Shown piece by piece: positions 1-64,000 of a stretch of DNA of 64,000 nt. This DNA comes from an uncultured Acidobacteriota bacterium. Its GTDB lineage: Bacteria; Acidobacteriota; JAQAZP01. The stretch covers positions 736,001 through 800,000 of the forward strand of contig CAWIIB010000009.1 of the NCBI GenBank assembly GCA_963836075.1, written 5' to 3'. Position 1 is the stretch's first letter, and the number at the start of each line of letters is the position of its first letter. The position numbers were made by a program, and so were the translations under genes. The notes beneath the pieces are model-generated. The model was given only the letters and a program-made list of their open reading frames with translations, made no database searches and had not been told where the DNA came from.

Positions 1-1
1 C

Positions 2-184
2 CCACCACTCGTGTACCACCAGGATGCCGGGCCGCTTGCCCGCGACGGCATCATCGAAGGCCAGGTAGCCCTTCATCTCCACACCGCCCGCACTGTAGGT
101 CACCTCGCTTCCGGTGACCGCTGCTGCCGCCGAAAACGGCAGACAGCACAACAACAGCAGGCTGATAATGAACGTCTGTTTCAT
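2..184 (-). CDS. Dienelactone hydrolase family protein, 5' part (runs off window start)
   Basis: Manual translation MKQTFIISLLLLCCLPFSAAAAVTGSEVTYSAGGVEMKGYLAFDDAVAGKRPGILVVHEWW: signal peptide plus the typical 'PG(I/V)LVVHEWWG' DLH motif; not in ORF track. Confidence 0.85.
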   Translation of the reverse strand, partial: MKQTFIISLLLLCCLPFSAAAAVTGSEVTYSAGGVEMKGYLAFDDAVAGKRPGILVVHEWW

Positions 185-294
185 AGTTTGATCCTTTTTG
201 ATCCAATTGGCGATCTTACTGGCCGCTGCATCCGCCAGCGACACCTGTCTCGCAAACCCGCGATCCCGGGGAAGACGATTGATTTGTTTTTCCT

Positions 295-346
295 GATAGA
301 TAAGAATAGTCTATCTTTCATACTGGAATCAAGAACTGATTCCAGT
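295..346. promoter_or_regulatory. Two adjacent inverted repeats, candidate metal-responsive repressor operator
   Basis: GATAGA-N9-TCTATC (295-315) and ACTGGAATC-N7-GATTCCAGT (322-346) in AT-rich DNA just upstream of the metal-uptake operon. Confidence 0.5.
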
Positions 347-387
347 TATGCTCATTCATTCGCACGGAGTCACCCTTTTCATCTCTG

Positions 388-1687
388 ATGAGGAAGAAAA
401 TGATACGGTCTGTGTTTACCGTCCTCATGGTGTGCATCCTTGCCACCGCCGGCGCCTACGGCCAGGAAACGGAGCCGACCCTGGAGGAGATTCAGCAGCA
501 GATCAGGGAACTGCAGGAACAGATGCGGGAGATGATGGAGCTGTACCAGGGGCGGATCGAAGTGCTCGAGGACCAGATCCGGCAGCTTGAAGAGCGCCAG
601 CAGGAGGCGGAGGAGGACGAGGGGGAAGACGATGTATACCCGGACGTCCCCGAGGGCGCGGTCCCGCCGGCCCCGTCGGCTCCGCGCTCGGTGTCCCTGA
701 TGAACCCCGCCATCTCCGTGATACCCGACTTCACCTATTCGGCGGGGAACGACCCGTACCTGGGAGGAGGGGGATCCCTTCCAGCTCCGCGAGGTGGAGG
801 TGGCCTTCAGCGCGTCCATCGACCCCATCGCCAGCGCCAGCGTCTACCTCGCCCTGGAGGACGGCGAACTGGACGCCGAAGAGGCCTTCGCCGTCTTCCC
901 CGGCGTGCCCGGGGGCTTCTCGGTGAAGCTGGGCAAGTTCAAGATGGATTTCGGCAAGCAGAACAGTCTGCACACCCACTCCTGGTTCCAGGCCGATCAG
1001 CCGCTGGCCCTGCGGACCATGCTCGGTGAGGAAGGCCTGGCCGACGTGGGGTTGAGCGTAAACCGCCTGATCCCCACCCCCTGGTTCAGCGACGTCACTC
1101 TCGAGGTGGCCGGCGCCACCAACGAGGAACTCTTTGCCGGCGAACGGTCGGACCTCTCGTATCTCGGGGCCTGGCGCAGCTACTGGGACCTTTCGGACAA
1201 TGCCAATCTCGAGGCCCAGCTCTCGCTGATCACTGGCGGCAACGCCATGGGGAACAGCACCAGCCTGGGCAACGTGGCGGTGACCTACCGCTACAAGCCG
1301 CTCTCTTCGGGCACCCGTGCTTCGTTCCTCTGGCGCACGGAAATAATTCTCGAGCGCTACGAGGGGGCCGACGCTCCGGAGGGCCTGATCGACAGCCGGT
1401 TCGAGGGGGTGATCGGTCTCCAGCGCTCCACCGGGGCGTTCTCCTATGTGGACTGGCAGTTCACCCGCGGCTGGTTTGTCGGGGCCCGGGCCGACTACGC
1501 CGAGCACCCTTGGGAGCCGGCAAAATACGATGCCGGCGGCGCACTCACACTGACCTGGTTCCCCTCCGAGTTCCAGAAGCTGAGGCTGCAGGCCGAGCGG
1601 ATCGACTATGATGATGTGGGTCCACGCAACGCGCTGATCTTCAACTACATCTTTGCCATCGGGGCGCATGGGGCGCACCCGTTCTAG
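388..1687 (+). CDS. Outer-membrane porin-like protein associated with the metal ABC transporter (one +1 frameshift near 760-772)
   Basis: Signal peptide and coiled coil (ORF 388-1029) join the beta-strand-rich ORF 794-1687, which ends GAHGAHPF (His-rich, terminal Phe); removing one base near 760 restores ...DPFQLREVEVAF. Confidence 0.7.
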
Positions 1688-1712
1688 CCGAGGCGGAAAC
1701 GAGGAGCCGACC

Positions 1713-2624
1713 ATGAAACGACTGCTGTTGACCATTCTCATCGCCTGCTGGTTCTGCCTGCCCGCCGCGGCCGCGGACCAGTTGAAGGTGGTGGCGGTCT
1801 ACCCCGATTTCGGCTGGCTGGCCGAGCAGGTGGGGGGCGATCACGTCTCGGTCTCGGTGCTGGCCAAGGGGAGCCAGGACCCGCACTACGTGGACCCCAA
1901 GCCGTCTTTCCTCAGATTCCTCCACCGGGCCGACATCCTGCTGCTCAACGGGCTGGAGCTGGAAGCGGGCTTTCTCCCGCCCCTGCTGCGCCAGTCGGGC
2001 AACCGCAGGATCCAGCCCGGCACGTCGGGGTATGTGGACTGCTCGACCTTCATCGAGCCCATCGGGGTGCCCACCGGCGGCGTGGACCGCTCCATGGGCG
2101 ACGTCCACGCCCACGGCAACCCGCACTACCACCTCGACCCGGTGAACATGGCCGCCGTGGCCCGCGGCCTCGGCGATGTCCTTGCGTCGTCCGACCCGGA
2201 GCACACCGAGGCCTACCGGCACAACGCCGAGGAGACGGCCCACACCCTGGCCGCCCTGGACGCCGAGCTGCACCACGTGTTGGGTGTCGCCCGCACCAAA
2301 CCGGTGGTGACCTACCACGCCACGCTGGACTACTTCTTCCTCCACTTCGGTTTCACGGTGCTCGGCTATGTGGAACCCAAACCGGGGGTCAAGCCGTCAC
2401 CAGGCCATCTGCTGAGCCTGGAGAAGTCGATGAGGAACAAGGGCGTGCGGATCCTGATCTGCGAGGTCTACCAGGACCGCAAGATCGCGGCCAAGGTAGC
2501 GGGGGACACCGGGGCAAAGCTGGTGGTGATCCCCTCGTACACCGGCGGAACGCCCGAGGCATCCACCTACCCTGAGCTGATGCGCATCATCGCCCGCTCC
2601 ATCGCGGAGGGCACTGTTGAGTGA
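1713..2624 (+). CDS. Metal (Zn/Mn/Co/Ni) ABC transporter substrate-binding protein, ZnuA/TroA family
   Basis: Signal peptide; QDPH, NGLELE, DVHAHGNPHYHLDP and YH motifs; GGAG RBS before ATG 1713. Confidence 0.9.
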   Translation: MKRLLLTILIACWFCLPAAAADQLKVVAVYPDFGWLAEQVGGDHVSVSVLAKGSQDPHYVDPKPSFLRFLHRADILLLNGLELEAGFLPPLLRQSGNRRIQPGTSGYVDCSTFIEPIGVPTGGVDRSMGDVHAHGNPHYHLDPVNMAAVARGLGDVLASSDPEHTEAYRHNAEETAHTLAALDAELHHVLGVARTKPVVTYHATLDYFFLHFGFTVLGYVEPKPGVKPSPGHLLSLEKSMRNKGVRILICEVYQDRKIAAKVAGDTGAKLVVIPSYTGGTPEASTYPELMRIIARSIAEGTVE

Positions 2625-3363
2625 TCAACTGTTCCGGCTGGAGGGCGTGGCCATCGGCTACCGCCGGCCGTTGATCGGGTCGCTTTCCCTGGGCATCGCC
2701 CGGGGTGAGTTCTGGGGGATTTTCGGGCCCAACGGTGCGGGCAAAACCACATTCATCAAAGTCCTGCTCGGCGCGCTGAAACCGCTGGCCGGCACGGTCC
2801 GCCGGGCGCCGGGCCTGCGGCTGGGCTACGTGCCGCAGCTCAACTCGGTGCGTGACTCACTGCCCCTGACCGTGCGCCAGGTTATCGAGCTGGGGGCACT
2901 GGACCTCAAGGACTCACCGGCTCCCACGGAAACCCTGGAGCGGGTCAACCTGGCCCACATGGAAAAAGAGCGCTTCTCCGACCTCTCCGGCGGCCAGCGC
3001 CAGCGGGTGATGATCGCCCGGGCCCTGCACCGCCGCCCCGACGTGCTGATCCTCGACGAACCGACCAACGGCGTGGACATCCCCACCCGCCACACGGTGA
3101 CCGGCCTGATGGCGAGGCTGCACGAAGAGGGGGTGACGCTGCTGCTGATCACCCACCTGCTGGCCGAGATCGGGCCCGAGGTGAGCCACTTTTTCTGGCT
3201 CGACGGGCACCGGGACCTCTGCCTCGCCGGGCCGCGGGATGAAATCCTCAAAAGCCCGAAGCTTGAAGAAGCGTATGGCGCGGGCCTGCGTATTGTCAGC
3301 ATCGACGGCAAGCCGTCTTTGACCTGGGCCGGCAACGGACAGGGCAACGGGGAGGTGCAGTGA
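2617..3363 (+). CDS. Metal ABC transporter ATP-binding protein
   Basis: GPNGAGKT Walker A, LSGGQ signature, ILDEPT Walker B. Confidence 0.92.
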   Translation: MSDQLFRLEGVAIGYRRPLIGSLSLGIARGEFWGIFGPNGAGKTTFIKVLLGALKPLAGTVRRAPGLRLGYVPQLNSVRDSLPLTVRQVIELGALDLKDSPAPTETLERVNLAHMEKERFSDLSGGQRQRVMIARALHRRPDVLILDEPTNGVDIPTRHTVTGLMARLHEEGVTLLLITHLLAEIGPEVSHFFWLDGHRDLCLAGPRDEILKSPKLEEAYGAGLRIVSIDGKPSLTWAGNGQGNGEVQ

Positions 3364-4178
3364 TGGGCGGCGAATTCCTCGAGACCCTGACCTTCGTCAA
3401 ATGGCCGCTGCTGGTGGCCGTTCTCTCCTCGCTCCCCCTGAGCTATTACGGGGTCTACCTGGTGGAGCGGCGGATGGTCTTCGTCAGCGTCACCCTGGCC
3501 CAGGCCGCCGTCTGCGGCGCCGCGGCCGCCTTCTTCTTCACCTTCGAACCGCGTATCGGCGCGCTGGCCTTCGTGGCGGTGGTGATCGCCCTGCTGGCCG
3601 GGTGGCACCGCGCCGGCCGCGGTTCGCTGCCCGAGGACACGGTGCTGGGTATCTTCTACGTGATCCTCGGCGGGCTGGCCGTGGTCTTCCTCAGCAAGAC
3701 CGTCCAGGGCGGGCTGGACGAGACCACACTGCTCTTCGGTTCGCTGCTCGGGGTGACACCCGCGGACGCGGGATTGCTGGGCGGGGTGGTGGCCCTGCTG
3801 GCGGCGATTCACATCTGGGGCTACCGGCGATTCCTGGCCGTCACCTTCGACCCCGAGACCTCGGCGGTGCTGGGGATGCCGGTGAGCGGTATCGAACTGA
3901 TCTTCTTCGCCGGCCTGGGGCTGGTGCTCTCGGTGGCCATCGCCCAGATCGGCGTGCTGCTTTCCTTCGCCTACCTCGTGCTGCCTGCCGCCGCGGCACG
4001 CAGTTTCGGCAGCCGCACCCGGTCGGTCTTCCTGCTGGCCGTGGTCATCGCCATTGCCGGCAGCGTGGCCGGCACCCTGGCCTCGATCCGCTGGGACCTG
4101 CCCACCGGCGCCGCCATCTGTCTGGCCCTGGCCCTGCCCCTGCCCGTGGCTGAGATCTGGCGGCACCGCAGGACGTGA
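3360..4178 (+). CDS. Metal ABC transporter permease (ABC-3/ZnuB family)
   Basis: Multiple TM helices; TFDPETS.VLG and IGVLLSFAYLVLPAAAAR motifs; overlaps ATPase stop. Confidence 0.9.
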   Translation: MMGGEFLETLTFVKWPLLVAVLSSLPLSYYGVYLVERRMVFVSVTLAQAAVCGAAAAFFFTFEPRIGALAFVAVVIALLAGWHRAGRGSLPEDTVLGIFYVILGGLAVVFLSKTVQGGLDETTLLFGSLLGVTPADAGLLGGVVALLAAIHIWGYRRFLAVTFDPETSAVLGMPVSGIELIFFAGLGLVLSVAIAQIGVLLSFAYLVLPAAAARSFGSRTRSVFLLAVVIAIAGSVAGTLASIRWDLPTGAAICLALALPLPVAEIWRHRRT

Positions 4179-4188
4179 AGTGAGCGGC

Positions 4189-4575
4189 TTATCCCTCCTT
4201 TTTCACCGCCCCCCAGGCCCAGATGAAGAGCACCATGAAGACCAGGTCGCAGATGGCGAAGGGCTTCCACATCCAGGGGATGCCGGCAGTGAACCAGTGG
4301 TAAAAGGCAACTGAGCAGTAGGCGATCTTGAGCAGGATGCCGTAAGGGATCAGGTTGCGGTGCTTCACCGGGTCCCGGGCGATGGCCAGAAACATCAGAC
4401 CGAAGATGATGAGCAGGGCGGCGGGGAAATGAACATAGCCGTAATGGTTCGGCGGGGTGACCTCGAACCAGTGGAAGACCATCGGCGCGGCAAAGAGAAA
4501 AAATATCCCCAGCAGCCCGTCGTAGAGGGCGGACAGACCAAAAACAACTGAGACCATGGCTTTCCTGTTCATCAT
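4189..4575 (-). CDS. Small four-helix membrane protein, unknown function
   Basis: Hydrophobic ORF from MMNRKAM with GGAG RBS. Confidence 0.7.
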   Translation of the reverse strand: MMNRKAMVSVVFGLSALYDGLLGIFFLFAAPMVFHWFEVTPPNHYGYVHFPAALLIIFGLMFLAIARDPVKHRNLIPYGILLKIAYCSVAFYHWFTAGIPWMWKPFAICDLVFMVLFIWAWGAVKKEG

Positions 4576-4668
4576 GATTCTCCCTGCCTGAACGGCCGGA
4601 GGAAACACGCCGCCCCGGCCTCCCGGACCGGAGGAAACCAGCCGCTTCATTCCGTTGAGCAGACCGGA

Positions 4669-4818
4669 CTACGACCTGGTGGACTTGCGGCGGTCCTTAC
4701 CCGTCCTGCGGTCGTTGCCGTTGCGTCTCTCGGGCCCCTTGTAGTTCGCGTCCTCTTTCACCCGGCGGTCCTTGCCCGTCCGACGATCCTTGCCCGACCG
4801 TGTGCTCTTTGTCCCCAT
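4669..4818 (-). CDS. 49-aa Arg/Lys-rich microprotein with DRR repeats and a YxGPERR motif
   Basis: Manual translation MGTKSTRSGKDRRTGKDRRVKEDANYKGPERRNGNDRRTGKDRRKSTRS*; AAGGGG RBS upstream; below the ORF-track size cutoff. Confidence 0.7.
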   Translation of the reverse strand: MGTKSTRSGKDRRTGKDRRVKEDANYKGPERRNGNDRRTGKDRRKSTRS

Positions 4819-5072
4819 CGCATCCCCTTCCACTGATGTTGGTCGGTCCTCTCGCGCAGCAAAGGCGAGCTGCGCGCCCGGTACCGCAAGCTGTAATACC
4901 GATGTGCCTGGTCACGGCTCCGTCCGTCGTCGGTCCGAGGGGAGAGACAACGGTCCCTCGGGCCGCTCGCAGTCCACCGGCTCTTCAGTTCAGTGAATAT
5001 GCTTCTTGATGAACGTTTCCGAGATCCTGCTTTTCAGTATCATAGATGGAAATGCCCCGTTGGGCAAGAGGT

Positions 5073-6397
5073 TTATGCCCGGCTCTGTCTCCTGCTCCGG
5101 CGCAGGTTCTCGCGGAAGGTGCGTCGCCGCCACGCCGTGAATTCCTCGCTGTACAGCTCGACGCCCAGGGCGAGGAAGCGGTCGTGCAGCTGGTCCACGG
5201 TCATCTGTGCCGGCCTGAAGTTGATGTCGAAGAGCGAGCACTTCTTCCAGTTCCGTGGTTCGAGGAGCCGTCCCTCTTTTTCCAGCCGGTCGTACAGCGG
5301 CGTGCCGGGGAAGGGGGTGAGGATGGTGATCTGCACCTCGTAGAGACCGGTCTCCTTGACAAAGGCCAGCACCTGGTCGAAGACATCCGGGGTGTGCCCG
5401 TCGAGGCCGATGACGAAACAGCCGTTGACCGTGATGCCGTGGGACTGGATGGTGCGGATCGCCTCCCTGTAGCGCGGGAAGCGCTTCAGCTTCCAGTCGT
5501 TGCGCAGCTCCAGCCGGTGCAACCCGCTCTCCACCGGGCTCTCCAGGCCGATCAGCACCTGGGCGCAGCCGGTCTCCCGCATCAGGCCCAGCAGCTCCTC
5601 GTCCTCGGCCACCGAGAGGTCGGTCTCGGTGAACCAGCGGAACCTGCGCCCCTTGAGCGCGCCGAGCAGCTCCTTCCAGTAGCCGTGGTTGACGAAGCTG
5701 TTGTCGTCGGCAAACTCGATGAAGGGGTGGTCCCAGATCTCGAGGATGCGGTCGATCTCGGCCACCACCTTGGCCACCGGCTTCTGCTTGTAGCGGTCGG
5801 TGAGGATCACCGAGCTGGCGCAGAACTCGCACTTGTGGGGGCAGCCCCGGCTGGTCTGCACGGTGAGGCGGTTGTACCGGGAGATGTCGAGCAGGTCGAA
5901 GCGGGGCATGGGGGCATCGTCCAGGTTGAAGCCGCTCTGCCGCGACCCGTAGCGCGGCTTGAGACCCGGGCCCTCGGCATCGGCAAGCAGTTGAGGCCAG
6001 CAATCGCTCCCCCTCGCCGACGACCACCGCGTCGCAGTGCTCCAGCCGCCTCGTCGGGCACGGCGGTGACATGGGGCCCGCCGATCACCACCGGGATGCC
6101 CAGGCGCCGGTAGCGCCCGGCCAGCTCGTAGGCCTCGTCGATCTGCGCCGAGTAGCTGGAGATGCCCACCAGGTCGAAACCGACCGGTGCACCATCCCCC
6201 ACGGGCAGGTCGGGCATCTCGATGTAGGCGACCTCGTGCTGCTCGGGCGTCATCCCGGCCAGGGTGAGCAGGCCGAGGCTGGGCAGGGCGGCGATGGTCT
6301 TGCTCCGTTCCACGAACCCCGGCAGGGTGAGGCCGAGCTCGAGCAGCTCGGTGTCACAGACCCGGATGCCGCTCATGGCGATGAGGCCGATTCTCAT
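5073..6397 (-). CDS. B12-binding radical SAM protein (indels at about 5940-6050)
   Basis: N-terminal B12-binding part (PSLGLLTLA...VVIGGPH, VVVGEGE) and CxxxCxxC (CPHKCEFC), FADDN and PFPGTPLY motifs split across three frames. Confidence 0.85.
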
Positions 6398-6768
6398 CGG
6401 CTGATCTCCCGGAGGAAGAGAGCAAGAGCAATGGTCACGGAACCGGCGGGGATGAAGAAGATGTGCCTGAAGAAGGGCTTCCAAGCGCTGAGGTAGCAGA
6501 CCAGCGGCATGGTGACCGCACCCACCAGCAGCAGGATCGAGGGCAGGGCCAGTCCGGAATCAAGTTCCAGCAGACGGCAGGTGATCCAGAAAGCGAGGTT
6601 CAGGGCGCCGATGCCAAAGAAGGAGATGTGGCCCAGGCGGATCAACCGCCGCCGCCAGCAGCCGTATCCCCCCAGCCACTGCTCGCCGTGGAAGAAGAGA
6701 CCGGGCGCGGCGCCGGCCAGGGCGCCGAGCAGGAAACAGGTCCAGGCTGTGTAGAGGTTCAGGGGCAT
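6394..6768 (-). CDS. Small membrane protein, unknown function
   Basis: 124 aa, about four TM segments, RRRLIRLGH motif; overlaps start of radical SAM gene. Confidence 0.75.
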   Translation of the reverse strand: MPLNLYTAWTCFLLGALAGAAPGLFFHGEQWLGGYGCWRRRLIRLGHISFFGIGALNLAFWITCRLLELDSGLALPSILLLVGAVTMPLVCYLSAWKPFFRHIFFIPAGSVTIALALFLREISR

Positions 6769-6777
6769 GGCGCTCCT

Positions 6778-7569
6778 CTACAAAGGATTCGAATTGCCTG
6801 CCGCCGGGAGCCGCGCTTCCATGGTGCAGGTCTGGATCGGCTCGGCCTCGCTTCCACAGTATATCTTGACTGTGAAGGTGCCGGCCGTGGAGAAGCGGAG
6901 CGGCACCACCACCTGGAAATCGTCGGGGACAACGGTCTGCTGCGAAGTGAGCTCGGTGCCCCGGCCGTCGGACACCACACAACGGACCACTTCACCGACA
7001 TTGTGCTCGAGGAAATCGATCTGGACGGACAGCGGAACCACTTCACCGGCTCGCACCTCGAACGGCTCTTCCCGAACCGTGGCGGATCGTCCGACTTCCT
7101 GGTTCAGGAATATTCCATCGCCCATCTGAAGAATGGCCGCCGGCATCTCCTGCTCGCCGGGATGCATCCCGCCCCGGAAAACGAAGAGGCAAAGCAGGAG
7201 GGCCGTGACCCCCAGCGGCACGAAGAGCGGTGTCTTCACCGACCAGAGCCACGCGATTCGGTCGAGGATCCCCGGCCGGCGCCGCGTATGGTTCTCCAGC
7301 CCGAGTTTGGCGGCCACTCGCCCCCTCTCCCGGTCCCGGCGTTCAGCGAATGACGGATCGCTGATCGTGGAGGTCTCGGATTCCCGCAGAACCGCCATCA
7401 GATCCACGCACCGGGCGCAACTGTTGATATGGAACTCCACCTCCAGGGCCTGGTCTTCATCCAGGTTCCGGTCGAGGTAGCCGGAAATCTGCTCGGCCGG
7501 GGGACATGAACCAAGATCATCCAGCACCTGGTCGATGTCACGAAGAAGTTCATCACTCGACTTGTTCAT
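6778..7569 (-). CDS. Membrane-anchored zinc anti-sigma factor (zf-HC2/ZAS)
   Basis: C...HxxxCxxC (HINSCARC), one TM helix, extracytoplasmic beta-rich domain; directly downstream of ECF sigma gene. Confidence 0.8.
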   Translation of the reverse strand: MNKSSDELLRDIDQVLDDLGSCPPAEQISGYLDRNLDEDQALEVEFHINSCARCVDLMAVLRESETSTISDPSFAERRDRERGRVAAKLGLENHTRRRPGILDRIAWLWSVKTPLFVPLGVTALLLCLFVFRGGMHPGEQEMPAAILQMGDGIFLNQEVGRSATVREEPFEVRAGEVVPLSVQIDFLEHNVGEVVRCVVSDGRGTELTSQQTVVPDDFQVVVPLRFSTAGTFTVKIYCGSEAEPIQTCTMEARLPAAGNSNPL

Positions 7570-7581
7570 TTTCAGTCCCTC

Positions 7582-8136
7582 TCAATCCTTCTTCCGCGAG
7601 AGCAGCGTTTTGATCTCTTTGTTGGTGTAGCCATGTTTTTTGATCAGGATTTTTTCCAGCGCTTTCCGTGATTTCACCAGGCTGTAACGCACCACATTGA
7701 TCTTCAACTGCAGCATGTCGGCGATCTGCTGATCGCTCAACTTGTCGAAATGAGCCAGCCTGAAAATGTTGGCTTCCGCTTCCGGAAGCGGCAGCGTCTT
7801 CTCTCGCGATCGCGCACTGATCAGGTCTTCCTCCTGATGCGCGGCGGAGGAGACCGTCGCCTGGCTGACTTTCTCTATATCCCTGTGTTTCCACTTCGTA
7901 TCCCTCCTGATGTGGTCGATCAGCAGGTTACGGAAGCTGGTATACAGATATCCGGCCGCCTCCGTCCGGTCCATCTCCGGTCGCTCTCTCTCGAGAAGCC
8001 TGGCGAACACCTCCTGAACGATATCCGCGGCCTTGTTCTTCTCGAAGAGCGCATAGAATGCCTTCCGATACAGAGCATCAAAATGCTCGTTATAGAGCCA
8101 CTGTATGGTTTCCTGCCAACTGCTATAACGAGTCAT
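7582..8136 (-). CDS. ECF-family RNA polymerase sigma factor
   Basis: AADIVQEVF, GYLY..FRNLLIDHIRR (region 2), LSDQQIADML (region 4 HTH); start uncertain (8136 or 8232). Confidence 0.88.
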   Translation of the reverse strand: MTRYSSWQETIQWLYNEHFDALYRKAFYALFEKNKAADIVQEVFARLLERERPEMDRTEAAGYLYTSFRNLLIDHIRRDTKWKHRDIEKVSQATVSSAAHQEEDLISARSREKTLPLPEAEANIFRLAHFDKLSDQQIADMLQLKINVVRYSLVKSRKALEKILIKKHGYTNKEIKTLLSRKKD

Positions 8137-8355
8137 GGTCCGATTTTTACAATTTATTTTGAGACCGTCAGATATAACCGTCCGGTGACACTGGACAGCC
8201 GCCTGCTGAGAATTCGAGAAATTATCCCACAATAATAATCCCTGTCCAGTTTGGGAGTCGTAAAAAGATTCCGAAATTTTTCGGCTTCGACGTTATCAGG
8301 GTTCGGAGGACACCCTCCAGATTGTCAACCATCAATCGAGAGGAGCCTGTGAACA

Positions 8356-10836
8356 ATGAATCCATGCACAACCCGATTAATACTTATGCTTCCAATGCTG
8401 TTCCTGCTGCTGGCCGTCTCTACCCCTGACCTGCCGGCAGCCGTGATCCTCGTCCCGGCCGATCAGCCGACAATCCAGGATGGGATCGATGCCGCAGCAA
8501 ACGGGGATATCGTGGTGGTGGCTGACGGCACCTACACCGGCCCCGGCAACCGGGCTCTTGACTTCCACGGCAAGGCGATCACTGTTCGCTCGGCCAACGG
8601 CCCGGACACCTGTGTCATCGACGGCGAAGAGGAAGAGCGGATTTTTCACCTGCATTGCGGTGAGGACCGCCGCTCGGTGATCCGCGGTTTCACCATCACC
8701 AGGGGCGGGGTTGCCATGGGCGGCTCCATCTGGGAGAAGGGAGGCGGCATCTGGTGCACCGACAATGCTTCCCCCACCATCGAGGGCAATCGGATCCTGG
8801 ACAATCGTGGTTCCGGAATCTTCTGCGATGACGGAGCCGCCCCGCTGATTCGAGGCAACACCATCGACGGGAATTCACCCGAGTTTGGCGCCGGTATCGG
8901 TTGCGAGTCCTGTTCGCCCTTGATTATCAAAAACGTGATCAGCAACAACAGATCAGTCCCGGCATTCGGGGGGGGATGGGGCGGCGGCATTTACTGCAGC
9001 GATTCGGACGCCGTCATCGCCCACAACGTGATCAGAAACAACTTTGCCAATGAATATCCTTTTGAGCAATCGGGCAGGGGCGGCGGGGTGTACGGCAGCA
9101 ATTTCAACGGTCGGATCGAAGAAAACGTGATCATGGCCAATGAAGTTGTGGGAGTGGGAGGGGGGATTTTCCTGTCCGATTCGTCGCCGGAAATCGTCAA
9201 CAACATCATCCAGGACAACATCGTGCTGAAGAGCCCCACAACTTCACGGTTCCGGCCCCGTGGCGGCGGGATAATGATCGAATACCAGTCCGAACCGACA
9301 TTGATCAACAACACGATTGTGCGCAACGAGCTTGGCCCCCGGGGACAGGGCGGGGGGATCCACATCAGTGCCCACTTTACCTCCCCCTCCCCCACGGGGC
9401 CGCCCGGCTCGAGCGCGGGCGGAGACGGGAGGGAAACATCCGGCAACTCCGGGTATGCGGTCACGCTGCTCAACACCATTCTCCGCAGGAACAGCGCCGA
9501 GAGTGGCGAGCAGATCTTCATCACCAACGACTTCTCCCCCGACACCATCGCTCTGGACGCCAGCTACAGCAACGTTGAAGGCGGTGAGGCGGGGATTGTT
9601 GTGGAGCAGGGGGCCCAGCTCAACTGGGGCAGCGGCATGATCGAGGCCGATCCACTGTTCATCAGCGGCCCCGGCGGCGACTTCTTCCTTTCTCAGATCA
9701 GTGCCGGACAGGTCGCGGACAGCCCCTGTCTCGACGGGGGCGACCCGGGCCATGATCTTCTGTGGGGCGTCACCCGCACCGATGGGCGGCTCGACCGGGG
9801 AACGACGGACATGGGCTACCACCAACCAGGGATGCAGCGGCTGGTCACCGGGCCGGGCCCCTCACCCGACAATCCTCCGCTGGTCAGTGTCTTCCACCCA
9901 AGGCCGGACACCGTACCCGAATTCTCGTTCCAGGCCTACGGCGCTCCCCATTACGGGGTCAATGTGACCTGCGGCGACGTCACCGGCAACGGCTTTGACG
10001 AGATCATCACCGGCGCCGGCCCCGGAGCGATCTACGGGCCCCATGTCCGCGGATTCAGCGGGGCCGGAGAGCAACTGCCCGGCCTCGGTTTCCTGGCCTA
10101 CGGCACCCATAAATATGGTGTCAACGTGGCCTGCGGATATGTGGACGGCGACGAGTATGCCGAAATCATCACCGGAGCCGGCCCGGGCGCGGTCTTTGGC
10201 CCCCATGTTCGTGTCTGGAACTACGATGACCAGGGGGCGGTCACACCTGTTCCAAACGGCAGTTTCTTTGCCTACGGCACACCGGCCTGGGGCGTGAATG
10301 TCGCCGCCGGCGACCTTGATGGCGACGGGTACGACGAGATTGTCACCGGAGCCGGGCCCGGACCCATATTCGGACCTCACGTGCGCGGCTGGAACCTGGA
10401 TGGCGGCCCGCCCGCGCCCATGCCCGGCGTCAGTTTCATGGCCTATGGGTCGTACCGCTTTGGCGTCAACGTGGCCTGTGGTGATGTGGACGGCGACGGC
10501 ATCGACGAGATCATCACCGGCCCCGGCCCGTCCCCGGTTTTCAGCGCCCACATCCGAGGCTGGAAGGTGGACGGCGCTACCGCCTCTCCGGTTGACGGGA
10601 TCAACTTCATCGCCTGGTCGCAGGGGATGTACGGCGCCAGGGTATTCGCCGGCGCCGACCTGGACGATGACGGACGGGACGAGCTGGTGGTGAGCCGGGG
10701 CCCCGATCCCGACACCGGCTGCGAAGTAAAGGTCTTTCACTACGACAACGGGCAGACATCGCTCTGGTTCTCTCTGGATGCTTACTCCGGGCTCACTTCG
10801 GGGACCAATGCGGCAGGGGGGCTGTTCGAGCAGTGA
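8356..10836 (+). CDS. Secreted protein with right-handed parallel beta-helix and C-terminal FG-GAP-like propeller
   Basis: Signal peptide, VPADQPTIQ.GIDAA..GD, repeated GGGI/N-ladder motifs, then repeats of GDxDGDGxDEIITGxGPG...PHVR. Confidence 0.85.
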   Translation: MNPCTTRLILMLPMLFLLLAVSTPDLPAAVILVPADQPTIQDGIDAAANGDIVVVADGTYTGPGNRALDFHGKAITVRSANGPDTCVIDGEEEERIFHLHCGEDRRSVIRGFTITRGGVAMGGSIWEKGGGIWCTDNASPTIEGNRILDNRGSGIFCDDGAAPLIRGNTIDGNSPEFGAGIGCESCSPLIIKNVISNNRSVPAFGGGWGGGIYCSDSDAVIAHNVIRNNFANEYPFEQSGRGGGVYGSNFNGRIEENVIMANEVVGVGGGIFLSDSSPEIVNNIIQDNIVLKSPTTSRFRPRGGGIMIEYQSEPTLINNTIVRNELGPRGQGGGIHISAHFTSPSPTGPPGSSAGGDGRETSGNSGYAVTLLNTILRRNSAESGEQIFITNDFSPDTIALDASYSNVEGGEAGIVVEQGAQLNWGSGMIEADPLFISGPGGDFFLSQISAGQVADSPCLDGGDPGHDLLWGVTRTDGRLDRGTTDMGYHQPGMQRLVTGPGPSPDNPPLVSVFHPRPDTVPEFSFQAYGAPHYGVNVTCGDVTGNGFDEIITGAGPGAIYGPHVRGFSGAGEQLPGLGFLAYGTHKYGVNVACGYVDGDEYAEIITGAGPGAVFGPHVRVWNYDDQGAVTPVPNGSFFAYGTPAWGVNVAAGDLDGDGYDEIVTGAGPGPIFGPHVRGWNLDGGPPAPMPGVSFMAYGSYRFGVNVACGDVDGDGIDEIITGPGPSPVFSAHIRGWKVDGATASPVDGINFIAWSQGMYGARVFAGADLDDDGRDELVVSRGPDPDTGCEVKVFHYDNGQTSLWFSLDAYSGLTSGTNAAGGLFEQ

Positions 10837-10865
10837 TCGGATAAAACCCCAGGGTGAATTTCGCC

Positions 10866-10916
10866 AGGCTCCGACAGGGTATTGAAACAGAAACACCCGG
10901 TCGGAGCCTTTTCTTT
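10866..10916 (+). terminator. Probable intrinsic terminator
   Basis: AGGCTCCGAC...GTCGGAGCCT followed by TTTCTTT. Confidence 0.6.
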
Positions 10917-11030
10917 CCGCCGGGCCCTGTCCGCTGAAAATAAATCTTAAAAATCTCCTTCCTGTTCGTTATTGGGGGTCAGCACGGGATCAAGCGGATG
11001 AAAACAGAATGAACAATGGGGGATGGGACA

Positions 11031-14000
11031 ATGAAATGCTTGAACATCAAACAGATCGTCTGGGTAAGCCTGCTGATGCTTCTCTTTCTCCTGGCGCCGC
11101 GGACGGCGGCCGGGATGGAGCCCCGGGTCAGTTTCAACGAAGTGGCCCAGACCGCGGACCTGATTTTCATCGGCACCGTCGTCGATCAGGGATGCCGGCT
11201 CAACGACCGGCAGACCATGGTCTTCACCGACGTGTTCTTCGACGATATCTCCATCCTGCACGCTACGGTCGGGGCGGTGCAGAAAGAAAACAGCATGATC
11301 ACCCTCACCTACGCCGGGGGCTTCGTCGAAGGATACGGCGTCACGGTGAGCGGCACGCCGAAGTTGGAGACCGATCAGCGCTACCTCATCTTCACCCGTG
11401 ACGATGGTTTGGTCTACGCCAACCCCATCGTGGGGGGATCCCAGGGCCTGTTCAGGATCATCGAGGACCTGGAGACCGGTGAGGAGCATGTGCTGGCCGC
11501 AGGGGACCGGGCCGTGACCGGTTTCAGTGGTGACTCGATCACCACGGGCTCCGATCGTGTCCTGGCCATCGAGAGCGGGAAGCTCTATACGGAAATCCCG
11601 TCAAACACCGTGACGCTGGAGTCGCCGCCCATAAGCTCCAAGCCCGGCTCATCGGCCCGGATCTCAAATTACAGAGACTCCGAGGCCAGACCTCTTCCAC
11701 TTTCCCGGTTCATCCGCCACCTCGAGGGAAAAGCTCTTACTGCCCCGTTGGGCCACCGCGTTCTTCGGCAAGGGAGTGAGGGCAAGTTCTATCGAGGCCA
11801 CGGTCAGAAGATGGAAGCGGAAAATCTGCAGCCGGCCGACCCTTCCAGCCTTACGACATTGAAAGAGATTCGTCAAAAATACCATGATCAGCCCCGTGTC
11901 CCCCTGGCCGGGGAGATCTTCGAGCCCGCCTCCAGGGGAGAGCGGAGAACCGATTCCACCGATGATGGTGACCTGTGCTATTGCGGTTTTCAGGGCCCCT
12001 ACCTCGAGATGGAACAGGTTGCCGAGACCTCCTGGGCGTTCAGCATACAGAACTATGCCATGTGGTCCTACAATGAACTTGTCGACCTCTACCGCTATTT
12101 CCCGGACGACGGCGGCTTCGGCATCAACTTTGAGAGTGAATTCATCGGCTGGGCCAGCGACGCACTGATGGATGACGTCTACGGATTCAACTGGAATGGC
12201 TACCTGGCCGTCTGCATCAATTGGTTTACCTGGGTCTGTTCCGAGATCGTCGAATCAGACATCGCCTACAACCCGGCCTACGGCTGGACCGACGATCCCG
12301 AGTATTCATACACCCACTCAAACGCTCATCTGCTCCTTCCAACCACTATGCACGAGCTGGGCCACTCCTGGGGGGCACTGACCGGCACCTGCGACGAGAC
12401 CTATTCCTACATTCACCCCACGGTAATGCATGCCGAGCATGATGTCATCGAGGACGGGAAAGGCATCCATATGATCGATGCCGGGGTGATGCGGTTAATC
12501 TACCCGGATGTCGTGGAACCCTCTACCATGGATATTGGCGTGGAATCCTACTATGCGGCGGGCGACCTCAATAATTCCACCACCGATCAGGACGATTACT
12601 ACCCGGGAGATTCCATCTCGCTCTACAACGTGACCACTGAGAACATGACCAGTTTTGCCCTCAACGACGTACGGATCCGCTTCTTCCTCTCTCCGGACAC
12701 CACCATCACCACGGCCGACTATCAGCTGGGCAACGATGCCTTCTGGAACTGGCCTTTTTTCCCCGAAAATAGTTACAGCGTGCTTGACTACCATACGACG
12801 ATTCCCTCCTCGGTGCCGGCCGGCAGCTACTATATCGGCGCCATGGTGAGCATCAATGGTTTTTCCAGTGATCACTTCACCGACAACAACATCACCCGTT
12901 TCAGGGATCCAATCAATGTCATCGTCGATCTCCCAGCTGCGCCGACCAACGTCCAAGCCACTGACGCTGCTTACTGCGACAGGGTGCTGGTCAACTGGGA
13001 CACTTCGGCCGGCGCCAGCGAATACCGGGTCATTCGGAACGGGTACACGGTCAGCGACTGGCAGTCGGGAACGACCTTCGAGGACGATTCCGCTGTGGCG
13101 GGCTGGGTCTACTCCTACGCGGTGAAGGCCAGAAACAGCGGCGGCGAAAGCGGATATTCCGCTGCCGATGCGGGATCGATCAACACCGTGCCTCCCGGGC
13201 CCACCGGCGTCAGCGCCTCTGACGGCACTTACGACTATGGCGTGCGGATCACCTGGAACGAAGTTGAAAACGCTGAAGACTACCATGTGATCCGCGACAT
13301 GGCTCTGCTTTCAGACTGGATGCCGGGCACTGAATTCATTGACACCAGTGCAGAGCCGGGAGTGGTCTACATCTACAACGTCTGGTCGCGCAACGCGTGC
13401 GGAGAGGGCGGATTCAGCAGCCCGGACGAGGGATACGCCCCGGTCGAATCAACCGGCATATTCGCTTCACCGGTGGGTTATCCCACCGGTGACAGCTCCC
13501 GTTGCGTGGCCATCGGCGACCTCGACGGTGACGGATCCACTGACCTGATCGCGGCAAACTATTCCAGCAATGACATATCCGTGATTCTCGGTCTTGGTGA
13601 CGGCACTTTTTCCGCGGCAACAAGCTACTCCGTCGGCACTTCTCCGGCATCGGTGGCGATCGGCGATCTCAACAACGATGGGTCACTCGACCTGGTGTCG
13701 GCAAACCAGGGGGATGATTCGGTTGCGGTGCTGCTCGGTAGTGGCGACGGTTCATTTTCCGCGGCCCAGTTCTTTCCCGTGGGGGATGAACCCTGGTCCG
13801 TGGTGCTCGCCGACCTGAACGGGGACACGCTCCCCGACGTTGCGGTGACCAACTCCGGCAGCAACAGCGTCTCGGGTACTCCTGGGACTGGGCAACGGAA
13901 CATTGGCCTCCGCTGTCTCTCACGTCGTGGGCACGGAGCCGATGGGCATCGCCGCCAGCGATCTCGATGGCGACATGGTCCCCGACCTGGCCGTGACGAA

Positions 14001-14869
14001 CAAAATGACCGGCAACGTGTCCGTTCTGCTGGGGCTCGGCGATGGAACGTTTTCCGCCGCGGTGAGCTACGCCGCCGGGACCAGGCCTCATGGCCTGGCG
14101 ATCGGCGACATGGACGGTGACACCATCCCCGACCTGGTAACCGCAAACAGCGGCACGGACACTGTTTCAGGTACTGCCCGGTCTCGGCGGCGGGACATTT
14201 GCGGCCGCGGAGCAATTTCCGGTGGGTGCGTTTCCCACATCGGTCAGCATCAACGATCTGAACGGGGATGCGCTGCCCGATCTGGTGGTGACGAACTACA
14301 ATGCCGGCACCATTACACTGCTGACAGGAACCGGCGATGGCAGCCTGGTTTTCGAAGCCGACTATCCCGTCGGCGATGAACCTGCCTGGGTGGCGAGTGG
14401 ATTTCTGGACGCCAACTACTCTCCTGACCTGGCCGTGGCAAAGAACGGTGACGGGGACATCTCGGTGCTGCTCAACCGGAACGTCTTCCCACCACCGTCC
14501 ACGATCTCGGCAACCTACAACTGCACCCCGTCCACCGGCACAGTGCCCTTCACCACCAGCATGCTGGTGCAGATGGTCAATCTCGAGCCAACCCGCCCGG
14601 CAACCCGGATCGCCGCGCGGATCGACGTGGTACTGGCCAGCGGCACCAGCTACTCTAGTTGGCGCCAGGGATATACCAACGTGAGCCAGGGCAGCCAATA
14701 CAGCCTGAGCTGGGGGCAGACGCTACCGGTCTTCGGTTCGGTGATCGGAAACAACATTTTCACCATGAGCGCCGAGGATGTCACGCCCTCTCCGTACAAC
14801 CAGCCGCCCTATCCCCCGGCAGGCGATACGGTAACGGAAATGTGCGTAGTGACGGCAAACGAACCGTAA
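11031..14869 (+). CDS. Large secreted zinc-metalloprotease-like protein with FN3 and FG-GAP/VCBS repeats and the PYNQPPYPP C-terminal domain (two +1 frameshifts at ~13875 and ~14170)
   Basis: Signal peptide, HELGH, two FN3-like repeats (APTNVQATD, GPTGVSASD), DLDGDG..DL repeats continuing through ORFs 13903 and 14222 once one G is removed at each site. Confidence 0.8.
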
Positions 14870-15027
14870 AGAACTCGATTCGACAGATCCCGGGCCTCAC
14901 GCCGGCTGCCGCTCCTCCCCCTCGAGCGGTGCGGGCGTGGGGCCCTTCGCTCTCCTGCCCTGGCTCAAACATCCTGTTACACTGTGACTCCTCACCCCCC
15001 AGTGCCTTGACCACCAGCAGCGCTTCA

Positions 15028-15056
15028 TTGACAAGTTCGAGAGAGCCACCTATATA
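15028..15056 (+). promoter_or_regulatory. Sigma70-type promoter of the TPR-CHAT gene
   Basis: TTGACA-N17-TATATA. Confidence 0.65.
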
Positions 15057-15129
15057 TATGTAATATTGGAAATTGCCTCTTGATCCACATATCAGAACAG
15101 GAAACGTTCGAACACACCGGATTACTGGA

Positions 15130-18100
15130 ATGGTCACTTCTGGTCGACAAGGTTCGACGGCCCTCTCCCTTCTGGCCTTCGCCTGTCTTTTCCTACCCGT
15201 CTCCCTCGTGACACCGGCCCAGGGGCAATCAGGTGAGCACGTGGAAAAAACCGCACCGGCCGTCGAAACAGAACAGCGGCCGGTCCTGCCGGCCGATTCA
15301 GCGGAACAGGTCAAGGAACTGACGGCACGTATCGAGGAGCTGACGAAGACGGGAACCGAAGAGTCGCTCGCCGAGGCGCTGACCCATGCCGAGGAAATCC
15401 TGGCCCTTCGGCTGAAGCACCAGGGGCCGGCTGCCGGCTGGATGACGGCCACAGGTGAACCGGCCGAGTGGTACGAGGTGGGAGACGCGCGGCGTGAGGT
15501 CGAGGATCTCGAGTTGAGGATCGGGTTGGATCTCGAATCGCGGGCCCGGCTGTCCGAGGCCGACGCCGCCGAGGAGTCGCTGGACGAACTTCGCCGGCAG
15601 GGAAAACGCGACGAAGCACTGGAACTGGCCAAGGCGCAACTGGCCACCTACCGCGAACTGCTGGGCGAGGAGCACCTGAACACGGCGGACGGCCTGGCCA
15701 ATGTCGGGAAAATGCTGTCTTCGAAAGGCGACTATTCCGAGGCCGAGCCGTATTACCGGGACTCCCTGGCCCTGAACCGCCGGTTGCTGGGCGACGATCA
15801 TCCGGCTGTGGCCACCAGCATGAACAACCTGGCCATCCTGGTGAAAAGGATGGGGCAGTACGACGAGGCCGAGACGCTGTACCGCGAAGCGCTGGTCACG
15901 ATGCGCCGGCTGCTCGGCGAGAGGGACCTGGAGGTGGCCAGCACCCTGAACAACCTTGCCCAACTGCTCAGGGTAACCGGCGATTACACCGCCGCGGAAC
16001 CCCTCTACCGGGAATCGCTGGCCATTCGCCGGGAACGGCTGGGCAACGAGCACCTGAAGGTGGCCGCGAGCCTGACCAACCTGGCCGGGTTGCTGGTGGG
16101 GAAGGGGGAGTATGCCAGGGCCGAGGCGCTGGCCCGCGAAGCCCTGGCCATCCGGCGCAGCCAGCTGGGTGACCATCACACCGACGTGGCAGGGAGTCTG
16201 GACACTCTGGGACTGATATTGAAGAGGGCCGGGGACTACGACGCGGCCGAACCGATGTCTCGCGAAGCCCTGGCCATCCGGCGGGCATTGCTGGGCAATG
16301 AACACCCGCAGGTGGCTTTGAGCCTGTTCAACCTGGCGGCTCTATTGGAAAAAAAAGGTGATTACGACGAGGCGGAAGTCCTGCTCCGCGAAGCCCTGGC
16401 CATCAATCGCCAGCGTTTTGGCCCCCGGCATCCCAGCGTGGCCGCCAACCTGACCAATTTGGGAAGGATTGCCGAAGCCAGGGGCAAGTATGCGGCAGCG
16501 GAGTTGATGCTCCTCGAAGCACTGGCGATCCAGCGCGAGTTCTACGGCGATGAGCATCGGCACGTGGCCACCAGCTTGAGCGCTCTGGCCGGAGTACTGG
16601 AGAGCAAGGGGGACTACGCGGCTTCCGAATCGCTCTGCCGCGAGGCGCTGGCCATGCGCCGCAAGCTGCTGGGCGACGAACATCAGCTTGTGGCCGTCAG
16701 TCTGAACAACCTGGCACTGTTGCTGGAGAATAAGGGCGACCACGATACGGCCGAGTTCATTCAGCGTGAAGCGCTGGCAATCAATCGAAAAATACTGGGT
16801 GATGAACATGCGGAAGTCGCCACCTGCCTGCAAAACCTGGGCCGCATACTGTCTTCACAGGGCGACTTTGCGACGACCGAGCAGCTGTATCGGGAGGCAC
16901 TGTCGATGCGTCGCCACCTGCTCGGAGATCAGCACCCGGTGGTGGCCGCCAACTTATTCGTTTTGGCATCATTTCTGAGGCTCAGGGGAGACTTTGCGGC
17001 CGCAGAGCCGATGTGTCGCCAAGCGCTGGCCATGCACCGCCGGCTGCAGGGTGATGATCATCCGGAGGTGATCCTCACCATGAACGGCCTGGCCAGATTG
17101 CTCTACGACCGGGGAGATTTCGCTGCAGCCGAAGAATATTGGGCCGCGGCGTCGGACAGATTCGAGACGGCCCGGCTGCGCATCGGCTACGGCGGCCTGG
17201 CACGGGTGCAGTTCACTAAACGGCATTCACCGCTGAGATCCCTGGCGGCGTGCCAGGCCCGCAACGGAAAAATATCTGAAGCATGGAAGGCCCTGGAATC
17301 CGGCCTGGCCCGGGGGCTGCTGGATATGGTGTCGGCAAGGGAGGCCCGCCCGCTGGAGCCATCTGAAAGAACTCGCGAACAGGCCCTGATCAACCGGATG
17401 ATCATCCTTGACGAGCGGATCGGTTCCCTGTCGGCCACTGCGGCAGAGTCCGAGGAAATCCGGTCCCGGCTCGATGCGCTCCGCAATGAACAAGAAATTC
17501 TTCAGGCGGAACTGATCCAGTTCGAGACGAAGATGACTGCCAAATATGGCGCAGCAGCCGGGGAGGTCTACGAACTGCCGCGCATCCAGGCGCAGATGAG
17601 CAGCGATTCGGCACTGTTGGCCTGGGTGGACATCAAGGGAAATCCTCTTTCGGTGAATCCCGGTGGTGAGCACTGGGCCTGCCTGGTCAAAAAGCATGGC
17701 GCACCGATCTGGATCCGGCTTCCGGGAAGTGGAAAGAACGGGACGTGGACAGATGCAGACGATGAAGCACCCGATCAGGTCCGCCAAGCGATGTCCGAGA
17801 ACTCCCGCGAGAAATCGATGCAGCGGAAAGAGCATCTTGTCCGCAGGCTTCTCGCTCAGCGGCTCGCACCGCTTGAGCCGCACCTGGCCGGCATCCACCA
17901 CCTGATTGTATTGCCGGCCGGCAGAATGGCCGGTATCCCCCTGGAAGTGCTGACCGACGACTACACGGTCAGTTACGCACCCTCGGGCACGATATATGCC
18001 TGGCTGAAAGAAAAGAAGCGGAAGCCGGGCCAGCGGCGGTCCGCAGCGACAGGCCCTCCATCACTGCTCGCTGTGGGTGATCCGATCTTCTCCAGCCCGG

Positions 18101-18969
18101 ATGAACCACGGGAGCCCGCCGCCCCAGGTGTAACGCCCTCCCGCCAACTTCTGAATGAAAAGATGTCCACGTTGCGCGGCCAATCATTCGCACCGTTGCC
18201 TGCGTCGCGCCAGGAGGTGGAAGCAATTGCCGCATTGTTTTATCGCCCGGAAGAGGAGACCCGGCCGACCATCCTGCTCGGTTCCGGGGCAAGCGAACAA
18301 CGGCTCGATGCCCTGGCCCAATCAGACGAGCTGAAAATGTTTCGCTATCTCCACCTGGCCACCCATGGTGTGATGGACGACCGGAGAGCAATGAACTCGG
18401 CGATGATCCTCACCAGTGGCAGCCGGGCCGACTCAGTCGAGCAGGCCGTGGCCGGGCAGGAGATCTTCGACGGCCGTCTGACCGCCGGTCAAATCGTCCG
18501 AACCTGGAAGCTCGATGCCGACCTGGTGACCTTGAGCGGCTGTGGAACGGCGCTGGGCCGGAAGTCGGGCGGGGAAGGTTTCCTTGGTTTCTCACAGGCA
18601 CTGTTCGTTGCAGGTTCGCAAAGCCTGCTGCTCAGCCTGTGGAAGGTGGACGACCGGGCGACCATGCTGCTGATGACCAGGTTCTACGAGAACATTCTGG
18701 GGATACACGATCAGCCGCGCCTCATCCCGGGCGGCTCCGAATATCCTGCCGGGGTGCCGTTGCCCAAGGCCGAAGCCCTGCGCGAGGCAAAGACCTGGCT
18801 CCGCACCCTGACTGTTGATCAACTGCGGACCCTGGAGGCGAACCGTGGCGATCGGCAAACCACCGACGCCGCTTCGGGACCGACCACAACAGGCGAATCC
18901 AGCCATTTTCGCCCATATCAGGATCCGCAGTACTGGGCTTCATTCATCCTGATCGGCAACCCGGATTGA
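15130..18969 (+). CDS. TPR-repeat CHAT (caspase-like) protease with N-terminal signal-like segment
   Basis: About 12 42-aa kinesin-light-chain-type TPRs (G.xH..VA..L.NLA); catalytic HLATHG and LSGCGT; C-terminal YWASFILIG. Confidence 0.92.
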   Translation: MVTSGRQGSTALSLLAFACLFLPVSLVTPAQGQSGEHVEKTAPAVETEQRPVLPADSAEQVKELTARIEELTKTGTEESLAEALTHAEEILALRLKHQGPAAGWMTATGEPAEWYEVGDARREVEDLELRIGLDLESRARLSEADAAEESLDELRRQGKRDEALELAKAQLATYRELLGEEHLNTADGLANVGKMLSSKGDYSEAEPYYRDSLALNRRLLGDDHPAVATSMNNLAILVKRMGQYDEAETLYREALVTMRRLLGERDLEVASTLNNLAQLLRVTGDYTAAEPLYRESLAIRRERLGNEHLKVAASLTNLAGLLVGKGEYARAEALAREALAIRRSQLGDHHTDVAGSLDTLGLILKRAGDYDAAEPMSREALAIRRALLGNEHPQVALSLFNLAALLEKKGDYDEAEVLLREALAINRQRFGPRHPSVAANLTNLGRIAEARGKYAAAELMLLEALAIQREFYGDEHRHVATSLSALAGVLESKGDYAASESLCREALAMRRKLLGDEHQLVAVSLNNLALLLENKGDHDTAEFIQREALAINRKILGDEHAEVATCLQNLGRILSSQGDFATTEQLYREALSMRRHLLGDQHPVVAANLFVLASFLRLRGDFAAAEPMCRQALAMHRRLQGDDHPEVILTMNGLARLLYDRGDFAAAEEYWAAASDRFETARLRIGYGGLARVQFTKRHSPLRSLAACQARNGKISEAWKALESGLARGLLDMVSAREARPLEPSERTREQALINRMIILDERIGSLSATAAESEEIRSRLDALRNEQEILQAELIQFETKMTAKYGAAAGEVYELPRIQAQMSSDSALLAWVDIKGNPLSVNPGGEHWACLVKKHGAPIWIRLPGSGKNGTWTDADDEAPDQVRQAMSENSREKSMQRKEHLVRRLLAQRLAPLEPHLAGIHHLIVLPAGRMAGIPLEVLTDDYTVSYAPSGTIYAWLKEKKRKPGQRRSAATGPPSLLAVGDPIFSSPDEPREPAAPGVTPSRQLLNEKMSTLRGQSFAPLPASRQEVEAIAALFYRPEEETRPTILLGSGASEQRLDALAQSDELKMFRYLHLATHGVMDDRRAMNSAMILTSGSRADSVEQAVAGQEIFDGRLTAGQIVRTWKLDADLVTLSGCGTALGRKSGGEGFLGFSQALFVAGSQSLLLSLWKVDDRATMLLMTRFYENILGIHDQPRLIPGGSEYPAGVPLPKAEALREAKTWLRTLTVDQLRTLEANRGDRQTTDAASGPTTTGESSHFRPYQDPQYWASFILIGNPD

Positions 18970-18982
18970 ACCTGATAACACC

Positions 18983-22807
<3,825 letters not shown>

Positions 22808-22822
22808 GGGTCAGTTTTCAGT

Positions 22823-23014
22823 TGTCATCGCGAGAAGCCCAGCACATGTCATCGCGAGGAGCCGCAGGCGACGCGGCGATCTCCTCGGATGTCTTTCCGG
22901 TTCAATGAGAATGCTTCGTCGCAGTCTTCGACGGCTCCTGCAATGACAGCGAAAGAACGATTGTTCCTTCCGCTGACTTCCCGCGGCCCCGCGGGTCGAG
23001 GGCTCGCAATGACA
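22823..23014. repeat. Nested palindromic REP/MITE-like element, TGTCATCGCGAG...CTCGCAATGACA family, copy 1
   Basis: Terminal inverted repeats and internal hairpins; similar to 51050-51223. Confidence 0.75.
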
Positions 23015-23022
23015 GGTCGTCC

Positions 23023-24984
23023 CTACTTTTTCGCAACGATTGTCTCCTCCTCCGTGCCGCAGCGATACATTTCCGAGCCGAAGTAGGGGTTCTCCACACC
23101 GGTGCGGTTCTGCAGCCAGTCGGCGCCCTTCCAGTCAAAGGCCATGGGACAGTGGAAGCGGATCACCGGCTGCTTGCCGGTGGCGCCGAATGATCGGACC
23201 GCTTCGGTGACCGCATCGGAGAGCGGCTCGAAAGCCTTGCGCCCCGGCTTGATCCCCGCAGTGGAGATGATCCCCGCGTTTTTCTCGATTCTTTGCGAGA
23301 GCTTCATCCAGGCCAGGTGCGCATTGCTGTCCAGCAGGGTCATGTCCACTGTTTTAAGGGCGGCGGAGAGTGCCTTTGCTCCATCGCGGGCCTTGATCAC
23401 GTCATCGAGGCTGTATGCGGTGGATACAGCGAAGTACGCGGTATACATGTCGTCCAACTGCTCTTTGAACTTCGCCGGGACCTTGAACGGGCCGGTAGTC
23501 TTGCCTGCGGATGCCTGCCCCGAGTGGTCGAGGCCACCGCCCGATCCGCCCCCCTCGGGGTTCATCATGCTCGGGCTGGCGAGGATCTGGAGCGCGCTGT
23601 CGATCTTGAAGTTCCCCTCCACCACCACCAGCTCACCCTCGGTGAGCCCCTCGCGCACCACGTACCACTCCCCGGCCCGGGGCCCGAGCACCACTTCACG
23701 CCCCTCGAACACCCCCTCCTTCTCCCGGGAGGCCACATAGACCACGGCCCGCTTGCCGGTGATCAGCGGCGCCGAGGCGGGGATGATCAGCGGCGGCTTG
23801 CGCTTTGCCGGGTCGTCGTCGGTATAGCCGAGGGACCTGGCGGTGACCAGGTCCATGCCGCAGATGTCGCAGGGCTGCTGCTTCGACTTGATGATCTCGG
23901 GGTGCATGGGGCAGATCCACTTGCCGGCCAGGTTGGTGCCGACGATGGAACCGCCGTCGGAGACGCCGGCCTCCACCACCGCCTGGACGAACATCTCCGG
24001 CTTGAGGCGGCCGTCCCGGTTGTCCACGTTGACCCGCACCTTCACCGTGCGGGTTCTGGCGTCGAGGGAGGGGTCGATAAAGGTGATCTTGCCCTTGAAG
24101 CGCTCGCCGGGGTACGCCTCGGTGTGCAGCTCCACCTGCTGGCCGTACTTGATCATCGGCAGGTCCGACTCGTAGGCGTCGAGCTTGACCCAGAGACTGG
24201 AGAGGTCGGCGATGGTGCAGATCTCCTCGCCGGTCTTGACATACATCCCCTCCACCGCAGTCTTGCGGATCACGATGCCGCCCATGTGGGCGTAGAGGGT
24301 CAGGTGGTCGGTGGGGCGGCCGAGGGTCTCGATCTCTTCGATCTGGGCCGGCTTGAGGCCCCAGAGGCGGAGTTTCTCGCGCACCGCGTCCACCGTCTCC
24401 AGGGCGGTCTCGCGGATCGACTCGAGGCCGCTGGCTCTCAGCTCTTCGGCGGCCCTCAGGGCCTGGATCAGCTCCTCCTGGGCCGCGATCAGCTCGGGGC
24501 TGTAGATGTCGGCCAGATGGTCGCCCTTGCTCACCCGCATCCCGGTGAAGTCGACGTAGAGCCGGTCGAGGCGCCCCGGCACCCGGGCGGCGATGTGGCC
24601 CATCCGGGTCTCGTCGTAGTCCACCTTGCCCGAGAGGCGGACCTCGGCGGGGATGAAGCGGCGCTCGGCGGCGACGGTGACGATACCGGCCAGCTTCTGC
24701 GCCGACGAGGAAAGCTTCAGTTCCCGCAGGCCGAGACCGTCGTCGCCACCGCCGGTGACCGGAATGAGGTCCATGGCGCAGATGGGGCAGAGACCGGGCG
24801 CCGGCTGGCGGATCTGCGGGTGCATGGAGCAGGTCCACTCGGTGGCCTCGGCCTCGGCGGCTTCGTGGTCGTGACCGGCGGGAGACGGGACGGAAGAACC
24901 CCCGCAGCCGCGCAGCATGTAGCCACAGGCAAAGGCGGCAACGGCCAGGACGGCCAGGGTGATCCAGGTGCGGTTATTCTTCAT
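23023..24984 (-). CDS. cusB: CusB-type RND periplasmic adaptor with two heavy-metal-binding domains and DUF3347-like C-terminus
   Basis: WTCSMHPQI..CPICAMDL, WICPMHP..CDICGMDL, membrane-fusion core, C-terminal HCPMA...NPYFG..M..CG. Confidence 0.9.
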   Translation of the reverse strand: MKNNRTWITLAVLAVAAFACGYMLRGCGGSSVPSPAGHDHEAAEAEATEWTCSMHPQIRQPAPGLCPICAMDLIPVTGGGDDGLGLRELKLSSSAQKLAGIVTVAAERRFIPAEVRLSGKVDYDETRMGHIAARVPGRLDRLYVDFTGMRVSKGDHLADIYSPELIAAQEELIQALRAAEELRASGLESIRETALETVDAVREKLRLWGLKPAQIEEIETLGRPTDHLTLYAHMGGIVIRKTAVEGMYVKTGEEICTIADLSSLWVKLDAYESDLPMIKYGQQVELHTEAYPGERFKGKITFIDPSLDARTRTVKVRVNVDNRDGRLKPEMFVQAVVEAGVSDGGSIVGTNLAGKWICPMHPEIIKSKQQPCDICGMDLVTARSLGYTDDDPAKRKPPLIIPASAPLITGKRAVVYVASREKEGVFEGREVVLGPRAGEWYVVREGLTEGELVVVEGNFKIDSALQILASPSMMNPEGGGSGGGLDHSGQASAGKTTGPFKVPAKFKEQLDDMYTAYFAVSTAYSLDDVIKARDGAKALSAALKTVDMTLLDSNAHLAWMKLSQRIEKNAGIISTAGIKPGRKAFEPLSDAVTEAVRSFGATGKQPVIRFHCPMAFDWKGADWLQNRTGVENPYFGSEMYRCGTEEETIVAKK

Positions 24985-25011
24985 CGTCGGCCTCGGTTGG
25001 GGAGCAGGGCA

Positions 25012-25160
25012 GGGACGTACATGAATTTATGACTTTTTCCGGTTCATCTCGACTTGCCGTCCGAACGGCAGATCCCAGAGCAACCGGGCGATTTCGAAAA
25101 GTAATAAAGTTAAATACGTCCCTCCCTTCTGGAAATATTCATAAATTCATGTACGTCCCC
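25012..25160. repeat. MITE/REPIN-like element with GGGACGTACATGAAT(T/A)TATGA terminal inverted repeats, copy A
   Basis: TIRs at both ends, AT-rich interior; same TIR at 45012-45123 and 45732-45850. Confidence 0.8.
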
Positions 25161-25164
25161 GAAC

Positions 25165-25569
25165 TCATCCGTGATCGTGGTGATCGTGGTCGCCATGGTC
25201 GTGGTCACCCTCGGGATGGTCGTGGGCTTCACCATGATCGTGCTCCCCGTGATCGTGGTCCTCCTCACAGGCCACCTTCTCAAAAGCAATCCCCTTGGCT
25301 TCCATCTCCTTGATGTAGCCCGCCGGATCCTGATTGAACTTGTCCTTGCAGGGCGGGCAGCAGAAGTAAATCCGCTTGCCTTCGTAGTCGACGTAGACTT
25401 CCTTGTCCACCGGGTTGCCCATGATCGGGCAGTGAGACTGCATCTTCTTCACCACAATCTTGGCCACTTCGGTCTTTTCCTCCTCGTCGGCCACACTCTC
25501 CCCGCCACAGGCCACAAACACCATCGCCACCAGGGCGATCAACCCGAACATCATGATCATGCGTTTCAT
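25165..25569 (-). CDS. YHS-domain lipoprotein with His-rich tail (putative copper chaperone)
   Basis: Lipobox FVAC, CPIMG...YEGKRIYFCCPPC, (HDHGE)n tail. Confidence 0.85.
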   Translation of the reverse strand: MKRMIMMFGLIALVAMVFVACGGESVADEEEKTEVAKIVVKKMQSHCPIMGNPVDKEVYVDYEGKRIYFCCPPCKDKFNQDPAGYIKEMEAKGIAFEKVACEEDHDHGEHDHGEAHDHPEGDHDHGDHDHHDHG

Positions 25570-25588
25570 TGGTCGTCTCCTTCAATCC

Positions 25589-25966
25589 TCAGTGATGGCG
25601 ATGGTCGTGCGGACCATCCTCACCGGGTGTCAGTTCGTGCTTCTTCTCCAATTCCCGTTCCGGGGCTTTTTCGAAAACCACCCCGGTCTTTTCCATCTTC
25701 CTGATAAAGCCTTTTGGATTCTTTTTGAATTCCTCGATACAGTCCGGGGAGCAGAAATAGATCCGCTTGTCGTTGTAATCGACATACACCTTGTCGCTCA
25801 TCTCCTTGCCGGTCACCGGACAATGGGTCTGTGGCGTCCCCTCATCGGTCGACTTCGCCGATTCCCCCTTTCCAGTTTTTCCCTGCTCGTCATCCGCCCG
25901 AAGATCACCGGCCAGGACCGGCAGCGCCAGCAGAACGATACAGACCCAGATTGATGCAAGCTTCAT
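25589..25966 (-). CDS. Secreted YHS-domain protein
   Basis: Signal peptide, CPVTG...YNDKRIYFCSPDC, His-rich end; paralog of adjacent gene. Confidence 0.85.
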   Translation of the reverse strand: MKLASIWVCIVLLALPVLAGDLRADDEQGKTGKGESAKSTDEGTPQTHCPVTGKEMSDKVYVDYNDKRIYFCSPDCIEEFKKNPKGFIRKMEKTGVVFEKAPERELEKKHELTPGEDGPHDHRHH

Positions 25967-25970
25967 GGAT

Positions 25971-27308
25971 TTACTCCCCATATGAAACCGGAGCAGCTGC
26001 GCTTACCCCCGGTTCACCCCCTCCGCGGGGCAGCTCCCCGCCGACGATCTCCTCGATCTCGGCCAGCTTCACCGCCCGGTCGGCCAGGGCCCGCTCGCGG
26101 GCCAGCCGGAAAGAGAGCAGCGTGCGCTGGGCGTCGATGAGGTCCATGAAATCGACCTTGTCGGTCGAATAGGCTTTCTGGGTCACCTCCAGCGACTGCC
26201 GGGCCTTGGGCAGCAGCGAGTTGCCGTAGAGGTCGATCTTCCGTTCGGCGTCGCGGAACTGGAACAGCGCCTCCTCCAGCCGGGCGGCCATGCGGTTCTC
26301 CTCCTCAGCCCGCTGGAGCAGGGCGGCGCTGCGGCGGGCCTCGGCCTCCCGCTGGGCCGCTCGCGAGTTCCTCGGCCAGAGCGGGATGTTCAGCGAGACC
26401 ATGGCCATGATCGCGTCCTTGCCGCTGTCCGGGGTGGCGGGGTCGAGGGCCGTTCCGGTCTCCACGTAGTCGAGGCTGAAGGTGAAACCGGGGTAGAGAC
26501 CCTTGCGCGCCAGCTCGGCGGCCACCCGCTGCCGCTCGGCATTCTGCTCGATGGCCTTGAGCCGCGGGGCGTCGCCGATTGAGTCGTTGAGCGCCGCCTC
26601 GTCGATCAGCACCGGCTCGGCCTCCAGTGGACCGGGCCAGGGGAGCGCGGCCTGGGGCTCGCGGTTCAGTTCGCTGTTCAGCCGCGCCGCCATGGGCCGC
26701 AGCTGGTCGCGGAGGCTGATCAACTGGTCCTCCAGCTGCCCCAGCTCCACCTGGGCCTTGATGATGTCGGCGTGGTTGGCCGAACCCACCTTGTAGCGCG
26801 CCCGGGCCACCCGCTCGAAGTAGGTCATCAGCTGGACGTTCTCCTCGGTGATCTCCACCGACCGGGCAAGATAGCCATACTCGTGGAACGCCAGCTTGAC
26901 CCGGCGGAAGAGCTCGAGCTTTGCCGCCTCGTAGTAGCGGTATTCGGCATCGGCCGCCCGGGCCGCGGCGTCCTCACGCAGCTGCAGCGTGCCGAACCAG
27001 GGGAACTGCTGGGCCAGGCCGAAGCGCTGGCGCTGGGGCCCCACCCGGGTCTCCACCTCGCGGATGAAGTAGCCGTAGGTGAACCGGGGGTCGGGCAGGG
27101 CGCCGGCCCGGTCAGTCCCTTCCACCGCCGCCTGCCAGCGGAGAAATGCCGCTTCCAGGCCCGGGTTGTTCAGTGCGGCGTAGCGCAGGTAGTCATCCAC
27201 CACCGACGATTCGTCCAGAACCGGAAGCTCCTCGTCCGCAGCCCACCCGGGACCGGCCAGCAGGCACAGGCCAAAAGTTAGCAGCAGGATGTTACGGAGG
27301 ACGTCCAT
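25971..27308 (-). CDS. TolC/CusC-family outer-membrane efflux protein
   Basis: ALNNPGL, LPDP, QQFPWFG and NIPLW OEP motifs; first gene of cus cluster. Confidence 0.9.
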   Translation of the reverse strand: MDVLRNILLLTFGLCLLAGPGWAADEELPVLDESSVVDDYLRYAALNNPGLEAAFLRWQAAVEGTDRAGALPDPRFTYGYFIREVETRVGPQRQRFGLAQQFPWFGTLQLREDAAARAADAEYRYYEAAKLELFRRVKLAFHEYGYLARSVEITEENVQLMTYFERVARARYKVGSANHADIIKAQVELGQLEDQLISLRDQLRPMAARLNSELNREPQAALPWPGPLEAEPVLIDEAALNDSIGDAPRLKAIEQNAERQRVAAELARKGLYPGFTFSLDYVETGTALDPATPDSGKDAIMAMVSLNIPLWPRNSRAAQREAEARRSAALLQRAEEENRMAARLEEALFQFRDAERKIDLYGNSLLPKARQSLEVTQKAYSTDKVDFMDLIDAQRTLLSFRLARERALADRAVKLAEIEEIVGGELPRGGGEPGVSAAAPVSYGE

Positions 27309-27618
27309 CTTCAGGATCCATCTTCAGTATCAAAAACCATTACACAATGACGGCACGACCGTTAATTATATACTAATATGGTAGGTTTTTAGCGGAAAAA
27401 TGCAAGATGGACAGAATTAGCCGCCCTCCGGCAACGGCCCGGCCCACAGCCGGATGCCCTTCCGAGCCGCCGGTTTTCATATAGATCACAATCTCTTGAC
27501 CTGTTTCTTCCCGTCTGTTATCGGGAATGTTATATTAAGGTGTTCGCACCGCATGGTTGCGCGGCTTGCGTGTCATTTACAACTCAGATACAGCATCAAT
27601 AACGTGATAGGAGCGCCC

Positions 27619-28275
27619 ATGAACTGGTTCCTTGATTTCTACCGATCCACGGTGGGGAAGAAGGTGGTGATGGCGGTGACCGGTATCGCCCTTGTCCTCT
27701 TTCTCGTGGGGCACATGCTCGGCAACCTCCAGGTCTACCTGGGCGCCGAGGTCTACAACCACTATGCGGAAGCGCTGAAAGCGCTGGGCCCCGGTCTCTG
27801 GGCCATCCGCGCCGGACTGCTGCTGATCCTGATGATCCACCTCTGGAGCTCGTTCCTCCTCTGGCGCACCAGCAGCAACGCCCGCCCGGTGAGCTACAAG
27901 AAGTGGACGCCCGACGCCTCGACCTACGCCTCGCGCACCATGCGCTGGACCGGCCCGATCATCGCGGCCTACGCCCTGTTCCACATCCTGCACCTCACGG
28001 TGGGCGTCCAGCAGCCGTGGTTCGACCCGCACAATGTCTACGGCAACGTGGTGCGCGGGTTCTCGAACCCGCTGCTCAGCGGCATCTACATCGTGTCGAT
28101 GCTGCTGCTGGTCTTCCACCTTTACCACGGCGCCTGGAGCTTCCTCCAGTCGCTGGGGGCCAACCACCCCAGATACAACCAGTGGCGCAAGAACTTCGCC
28201 CTGGTGGTCACTGCCGCCATCGGCCTGGGGTTCATCGCGGTTCCGCTCGGCGTTCTCGCCGGCTGGGTGAAGTGA
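27619..28275 (+). CDS. sdhC: Succinate dehydrogenase cytochrome b558 subunit
   Basis: [24 protein letters not shown] heme ligands; precedes sdhA. Confidence 0.93.
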
Positions 28276-28279
28276 GGAG

Positions 28280-30198
<1,919 letters not shown>

Positions 30199-30199
<1 letters not shown>

Positions 30200-30948
30200 T
30201 GAACCTCACACTCTATGTCTGGCGGCAAAAGGACGCGAACGACAAGGGCCGGTTGGTTCAACTCCAGGCCTCCGGCATCAGCGAGCACATGTCTTTTCTG
30301 GAGATGCTCGACGTGGTCAACGAGGACCTGCTGAAGAAGGGCGACGAGCCGATCGCCTTCGACCACGACTGCCGGGAAGGAATCTGCGGCATGTGCGGCA
30401 TGATGGTCAACGGCAAGGCCCACGGCCCCCAGGAGGGCACCTGCCTCTGCCAGCTGCACATGCGCACCTTCAAAGACGGCGACGTGCTCTACCTCGAGCC
30501 GTGGCGGGCCCGGGCCTTCCCGGTGATCCGCGACCTGGTGGTCGACCGCTCGGCCTTCGACCGCATCATCCAGGCCGGCGGCTTCATCAGCGTCAACAGC
30601 GGCAGCGCCCAGGACGCCAACGCCATCCCGATCCCCAAGGAGAACGCCGACCTGGCCATGGACGCCGCCGCCTGCATCGGCTGCGGGGCCTGTGTGGCCC
30701 AGTGCCCCAACGCCTCGGCCGCCCTCTTTGCTTCGGCCAAGATCTCGCAGCTGGCGCTGCTGCCCCAGGGCCAGCCCGAGCGCCATATCCGGGTGCGGAA
30801 GATGATCGCCCAGATGGACAAGGAGGGCTTCGGCAACTGCACCAACCACGGCGAGTGCGAAGCGGTCTGCCCCAAGGAGATCAGCCTGAACAACATCGCC
30901 CGGATGAACCGGGACCAGATCGTGGCGAAGGTGACGGCGGGGGGGTAG
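30199..30948 (+). CDS. sdhB: Succinate dehydrogenase iron-sulfur subunit
   Basis: [33 protein letters not shown]. Confidence 0.97.
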
Positions 30949-31108
30949 GGGAGAGAGCCGAGTCAGGAGTTCGCCACCTCGTTTGTGTACGCTGCTTTCT
31001 TATCACGAATGCTTAAGAAAGATATCTTTACTAAGCTCGTGGATTATGAAACAATCCATTGCTGGACATGGCTAGCCATGGCAAGCCATGTCCAGCAATG
31101 GAGGCACG

Positions 31109-32272
31109 ATGGTTCGCACCACCGGAACATACGAATCGAGCAGCGCTGCCGGCGAAAAGGTCCGGGCCTTTGTCCCTCACAAGTTGCCACCCTCACGTCC
31201 TGTGCTAAAAATCGTCGGTGAGCTCACCGCACGGCTCAAGACTGCCGAGACCTCGCTGAGCAAACTGGAGGCCGCCGGCCGCATGGTCCCCTCGCTCGAC
31301 TGGTTCGTTTACTCATTCGTGCGCAAGGAAGCGGTCATCAGTTCCCAGATCGAGGGAACCCAGGCTTCACTGGCCGACCTGCTGACCGCAGAGGCCGAAG
31401 CTCCCGCCGGCGCGCCGCCCGAGGACATCGAGGAGATCTGCAACTACCTCGACGCCCTCACCTATGCCCGCGACCAGCTCAGGCGGCCGAAAGGGTTGCC
31501 CCTGTCGATGAGGCTGCTCAACGGCGCCCACCGGCGCCTGCTGGCCGGTGCTCGCGGCCGCTACAATAACCCCGGTAAACTCCGCTCGTCACAGAACTGG
31601 ATCGGTGGCACGAGACCGGGCAATGCCCGTTTCGTCCCGCCGCCGCCTCACCTGCTCGCCGGCCTCCTGACCGACCTGGAGCGTTTCCTCCACGAGGAGG
31701 AACGCCTGCCCCCGCTGATCAACGTCGGTCTGGCCCATGTCCAGTTTGAAACCATCCATCCATATCTGGACGGCAATGGTCGTGTCGGTCGGCTGCTGAT
31801 CGCTCTCTGCCTGGAGGACCGGGGGTTGATGACCGAGCCCCTGCTCTACCTGAGCCACTACTTCAAGGCCCACCGGAATGAGTATTACGATCGGTTGGAT
31901 GCGGTGAGGGTGAAGGGGGATTGGGAGGGATGGCTCTCCTATTTCCTCGAGGGCGTTGGCATCGTGGCGGAGGAAGCGGTGGGACTTATCGGGTCACTAT
32001 TCGACCTGTTGGAGAAAGACCGGCGCAGGTATCTCGAATCTGGCCGGGCCACGGTTGTGGGAGCCCGCCTGTTCGAACAGCTTCCCCGGCATCCCATCGT
32101 TACGGTGAAATCGGCATTGCGTCTCTGTGAGACAACGCGGCCGACGGCGGCCAAGGCCATCGACTCGTTGTGCAAGACGGGGATTCTGGAGGAAACGAGC
32201 GGGCGCAAGCGGGACCGGACTTACACCTACAAGCCGTATCTGGAACTCCTGCAGGCAGGGGCAGAGATCTAG
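31109..32272 (+). CDS. Fic family protein (class II, intramolecular inhibitory motif) with C-terminal HTH
   Basis: HPYLDGNGRVGR active-site motif; SSQIEG inhibitory motif. Confidence 0.92.
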   Translation: MVRTTGTYESSSAAGEKVRAFVPHKLPPSRPVLKIVGELTARLKTAETSLSKLEAAGRMVPSLDWFVYSFVRKEAVISSQIEGTQASLADLLTAEAEAPAGAPPEDIEEICNYLDALTYARDQLRRPKGLPLSMRLLNGAHRRLLAGARGRYNNPGKLRSSQNWIGGTRPGNARFVPPPPHLLAGLLTDLERFLHEEERLPPLINVGLAHVQFETIHPYLDGNGRVGRLLIALCLEDRGLMTEPLLYLSHYFKAHRNEYYDRLDAVRVKGDWEGWLSYFLEGVGIVAEEAVGLIGSLFDLLEKDRRRYLESGRATVVGARLFEQLPRHPIVTVKSALRLCETTRPTAAKAIDSLCKTGILEETSGRKRDRTYTYKPYLELLQAGAEI

Positions 32273-32310
32273 CTTTGACGAGTGCGAGGCCCCATGTCCC
32301 CACCCATAGG

Positions 32311-33012
32311 TCAGTTGCGGCTGGTGAACAGCCGCAGCACGTACCAGAACATCAGCGCCACCGAGGCGAACAGCTCGAGCGCGGCCCCGACGTAACGATC
32401 TTCCGGGTAGTGCCGCAGGACCTTGCTCGTGTCGTAGAGGATCGCCGCCCCGGCCAGGCCGACCATGGCCACCGAGAACCAGGTGCCCAGCTGGAAACCG
32501 AAGATCGCTCCACCGACGATGGCCACGATGGCCAGGACAAAGGCCCAGCGCAGGATGCCCCCGAGGAAGGAAAAGTCCCTGCGTGTCCAGAAGGCAATGC
32601 CGGTCAACGAGGCGAAGGCCAGGAGCGTGACCATGGCGGCGCTGGAGATGGCACCGGGTGCGTAGTAGTCGGCGACATAGAGCAGCGGAACAAAGATGAT
32701 CGCCTGGGCAACGACGAAACCGCACAGCGCCAGGTATTGCATGCCCAGCGAGGTCGAACGGTGCGCGGCATGGCTGGCCAGCCAGCTGACCAGGACAAAG
32801 CCACCCAGGATGAAGAGCCAGTTGACCGAGAGCATGGCCCGGGCCATGGTTTCGGCCACCCCGCTGGTGAACAACAGGAACTCGAGCATGATAAAGCCGA
32901 GGATGGCGCCGAACAGATGGGTGTACGTGCGGATGATGAAGCGTGCACGTGCGTCCACGTCGATGGCCGCGACGGGCATGACCTGGGTCGGATTTGCATA
33001 GGACTGGTCCAT
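32311..33012 (-). CDS. Bax inhibitor-1/YccA family membrane protein
   Basis: Seven TM; RRDFSFLG, ILYDTS and AALELFASVALMFWYVLR motifs; GGAGG RBS. Confidence 0.9.
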   Translation of the reverse strand: MDQSYANPTQVMPVAAIDVDARARFIIRTYTHLFGAILGFIMLEFLLFTSGVAETMARAMLSVNWLFILGGFVLVSWLASHAAHRSTSLGMQYLALCGFVVAQAIIFVPLLYVADYYAPGAISSAAMVTLLAFASLTGIAFWTRRDFSFLGGILRWAFVLAIVAIVGGAIFGFQLGTWFSVAMVGLAGAAILYDTSKVLRHYPEDRYVGAALELFASVALMFWYVLRLFTSRN

Positions 33013-33189
33013 GTGTCCACCTCCATGGGGATTCCGGAGCCTTTGCAACGGGATACGCCTCGGGAAATTCATCCGATGAGACGGGTTTGATACCCCGTCA
33101 AGAGTAAGTGCTTCCAGCTCCTCCGTCAAGAAATGTCTGGTGACCGGCTCACGTTTATCACCGACGCCCTTGGCCGGCAAAAGGCGCGA

Positions 33190-34923
33190 TCAGTTGATCG
33201 TGCCTTCGACCCACCCGCGAAAAAAAGCCGCAGCGCCCTGCCGCAGGTTGCGCAGGTTATAGCCGCCCTCCTGCACCACCAGTGTCGGGTAGCGCAGGGC
33301 GGCCAGCAGGCGGCCGGCCTCCTGAAGCGCTGCCGGGGTCAGAGAGAAGAACCCGGTGGGGTCACCGCGCAGGGTATCGAAACCGAGGCTGACCACGAGA
33401 TAGGCCGGCCGGAAACGCCGCATGCGGTTCACGGCGCGTTTCAGTGCGGCGAGATAGGCAGGGTTTTCCGTGCCTTCCGGCAGGGGAATGTTCAGGTTGC
33501 AGCCGCGGCCATCGCCGTCGCCGGTCTCGTCAGCGTAGCCGGCGAAATAGGGGTAGGCCCGTTCGGGGTGACCGTGCAGTGATACGGTCAGCACATCGCC
33601 ACGCTGGTAAAAGATGTCCTGGGTGCCGTTGCCGTGATGGAAGTCGAGGTCCAGGATGGCCGTCCTGCCCTGGCTGCTGAAGAACTGGGCGGCTATCGCG
33701 GCATTGTTGAAGTAGCAGAACCCGCCGTAGAGGGCCCGCTCGGCATGGTGCCCGGGGGGCCGGCACAGCGCATAGGCCAGGGGCACTCCGGTCAGCACCT
33801 CCTCTGCGCCGGTCAGGGCGGCGTCGACGGCCGCCCTGGCGGCCCGGTAGGCGCCGTCGTCCAGCGGTGTAAATGAATCGAGGCAGTAGAAGCCGGCGAG
33901 ATCAGGGTGTGGCCGGCGCGGAACCCTGGAGGGCTGCCGGCGGGGGAAGGTGTCGGCGTACACGGGTGTACCCGCAACCAGTGTCCGGCAAAGCTGCTTG
34001 AGGAAGCGGACGTAGGCCCGGTCGTGAACGGCTGCGATGTGCGATTCGGTAAAACGCTTGGGACGCACCGCCGTAAACAGCCCGGTGCGTTCCATGGCCT
34101 CCATCAGGGCCCCCACCCGTGCGGGGCGTTCCTCGTAGCCGCGATCCTGGACGTGGTGGATTACGTGCTTGTGATTGACCACCAGGGCGTAAGCCTTTTC
34201 AAGGCGGCCGGCTTTGGGCGGGCGGGGTGTTCGTCGCTTCACGTAGACGGGCGGCCGGAACTGGACCGGATCGTCACGGAAGGAGCGAACGACGCGGCGA
34301 ATGTAAGTCGGGGTGGTCAGGTCGGCGAACCGCGTGTCGAGGATCAGCCGCACGGCCCGTCGTGCGTCCGACAGGGCGAGCCTGACCGGTCGGCCCAGCG
34401 AGTCGTAGAGCAGGAAGGCGCTGCTCGGGTCCTTGCCCAGGGGCAGGTGGTACTCGGTGTTAGCGACGGGGAACACGCCATAATACTCGTAAAAACGCAG
34501 GCGCTTCCGGTTCTGCTCGAGGATGCGCTCGTCCTCCGCAAGCCGGGGGACGTCGGACTCCGCCTCGAGAAACAGCCCGTGCGCGCCAGTGGCCAGGCAA
34601 TGCTCACGGACGGCTTCGTAGAGCGCACCGCCGAGCCCGCGCCCTCGAATCCCCTTGCGCACGGCGATGTAGTCAAGGAACGAGTAGCCGATACGCGCGA
34701 AGTGCAGGACCAGTGCGAACCCGTTGACCCTTCCCAGCCGCGTCTCCGCCACCAGCAGCGAGGCGCGCCAGCCGCTTTTCACCGGATCACGCAGCCACTG
34801 CTGCATCCGGTCGGCGTCATGCTCCCAACCGGGAAAGTTTTCGCGCAGGATCTGCTGGGCCGCGGCGATCCGCTGGGAGGCCAGCGGCGCTTCCGGCCCC
34901 AGTATGGTGCGTATGCGTAGCAT
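33190..34923 (-). CDS. GNAT acetyltransferase fused to histone deacetylase/acetylpolyamine amidohydrolase domain
   Basis: N-term LDYIAV..RGRGLG..LY and RLRFY; C-term RPPGHHA, GGFCYFNN, DLDFHHGNGTQ, QEGGY. Confidence 0.88.
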   Translation of the reverse strand: MLRIRTILGPEAPLASQRIAAAQQILRENFPGWEHDADRMQQWLRDPVKSGWRASLLVAETRLGRVNGFALVLHFARIGYSFLDYIAVRKGIRGRGLGGALYEAVREHCLATGAHGLFLEAESDVPRLAEDERILEQNRKRLRFYEYYGVFPVANTEYHLPLGKDPSSAFLLYDSLGRPVRLALSDARRAVRLILDTRFADLTTPTYIRRVVRSFRDDPVQFRPPVYVKRRTPRPPKAGRLEKAYALVVNHKHVIHHVQDRGYEERPARVGALMEAMERTGLFTAVRPKRFTESHIAAVHDRAYVRFLKQLCRTLVAGTPVYADTFPRRQPSRVPRRPHPDLAGFYCLDSFTPLDDGAYRAARAAVDAALTGAEEVLTGVPLAYALCRPPGHHAERALYGGFCYFNNAAIAAQFFSSQGRTAILDLDFHHGNGTQDIFYQRGDVLTVSLHGHPERAYPYFAGYADETGDGDGRGCNLNIPLPEGTENPAYLAALKRAVNRMRRFRPAYLVVSLGFDTLRGDPTGFFSLTPAALQEAGRLLAALRYPTLVVQEGGYNLRNLRQGAAAFFRGWVEGTIN

Positions 34924-35039
34924 TCGGTTCCCCCGGGCTGCCGCGAGCAGATGGACAGGACGCGTCCCCGGCGCCGAAGATGCCGAACAACACCGTTCAG
35001 TTCTTCTGCGGAAGCAGCCGGACGGAAGTGTACACGGAG

Positions 35040-35117
35040 TGTCCGGAGAATCACAGCCTAAACAACATCGCCCGGATGAACAGGGATCAGATCTTCGCAA
35101 AGGTGACGGCGAGCTAG
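35040..35117 (+). repeat. Orphan duplicate of the sdhB 3' end
   Basis: 35054-35111 matches 30882-30939 at 52/58 nt; reads [25 protein letters not shown] versus Sdh[27 protein letters not shown]. Confidence 0.9.
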
Positions 35118-36751
35118 GGAGTAACCCCCGTCACGGTGCAAACCGATGTCGCGGTGTCCCCGGCTGGCGGATAGGGCGGCTGGTTGTACGGTGCGGGGGT
35201 CACATCCTCCACCGCCAGGGCGAACAGGTTGTCGCCAATCAGCGAGCCCAGTGCCGGGATACTCTGAATCCAGGGGGCGACGAATTCGGCGCCCGGGCCC
35301 ACATTCGTGTGTCCCGCACGCCAGTTCGGGAAGTACTGCCCGTTGGCCAGCGTCGCGTCCAGCCGGCCGGCGATATTTCGAATCTGGCCGGTGTATTTGT
35401 TGGTCAGTGTCACCGTCATCGTCGTGGCAAACGGCACCGTGCCCGACCCTGGCTGGCAGGTCAATTCCGCTCCGATGGTCCCCAGCAGATTGACCAGGCC
35501 CGGGTAGTCCGGGGCATAGCGCTGAACCTTGAACACATTATTTTGCGTGGCATCCGGATAGGGGTTGATGTATTCCCATACGGTTTCACCCGCGGTGGTC
35601 ACTTCGAAAAAGGTCCCGGTCGCCCCCTCACAGATCACCGTGTTTCCGTCGGGCAGCCGCTGGGCCCCTGAAATGTGACCGGACATGAAGTATTCGGGGT
35701 CCGAGTAGATCCAGGTGGGACCCACTGGCCCGAAAGCTGAGCCGGGCACCATGGTGTAGTTGCCGCCGGCATCCACCGGGGGAACGATCTCGTCCACGCT
35801 GGAGTAGTCCCCGCCGGGTCGATTCAGGCCGTTGTTGAAGACCAGGATATTGCCCGCCCCGGGAGAGCCGGCCTCGATCCACTTCGCATCATGCTGATAC
35901 CAGAACATCCTTTCGCTCTCGGTGCCGGCATCGTACACCTGGGGATTCCCCCAGCGGTAGAGAATGCCACCACCCCTGCCGCTGTTCCCCCCGGTGTGGC
36001 CGGCGGCTTCTTCGGTGGTGGTGCTGTGATCGATCACGTAGATTTCGTTCATGCTGAGGGAGCTGACGATGATCTGGTCGAACTCCTCGTTGTAAGCCAC
36101 GGAATTGAAATGGAGCCAGTCATTGTTGTAGTTCCGCGTGTAGTTGAAGTCGAGCAGCTCGGGGTGGGCGGCCACCACGCCAAAATTGGTCTTGCCGCTG
36201 TCGAAGTCCTGGATCAAGTGGTCCCAGATGTGCCACTCCCAGACGATGTTGCCCTCTTTATCGCCCACCGGCTCGACCTCGACGATGGTCTCCAGCCAGA
36301 GGTTGCCCAGGTCCATCGTCTCCGGGTCCCGGCCGGCGGCGACGGCTTCGGCCACGGTTTTGTATTCGTAGGCAATCATCAGGATGTTACCGTTGGGCAG
36401 TGCTTCCACATCATGGTGCTGGTGGTGGTCGTCGTTCGAATAGTCGAAATCCCAGAGAACGGTCCCGTCCCAGGCAATTCTTTGTACATGCCCGCCCTGG
36501 CGCCGGGGAAAGACGAGATTTTCCTCGTAGTAGGTCCGCAGAATGGTCCCGTCCTCGAGCAGGTAGACACATGCTGCCGCGGTGTGCCCGTTCTCCCACG
36601 TATGCACCACCTGGCCATCCATATCGATCAGGTAGGTTGTGGTGGACTGCATCGGTGCGAACAGGGTGTATCCTTCGGACTGGGCTTGAACCGGATTGGA
36701 TGCGAGAAGGGCCAAAGCCACGAGGGCTACGAAAGGCAAAACATTCTTCAT
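35114..36751 (-). CDS. Secreted arylsulfotransferase (ASST-like) with PYNQPPYPP C-terminal domain
   Basis: Signal peptide; QHHD...LPNGN, DWLHFNS, YRWGNP and QHDA catalytic-type motifs. Confidence 0.85.
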   Translation of the reverse strand: MKNVLPFVALVALALLASNPVQAQSEGYTLFAPMQSTTTYLIDMDGQVVHTWENGHTAAACVYLLEDGTILRTYYEENLVFPRRQGGHVQRIAWDGTVLWDFDYSNDDHHQHHDVEALPNGNILMIAYEYKTVAEAVAAGRDPETMDLGNLWLETIVEVEPVGDKEGNIVWEWHIWDHLIQDFDSGKTNFGVVAAHPELLDFNYTRNYNNDWLHFNSVAYNEEFDQIIVSSLSMNEIYVIDHSTTTEEAAGHTGGNSGRGGGILYRWGNPQVYDAGTESERMFWYQHDAKWIEAGSPGAGNILVFNNGLNRPGGDYSSVDEIVPPVDAGGNYTMVPGSAFGPVGPTWIYSDPEYFMSGHISGAQRLPDGNTVICEGATGTFFEVTTAGETVWEYINPYPDATQNNVFKVQRYAPDYPGLVNLLGTIGAELTCQPGSGTVPFATTMTVTLTNKYTGQIRNIAGRLDATLANGQYFPNWRAGHTNVGPGAEFVAPWIQSIPALGSLIGDNLFALAVEDVTPAPYNQPPYPPAGDTATSVCTVTGVTP

Positions 36752-36967
36752 GGTAAATCCTTAAAATATTGAAACAACAAATTTCGGAAGGATGAACCAT
36801 AGCACAATACGATTGCAGCGGGCATACTTAATTACTGCCCATCAACAGGTTCGTCTCAATTGCCTGACCTGGAACGTAAGTGAAGAACGCACCTCTAAAC
36901 CAGCCATGAACAGCTCGACAGATCCGGGGATCCCTGTGCAACCGGCGAACGCACTCCAATCCAGGCC

Positions 36968-37090
36968 GGCAGCAACAGCACCCTCCTGGTCGCCGAGGAC
37001 GTGACGCCGGCGCCATACAACCAGCCACCATACCTGCCGTCGGGGGCTACAGACCAGGACAGCTGTACGGTTGAAGGGCTTTCACCGTAA
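36968..37090 (+). pseudogene. Orphan fragment of the PYNQPPYPP C-terminal domain
   Basis: GSNSTLLVAEDVTPAPYNQPPYLPSGATDQDSCTVEGLSP*; in-frame stop at 36896 and no start codon upstream of the motif. Confidence 0.8.
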
Positions 37091-37146
37091 GATCTGCCCT
37101 GACGGTGAAAATGTGAAAAAGGTGGCGGTCACCTGTTTCACCTTCA

Positions 37147-38298
37147 TCACCTTCTCCCCAACCGCTCCGCGGCAGCCTGCAGGGTTTCCATGCGCTTGCA
37201 GAAAGCGAAGCGCACCAGCTTTTGCCCCTCCTCGGGGTGGGCCCGGTAGAACACGCTGGGCGGAATGGCAGCCACCCCCTGCTCCTCGATGAGGGAGCGC
37301 ACGAAGGCACGATCATCCCCCTGGTGGATCGGGGTGAAGTCGGCGAGCACGAAGTAGGTGCCCTGGGGCGGCGCCGGTTTCAGTCCCGCCGCCTCCAGGG
37401 CCGCCAGCAGGAATCGCCGTTTCTCGCCGTAGTCGGCGATGAACGTTTTGTAGTAGCTATCCCCCAACTGGTCCAGCGCGTGGGCCACCGCCACCTGCAG
37501 CGGCGTGGCCGTGGCAAAGGTGACGAACTGGTGCGCGGCCTGGGCCGCGGCCACCAGGTTCGCCGGCCCGGTGGCCCAGCCTACCTTCCAGCCGGTGAAG
37601 GAGAAGGTTTTGCCCGCGCTGGACAGGGAAAGGGTGCGCTCCTTCATCCCCGGCAGCGTGGCCATGGGCACGTGTCTCGTCCCGTCGAATACCAGGTGCT
37701 CGTACACCTCGTCGGTGAGCACGATCACGTCGTGCTTCCGGCACAGCCCGGCAATGGCGGACAGCTCCTCCCCGTTGAACACCTTGCCCGTAGGGTTGTG
37801 CGGTGTGTTGAGCAGCAGCAGCCGCGTCCGGTCGCTAAACAGGGCGGCCAGCTCGTCCACATCGAGGGCGAACTCGGGGAATCTCAAGGTGCAGTAGCGG
37901 GGCGTTGCACCGGCCAGGGCCACGCAGGCGGGATAGCTGTCATAGAACGGCTCGAACAGAACGACCTCATCCCCCGGGTTGAGCAGACCCAGAAGGGATG
38001 ATGCGATTCCCTCGGTGGCGCCGCTGAACACGGTGATCTCGGTGTATGGATCAAGATGTATCCCGTAGTGCCGCTCCTGGTGCCGGGCAACGGCTTCCAC
38101 CAGCCTGGGGTGGCCCATGGACCGGGCATACTGGTTGTCCCCGGAGCGCAGTGCCGCCACGGCCGCATCCAGCACCTCGGACGGACCCTCGAAATCGGGA
38201 AATCCCTGGGAGAGGTTGATCGCCCCGTGCTGCTGGGCCAGGGCGGTCATCTCGCTGAAGATGGTGGTTCCGAAAGGCTTGAGCTTGTCTGAGATCAA
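37147..38298 (-). CDS. Class I/II PLP aminotransferase (YbdL/methionine aminotransferase-like)
   Basis: TTIFSEM, INLSQGFPD, NTPHNPTG, DEVY, SAGKTFSFTGWKVGW; TTG start behind GGAGG. Confidence 0.92.
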   Translation of the reverse strand: MISDKLKPFGTTIFSEMTALAQQHGAINLSQGFPDFEGPSEVLDAAVAALRSGDNQYARSMGHPRLVEAVARHQERHYGIHLDPYTEITVFSGATEGIASSLLGLLNPGDEVVLFEPFYDSYPACVALAGATPRYCTLRFPEFALDVDELAALFSDRTRLLLLNTPHNPTGKVFNGEELSAIAGLCRKHDVIVLTDEVYEHLVFDGTRHVPMATLPGMKERTLSLSSAGKTFSFTGWKVGWATGPANLVAAAQAAHQFVTFATATPLQVAVAHALDQLGDSYYKTFIADYGEKRRFLLAALEAAGLKPAPPQGTYFVLADFTPIHQGDDRAFVRSLIEEQGVAAIPPSVFYRAHPEEGQKLVRFAFCKRMETLQAAAERLGRR

Positions 38299-38575
38299 GA
38301 GTGCGATTCCTCCATGTTGGCGAAGGTCAATCTCCTGGATCGTAACCTGCATGATAATCAGAGCGCGCGGGAGTGCAAGCGCCCGGACGAACCGTGACCA
38401 GCCCGGGCCGAAGTTACATCGGGCTAAATCTGGATTGATTATAAAGATCATGATCGCTAGTTATACAGTTATCTACGTCCCCCTGTGTCATTCCGACACG
38501 CAAAATTCACCCACCCCGCAGCTTCTCTGCGCCCCTCATTGCCCCTGTTCAGGTAAAAAATATCAGCATTTCCTA

Positions 38576-38604
38576 TTGACATAGTATTGTTAGAAGACTA
38601 TATT
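38576..38604 (+). promoter_or_regulatory. Near-consensus sigma70 promoter
   Basis: TTGACA-N17-TATATT upstream of the 38772 ORF. Confidence 0.75.
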
Positions 38605-38771
38605 CCACTTAGCAATGATGATCGTTTAAGTAGATCATTCTCGTAAGACACTTAATATAAATGAGATGTGGAATCTCACACACTTTGGGACGTGCAGCGA
38701 CAATGAGCAGTTAGAGTAAGCTAACAATCTGCCGGCCCCAATTACATGCTTCCGCGATGAGGGTTAACACA

Positions 38772-40769
38772 ATGAAAACAGCCACCGCAACCAGGACAAA
38801 ATCAAGAACAAAAACAAGGACAAGAAAGAAAACCACCAAAAAGAGCGTGACAAGGGCCTCGAAAACGAAAGCGACCACCGAAGCCATGGTCAGCCCGGAG
38901 CAGAAACTCGCCCTGCAGGTGGAACTGATTCTCCGCGACTGCTGCTGTCACCTCCCCGAGGACAGCCGGAAAATAATCGACTTCCTCAAAACCAATTACT
39001 ACACCAAAATCAATGCCGCACTTCCCGAGATGATCACCGATCTCAAGCAGAGAGACATGCTTCTGGAAGTCTCCCGCGAAGTGGGCCGGGAGATCGTCAG
39101 CGAAAAGGGGACCTCCCGCTGCTGCACCCCCGACCGGCTGCGCCGGGTGGCCCGCAAGTTCGAAGAGCTGCTGGACCAGGCCCTGCTGGACAACCACCAC
39201 CGGTTCCTCAACGATGCGCTGCGCAAGGGCACGCTCCAGCTGGGCCCGGCAGGCAAGGACGTGCCCCTGACCCCGAAGTTCGAGAAGCTGATCAACGCGG
39301 TGCTGGACAACAACTACTACTTCATGCAGAGCTACTACCACCGGGCGCTCTCCAGCGTGCTGAAGAACCTGAACAGCACCCGGGGCCGCAAGACCCAGGA
39401 AAAGGTCCGCCGGCTGAAGACCGAGATTTTCGAGGCCAACAGCTTCCCCGAAAAGATGATCGAGTATTACCTCGACCGGGAGACCATCTCCTACGAAGAG
39501 CTGAAAGACCTGCACGACTATGCGAGGAAGACCGGCGTCTCCCTGGTGCCGCGTGATATCGGCCGGGCGCGCAAGAGTATCGTCGCCGCCCGCACCTCGA
39601 TCCTGCGCCGCGCCGGCGGGATGACCCCGGCGAAGAAAAAGAACCTCGAGCGCCTGCTCCACGCCGGCTTCAGCCAGGACCTGGCCCAGAAGATCGCCGA
39701 CAACCCGAGGCTCACCTCGGTGGACAAGATGCTCAAAACGTATGCCCAGGCGTGCGTGCAGACCGACAAGAACGTCCACCTCTTCCGGGTCAGCTCCCAC
39801 TCCCGGGCGTTCAAGAAGGCGCTGCAGTCCGAATTTGTCCGCTACCTCAACGGAACCCACTACTACCTCTTCAACCGCAACCGGCTGACCAGCCTGCTCA
39901 AGGACCTCAACGCCGAATACATCCGGGGCGAACTGAACCGGATCTTCAAGCGCAAGATCGAGAGCGAGCGGTTCCTCAAGCGGCTGACCACCATGCGCAC
40001 CTTCCGCAAGATGAAGCTCTTCCAGTATGACGGGATCCAGCGGAAGAACGGGGTGCCGATCAGCAGCGTCACCCGCTTGAACAAGGACGAGTACGAGGAC
40101 AAGGTCAAGGAGGTCTTCAAGCACCTGGTGGAGTCCCACGAGCTGGAGCTGCCGCTCGCCGAGCTGCGCAAGGCCTTCAAGGCCGAGCAGAAGGCCGAGG
40201 CGGCTGCGGCCATCGCTCCGGAAAGGACCTTCGAGGAAGAGATGCTCTTCCGGCTGGTCTTCATCCTCGACGAGGGTCTGGCCCCGGAACAGAAAATGGT
40301 TGACGCGGGATGGCTGAAACCGGGCTCGAACCTGCGTAACAAAATCCTCGAGCGGCGCACCAAGCTGGAAAAGAAGGTCTCGTCCTTTGCCAACCGGGTT
40401 TTCCGTGTGGAGAGCTACCGCCAGCGGTTCAAGCGCAACCCGAAAAAACTCATCGGCTACCTGCACAAGCACCTTGATGACTGCTCCCGGCTGGAGAAGG
40501 GCTTTCTGCTGCAGCAGATCTATGTCGGCGCGCAGGAGGGAACCCCGAATAGCCGCGTCTACCGCGAGGTGATCGACAACTTCCACAGTCTCGAGCCGAC
40601 GATCAGCGACAGTGACCGCGTCGACGCTTTTCTCAAGGCGGTCTACGAGCTGCCGGCCCTCGACCAGCACGCCCGGGAATTCTACTTCCGCAACGCCCGG
40701 CTGCGCCTGCTGGCCGGCCTGGCCCGCAAGCGGACCCCGGACTCCGGCGACATCCGGTTGGAGAACTGA
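38772..40769 (+). CDS. Large basic alpha-helical protein of unknown function with a Lys/Thr/Arg-rich N-terminal tail
   Basis: 665-aa ORF with host-like GC3, own promoter and downstream hairpin; no family recognised. Confidence 0.85.
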   Translation: MKTATATRTKSRTKTRTRKKTTKKSVTRASKTKATTEAMVSPEQKLALQVELILRDCCCHLPEDSRKIIDFLKTNYYTKINAALPEMITDLKQRDMLLEVSREVGREIVSEKGTSRCCTPDRLRRVARKFEELLDQALLDNHHRFLNDALRKGTLQLGPAGKDVPLTPKFEKLINAVLDNNYYFMQSYYHRALSSVLKNLNSTRGRKTQEKVRRLKTEIFEANSFPEKMIEYYLDRETISYEELKDLHDYARKTGVSLVPRDIGRARKSIVAARTSILRRAGGMTPAKKKNLERLLHAGFSQDLAQKIADNPRLTSVDKMLKTYAQACVQTDKNVHLFRVSSHSRAFKKALQSEFVRYLNGTHYYLFNRNRLTSLLKDLNAEYIRGELNRIFKRKIESERFLKRLTTMRTFRKMKLFQYDGIQRKNGVPISSVTRLNKDEYEDKVKEVFKHLVESHELELPLAELRKAFKAEQKAEAAAAIAPERTFEEEMLFRLVFILDEGLAPEQKMVDAGWLKPGSNLRNKILERRTKLEKKVSSFANRVFRVESYRQRFKRNPKKLIGYLHKHLDDCSRLEKGFLLQQIYVGAQEGTPNSRVYREVIDNFHSLEPTISDSDRVDAFLKAVYELPALDQHAREFYFRNARLRLLAGLARKRTPDSGDIRLEN

Positions 40770-40781
40770 TTATAAAGTCTC

Positions 40782-40834
40782 AAAAAGGGTGACCGTCTCC
40801 TGATAAAGAACCAGGTGACGGTCACCCTTTTTTT
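40782..40834. terminator. Bidirectional hairpin built from GGTGAC(C/G)GTC(A/T)CC units
   Basis: AAAAAGGGTGACCGTCTCCTG-loop-CAGGTGACGGTCACCCTTTTTTT. Confidence 0.7.
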
Positions 40835-40849
40835 GTCCCGACCTTGCCA

Positions 40850-41008
40850 TGTCTCATAAATGTCTCGCTCGCCACATAGAGACACCCCAACGGCTCACTG
40901 AGACAACCCCACCGACCCTCTCCTGATACACCAACACTCAGCAATCAGTTTAACAGACTTGGAATCAACTTCTTGCATCAAACCATTCAAGGTGGCACAC
41001 GGAATGCA
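40850..41008 (+). promoter_or_regulatory. Sigma54 promoter with upstream TGTCTC/GAGACA enhancer-like sites
   Basis: TGGCAC-ACGGA-ATGCA at 40993-41008 (GG and GC 12 nt apart); TGTCTC x2 and GAGACA x2 at 40850-40905. Confidence 0.65.
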
Positions 41009-41060
41009 AAGCGGTGATATGGTCCTCACTACAGCAGACCGACTCTGGAGGCAGGATAGA

Positions 41061-41309
41061 ATGGCTGAGACATACAACGAGAACCTGCTCAAGGTGCTCA
41101 GGCTGACCAGGGAAATGCTGGCCACTGCCGATGAGGGAGACCGGGACCGCAATGACGACTCCTGCGGCATCCTTTATGGAATCCTTCGCGACATGGCCTA
41201 CCGCCTCCGCTCGCTCACCGAAGAGGAGTGTCAAAAGCACAAAACTACCGGCAAATGGTCGGATGAAAATGAAGAAGCAACGATAACCACTTCAAAGGAA
41301 AGGGATTGA
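41061..41309 (+). CDS. Small hypothetical protein leading the oxidative-stress operon
   Basis: 82-aa helical ORF (ADEGD...SCGILYG.LRD.AY) with RBS; abuts ahpC. Confidence 0.75.
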   Translation: MAETYNENLLKVLRLTREMLATADEGDRDRNDDSCGILYGILRDMAYRLRSLTEEECQKHKTTGKWSDENEEATITTSKERD

Positions 41310-41311
41310 CT

Positions 41312-41902
41312 ATGCCTACTCTGGTAACCAAGGAAGCCCCCGATTTCACCGCCACCGCCGTGATGGGCGACAACAGCTTTAACGAGGAGTACAAGCTCGG
41401 CGATCTCCGAGGCAAGTACGCCGTAGTCTTCTTCTATCCCCTCGACTTCACCTTTGTCTGCCCCTCGGAGATCATCGCCTTTGACAAGGCCTACGAGAAG
41501 TTTCAGGCCAAGAACTGTGAGCTGGTGGGTGTCTCGGTGGACTCCCATTTCTCCCACTGGGCCTGGAAGAACACCCCGGTTGATCAGGGTGGCATCGGGC
41601 AGGTAAAATTCCCGCTGGTGGCCGACCTGACCAAGCAGATTTCCCGCGACTACGGCGTTCTGTTCAACGATGCCATCGCCCTGCGGGGCCTCTTCCTGAT
41701 CGACAAGGAAGGTATTGTCCGTCACGCCGTGATCAACGACCTGCCGCTGGGCCGCAACGTGGACGAAGTGCTGCGGATGCTCGACGCGCTGCAGTTCACC
41801 GAAAAGCACGGCGATGTCTGCCCGGCCAACTGGCGCGAAGGCGACGAGGCGATGAAGCCCACCGCCGAGGGCGTGGCCGAATACCTCTCGAAAAACGCCT
41901 GA
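41312..41902 (+). CDS. ahpC: 2-Cys peroxiredoxin (AhpC/TsaA)
   Basis: FYPLDFTFVCPSE and VCPANW. Confidence 0.95.
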   Translation: MPTLVTKEAPDFTATAVMGDNSFNEEYKLGDLRGKYAVVFFYPLDFTFVCPSEIIAFDKAYEKFQAKNCELVGVSVDSHFSHWAWKNTPVDQGGIGQVKFPLVADLTKQISRDYGVLFNDAIALRGLFLIDKEGIVRHAVINDLPLGRNVDEVLRMLDALQFTEKHGDVCPANWREGDEAMKPTAEGVAEYLSKNA

Positions 41903-41980
41903 CCTGCTGACCGGAAATGCCGCGGCAGGGTAATCCGTCCTGCCGCGGCGGTTTATTGCGGATTGATGAGGAAAGATAGG

Positions 41981-42358
41981 ATGAAAATCGAGAGAAACCA
42001 GGTCTTCCGGTGCGAGCATTGTGGTAATATCGCCGACGTCCTCCACGGTGGCGGACCAAAGCTCTTCTGTTGTGGCAAGCCGATGGTCCTCCTCGAGGAG
42101 AACACCGTGGACGCCGCAGTGGAAAAGCACGTTCCGGTGGTCACCAAAGTTGGCGGCGGATTCAAGGTGGCCGTGGGCGACGTGGCCCACCCGATGGCCG
42201 ATGACCACAATATCGAGTGGATCGAAGTGCTGGCCGGCAGTGCCGTGCACCGCCAGTTTCTCAACCCCGGCGAGGCGCCGGAAGCATTCTTCGCGCTGGG
42301 AGCCGACAGCGTGACGGCCCGCGCCTACTGCAACCTCCACGGCTTCTGGAAAAGCTAG
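41981..42358 (+). CDS. dfx: Desulfoferrodoxin (2Fe superoxide reductase)
   Basis: CEHCGN..CCG, EKHVP, HPM..H.IEWI, YCNLHG. Confidence 0.95.
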
Positions 42359-42369
42359 AGGAAAAAGTT

Positions 42370-42891
42370 ATGTTGAATGAAACCGTTGAAAAGAAACTCA
42401 ATTCACAGATCAACGCCGAGCTCTTTTCGGCTTATCTCTACTATTCGATGGCCAACTACTTCGAGTCGATCAGCCTCTCCGGTGCGGCTCATTGGATGCG
42501 CAACCAGGTGATGGAAGAGCTGATTCACGTGCAGAAGTTCGTGACCTACGTCAACGAGCGCCGGGGCACGGTGAAGCTGGAGGCCATCGAGGGCCCGCAG
42601 GTCGAGTGGAAGACGCCGCTGGACGCCTTCGAGGCGGCCTACGAGCACGAGATCCACATCACCGGGCGGATCAACAAGCTGCTCGACGTGGCCCTGAAAG
42701 AGAGCGACCACGCCACCGCCAACTTCCTGCAGTGGTTCGTGGCCGAGCAGGTGGAAGAGGAAGCTTCGGCCGACGCCATCGTGCAGCAGCTGAAGATGGT
42801 GGGGGACAACAAGGGCGGTCTGTTCATGGTGGACAAGGAACTGGCCGGCCGCACCGTGACCCTTCCCCCCGAGCTGACCGGCGGGGCATAA
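42370..42891 (+). CDS. ftnA: Non-heme ferritin
   Basis: QINAELFSAYLY, EE..H, HE, FLQWFVAEQVEEE. Confidence 0.93.
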   Translation: MLNETVEKKLNSQINAELFSAYLYYSMANYFESISLSGAAHWMRNQVMEELIHVQKFVTYVNERRGTVKLEAIEGPQVEWKTPLDAFEAAYEHEIHITGRINKLLDVALKESDHATANFLQWFVAEQVEEEASADAIVQQLKMVGDNKGGLFMVDKELAGRTVTLPPELTGGA

Positions 42892-43021
42892 CCCCCAGGC
42901 GGCCCTGTTCGTGACCCGGAAACAGTTCCGCACGGTCCGGCCTCCGGGCCGGCCGTGCGGTCATGTTTAAAAAGTACTGGTTTTTCATATTTATCAACCC
43001 ATTCCGGAACAGGAGTCGAAC

Positions 43022-43477
43022 ATGAGTGACTGGAATTCCATCGATGAGATCTTTGACTTCGCCATCAAGAACGAAGTGGAGGCAGCCGCCTTCTACCGCG
43101 ACCTGGTGACCAAGAGCGACAGCGCCCAGATCCGGACCATCTTCGAGGGCTTCGCCCGCGAGGAGGACGGACACAAGGCCAAACTGGAGCGGGTCCGGGC
43201 CGGCGGCGAGTTCAAGATGCCCAAGGAAAAGATCATGGATCTCAAGATCGCCGACTACCTGGTGGACGTGGAGCCCGAGGAAGGCACCGACTACCAGCGG
43301 GCGCTGATCCTGGCCATGCACAAGGAAAAGGCCGCTTTCAAGCTCTACACCGACCTCGCCGCTGCCGCCGACGACCAGAAGGTCAAGGACCTGATGATGT
43401 CGCTGGCCAACGAGGAAGCAAAGCACAAGCTGCGTTTCGAGATCGAGTACGACGACAACATCCTGATGGAAAACTGA
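43022..43477 (+). CDS. Rubrerythrin-like ferritin-superfamily di-iron protein
   Basis: Duplicated E..A..FY / EExxH motifs. Confidence 0.88.
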   Translation: MSDWNSIDEIFDFAIKNEVEAAAFYRDLVTKSDSAQIRTIFEGFAREEDGHKAKLERVRAGGEFKMPKEKIMDLKIADYLVDVEPEEGTDYQRALILAMHKEKAAFKLYTDLAAAADDQKVKDLMMSLANEEAKHKLRFEIEYDDNILMEN

Positions 43478-43625
43478 CCCACCGGTAGCCAGCGGCGGCC
43501 GCCGGCCAGCTGAGCCGACCGTCCCGGGAGGCAGGGCAGCGAAACGCCCGCTTCCCGGGGTCCGGCCGACCGCGGCCAGGGGCTGCCACAGCTGAGCACC
43601 CCTGGAAGCGAGACGCTCACCGCTG

Positions 43626-44834
43626 ATGAACAACCGTCTTCTGGACAATATCCACTGGGTGGGTTACGTCGACTGGACCGTGAGAGACTTTCACGGGTAC
43701 GAAACGTCGCACGGCACCACCTACAACGCCTACCTCGTCCGCGACGAGAAAACCGCTCTGATCGACACCGCCAAGGAATCCTTCGCCGACAAGCTGCTGT
43801 CCAACATCTCGGCCCTGGCCGACCCGGCCGACATCGACTACATCGTCTGCAACCATGCCGAACCGGATCACGCCGGCGCCTTCCCGGCGATGGTCAAAGC
43901 CTGTCCGCGGGCCGAGGTAGTCTGCAACGCCAAGGGCAAGGCCGCTCTGGAAAAGCACCACGACACCTCTGACTGGAAGTGGCGGGTGGTGGAGGATGGT
44001 GAATCGATCCCCCTCGGCAAAAATCGCACGCTGCGGTTCCACGACACGCCCATGGCCCACTGGCCGGAGTCGATGGTCACCTTCATCCCCGAAGAGAAGC
44101 TGCTCTTCTCCATGGACATCTTCGGCCAGCACTTCGCCTCGGCCGGAAGGTTCGAGGAGGAGGAGCCCTTTGACGTGATCATGCAGGAGGCCAAGACCTA
44201 CTTCGCCAACATCCTGATGCTCTACGGCCCCATGGTGACCAGGAACCTGAACAAGCTGGCCACGCTGGAACCGGAGATCATCGCCCCCAGCCACGGGGTG
44301 ATCTGGCGCGGCAAGGTCCCCACCATCCTCGAGGCCTACCACCGGTGGGCAGAGCACAAACCCGAGCCCAAGGTGCTGGTGATCTACGACTCGATGTGGA
44401 AGAGCACCGAGAAGATGGCCCACGCGATCCTCGACGGGGCCGCGGTCTCCGGCGTGGAGGCCAAACTGTTCCACATCCGCTCAAGCAACATCACCACCCT
44501 GGCCACCGAGACCCTGGACGCCGCGGCCATCGCCTTCGGCTCCTCGACCCTCAACGCCACCCTGATGCCCCAGGCCGCCGCGGTGCTGACCTACCTCAAG
44601 GGGCTCAAGCCGTTGCGCAAAGCGGGGTTCGCTTTCGGCTCCTACGGCTGGACCAAGGCGGGGATCAAGGACGTGGAGCGCTACCTGGAATCGATGAAGT
44701 TCGACCTGCTGCGCGAGCCGTTGGTCTCGCAGTATGTGCCCGATGCTGACAAGCTGGAGGAGTGCCGCCAGGCCGGGGCACTGCTGGCCCGCAGAGCCCT
44801 GGAAGTGACCGGTGCCACGGAGGAGGTTTCCTGA
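43626..44834 (+). CDS. fprA: Flavodiiron protein (FprA/ROO)
   Basis: GTTYNAY, HAEPDH, HWPESM, PSHG, flavodoxin YDSMW and FGSYGW. Confidence 0.95.
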   Translation: MNNRLLDNIHWVGYVDWTVRDFHGYETSHGTTYNAYLVRDEKTALIDTAKESFADKLLSNISALADPADIDYIVCNHAEPDHAGAFPAMVKACPRAEVVCNAKGKAALEKHHDTSDWKWRVVEDGESIPLGKNRTLRFHDTPMAHWPESMVTFIPEEKLLFSMDIFGQHFASAGRFEEEEPFDVIMQEAKTYFANILMLYGPMVTRNLNKLATLEPEIIAPSHGVIWRGKVPTILEAYHRWAEHKPEPKVLVIYDSMWKSTEKMAHAILDGAAVSGVEAKLFHIRSSNITTLATETLDAAAIAFGSSTLNATLMPQAAAVLTYLKGLKPLRKAGFAFGSYGWTKAGIKDVERYLESMKFDLLREPLVSQYVPDADKLEECRQAGALLARRALEVTGATEEVS

Positions 44835-44995
44835 TGCAAAGCTACGTTTGTGAGATCTGCAACTACGTCTATAATCCGGAAACAGGGGACGAGGACACCG
44901 GCATCGCCCCGGGGACGGCCTTCAAGGATATCCCCGAAGGCTGGCTCTGCCCCATCTGCGGCGCGGAAAAGGACCAGTTCTCACCGGTTGAATAG
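44834..44995 (+). CDS. Rubredoxin
   Basis: CEICNYVY...PGTAF..IPEGWLCPICG; AGGAGG RBS. Confidence 0.95.
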   Translation: MQSYVCEICNYVYNPETGDEDTGIAPGTAFKDIPEGWLCPICGAEKDQFSPVE

Positions 44996-45011
44996 TTCAA
45001 ATTCGAAATTC

Positions 45012-45123
45012 GGGGACGTACATGAATATATGAAATTTTCGCAGTTGTTTGCAGGCTAGCCGTTGCTCAATGCCCATGCAGGTCAACGGATTGCAAAAAA
45101 TTCATATATTCATGTACGTCCCC
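45012..45123. repeat. GGGGACGTACATGAATATATGAA-TIR element, copy B
   Basis: 112-bp element with perfect TIRs, between rubredoxin and rubrerythrin. Confidence 0.85.
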
Positions 45124-45152
45124 AAACTCCAAACTCCGGAGGCCAACAGACC

Positions 45153-45725
45153 ATGAGTCTCAAGGGAACGCGGACGGAAAAGAACCTGCTCACCGCCTTT
45201 GCCGGCGAGTCGCAGGCCAGGAACCGCTACACCTACTATGCCGGTGCGGCGCGCAAGGAAGGCTACCGCCAGATCGCCGAGATCTTCGAGGAGACGGCGA
45301 ACCAGGAGCGGGAGCACGCCAAACGGATGTTCAAGTTCCTCGAGGGGGGCGACGTGGAGATCACCGCCGCCTTTCCGGCCGGGGTCATTGGCACCACCCT
45401 GGAGAACCTCAAGGCGGCGGCCGCCGGCGAGAACCACGAGTGGACCGACATGTATCCCGTGATCGCCCGGGTGGCCCGCGAGGAGGGGTTCAACGAGATC
45501 GCGGCCGTGTTCGACGCCATCTCCGTCGCCGAGAAGCAGCACGAGAAGCGGTTCAAGGATCTGGCTGCCAACATCGAGGCGGGCACCGTCTTCAAGAAGG
45601 ACGAGCCCACCACCTGGCGCTGCCTCAACTGCGGCTACCTCCACGAGGGGCCTGAAGCTCTGGCGATGTGCCCGGCCTGCGCCCACCCTACGGCTCACTT
45701 CGAGCTGCTGGGCGAGAACTGGTAG
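45153..45725 (+). CDS. rbr: Rubrerythrin
   Basis: AFAGESQARNRY, EREH, EKQH, C-terminal CLNCGY...CPAC. Confidence 0.96.
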   Translation: MSLKGTRTEKNLLTAFAGESQARNRYTYYAGAARKEGYRQIAEIFEETANQEREHAKRMFKFLEGGDVEITAAFPAGVIGTTLENLKAAAAGENHEWTDMYPVIARVAREEGFNEIAAVFDAISVAEKQHEKRFKDLAANIEAGTVFKKDEPTTWRCLNCGYLHEGPEALAMCPACAHPTAHFELLGENW

Positions 45726-45731
45726 AAGGGG

Positions 45732-45850
45732 ATCGGGGACGTACATGAATATATGAATTTTTTGGCTGTTGTTTGAAGGCTAGCTGTCGTTCAATGCCCA
45801 TACAGGTCAGCGGATTGTAAAAAATTCATATATTCATGTACGTCCCCGAT
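45732..45850. repeat. GGGGACGTACATGAATATATGAA-TIR element, copy C
   Basis: TIRs and interior similar to copy B, directly after the rbr stop. Confidence 0.85.
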
Positions 45851-45925
45851 TTCGTCTGCAGTAGACTTCGACCATCGGCTAAGTCGCCGACTTTTTATAC
45901 TTTTTGTGTACATCCCCCTTAAAGC

Positions 45926-46957
45926 ATGAACACACCACGCTGGAACCCGCCGTCCCACTGGCCGATGGTCACCACCATCGAGGCCCACACGGCGGGTGAG
46001 CCGCTGCGGGTCATCACCGGCGGCATCCCTCCTCTCCCCGGCGACACCATTCTCGAGAAACGCCGCCACTTCCAGCAGAACCTCGACCAGTTGCGCCGGG
46101 CCCTGATGTGGGAACCACGGGGCCACGCCGACATGTACGGCGCGCTGCCGGTGGAGCCGGTGACCGACGACGGCGACCTCGGCGTGCTCTTCCTGCACAA
46201 CGAGGGGTTCAGTTCCATGTGCGGTCACGGCATCATCGCCCTGGCCACCGTGGTTCTCGACACCGGCATGATCCAGCGGGACGGGGACAACCCGGTGCTG
46301 CGCATCGACTCCCCGGCCGGGCGGATCACCGCCACAGCCCACCGCCATGACGGCAAAGTCAGCTCGGTCTCCTTCACCAACGTTCCGTCCTATGTCCACT
46401 TCACGGACCGCTCCGTCCACGTCCCTGGCATCGGCACCGTCCACTACCAGCTGGCTTTTGGCGGGGCCTACTACGCCTTTGTGGATGCCGGCCCGCTGGG
46501 TCTCGGCCTCGAGCCGGATGATGCGGGCACGCTCATCGACACCGGCCGCCGCATCAAAGCGGCGGTGGCCGCGGCGGAAGAGATCCGCCACCCCTTCGAG
46601 CCCGACCTCGGCTTCCTCTACGGCGTGATCTTCACCGGCCCACCGCTCGTCCCGGCGCACCACAGCCGCAACGTCTGCATCTTTGCAAACGGCGAGCTGG
46701 ACCGCTCGCCCACCGGCACCGGGGTCAGCGCCCGGGCGGCAATCCACCACCTGGACGGCACGCTGGAGCCGGGTCGATCGATCACCATCGAGAGCATCCT
46801 CGGCACCACCTTCGACGTCCAGGTCACTGAAACCCTCGAGTTCGGCGGCTTCCCCGCGGTGATCCCCGAGGTCACCGGCAGCGCCCACATCACCGGCCAG
46901 AGCCGGTTCTGTATCGATCCCGACGACCCCCTGGGAGAGGGGTTCTTTATCAGGTAG
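45926..46957 (+). CDS. Proline racemase superfamily protein, probable trans-3-hydroxy-L-proline dehydratase
   Basis: HTAGEPLR, EPRGH, MCGH (Cys) and DRSPTGTG (Thr in place of the second Cys). Confidence 0.82.
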   Translation: MNTPRWNPPSHWPMVTTIEAHTAGEPLRVITGGIPPLPGDTILEKRRHFQQNLDQLRRALMWEPRGHADMYGALPVEPVTDDGDLGVLFLHNEGFSSMCGHGIIALATVVLDTGMIQRDGDNPVLRIDSPAGRITATAHRHDGKVSSVSFTNVPSYVHFTDRSVHVPGIGTVHYQLAFGGAYYAFVDAGPLGLGLEPDDAGTLIDTGRRIKAAVAAAEEIRHPFEPDLGFLYGVIFTGPPLVPAHHSRNVCIFANGELDRSPTGTGVSARAAIHHLDGTLEPGRSITIESILGTTFDVQVTETLEFGGFPAVIPEVTGSAHITGQSRFCIDPDDPLGEGFFIR

Positions 46958-46980
46958 TTTCCACCAAGGAGGATTCCGGC

Positions 46981-48640
46981 ATGAGAACCGCCCGACCCGC
47001 CCTGCTCTTTCTGGCCGTCCTGCTGGCCGGCGTCCTCGCCGCGGCCGACGGCTTCAGCTGCACCAACATCATCATCGGCCGCGAGGCCACGGTGGACGGC
47101 AGCGTGATCACCTCCCACACCGGCTGCGCCCCCGACTGCCGGGTGCACGTGGTCCCGGCCATGACCCACGAGAAGGGCGCCATGGCCCCGGTCTTTTTCG
47201 GACTGCTGGACGCCAAGGTGCCCTTCAAGCAGTATGGCGAGGTGATCGGCCAGATCCCCCAGGCGGAGCAGACCTACCGCTATTTCCACTCGGCCTACTC
47301 GCACATGAACGAGCACCAGCTGGCCATCGCCGAGAGCACTATGAGCCAGCGGCCCGAGCTGGAGGTGGAACGGACAGAAGAGTTCGCTCCGAAGCAGATC
47401 ATGACCATCGAGCAGGCCCAGGCCTTTGCCATGCAGCGCTGCAGGACGGCCCGGGAAGCCATCACCCTCATCGGGTCACTGATGGACCAGTACCGGCTTC
47501 CTCCCCTCATCGGGCCCCAACCCGGAGGCGCTCTGCATCGCCGACCCCCAGGAGGCCTGGGTCTTCGAGGTATTCAGTGTGGGTAAGGAGTGGGCCCCGG
47601 ACAGCAGCAAACCCGGCGCCATCTGGGCCGCACAACGGGTGCCCGACGACCATGCGGCGGCGGTGCCAAACTGGAGCATCATCAAGGAGATCGACCTCTC
47701 CCGGCCCGACTGGTTCATGGCCTCGGGAAACTATATGCAGTTCGCCGTCGACCGCGGCTGGTATGACCCGGAGGGCAACCGGCCCTTCGTCTGGCAGGAT
47801 GTCTACGCGCCCACCGTCACCGGCGAAAGCGCCATCGGCCGGCTCTGGCTCTTCTACTCCACCATCGCCCCCTCGCTGAGGGAATACCCCGACAAATCAC
47901 TGGCCAAGCCGTTCACCGGGTACGACGCCTACCACCACCCCCGGGAGCCGCTCTCCTTCTACCCCTTTTCGGCCAAACCGGAAGTGCTCCTCTCGGTGCA
48001 GGACGTGATCGCCTTCCAGCGCTCCACCTTCGAGGGAACGATCTACGACATGACCGCCGACACCGACTGGCTGGTGCCGGACGAGGAGGGCAACCTGGTG
48101 AAGAGCCCGCTCACCACCCCCTTTCCCACCTCGCACATGCGGGAGCTGCTGGACATCACCTGGCACCGCAACGTCTCCAAGGGCGGCTACGGCATGGTGG
48201 CCCAGTGCCGCTCCTGGCTGCCCGACGACATCGGCGGGGTCTACTGGCTCTACCTCGACAACCAGTACATGAGCACCTACGTGCCGATTCACGCCGGCGT
48301 GCAGTCCATCCACCCCGGTTTCCAGACCTACGACCCCGAACAGTACAGCGAGGGGTCGGCCCGCTGGCTGATCGACTTCATCGACAACATGCTCTATCTC
48401 AGATTCCAGAATGCGATCGAGGACGTCCGGGCGGTGCGCGACCCGCTGGAGGCCGAGTTCTTCAACTCCCAGCCCCAGCTGGAAGAGCAGGCCCTGGAAC
48501 TCTACCGCACATCCCCGGCCGAGGCCCGGAAGTTCCTCACCGAACTGGCCACCGAACGGATGGAGCGGGTGATGCAGATGTATCGCACCCTGCGCGGCGT
48601 GCTGATCACCAAGTACACCAACAACCACGAGTGGTTGTGA
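46981..48640 (+). CDS. Secreted C69-family dipeptidase (one +1 frameshift at ~47494)
   Basis: Signal peptide followed by nucleophile CT.IIIG..AT.DGS, MNEHQLAIAEST; removing one C restores DQYGF...EAL.IAD..EAWVFE. Confidence 0.85.
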
Positions 48641-48766
48641 GAGGCCGGTCAGAGGGATTGCGCTCGGGTGCATTGCAGCAGTCCCGGATCCACCACCGTT
48701 TCAACTGTTTCATCTGTTTCATCTGTTTCGCCTGATCGGGAATGTAACGCTAGATTACGTTATTGT

Positions 48767-48885
48767 TGTTTCAAATGAAACAGAGTACCAACTTTGTCTT
48801 CCTCGGACCACCGAGCTCTTTTCATCCAAACTATAGTATATCTATTGTTTACACTAAGAATATCGACTTTGGCATGATTGTTGCT
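48767..48885 (+). promoter_or_regulatory. Sigma54 promoter with palindromic upstream activator site
   Basis: TGGCATGATTGTTGC at 48870-48884; TGTTTCA-AA-TGAAACA (TGT-N10-ACA) at 48767-48782. Confidence 0.75.
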
Positions 48886-48974
48886 CTCTATACCCTTGCC
48901 AGCTGAGTTCCTATTTACACAATTATCGAGATATACAGCGGCTTGAAACGTCCACCTTTCGAGGAGGTATTGAA

Positions 48975-50948
48975 GTGAGGGAATTTATTGCTACCAGAGA
49001 TCGGTCTCACCGCCCCGGTTCAGTTTTCACTCTTTTTGCCATTGTCACATTTTTGACGATTTTGCTTGCACCTGTCATTTCTTTGGCACAGATCCCCGAA
49101 CATGATGCCATCACCGAGTATACAGGCCCCGAGACCTGCGTGGCCTGCCACGAGGAGGAGGCGACGGAGCTCCACGCCACCGCCCACTACCAGTGGACCG
49201 GCCCCACCCCCTTCGCCACCAACATCGAGGGCGAAGCTGGCAAGGACGTGCTGGGGTTCAATACCTACTGCGGCAGCCCGGGAACCTCGCGCCGGATCGC
49301 CTGCTCCGGCTGTCACGCCGGCAACGGCGGCGCACCGATGCCCGATCCCACCACCGCCCAGCTGAACAACATCGACTGCCTGATGTGCCACCAGAACGAC
49401 TATGCCAGGAAACCGGCCGGCCCCTTCGAGACCGTGAGCGCCACCGGCCACGACGGCGTGTTCCGCTCCTGGCAGCTGCCGGTGGAGGACGCTGACGGCA
49501 GTTTCCTCTTCGAGCCCAACGAGGCGGTGATGGGGATCACCGTTTTGGAGGCGGCGCAAACCGTCCACATGCCCACCCGCACCACCTGCCTCCGCTGCCA
49601 CGCCTACGCCGCCGGCTCGGACTGTGGCAAGCGGGGTGACCTGGGCACCGGCAGCATCGACCCCCCGATTTCGGCGGACATCCACATGTCACCCGCCGGC
49701 ATGAACATGACCTGCCAGGACTGCCACCTGGCGACGGATCACCGGGTGATGGGCCGCGGCCTTGACCTCCGTCCCAGCGAGATCGCCGAGCAGATGACCT
49801 GCCTGACCGCAGACTGTCACACGACACAGGAGCATGACAGCTGGCGGCTGAACGACCACACCGCCCGGGTGGCCTGCCAGACCTGTCACATCCCCGAATA
49901 CGCCAAGCTGGGCTCCACCGAAATGTCCCGGCACTGGGATACCCCCTACTTCGCCCCGGGGCTGTTCAGCGCCCAGGGCGGGTTCAAGCCCGAGGAGGGC
50001 CGCGCCTCCAACGTCACGCCCACCTATACCTGGTATGACGGGACCTCCCGGGTCTACGTCCTGGGTGATGTGCCGGAGCTGAACAGCGCCGGCCAGTATG
50101 CGCTGGGTATTCCCAACGGAGCCAGCACCACCCGGGAGGGAAAGATCCACCCGATGAAGGAGCACGTCTCCACCTCGGCGCAGCACGACGCCACCGGGCA
50201 GCTGATCCCCCACTCCACCTTCACCTACTTCCTCACCGGCGACTTTGACCAGGCGGTGGCCGACGGCCAGGCCGCTTCGGGGCTCACCGGCAGCTGGACC
50301 GAAGTGGAGGTGCACACCTTCCAGACGATCAACCACGGCGTGGAGCTGCACGACGACGCCCTCGACTGCGGCGCTTGCCACGACTCGATGCAGGGCGGGC
50401 CGCTGGTCATGGACCTGCAGGGCGACCTGGGCTATGAGCTGAAGGGGCCGGAGAGCACGGTCTGCACTCAGTGCCACGAGTGGGAGAATCCAGATGACTT
50501 CCAGGAGACCCACGACAAGCACGTCAGGGAAGAGGGCATCGACTGCCTCTGGTGCCACACCTTCTCCCGGCCCGGCGGCAGCACCCTGGAAGCCGATTTC
50601 AGCCTGACGCCGGACGAGGGCGTGCTGCCCTTCCAGACCCGGATGACCGCCTCTCTGGCCAACCCCTACACCGGCTCCACCCGGCGGGTGTCGGCACGGC
50701 TCAACGCGAGCCTGGCCGATGGCAAGTACTACGGCTCCTGGCGGGCGGGCACCACCAACATCGCCGCCGGAGACAGCTTCAGCATCACCTGGATCCAGAA
50801 CATCCCGGCGCTGGCCTCGCTGATCGGAACGAACACCTTCGCCCTGGTGGCCCAGGACACCACCCCGGCACCGTACAACGAGCCGCCCTACCCGCCGGCC
50901 GGCTCCACCGACAGTTCCGCCGCCATGCTGCTGGGCATGGCACCCTGA
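48975..50948 (+). CDS. Exported multiheme cytochrome c (octaheme tetrathionate-reductase-like core, extended) with PYNEPPYPP C-terminal domain
   Basis: Nine CxxCH plus one Cx4CH (CLTADCH); H..W...N..C, DCLMCH and ACQTCHIP pattern of the OTR family. Confidence 0.85.
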   Translation: MREFIATRDRSHRPGSVFTLFAIVTFLTILLAPVISLAQIPEHDAITEYTGPETCVACHEEEATELHATAHYQWTGPTPFATNIEGEAGKDVLGFNTYCGSPGTSRRIACSGCHAGNGGAPMPDPTTAQLNNIDCLMCHQNDYARKPAGPFETVSATGHDGVFRSWQLPVEDADGSFLFEPNEAVMGITVLEAAQTVHMPTRTTCLRCHAYAAGSDCGKRGDLGTGSIDPPISADIHMSPAGMNMTCQDCHLATDHRVMGRGLDLRPSEIAEQMTCLTADCHTTQEHDSWRLNDHTARVACQTCHIPEYAKLGSTEMSRHWDTPYFAPGLFSAQGGFKPEEGRASNVTPTYTWYDGTSRVYVLGDVPELNSAGQYALGIPNGASTTREGKIHPMKEHVSTSAQHDATGQLIPHSTFTYFLTGDFDQAVADGQAASGLTGSWTEVEVHTFQTINHGVELHDDALDCGACHDSMQGGPLVMDLQGDLGYELKGPESTVCTQCHEWENPDDFQETHDKHVREEGIDCLWCHTFSRPGGSTLEADFSLTPDEGVLPFQTRMTASLANPYTGSTRRVSARLNASLADGKYYGSWRAGTTNIAAGDSFSITWIQNIPALASLIGTNTFALVAQDTTPAPYNEPPYPPAGSTDSSAAMLLGMAP

Positions 50949-51049
50949 CCCATGACCTCCGGTCCGGCGTCCCACCCCCCGGGCGCCGGGCCGGGAGCGC
51001 CGCTTTCACCTTGCATAATCGAACGTTCTCTTAAGGAACAAGTCCCATT

Positions 51050-51223
51050 TGTCATCGCGAGGAGCAGGCGCAGCCTGCGACGTGGCGATCTCGCTGTCAG
51101 CGATATTGTCGCTTTTGAGACTGCCGCGTCGCCCGCTTCGCGGGCTCCTCGCAGTGACAATGTTGGCACCGTTCCTTTCACTGACTTCCCGCGTCCCCCG
51201 CGGGTCAGTGGCTCGCGATGACA
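51050..51223. repeat. TGTCATCGCGAG...CTCGCGATGACA element, copy 2
   Basis: Perfect 12-bp terminal inverted repeat, internal hairpins; shares CTGACTTCCCGCG..CCCGCGGGTC block with 22823-23014. Confidence 0.75.
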
Positions 51224-51237
51224 AGAGGCGGTCCGTC

Positions 51238-52386
51238 TCAACGGGCACCCGAATCGTATTGACCGCACCATAGCTCGGAGAGAAACTCACGCCACGGCAT
51301 GATTGTCAGGCCGTCCACCACTCGCTTCCGCGGATCGAGACTGACGAGCATGTAGCCCTGGAAGGATGAATCTTCCCGGAGGGCCTTCAGCCCCTTGAGG
51401 TCTCTCGGGGAGGCATTGGATGAAGACTTCACCTCGATGGCGATACGGTCATCGAGAATGAAGTCCACCTCATACCCTGATTTCGACCGCCAGTAGGTCA
51501 GCGGCGCCGCCCGATGATAATCGGTCCAGGCTCGGAGCTCGTGGAAGATGAACGTCTCGAAGGACTCACCGAACTCCGGTGATCCCTCACGAACCGGCCC
51601 ACGGTTCTGAAGGAATCGCACCACTCCGGGATCAAACAGATAGAACTTTGACGTGCTCAGGGGCTTGCGCTTGACCGATCCCTTCCAGACCGGCAGATCA
51701 TAGCCGATGAGCGTGTCGCGAAGGATCCCGAAATACTCCTGCACCGTGCTGCGGGCCACCTGGGCATCGTTCGATATCTTGCTGTAGTTGATCAGCCGGC
51801 CGTTGCACAGGGCTGCAACCTGGAGGAACCGGCTGAATGCCGGGACATTCCTGGTCAACCCCTCCGCCGCGATCTCCTCTTTGAGGTAGTCTCCGGCATA
51901 TGCGCGAAGATCATCTTCGGGATCATCGGAGAAGTAGATCGACGGCAGGAGGCCGTTGTTCAGTGCACGGAGCAGTTCGAACTGTTCACCCAGTTCGGAG
52001 GACACCAGGGGATGAAGATATCTCGACCTCGCCCGTCCTCCGAGCAGGTTCACTCCTCCGCGACGCAGCTTCCGGGCACTGGAACCGGTGAGCAGAAAAC
52101 GGACCCCCAACGACTCGATCATCAGGTGGACTTCGTCGAGCAGGGAGGGAAGCTTCTGGATCTCGTCGATGATGATCAGCTTGTTGTCCGGTTGAAACTC
52201 CTCCCGGAGACGGCCCGGCGAACGGCTCAGCGTGAGATACACGTCGCTGTCCAGAAGGTTGTAAGTGCGGCAGTCGGGGAAGAGATGACTGGTCAGCCAT
52301 GTCTTTCCTGTCTGCCTCGGCCCGAACAGAAAGCATGATTTCTGTTCCAGCGTATTGCGGAGATCGAGCGTTCTTTCAATATACAT
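51238..52386 (-). CDS. AAA_14 ATPase with DUF4143/PD-(D/E)XK-like C-terminus
   Basis: GPRQTGKT, IIIDEIQ, LTGSS, EVDFI...IEVK. Confidence 0.9.
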   Translation of the reverse strand: MYIERTLDLRNTLEQKSCFLFGPRQTGKTWLTSHLFPDCRTYNLLDSDVYLTLSRSPGRLREEFQPDNKLIIIDEIQKLPSLLDEVHLMIESLGVRFLLTGSSARKLRRGGVNLLGGRARSRYLHPLVSSELGEQFELLRALNNGLLPSIYFSDDPEDDLRAYAGDYLKEEIAAEGLTRNVPAFSRFLQVAALCNGRLINYSKISNDAQVARSTVQEYFGILRDTLIGYDLPVWKGSVKRKPLSTSKFYLFDPGVVRFLQNRGPVREGSPEFGESFETFIFHELRAWTDYHRAAPLTYWRSKSGYEVDFILDDRIAIEVKSSSNASPRDLKGLKALREDSSFQGYMLVSLDPRKRVVDGLTIMPWREFLSELWCGQYDSGAR

Positions 52387-52400
52387 GACAATCACCTCAT

Positions 52401-52432
52401 GTGTCGGCAATTATCATGACAATTGCCGACAC
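52401..52432. promoter_or_regulatory. 32-bp palindrome just upstream of the AAA ATPase gene
   Basis: GTGTCGGCAATT-ATCATGAC-AATTGCCGACAC. Confidence 0.6.
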
Positions 52433-52577
52433 GCTTGTCAAGAATAATATCGGCATCCTGGGGATCAGGCTCAACACCGCTTGCAGCCACCCTGTGGGCG
52501 GCGAACGAGGTGGCCGGCCCGACATCCACCGCTGGACACCGGGCCGGAGGCACCCCGGGGAGGCCTTCACACGGCTG

Positions 52578-53006
52578 ATGAACGTGGGCGGGTTTGATGT
52601 TATCGGCGACGAGGAGGCTCGATTCGAGAACTTGGTGGCCTCATCCCTGCTTAAAAGGTTTGATTTCCTGGAGGATCGGACAGAGAACCGCTTTGAGCTG
52701 AGATTTGTGCGCGACAAGGAGGGCCGCGAGGTCGATTTCGCCATCGTCCGCGAAGGCCGGCTGGTGGAGCTGATCGAAGCGAAGTACAGCGATGACGGCC
52801 TGGCCCGGCCGCTCCGCTATTTCGCGAAGCGGCTGAACCCCATACGGGCGACCCAGATCGTCGCTCGGCTCAAGCATCCCCTCTACCAGGGCAAATTCCG
52901 GATGATCAACCCGCTCTCCTACTTCGGTTCCTTCTTCCCCCCCCAAGTCCCGTTGATTGCTTCAGATTTTCAGCCTGGAACGGCAAGTCAAGAAGGCTGG
53001 GAATAG
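52578..53006 (+). pseudogene. C-terminal remnant of a second DUF4143-type ATPase
   Basis: ARFENLVA..LLK...LRFVRDKEGREVDF...LIEAKY without an ATPase domain; 5' boundary approximate. Confidence 0.65.
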
Positions 53007-53056
53007 ACGACTGGCTACGGCAGAATCACGCCGCCGGGCAGGATGTCTGCAGCTAC

Positions 53057-54730
53057 TTACGGAACGACCAGATAGCGGTTCACCGTTTTGACCTTAAACC
53101 GCTTGCCACGCTGGTGGTCGTAGCAGCCGATACATTCACTCACGACGACATTGCCCGTGTCGTAAGTGAAGAACTGGTAGCGCCGACAGGATGACCAGAT
53201 CAGGAAATGGAAACGGATGAAATTGTCGATGTCCGGCGTGTGCGGTTCGCCACCGAACAGTTCGGGATTGCCAAAGACCTCATAGCCCAGTTCTTCCGGT
53301 GCTTCGATCCGCCGCTGCCAGATCACCGATTCATCGCGCACATTCACCGTGCCGACACACGGCCTGATGCCAACAGATAAAACCAGGTAGAAGGTGCCCG
53401 GCTTGGGGCTGCGGAGCAGCCGGCGGCTGTCGGGCCAGCCCGCGGGATAGTACGTGTTGGGAATCGACCCGTCCACAAGAACATCTTTGACCCGCCTGAC
53501 GATCTCGCCTGAATCCCGGTCCAGGATGACCAGGTCCCGACTGCTGAGAAAGGCCACACCCTTTCCGTCATGGGTATAGACCGGGCTGTCCACCAATTCC
53601 CCCAGCTCGGACTGGTATATCACCTGTTGCGATCCGGCCTTGAGGTCAGTTTCGACGAGCAGGTATTTCCAATTTTGTTTTTGTCCCGAAGGATCGATTG
53701 CCGGAGAGCCCGAATCTGACTCGGAATCCTCCGGGGCTTTTTGACAGCGAATACAGATCATCCGCTGTTGGTCCGGACTGATGTCGGGTTTGTAGTACAA
53801 CGCCATGGCCTGCTCCCGTTCGTTTTTTGGTCCCAGCCGGAGAACCTTTTTCCCTTTCCCGGTGTACACCGACACACTCCAAAACTCGGTCGAAACAGCG
53901 ACACGCAGTGATTTCAGAGGCGGTTCGGTGCAGTCGTCCGGACGCCAGTTGAGAACATCCATCTGGTTTTCGGGCTCGCCGCGACTGAGCCGCATCAGCG
54001 CCAGGTAGTCGGCGGCCGGTTCTTGTCCTCCCTCGGCTGCACGGGCCAGCCACCTGGTGGCCGCTGTTCGATCAGGCGTGCCGAACCGCCTGTCGAGCAG
54101 GGTAAGTGCGTATTTCTGCTGGTGCTCAGGGTCGCCGACCACGGCGGCCTTTTTATACCACTGTTGAATCAGGATGTAGTCGGGCTCACCAAAAAAACCT
54201 TCATGATCGTACTCACGGAGAAAACCGAGGCGATACATGGCCTCACCGCTGCCTTTGCCCGCGGCCTTTTCGAGCCATTCCACTGCCTTGTTCATATCTT
54301 TCTCAGCGGGATTGCAGGCCCAGTAGTCATCCCCCAGGGTTTCCATGGCCGGCAGATACTCCTGCTCCGCCGCCCTGGTCAACCAGTAGCGGTGTTTTTC
54401 CCGGTCATGGGGCAACCGATGACTGTAGTAGAGAAGCGCAAGATGGTATTGAGCCTCGGCCACGCCGGCCTCGGCCAGGGGCTGGAGAAGATCGCGGGCT
54501 CGTTCGTTTTCCTTGAGCTCGAAGGCATTGAGGCCTGCGGCGAGATCATCCTGGGACTGGGTGATGGTGGCGAACTGACAGAAAATCAGGGCGAGGCAGA
54601 AGAAGAGAACCCGTGCAGGCCTGAATGAAATCAATTGTGCCTCCGGAAAGATCCGGATTGAACGTGCATATTGCTGATAATGAATAATTGAAACCATACT
54701 GTTTCCCGCACGGCAGTTCAAGTTGGTCAC
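53057..54730 (-). CDS. Exported Sel1-like repeat protein with C-terminal beta-rich domain
   Basis: AEAG.AEAQY.LA, WL.KAA..G repeats; start uncertain. Confidence 0.8.
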   Translation of the reverse strand: MTNLNCRAGNSMVSIIHYQQYARSIRIFPEAQLISFRPARVLFFCLALIFCQFATITQSQDDLAAGLNAFELKENERARDLLQPLAEAGVAEAQYHLALLYYSHRLPHDREKHRYWLTRAAEQEYLPAMETLGDDYWACNPAEKDMNKAVEWLEKAAGKGSGEAMYRLGFLREYDHEGFFGEPDYILIQQWYKKAAVVGDPEHQQKYALTLLDRRFGTPDRTAATRWLARAAEGGQEPAADYLALMRLSRGEPENQMDVLNWRPDDCTEPPLKSLRVAVSTEFWSVSVYTGKGKKVLRLGPKNEREQAMALYYKPDISPDQQRMICIRCQKAPEDSESDSGSPAIDPSGQKQNWKYLLVETDLKAGSQQVIYQSELGELVDSPVYTHDGKGVAFLSSRDLVILDRDSGEIVRRVKDVLVDGSIPNTYYPAGWPDSRRLLRSPKPGTFYLVLSVGIRPCVGTVNVRDESVIWQRRIEAPEELGYEVFGNPELFGGEPHTPDIDNFIRFHFLIWSSCRRYQFFTYDTGNVVVSECIGCYDHQRGKRFKVKTVNRYLVVP

Positions 54731-54864
54731 GCCAGCGGGGGGATTCCCCCTTCACCTCCATTTTCCCTGCACAAAAATTCGGTGTATTCTCGTCGCATGA
54801 GTGAAGCGCGGACGGTTCGGACGCAGGTTCACTCGTTCCAGCCTCCAATCACGAGCGGCGAAGA

Positions 54865-55371
54865 ATGACATTGATCAAGCGCACGGCCCGGCTCCGCACC
54901 TTTTACCTCCGGCACCGGCAGGAGCTGTTCAGCTATGCGCTCTCCATCACCAGAAACAGGGCCACAGCAGAAGAGGCGGTACACACCGCCTTTGCCCGGC
55001 TGCTGGAAAAACCCCGGGCACCGCTGCTGCTCAAGGCCTACGTCTTCCGCTCGGTGCGCAACGCGGCCATCGACCAGTGGCGGGAGGAGCGGGCGGGACA
55101 TGAGGCCTACCTCGAGCTGGCTGGTGATCCCGGCAGCGCCGGGGGGCCGGCCGACCGTGTCGGCGAGGACGAAGCGCTCTACCTGGCCCTGGACCAGCTG
55201 TCCGAAGACGAACGGGAGTGCATCGTGCTGAAGATCCACCAGGGGATGACCTTTCGCGAGATCGCCGCCGTTCGCGGGGTCTCGATCAACACCGCGGCCT
55301 CCTGGTATCGCCGGGGGCTGGAGAGGATGCGGGCGGCCCTGGAAAAAGACGGGACCAGGGGGACGGGATGA
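54865..55371 (+). CDS. ECF sigma factor
   Basis: AEEAVH.AF, AYVFRSVRN.AID, GMTFREIA..GVSINTAAS.YRRG. Confidence 0.92.
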   Translation: MTLIKRTARLRTFYLRHRQELFSYALSITRNRATAEEAVHTAFARLLEKPRAPLLLKAYVFRSVRNAAIDQWREERAGHEAYLELAGDPGSAGGPADRVGEDEALYLALDQLSEDERECIVLKIHQGMTFREIAAVRGVSINTAASWYRRGLERMRAALEKDGTRGTG

Positions 55372-55877
55372 TGGGGCACGACCTGGAACAACGGCTGAAG
55401 CGGATGCGGCGGGTGCCGGCGCCGGAGGGCCTCGACCAACGGATGGAGGTGCTGTTCGACGAGGCGGTACAGGATGCGGCCGGGCATGGCCTGGACCAGC
55501 GGCTGAGGCGGATGCAGCGGGTGCCGGTGCCCGTGAACCTTGACCGGCGGATGTCTGCCCTGTTCGATGAGGCCGGTGGGGATGAGAAGGTCCACCGTCC
55601 CTGGCGGCTGCCGGCCTGGACCGCGGCAGCTGTGGGCCTGCTCCTGGTGGCTTCCTTTTTCCTTCGCGGGGGCCTGGGACCGAAACCGGTGGTGGTGGAG
55701 ATCAAACCCGACGGCCAGCTGGAGCAGTTCCTGCTGGGGGGCGAGCCGGCCGCGGCGCCCACCGACCTCGGCATCTTCACCAGGGGCGGCTGCTCGGTGG
55801 AAACCGTCTGGCCTGCCGATGCCCCGGGCATGGACCGGCAGCCCGTCAACGGCTCCATGACCAATGGTGAACGATGA
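55368..55877 (+). CDS. Putative membrane anti-sigma factor with duplicated N-terminal motif
   Basis: ATGA overlap with ECF gene, two repeats at 36-aa spacing, single TM helix. Confidence 0.7.
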   Translation: MMGHDLEQRLKRMRRVPAPEGLDQRMEVLFDEAVQDAAGHGLDQRLRRMQRVPVPVNLDRRMSALFDEAGGDEKVHRPWRLPAWTAAAVGLLLVASFFLRGGLGPKPVVVEIKPDGQLEQFLLGGEPAAAPTDLGIFTRGGCSVETVWPADAPGMDRQPVNGSMTNGER

Positions 55878-56680
55878 TGCTGATTACTCAGCGAAGATGG
55901 ATTCCCGGTGCTGGATTCAATCGTGCATTCACCGTTAAGAGCTGTCCGTGGGCCGGGATTTTGGGATCCACCGCACTGATCCTGATGGCACTGTTCGCCA
56001 TCCCGGCCATGGCGGCCGGTGACCTTTCCTCCTTCACCCTCGACCTGGCCGTGCTTACCGTTCCCACGGTCCCGGGCGCCGGGATGGAGGTATTCGGGCC
56101 GGAAGCCGGCGAACCGGTGGGCCGGCGCAGCAGCCAGCAGGCCATGGTCTGGCCCGGAGTGCGGCAAATCCGCTTTGGCCGGCTGGTCCTCTCCTTCGAG
56201 GGAGGCGCGATGCAGTGGAACGGTGGGCCCGAGCCGCCCGCCGGATCGGGTGTCCAGCGTCTCATCGAGCGCCGGGTGAGCCTGCAGTCGGGCCAGCCGA
56301 CACAGATCCGGGCCATCGTCGACGCCCTGCACTACTTCGAAGTTGTGCAGGACGGCCTCTTCGAACGGAAGTCGGTGAGCAAACGGGACCTGCCGGGCCT
56401 GCTGCTCGACTGCGAAGTGGAAGGCTACCAGGAGGGCCCCGGAGCCGGCCTGATCGACTTCGACTACAAGCTTCGGCTGGTAGCGGTGGAAGGCAGAGAA
56501 GAACTCCCCGGCGCCCCGGAGATGCCGGGCAAGCCTCGGCTGGCCCGGTTCAAGCTCAGCCGCTCGGAAGAAATCCCGTCAGGGGCCTGGCAGTTGATCA
56601 GCGGCCACCTTGTTTCGGACACCGGCGGCAGCCAGGGGAACTACCTCCTGGTCCTGATCCGCATCAACCCCGTGGAGTGA
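55874..56680 (+). CDS. Exported hypothetical protein
   Basis: Signal-like segment ending AMAA; coupled to neighbours; start uncertain. Confidence 0.65.
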   Translation: MMLITQRRWIPGAGFNRAFTVKSCPWAGILGSTALILMALFAIPAMAAGDLSSFTLDLAVLTVPTVPGAGMEVFGPEAGEPVGRRSSQQAMVWPGVRQIRFGRLVLSFEGGAMQWNGGPEPPAGSGVQRLIERRVSLQSGQPTQIRAIVDALHYFEVVQDGLFERKSVSKRDLPGLLLDCEVEGYQEGPGAGLIDFDYKLRLVAVEGREELPGAPEMPGKPRLARFKLSRSEEIPSGAWQLISGHLVSDTGGSQGNYLLVLIRINPVE

Positions 56681-56684
56681 CGAA

Positions 56685-59192
56685 ATGAACAGATACCAGA
56701 CACGAATCACCTCGGTCTTTCTGGCGGTGCTGTTCACAGCCGTCACCCCGTCGGCGCCGGCGCAGGATGCCGAAACCTGGGCCGCCGATTACGAGCAACT
56801 GACCGAATGGGAGTTCAGCGCCAGCACCGTCGCCCTGCCTGCCGGGGGGATCCACCTCGAGAATGAAACCGCGGAATGGTTCCTCGATACCGGCACGGTT
56901 CGCCCCATGCGGCCCACCTCCGGCGGATCGGTCACCGGCCTGATCTTCGAGGGAGAGGGGCGGTTCCGCATGGCCATCCCCGACAAGGTGGAGGCCGGCC
57001 AGGTCGCTCGTTTTACCGTGACGCCGGCCGAAGCCCAGCGACGGATCGAATTGCCGCCCACCGACAAACTCGAATACACCTTTCACCGGATGGTCCTGCG
57101 CACCACCGATGAACGGGTGATCGGTCTCTTTCCCGCAGTGTCCGGTGAGACCTTCAAGAAAAACAAACTGGCCCGGCAGCGCCACAACTGGTGGCTGCAG
57201 TACGCCCGGTTCGATGCCGACGCCCGGTTGATCGCCGGTCTGCTCAACGGGGACCATGAGTATCTGGCCATCGACATGGAAACTGACCAGCATGGCTGGC
57301 TCTTTTACGAGTTCGAGCCGTGGCGGATGGAGGAGATCCGCCTCTGCCGGATGCGTAAAACCTACGACTTCGTGGAAGTCTGGGTCAGTCTCGACCGGGT
57401 GGAGCACCGCCGGCCCGACGGGCGGCCAGGCCCCACCAACATCCCGCTCCTCGACCTGCTCGAGGCCGACCTGGAAGTGGACCTGATGAAACACAAGGGC
57501 CGCGCCGGCCAGGAGATCTCCCGCAAAAACTGGAACCTGGAATACCCGCGAACCCTCTTCCGGGCGCACATGGAATTCGAGTCTCAGGTGGACGGCCTGC
57601 AGGCCCTGCCGTTGCGGCTCAACCCCTGGTCCACCGACATCACGGCCACAGACGCCACCGGTCGGGCACTGCCCGTACTGCGCGCCCCCATCGGCCGGCT
57701 CTTCCCCATGGTCCTGCCCAAGGAGGAGGATCTCTCCCTGGTAGTGGTCCTTCACCAGCCGCTGGCCAGGGGTGAATCAGCGGAAATCGACTTCTCCTGG
57801 CGGCGGCAGACCAGCAATTACCCGGGGATAAACGAATCCTCCCCGGTGTACAGCAGCTCGACCTCTCCATATGCGGGCGGGGGCGGCTCGGACTGGTACC
57901 CGCCACTCGGTTCCCGGCGAGGCCGCTACTGGTATCCGGAGGCCCTGGGTGAACGGGATGATCCCCATACCGCACGGGTGACTATCATCCACCCCAAGAA
58001 GCTCGGGGTGCGGGCCACCGGCGTTCTTTCGGGCGGCACCACGGAGGGCAAGCGGGTCATCGACGTCTGGGAGTCGGATGTTCCGCTGAAGTCCGCCTGC
58101 TTTTCCTACGGATACGATTACAAGGAGCGCCGGGTCCTCCTGGAAGGGCTCCCCGAGGTGATCAGCTTCGGCGCCAACCGGCTGCAGAAGATGGGTGACA
58201 CCGTGGAGGCGGTGGCGGCCCACATGGCCAACAGCATCCAGTTCTACCAGGAGATCTTCGGCTACACCCTGCCCCTGGAGACCGTCACCGGCACCCGGGT
58301 GAACGGCAGCTCGCAAACGTATTCCGGCTTCATCGCCTACGGCGAACATACCTTCGACCTCACCCGCCCCTGGGAGAGCGAGCGGTCGCTGGCCATGAGG
58401 ACGGCGCAACTCTTCTGGGGCGAGCAGCTGGACTGGGAGAGCTATCGCGACAGGTGGCTGGCCGGTGCCCTGGCCGGATACTCGGCCATGCTCTACCTCG
58501 AAATGGTCACCGAAGGTTGGGGGCTGCGGCAGCGGGGTTCGATCCCCAACTACGATGAGCTCATCCGGCTGCGCCAACGCCAGTGGGCCTACGCCAGCCC
58601 CTACCATTACTATCGGCTGGGTCCGCTGGATGTGGGCTTCAGGGATTGGATCCCGGGGGTGCCCTCTGCATACTATGGAATGTCGGTGCTGCACATGCTG
58701 CGCGGAATACTCATGGGGCGGTCCGAAGACGGGGCCGGGCTATTCAACGCCATCCTCGCCGATTTTCTGAAGGCCCATGCCGGCGGCACGGCCTCCACCC
58801 GCGACTTCATCGCCACGGTGAACCGGCAGACCGGCGAGGACTGGGGCTGGTTCTTCGACCAGTGGGTCTACCGCACCGGAGTTCCCACCTATGGGTGGAG
58901 CCACTCGCTGTCCGAGGAGCCGGATGCCGACGGCCTCTACCTGCTGGAGATCTCGATGACCCAGCAGGGCGTAGCCGCTGACTTCCGCATGCCGGTGACC
59001 TTCGGGCTGGAATATGGGGATGCGCAGCCGGAGCTGCTGCAGTTCTTGATGGACCAGCCGTCGAAAACCTTCTCTGCCCGGCTGCCGTTCAAGCCGATGA
59101 AGGTGACCTTCGACCCGGATCATGACCTGCTCTACACCAAGGGGACATGGACAGCGGGCGGGTCGTCTGGAGGAGAAGGAGAAACCGAATGA
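56685..59192 (+). CDS. Secreted M1-aminopeptidase-like protein lacking the HEXXH motif
   Basis: M1-like layout (WYP, FWG...W..YRD.WL, VLHMLR, F...D.GWFFDQWVY.TGVP, DP) with MRTAQ at the HExxH position. Confidence 0.75.
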   Translation: MNRYQTRITSVFLAVLFTAVTPSAPAQDAETWAADYEQLTEWEFSASTVALPAGGIHLENETAEWFLDTGTVRPMRPTSGGSVTGLIFEGEGRFRMAIPDKVEAGQVARFTVTPAEAQRRIELPPTDKLEYTFHRMVLRTTDERVIGLFPAVSGETFKKNKLARQRHNWWLQYARFDADARLIAGLLNGDHEYLAIDMETDQHGWLFYEFEPWRMEEIRLCRMRKTYDFVEVWVSLDRVEHRRPDGRPGPTNIPLLDLLEADLEVDLMKHKGRAGQEISRKNWNLEYPRTLFRAHMEFESQVDGLQALPLRLNPWSTDITATDATGRALPVLRAPIGRLFPMVLPKEEDLSLVVVLHQPLARGESAEIDFSWRRQTSNYPGINESSPVYSSSTSPYAGGGGSDWYPPLGSRRGRYWYPEALGERDDPHTARVTIIHPKKLGVRATGVLSGGTTEGKRVIDVWESDVPLKSACFSYGYDYKERRVLLEGLPEVISFGANRLQKMGDTVEAVAAHMANSIQFYQEIFGYTLPLETVTGTRVNGSSQTYSGFIAYGEHTFDLTRPWESERSLAMRTAQLFWGEQLDWESYRDRWLAGALAGYSAMLYLEMVTEGWGLRQRGSIPNYDELIRLRQRQWAYASPYHYYRLGPLDVGFRDWIPGVPSAYYGMSVLHMLRGILMGRSEDGAGLFNAILADFLKAHAGGTASTRDFIATVNRQTGEDWGWFFDQWVYRTGVPTYGWSHSLSEEPDADGLYLLEISMTQQGVAADFRMPVTFGLEYGDAQPELLQFLMDQPSKTFSARLPFKPMKVTFDPDHDLLYTKGTWTAGGSSGGEGETE

Positions 59193-59193
59193 A

Positions 59194-59247
59194 TGTCAAT
59201 TTTGGGGACTTTGTCACTTTTCGGGACCTGGTCCCGAAAAGTGACAT
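59194..59247. repeat. 54-bp repeat containing a perfect 35-bp palindrome, copy 1
   Basis: TGTCACTTTTCGGGACC-T-GGTCCCGAAAAGTGACA; 52/54 identical to 62081-62134. Confidence 0.85.
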
Positions 59248-59287
59248 GGGCGCCAGTCAGGTCGTCCGGAGAGGAGGGAGAAACCGA

Positions 59288-62060
59288 ATGAACAACAACC
59301 GGCGCGCACTCATCCCTGTGGCTCTGGCGGTCGTCATCCTGCTCTCCGCTGCGCCGGCACAGGCGGTCACCGGTGAACGTACCGCCGGCCAGCCGCCGGT
59401 TCCCGCAAACGCCGCCGCCTGGGCCGCCGACTACGAACAGCTGGGCAAATGGGAGTTCAGCGGCACGCCGATCCCCCTGCCCGAGGGCGGTGTGCGCCTG
59501 CAGCGGGACTCTGCCGAGTGGTATTTCGAGAGCGGCACCGTTCGTCCCATGCGGCCCACCTCCGACGGGTCGGTCACCGGCCTGGTCTTCGAGGGACAGG
59601 GCCGGTTCCGGATGGAGGTTCCCGACCCGGTGGAGGTGAACCAGTTTCCCCGGTTCTTCCTCACGCCGGGTGAGGAGATAACGCCCCCCGAAACGCTCGC
59701 CGACGGCACGATCGAGTACCGGCTTCAGCCGGCTGGTCCTGCGCACCACCGACGACCGGGTGATGGCGCTCTTTCCAGGAACCACAGACACGGTGTTCCT
59801 GGTGAATCCGCTGGCTAACGCCTGCCACCTCCGGTGGCTGGGGCACGGCCGCTTCGACGCCGATTCAAGGGTGGTGGCGGGATTGCTCAACAACGACGGT
59901 GAGTATCTGGCCCTCGACATGGAGACCGCGGATCGCGGCTGGCTCTTCTACGAGTTCGAGCCGTGGCGGATGGAGGAGGTCCGTCTCTGCCGCATGCCGC
60001 TGGAGTACGACTTCGTCGAGGTCTGGATCAGCCTCGACCGGGCCGAGCACCGCCATGCCGACGGCCGCCCGGGCAGTACCCGTACCCCGCTGGTCGACCT
60101 GGTCCACGCCGACCTGGAAGTCGACCTGATGGCGCACAAGGGCCGGGTGGGCGAAGTGATCGCGAGGGGTGGCCGGCTACGGGGATCGAACATGAGCCTG
60201 CGGGCAGGCGGTGCCGATGCCGGGGTGCCGGGGGCCTCACACCCCTCTGGCGGCCGGAACAATCCGTATCCGGTGACCCGGTTCCAGGCGAGGATGACCT
60301 TCCAGGCGACCGTGGATGGGCTGCAGGCCCTGCCACTGCGGCTCAATCCCTGGGCCGGAGCGGTCACGGCCGTCCTCCCCGACGGAACGGAGCTGCCCGT
60401 ACTGCGTGCGCCCTTCACCGAACGATTCCCCCGCATCATCATCCACGAGGAGGACACCTCCACCGTGGTGCTCCTGCGGGAACCGCTGGCCCGGGGGGAG
60501 ACCGTCACCCTCGACTTCTCCTGGGTGCGGCGGACCACCAACAGCCCCGGCCGTCACGATCCGGGACCGGTTTACATCGAGCCGACCAACCCCTACCTCC
60601 TCGGCGGCGGCCAGGACTGGTATCCGCCGTTCATGCATTCGAGCGGTCGGTTCTGGTACCCGGAACCGCTGGAGGGCTGGAACGACCGGCACACTGCCAG
60701 GGTGACCATCATCCACCCAAAGAAACTCCAGGTGCGGGGCACCGGTTCACCAGCCGGCGGGAAGCAGGAGGGAAAGCGGTGTTTCAGCATGTGGGTATCG
60801 GATACGCCAATCAAGTCGGCGGCCTTCTCCTACGGGCACCGCTACACCGAGCGGCGGATCCTCGAGAAGGGGCTTCCTGAGGTGGTTGCCTTCGGACCCA
60901 ACCACTTCATGCAGCCAGGTGACGAGGCCGAGGGCATCGCGGCTCTCATCACCGACATGATCCGATTCTACCAGGGTACGTTCGATCACCGTCTCTCCCA
61001 GGAATCGATCACCTGTGCCAGCATCTACGGCAACTCGCAATCGTTCTCGAGGTTCATCGCCCTCAGGTCGAGGGTCTTCAACATGGACAAACCGCACACG
61101 CACGAGAAGTGGCTGGCCATGAAAACGGCCGAGCTTTTCTGGGGTGATCTGCTCGACTGGGAGAGCTACCGCGACGACTGGCTGATCAGAGCCCTGGTGG
61201 ATATCTCGGCGGAGATGTATATGGAGGCGGCCGGTGAGTGGTATCCGAAGAAGAAGGCCTATACGCGCCTTGGCGACAAAACCTGGGAAAAATTGTTCTG
61301 GCGGCGCTACGGCTCGTACCGCCGCGACCACTGGACGGGCCCACTCGAGCTGGGATTCAGGGCCAAGCTTCCCGAGATGATCCGCAGGAGGACCTATTAC
61401 ATGTCGATGAGTTTCAGCTCCTCAGGCTTTGATTCGAGCGCCTCCCTCGATCGGGTCGATTCGAATCTCACCTCCACCGCGGTTCGCGGCAGCCAGGCCT
61501 CCATGGCCACCGTGCGGACCAACCTGGGCGACTGCCGGTTCCAGCCGATTCCCCCCTGGCAGCGTTCCCTGCTGCTGAAGTCCGAGAAACGGAGGGAAGT
61601 GCTCTACATGCTGCGCGGTATCCTCCGCAACCACTTCGAGGACGGTGACGAGCGGTTCAACGCCATCCTCGCCGATTTCCTCAACACCTGCGCCGGCAGA
61701 CCGGCCTCCACCCGGCTGTTCATCGCCGCGGTGGAGCACAACACCAACGAAGACTGGGACTGGTTCTTCGACCAGTGGGTGTGTGGCAGCGAGGTCCCCA
61801 CCTACGACTGGGGGCATACCCTTTCCGTGAATCCGGACGCCGACGGCCTCTACCTGCTGGAGATCTGGATGCGGCAGGACGGCGTTCCCGAGGGCTTCCG
61901 CATGCCGGTGACCTTCGGCCTGGAATACGAGGACGCCGAACCGGAGCTGCTGCACTTCGATATGAACCTGCCGTCAAAGACCTTCAGTGTGCGGCTGCCC
62001 AACCGCCCGACGCAGGTGATCTTCGATCCTTACCAGGACCTGCTCTTTGTGAAGGAGTGA
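59288..62060 (+). CDS. Second secreted M1-like paralog lacking HEXXH (one +1 frameshift at ~59720)
   Basis: Colinear with 56685-59192; MKTAE at the HExxH position. Confidence 0.75.
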
Positions 62061-62080
62061 GGGAGGGGCATCGCGAGGCG

Positions 62081-62134
62081 TGTCAATTTTGGGGACCTTG
62101 TCACTTTTCGGGACCAGGTCCCGAAAAGTGACAT
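62081..62134. repeat. 54-bp repeat with 35-bp palindrome, copy 2
   Basis: TGTCACTTTTCGGGACC-A-GGTCCCGAAAAGTGACA. Confidence 0.85.
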
Positions 62135-62158
62135 TCTTATTCACGGCCGGTCACCGAG

Positions 62159-63520
62159 TCACTTTTCGTCTTTCGGCAGCAGGGCATCCACTTCGGAAGG
62201 TGTGATCCCCAGCTTCTCCGCGGCCACGATCCGGTCCCCGCCGAGAAACTTCACCGTGCGGGCCACGTGTTCACGTGTGGCCTCGTCGAGCGTCGAGGGG
62301 ATGAAGCCGCCGGCCTCCTCCCGCCCCAGCCTGATCCGCCGCAGCACGTAGTGGGGCAGCGAGGTGACGGTCATTGTGTCTCCCTCCACCTTGCGGATCG
62401 AGATGGAGATGATGTCGCGCAGTTCCTCGTGGTTGCCGGGGTAGTGGTAGCCCTGGAGCAGCTCGGCCAGCTCCGGGTCGAGATGCATCTCCCCCCGTCC
62501 CGCCTCGCGGGCCACGCGGGCCAGGAAGTGCTCGGCCAGCAGGGGGATGTCGTCGGGCAGCATGCGGAGCGGGGGCAAGTTGACCACGTTGGTCCGCAGG
62601 CGGTAGAGCAGCTGCCGGGAGAAGGTGGAGTCATAGGGGTCCAGGGTCAGGTCGCGGCTCGAGGCGGTGATCAGGCGGATGTCGATCTGCTGCACCTCGG
62701 TGCTCCCCTCGCGGTAGTACTCCCCGGTGCGGATCACCCGGTCCAGCCGGCGCTGCACGGCCTTGGTCATCCGGCCGATGTTGGCGATGAACATGGTCCC
62801 CAGGTGGGCCTGCTCGATGTATCCGGTGCGCCCCTCGCTGTCGCCCTGCCAGCCGCGGGCCACTCCGAAGAGATCGGCAGCGAACTGGTCCGGGTCGTGC
62901 GAGGCGGCGTTCACCGCCACGAAGGGGTGGTCCCGCCGGGGGCTCGCCTCGTGGATCACCCGGGCCAAGGTCCGCCGGCCGGTGCCCAGCTCGCCGCGGA
63001 TGAAGATGTTGAGGTTGCCGGCGGCCATCCGTTCCACCTGGTGGAAGATGCGGATCATCTTCGGGTTGCGGGTCTTCAGCCGGGCAAAGACCTCCTCGTG
63101 GTCCAGGTCGCCGCGGCTCAGCCGGGAGGGCAGCTTGTCCAGGCTGCTGTGCAGGGTGCGGGTGGTGATGGCCTTGCGCAGCACCTCGAGCAGCAGGTCG
63201 TCCTCCACCGGCTTGGCCAGGTAGTCGAAGGCACCGAGTTTCAGCGAACGCACCGCCAGGTCCACGTCGTTGATCCCGCTGAGCACCACCACCGGCAGGC
63301 CGAGTTCCTGGACCTGGAACTCCTTGAGCAGGTCGAACCCGCTGAGGCCGGGCATGTCGAGGTCGAGGATCATGGCGTCGAACTGCTGCACCCGCATCGT
63401 CTCCATCACCTGCTCCGGGTCGGTGATCACGGTGGGGTGGTAGATCTCGCTCTGGGTGAGGAATACCATCAGGTAGTTGGCCACCGCCGAGTCGTCGTCC
63501 ACGATCAGGATTTCATGCAT
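62159..63520 (-). CDS. NtrC-like response regulator with degenerate AAA+ domain
   Basis: Intact receiver (VDDD, DLDMPG, KP); AAA+ motifs altered; C-terminal Fis-like HTH. Confidence 0.88.
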   Translation of the reverse strand: MHEILIVDDDSAVANYLMVFLTQSEIYHPTVITDPEQVMETMRVQQFDAMILDLDMPGLSGFDLLKEFQVQELGLPVVVLSGINDVDLAVRSLKLGAFDYLAKPVEDDLLLEVLRKAITTRTLHSSLDKLPSRLSRGDLDHEEVFARLKTRNPKMIRIFHQVERMAAGNLNIFIRGELGTGRRTLARVIHEASPRRDHPFVAVNAASHDPDQFAADLFGVARGWQGDSEGRTGYIEQAHLGTMFIANIGRMTKAVQRRLDRVIRTGEYYREGSTEVQQIDIRLITASSRDLTLDPYDSTFSRQLLYRLRTNVVNLPPLRMLPDDIPLLAEHFLARVAREAGRGEMHLDPELAELLQGYHYPGNHEELRDIISISIRKVEGDTMTVTSLPHYVLRRIRLGREEAGGFIPSTLDEATREHVARTVKFLGGDRIVAAEKLGITPSEVDALLPKDEK

Positions 63521-63538
63521 CGACGTTCCTCATGGCGG

Positions 63539-64000
63539 TCACGCGCCCGCCGTGGCGGGTGTGTTGTCGAGAGGGAGGTGGATGGTGAAGGTGGAACCCT
63601 GGCCGAGCTGACTGGCCACGTGGATCACACCCCGGTGCTCCTGGATGATGCGGAAGACGATGGAGAGCCCGAGGCCGGTGCCGCCGCGGGCCCGCTTGGT
63701 GGTGAAGAAGGGGTCAAACAGGCTCTTCAGGGTGGCCTCGCTCATCCCGATGCCGTTGTCCGTCACCTTGACCAGGATGCGGCCCGACTCCAGGGCCGAC
63801 GAGAGGCGGATCAGGCCCCGGCGATTGTCGAGCATCGCCTGGCTGGCATTGATCATCAGGTTGACCAGCACCTGCTCCAGCTTCTGCCCGTTGCCGGCAA
63901 AGGTGGGCAGGTCCTCCGCCAGGTCCAGTTCGATGTCGGCCTGCTTCTGCACCTGTTTCTCCACCAGCCGGACGCTGTCGCTGATCACCCGGTTGATGTC
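63539..64000 (-). CDS. Sensor histidine kinase, C-terminal HATPase part (runs off window)
   Basis: QVLVNLMINA, DNGIG, FDPFFTTK, GTGLGL boxes. Confidence 0.93.
   Translation of the reverse strand, partial: DINRVISDSVRLVEKQVQKQADIELDLAEDLPTFAGNGQKLEQVLVNLMINASQAMLDNRRGLIRLSSALESGRILVKVTDNGIGMSEATLKSLFDPFFTTKRARGGTGLGLSIVFRIIQEHRGVIHVASQLGQGSTFTIHLPLDNTPATAGA

Follow-up and report, generated by a model that had tools for sequence, protein, structure and literature searches.

Type IX secretion system (T9SS) tails, dockerins, PEP-CTERM and LPXTG signals have each led to a secretion or anchoring machine, and retention at the cell surface is the job of dockerins and of T9SS tails that are cleaved and anchored. 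Here we describe a C-terminal domain (CTD) of an uncultured Acidobacteriota bacterium that resembles some of these tails. Like the type A CTD of the T9SS (PF18962 Por_Secre_tail/TIGR04183), it appears to be a small beta-sandwich that closes Sec-exported enzymes and adhesins of unrelated families, in numbers of tens to hundreds per genome. However, it has no sequence match to the T9SS tail (hhalign probability <1%). At ~120 aa it is also the longer of the two, its paralogues are much better conserved (median identity 49%), and it occurs in Acidobacteriota, not in the Bacteroidota/FCB group. Solved T9SS CTD structures are not in the top-50 lists of our fold searches, which name other Ig-like domains; this does not count against a T9SS-type fold. 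Type I dockerin (PF00404) is a docking tag that has expanded in some lineages on a variety of secreted enzymes, and the CTD looks similar in this respect; dockerins occupy the same terminal slot on homologues of its cargo (13 and 8 of the 120 listed for two families). The dockerin is a calcium-binding helical repeat, whereas the new CTD is modelled as an all-beta sandwich, and it has no Pfam match.

Other known systems are more distant. Unlike PEP-CTERM tails, the CTD has no hydrophobic helix, and the exosortase family PF09721 was matched in none of the three genomes of the genus versus 13 of 38 other relatives. No LPXTG motif is present in the CTD alignment, and sortase PF04203 had 0 matches in the own genome, while its controls were detected in three genomes. 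A first-pass annotation of this DNA had already set the domain apart from PEP-CTERM and LPXTG-like signals because it lacks a transmembrane helix, and this holds. The RbmA FnIII domain, CARDB (PF07705) and PKD resemble the CTD at the fold level alone (sequence identity 13-14%); they are not confined to the C-terminus and give no profile match to it. PPC (PF04151) is also a small C-terminal beta domain, of secreted peptidases, but does not match the CTD. One database representative (P0024) carries PPC upstream of the CTD, so the two are distinct modules.

The three copies in the window

The window, i.e. the whole 64,000-nucleotide stretch that was analysed, contains three unrelated exported proteins that are closed by one ~123-residue domain. 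Copies 2 and 3 are 41-49% identical to copy 1 over 123-125 residues. The alignment of the three has 43 invariant columns, and the last residue is Pro in all of them. A profile built from the three copies scores each copy at E 1e-64 to 5e-66, which excludes chance. The features are as follows.

11016..14869, + strand: cargo gene 1, with signal peptide, HExxH region, fn3-like and FG-GAP repeats and CTD (ORFs; Pfam FG-GAP/FG-GAP_3/fn3)
14492..14866, + strand: CTD copy 1, 125 aa, ending in ...VVTANEP (profile 2-124, i-E 1e-65)
35114..36751, - strand: cargo gene 2, exported arylsulfotransferase-family protein of 545 aa with CTD (Pfam PF05935/PF14269, residues 36-408)
35117..35488, - strand: CTD copy 2, 124 aa, ending in ...TVTGVTP, the copy used for folding (i-E 4.8e-66; AlphaFold2 pLDDT 91.5)
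36953..37087, + strand: truncated CTD relic, the last ~45 residues, profile 85-124 only, within an intergenic ORF of 63 codons (i-E 2.6e-11)
48975..50948, + strand: cargo gene 3, multihaem c-type cytochrome of 657 aa with CTD (Pfam PF11783, PF14522)
50577..50945, + strand: CTD copy 3, 123 aa, ending in ...LLGMAP, without both Cys (i-E 4e-64)

The N-terminal parts of the three cargo proteins belong to separate Pfam families (FG-GAP with weak fn3, Arylsulfotrans, and multihaem cytochrome families), and all three have a signal-peptide-like N-terminus as judged from the translations. The first-pass annotation had placed three copies at these positions on proteins with signal peptides and unrelated N-terminal parts. 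It had also described the final Pro and a Cys near each domain end in two copies. All of this was borne out, and the cytochrome copy is the one with neither Cys. The frames upstream of the relic at 36953-37087 were searched and contained no more CTD sequence.

The label 'metalloprotease', given earlier to cargo gene 1, has an HExxH string (MHELGH) in the translation as its sole basis; no peptidase family matched the protein in Pfam at E<=0.01. Cargo gene 1 is broken into three ORFs in this assembly (11016-14120, 13903-14379 and 14222-14869), owing to one surplus base at 13874 and another at 14170. In contigs from public runs, one base fewer is present at 13874 (four of four runs) and at 14170 (three of three covering runs), so cargo gene 1 reads as one gene there. 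The sequence context GGTAC was considered as a cause of the frameshifts and rejected, as it showed no enrichment over other motifs. No RNA run is listed among the public runs that contain the sequence. When orthologues of cargo gene 1 were sought by DNA search in two genomes (G001 and G002), the tag part alone matched, at ~70% identity.

Copy number, range and conservation

In its own 6.23 Mb genome, which is 94.7% complete, the CTD occurs in 217 copies (i-E<1e-5), in agreement with the earlier expectation of many copies per genome. The domain ends exactly at the stop codon in 191 copies and within 4 residues of it in 203 of the 217, and the terminal residue is Pro in 173 of these 203 near-terminal copies. 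Among database representatives, 144 of 150 are terminal; 141 carry one copy and nine carry more than one, and directly adjacent tandem pairs are found in 7/150. A Pfam match was obtained in 44 of the 90 representatives that were scanned. The cargo families include M28, S8 and C1 peptidases, GH5, beta-helix, FG-GAP, PQQ propeller, BNR, LamG, PA14 and CBM96; the beta-helix and FG-GAP proteins are adhesin-like. Of 95 representatives that begin with Met and are 400 aa or longer, 83 have a signal-peptide-like N-terminus by a crude rule. The specificity of this rule is poor: in a looser form it flagged 474 of 1000 control ORFs. In all, ~200 proteins per genome that are not otherwise related to each other, ~4% of the genes, carry the CTD.

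The range of the domain is narrow. It is present in 3 of the 401 Acidobacteriota genomes sampled, all of one genus, and it matches 504 of 1.84 billion representative proteins. A candidate second lineage was rejected: two tag genes lie on a 4.2-kb contig of a MAG titled Sulfomarinibacteraceae, but this is the sole tag-bearing contig of that 5.1 Mb MAG and was read as mis-binned. By hmmscan, the three window copies had no Pfam match at E<=10 and no NCBIfam match at E<=1, and PDB sequences searched with a profile gave one chance match (E 0.44). A full-text literature search of limited depth yielded, in the text within its reach, no description of the domain or of a secretin-cohesin fusion. As far as sequence comparison goes, the CTD is a new domain family, absent from the Pfam and NCBIfam catalogues. 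The first-pass annotation had proposed a strictly C-terminal domain of no named family, with diverse exported cargo and a lineage-specific range, and each point agrees with these counts. Neither a match to a known family, nor a small number of copies, nor frequent internal or cytoplasmic occurrence was found.

The copies are strongly conserved. Over 179 full copies, conservation reaches 85% or more in 27 residue columns. The loop D-V-T-P-x-P-[YF]-N-Q-P-P-Y-P-P-x-G-D is nearly invariant, and T97, which lies within this Pro-rich loop, is kept in 178 of 179. Both Cys are present in 122 copies, neither in 27 and a single one in 30 (odds ratio 20). At the median paralogue identity of 49%, synonymous sites are near saturation (pS 0.55) with dN/dS about 0.5, and none of 1500 paralogue pairs is >90% identical. 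On this comparison, the paralogous copies are judged to be old and under purifying selection. Between orthologues, the tag is 58-79% identical versus 65-86% for the enzyme core, i.e. both evolve similarly slowly.

Fold, tails of cargo homologues and role of the domain

The AlphaFold2 model of copy 2 has a pLDDT of 91.5 and shows eight strands in an Ig-like beta-sandwich. Its structural neighbours are the RbmA FnIII domain (4be5; Z 12.2, rmsd 2.5 A, 105 residues aligned), CARDB (3idu; Z 10.2, rmsd 2.5 A, 99 residues) and PKD (4xed; Z 9.6, rmsd 2.6 A, 94 residues). As modelled, the fold is confident yet generic, and function is not deducible from it. These best matches are all Ig/FnIII domains of the adhesion, matrix or spacer type, which is consistent with the CTD being an ordinary ligand-binding or adhesion module (for exopolysaccharide, mineral or matrix) that spread by domain shuffling and has no sorting role. 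Tandem copies, the PKD or CARDB spacers on cargo homologues elsewhere, and a weak ESM Atlas lead to a cluster with CARDB in 22% of members (score 0.88) point in the same direction. However, binding modules usually vary in position and number, whereas 203 of 217 copies are terminal here. When the CTD was compared locally by hhalign with the tails of cargo homologues (CARDB, PKD and FlgD_ig), the probabilities stayed below 1% (0.1-0.5% for CARDB and PKD), and the PKD/CARDB domains of homologues precede a terminal dockerin and do not stand at the end. We consider such a binding module quite unlikely.

The tails of cargo homologues in other lineages are informative. Among the 120 arylsulfotransferase homologues listed, the CTD is found on the nine closest, whose catalytic domains share 65% identity or more. 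Others among the 120 carry Dockerin_1 (13), CARDB (17), PKD (14) or an FlgD_ig-type tail (1). In 37 tails that were extracted, a dockerin-like or T9SS-like end was found wherever a long tail was recovered, and PKD/CARDB lay between the enzyme and the terminal dockerin. In the cytochrome family, the top five of the 120 homologues listed carry the CTD, and others carry Dockerin_1 (8), TSP_3 (13) or PKD (1); many are without extension. A dockerin, PKD/CARDB plus dockerin, or T9SS-type tail is thus found in the same slot on two cargo families, and this supports an address-tag role. By analogy with the dockerin and T9SS-type tails that share its position, the CTD probably serves as an address tag. 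The analogy is an indirect one, and a good number of the homologues have no extension.

We tentatively favour, at somewhat short of even confidence, a lineage-specific C-terminal address module that docks to one shared cell-envelope receptor. Cargo would cross the inner membrane via Sec, and the tag would fold in the oxidising periplasm, where a Cys11-Cys117 disulfide may staple the first strand to the last. The tag would then confer one common fate after export on all cargo. It may dock non-covalently to the putative shared envelope receptor, so that enzymes, cytochromes and adhesins would be held on the cell surface. The likely recognition surface would be the Pro-rich loop together with the free -AP end. 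The adjacent tandem tag ends count against an address module, as binding modules show this arrangement more often than secretion signals do. The CTD offers a ready means of listing the surface and secreted proteome of an uncultured sediment Acidobacteriota genus, and it is a defined bait for receptor finding. It also illustrates how a new tag arises in, and sweeps through, one lineage. Its cargo hydrolases and multihaem cytochromes bear on the breakdown of organic matter and on extracellular electron transfer. With a known range of one genus, the finding has a limited general reach.

Candidate partner machinery

Instead of a docking tag, the CTD might be an outer-membrane export signal that is read in the periplasm by a new translocon or by the genome's own type II-like system and possibly then removed, in the manner of T9SS CTDs. 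The strict terminal position, the conserved free -AP end and the presence of mostly one copy per protein are in line with this, and the very high conservation among paralogues suggests one protein partner. One arylsulfotransferase homologue with an FlgD_ig-type tail of the T9SS at the corresponding position also argues for it. Furthermore, the own genome has a T2SS/T4P-like operon with secretin, T2SSE ATPase and T2SSF platform protein, which could export folded periplasmic proteins. However, no link between this operon and the tag genes was seen, and an alignment of 30 copies has no conserved cleavage motif ahead of the domain. T2SS substrates elsewhere are not known to share a linear or modular signal. 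Por_Secre_tail, SprA_N (PF14349) and PorV (NF033710) each had 0 matches in the 94.7%-complete own genome. This counts weakly against export, as the controls of the first two gave no signal in any control genome and that of PorV gave one below the cut-off only. Overall, an export signal is unlikely.

Partners were also sought near the tag genes and among long proteins. Among 722 genes lying no more than three genes away from a tag gene, none of the non-cargo families showed clear enrichment (best, 13 of 36 members versus 16% expected). In self-BLAST of the 587 ORFs that reach 700 aa, none was listed with at least six off-diagonal repeats. The 79 ORFs that reach 1100 aa had no off-diagonal repeat of 50 aa or longer, and hence a scaffold-like repeat protein was not seen. 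Where assembly indels fragment ORFs, some repeats may have been missed. The first-pass annotation had suggested a sorting or anchoring system: the tag features that it relied on stand, and no co-occurring machinery was found. A previously unrecognised, genus-restricted sorting system, whose putative envelope machinery binds the loop and the -AP end and exports and/or anchors ~4% of the proteome including multihaem cytochromes, is conceivable but rather doubtful. That such a system would be functionally parallel to the T9SS or to cohesin-dockerin, and unrelated to either, is a suggestion that we make with the same reserve.

One of the two secretins of the genome has a C-terminal cohesin domain, and the genome has eight ordinary dockerin and four cohesin matches. 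The secretin-cohesin was considered as the tag partner and rejected: homologues are found in 24 of 41 relatives, mostly tag-less, and their presence does not track dockerin counts. The predicted complex of the secretin cohesin with the tag scored 0.00, which counts neither for nor against binding.

T97 of the Pro-rich loop raises another reading, in which the CTD is a periplasmic O-glycosylation acceptor whose loop Thr is modified by a TMTC-like or TMEM260-like GT-C enzyme, with the glycan giving retention or protection. Animal enzymes of the TMTC and TMEM260 families mannosylate folded Ig-like domains. The near-invariance of T97 fits this, as do TMEM260-like and TMTC-like GT-C genes that share one region of the genome. 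However, this region is not linked to the tag genes. Orthologues of >70% identity to the TMTC-like GT-C and the 574-aa GT-C occur in the genus alone, but phyletic profiling cannot discriminate partners because the relatives outside the genus merely belong to the same phylum. Paralogues of 30-42% identity are present in 15 (TMTC-like) and 25 (574-aa) of 41 related genomes, nearly all tag-less, which counts against this reading. Overall, glycosylation of the tag is very improbable. In line with an address-tag role of the CTD, other C-terminal modules are expanded elsewhere in the Acidobacteriota: dockerins in two genomes of one family (33 and 50 matches), and PEP-CTERM with 6-7 matches in three genomes.

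The tag in the window

The three ORFs named in the first-pass annotation are all present in the window, and a fourth, truncated copy of the tag lies between the second and the third.

11016-14869 (+), gene 1, FG-GAP protein, with tag copy 1 at 14492-14866
35114-36751 (-), gene 2, arylsulfotransferase-family protein
36953-37087 (+), truncated tag relic with the last ~45 residues only, in a 63-codon ORF between the arylsulfotransferase and aminotransferase genes
48975-50948 (+), gene 3, multihaem cytochrome

The final 123-125 residues of the three proteins align without large gaps, the other two copies being 49% and 41% identical to copy 1. Forty-three columns are invariant, including P-Y-N-x-P-P-Y-P-P-A-G and the terminal Pro, which bears out the claim of a shared C-terminal module. 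The N-terminal parts had been called unrelated, and Pfam indeed assigned three different sets of families to them: FG-GAP repeats and a weak fn3 match in gene 1, arylsulfotransferase (PF05935/PF14269) in gene 2, and multihaem cytochrome families (PF11783, PF14522) in gene 3. The additional label "metalloprotease" for the gene 1 protein has an HExxH string in the translation as its sole basis. The domain had not been matched to a named family, and in the three copies no Pfam family covered it even at E<=10, nor did any NCBIfam family at E<=1, save one chance match at 0.037. No published description of it was found in full-text literature searches at the level of abstracts. We conclude that the domain is a new, lineage-restricted C-terminal tag.

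In the present assembly, gene 1 is broken into three overlapping ORFs by two extra bases.

~13874, extra single G directly before GTACT
~14170, extra single G directly before GTACT

Contigs from four public sediment-metagenome runs, belonging to four studies, were aligned to the window; two were otherwise identical to it and two were 92-99% alike. The run that matches best is possibly the source sample itself; the two divergent runs are independent. One base fewer was found at 13874 in all four runs and at 14170 in all three runs covering the site, so that gene 1 reads there as a single frame of ~1284 codons with signal peptide and tag. On the simplest reading, both extra bases are errors of the assembly; a change peculiar to the strain is conceivable. 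A segmental paralogue of window 13453-14838 on contig C1 of the same genome (G000:C1:1765103-1766487; 81% nucleotide identity over 1386 bases) is shifted in the same way at the position corresponding to 14170, pointing to an assembly error that depends on context. An error specific to GGTAC was tested and showed no enrichment. Similar indels probably fragment other genes of this genome, tag genes included, so that the numbers given below for intact cargo and for signal peptides are lower bounds.

Copy number, constraint and distribution

A profile built from the three copies was run against every stop-to-stop ORF of 60 or more codons from the same genome (6.23 Mb, 10 contigs, 64% G+C). There were 227 domain matches in 222 ORFs, 217 of them with i-E<1e-5, and a second search of the genome, with the best 150 matches listed of 267 candidates, agrees. 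Both the expectation of many copies per genome and that of a strictly C-terminal position were confirmed: the tag ends exactly at the stop codon in 191/217 copies and within 4 residues of it in 203, while 14 copies lie further inside or are fragments. The last residue is Pro in 173 of the 203 terminal copies, typically as -AP. Among the 150 best database representatives the tag stands at the very end in 144. Sequence continues beyond it in six, three of which have 195-330 more residues that may be real or read-through calls. More than one copy was found in nine of the 150 (seven directly adjacent C-terminal tandem pairs, one separated pair and one partial).

Conservation across 179 copies reaches at least 85% in 27 residue columns, including P13, G16, P19-F20, N30, R37, G50, W56-R57-x-G59, P78, G85, F89 and the block D95-V-T-P-x-P-x-N-Q-P-P105 ... 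G110. Among 1500 pairs of paralogue tags drawn at random, median identity was 49%, dN/dS was ~0.5, the proportion of synonymous differences was 0.55, near saturation for a G+C-rich genome, and no pair exceeded 90% identity. This indicates that selection keeps the tags alike, and recent duplication or gene conversion is ruled out as the source of their similarity. In arylsulfotransferase orthologues, identity is 58-79% in the tag as against 65-86% in the catalytic domain, so the tag is constrained about as strongly as an enzyme core.

In a panel of 41 Acidobacteriota genomes, the three-copy profile matched the window's own genome and two other species of its genus, with at least 107 matches each, and none of the 38 other relatives, all related at phylum level only. 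A 30-copy profile matched 3 of 401 genomes across the phylum, that is, 1 of 227 genera, as expected for a lineage-specific domain. Scanning genomes of 185,579 species with the single pattern P[YF]NQPPYP, which misses divergent copies, gave 72 loci, nearly all in two MAG records (Acidobacteriota bacterium; uncultured bacterium). When 1.84 billion cluster representatives were searched exhaustively with HMMER, 504 proteins matched at E<=1e-3 and 375 at E<=1e-30, about as many as a few genomes would contain. The pattern scan also gave a locus on a 4.2-kb contig (G401:C16, locus L076/L109) that has two tag genes, one of them frameshifted, and belongs to a MAG with the title Sulfomarinibacteraceae. 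The contig is probably mis-binned, because it is the sole tag-bearing one of that 5.1 Mb MAG.

Fold, cargo and the C-terminal slot

An AlphaFold2 model built from a 30-copy alignment has eight strands (mean pLDDT 91.5, pTM 0.80), and in it residues 106-121, the Pro-rich motif, form a long ordered loop. Foldseek against PDB returned weak generic matches alone (best E-value 7.5e-5, Spo0M), with RbmA at a TM-score of 0.66-0.67. The neighbours from a Foldseek-independent structure search were RbmA (4be5; Z 12.2, rmsd 2.5 A, 105 residues aligned), the AlkC Ig-like domain and a transglutaminase beta-barrel (Z 11.2), complement and macroglobulin MG domains (Z ~10), CARDB (3idu; Z 10.2) and PKD (4xed; Z 9.6). 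These generic Ig-like neighbours are 4-16% identical to the tag and no match stands out. As modelled, the predicted fold is a common Ig/FnIII-like sandwich without a functional message. A possible disulfide had been proposed from the terminal cysteines. In 179 full copies, Cys occurs at both profile columns 11 and 117 (first and last strands) in 122, at neither in 27 and at one in 30, with an odds ratio of 20; because paralogues are not independent, the Fisher p value makes this association look stronger than it is. This pattern fits a disulfide, which would imply an oxidising, non-cytoplasmic location.

Pfam at E<=1e-5 left 46 of 90 representatives without a family and found typical extracellular modules in 44, with none of the listed best stretches inside the tag. 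The modules comprise M28, S8 and C1 peptidases, GH5 cellulase, right-handed beta-helix/NosD, FG-GAP, PQQ and other propellers, BNR, LamG, PA14, CBM96, LTD and F5/8 type C. Signal peptides, also noted at first pass, were called by a crude rule in 83 of 95 Met-starting representatives of at least 400 aa; several of the 12 negatives have a visible hydrophobic N-terminus without Lys or Arg. A looser rule was positive in 119/136 tag ORFs of at least 500 codons versus 474/1000 control ORFs of the same genome. The rule is thus enriched on tag proteins, yet unspecific.

What homologues carry in the same place was examined for two cargo families. With the arylsulfotransferase catalytic part (residues 1-420) as query, the best 120 of 7997 matches were considered. 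All of the top nine, the query and a same-genome paralogue among them, share at least 65% identity with the query in the catalytic domain and carry the tag, which is absent from other matches of up to 66% identity. By precomputed Pfam, the tag-less homologues among these 120 have Dockerin_1 (13), CARDB (17), PKD (14) and FlgD_ig (1), and others have no extension; in the 37 tails extracted, CARDB or PKD modules, where present, are followed by terminal dockerin-like sequence. For the cytochrome (residues 40-530; best 120 of 1103 matches), the top five (81-86% identical) all carry the tag. Other homologues, 47-62% identical, have Dockerin_1 (8), TSP_3 (13) and PKD (1), and many tag-less ones of ~540-560 aa have no extension. 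Thus, in two unrelated cargo families the tag sits where other lineages put docking or secretion tags. This positional analogy is the main argument that the tag may have an address function. That it is an ordinary ligand-binding module, to set beside its CARDB and PKD fold neighbours, is unlikely.

Surface docking or retention is our tentative preference, on the dockerin analogy, on the dominance of surface-acting cargo (cytochromes, hydrolases, adhesin-like repeats) and on the existence of tandem copies. Judging from sequence, cargo would be exported through Sec and the tag would contain a disulfide; all later steps are proposed by analogy.

Candidate partner machinery

The FlgD_ig tail of the one arylsulfotransferase homologue resembles a T9SS tail and lies in the tag's slot. 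Por_Secre_tail, SprA_N and PorV models had no match in the tag's genome, control genomes being equally silent for the first two. That the tag is an outer-membrane export signal is possible but doubtful. Sortase had no match in this genome, with positive controls. Exosortase was found in none of the three genomes of the genus versus 13 of 38 others, a tally (13/41) that rests partly on the unpublished genome G025; PEP-CTERM had 1-2 matches in the genus versus 6-7 in three panel genomes and is, like dockerin, a C-terminal module that lineages other than this genus have expanded. In a crude call of 4528 ORFs containing 167 of 216 tag-bearing ORFs, no non-cargo family was clearly enriched among 722 genes within 3 genes of tag genes (largest excess, 13/36 members versus 16% expected). 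No repeat-rich scaffold protein was found among 79 ORFs of at least 1100 aa. Profiling for co-occurring machinery, as first proposed, was run and gives no discrimination: relatives outside the genus share only the phylum, which makes nearly every gene seem genus-specific at orthologue level, and in the present panel profiling is powerless to name a partner.

Two loci of the genome were considered individually.

G000:C9:3199790-3207129 (-) (L119), operon with, in this order, radical-SAM-like, TMTC-like GT-C (TPR), 574-aa membrane protein and S41 C-terminal-processing-type peptidase genes
G000:C1:2169994-2172519 (-) (L125:8995-11520), secretin with acidic/Gly-rich linker and C-terminal Cohesin PF00963 (E 6e-8)

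The 574-aa protein has no Pfam match, and a TMEM260-like gene lies 3 kb from the GT-C operon. Paralogues of the TMTC-like GT-C and of the 574-aa protein occur in 15/41 and 25/41 panel genomes, G025 again contributing to the latter. That the tag is a glycosylation acceptor is highly improbable.

The genome has two full secretins, one PilQ-like with a PilMNO operon. The other, the secretin-cohesin fusion, is encoded in an operon with T2SSE (MshEN), T2SSF, PilM-like and PilN-like genes, and no description of such a fusion was found in a literature search. Its cohesin tail shows 92-96% identity among species of the genus, and homologues of 23-48% identity occur in 24/41 panel genomes, for the most part within secretin-sized ORFs. 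Because the fusion is widespread in tag-less Acidobacteriota, it was ruled out as a tag-specific family. The tag's genome has 8 dockerin and 4 cohesin matches. Two panel genomes of one family, G018 and G035, have no match to the cohesin tail. They contain 33 and 50 dockerin matches, versus 8-12 in the tag's genus, and Dockerin_1 counts for the remaining 39 panel genomes are 0-12. Dockerin has here expanded within a Gram-negative lineage.
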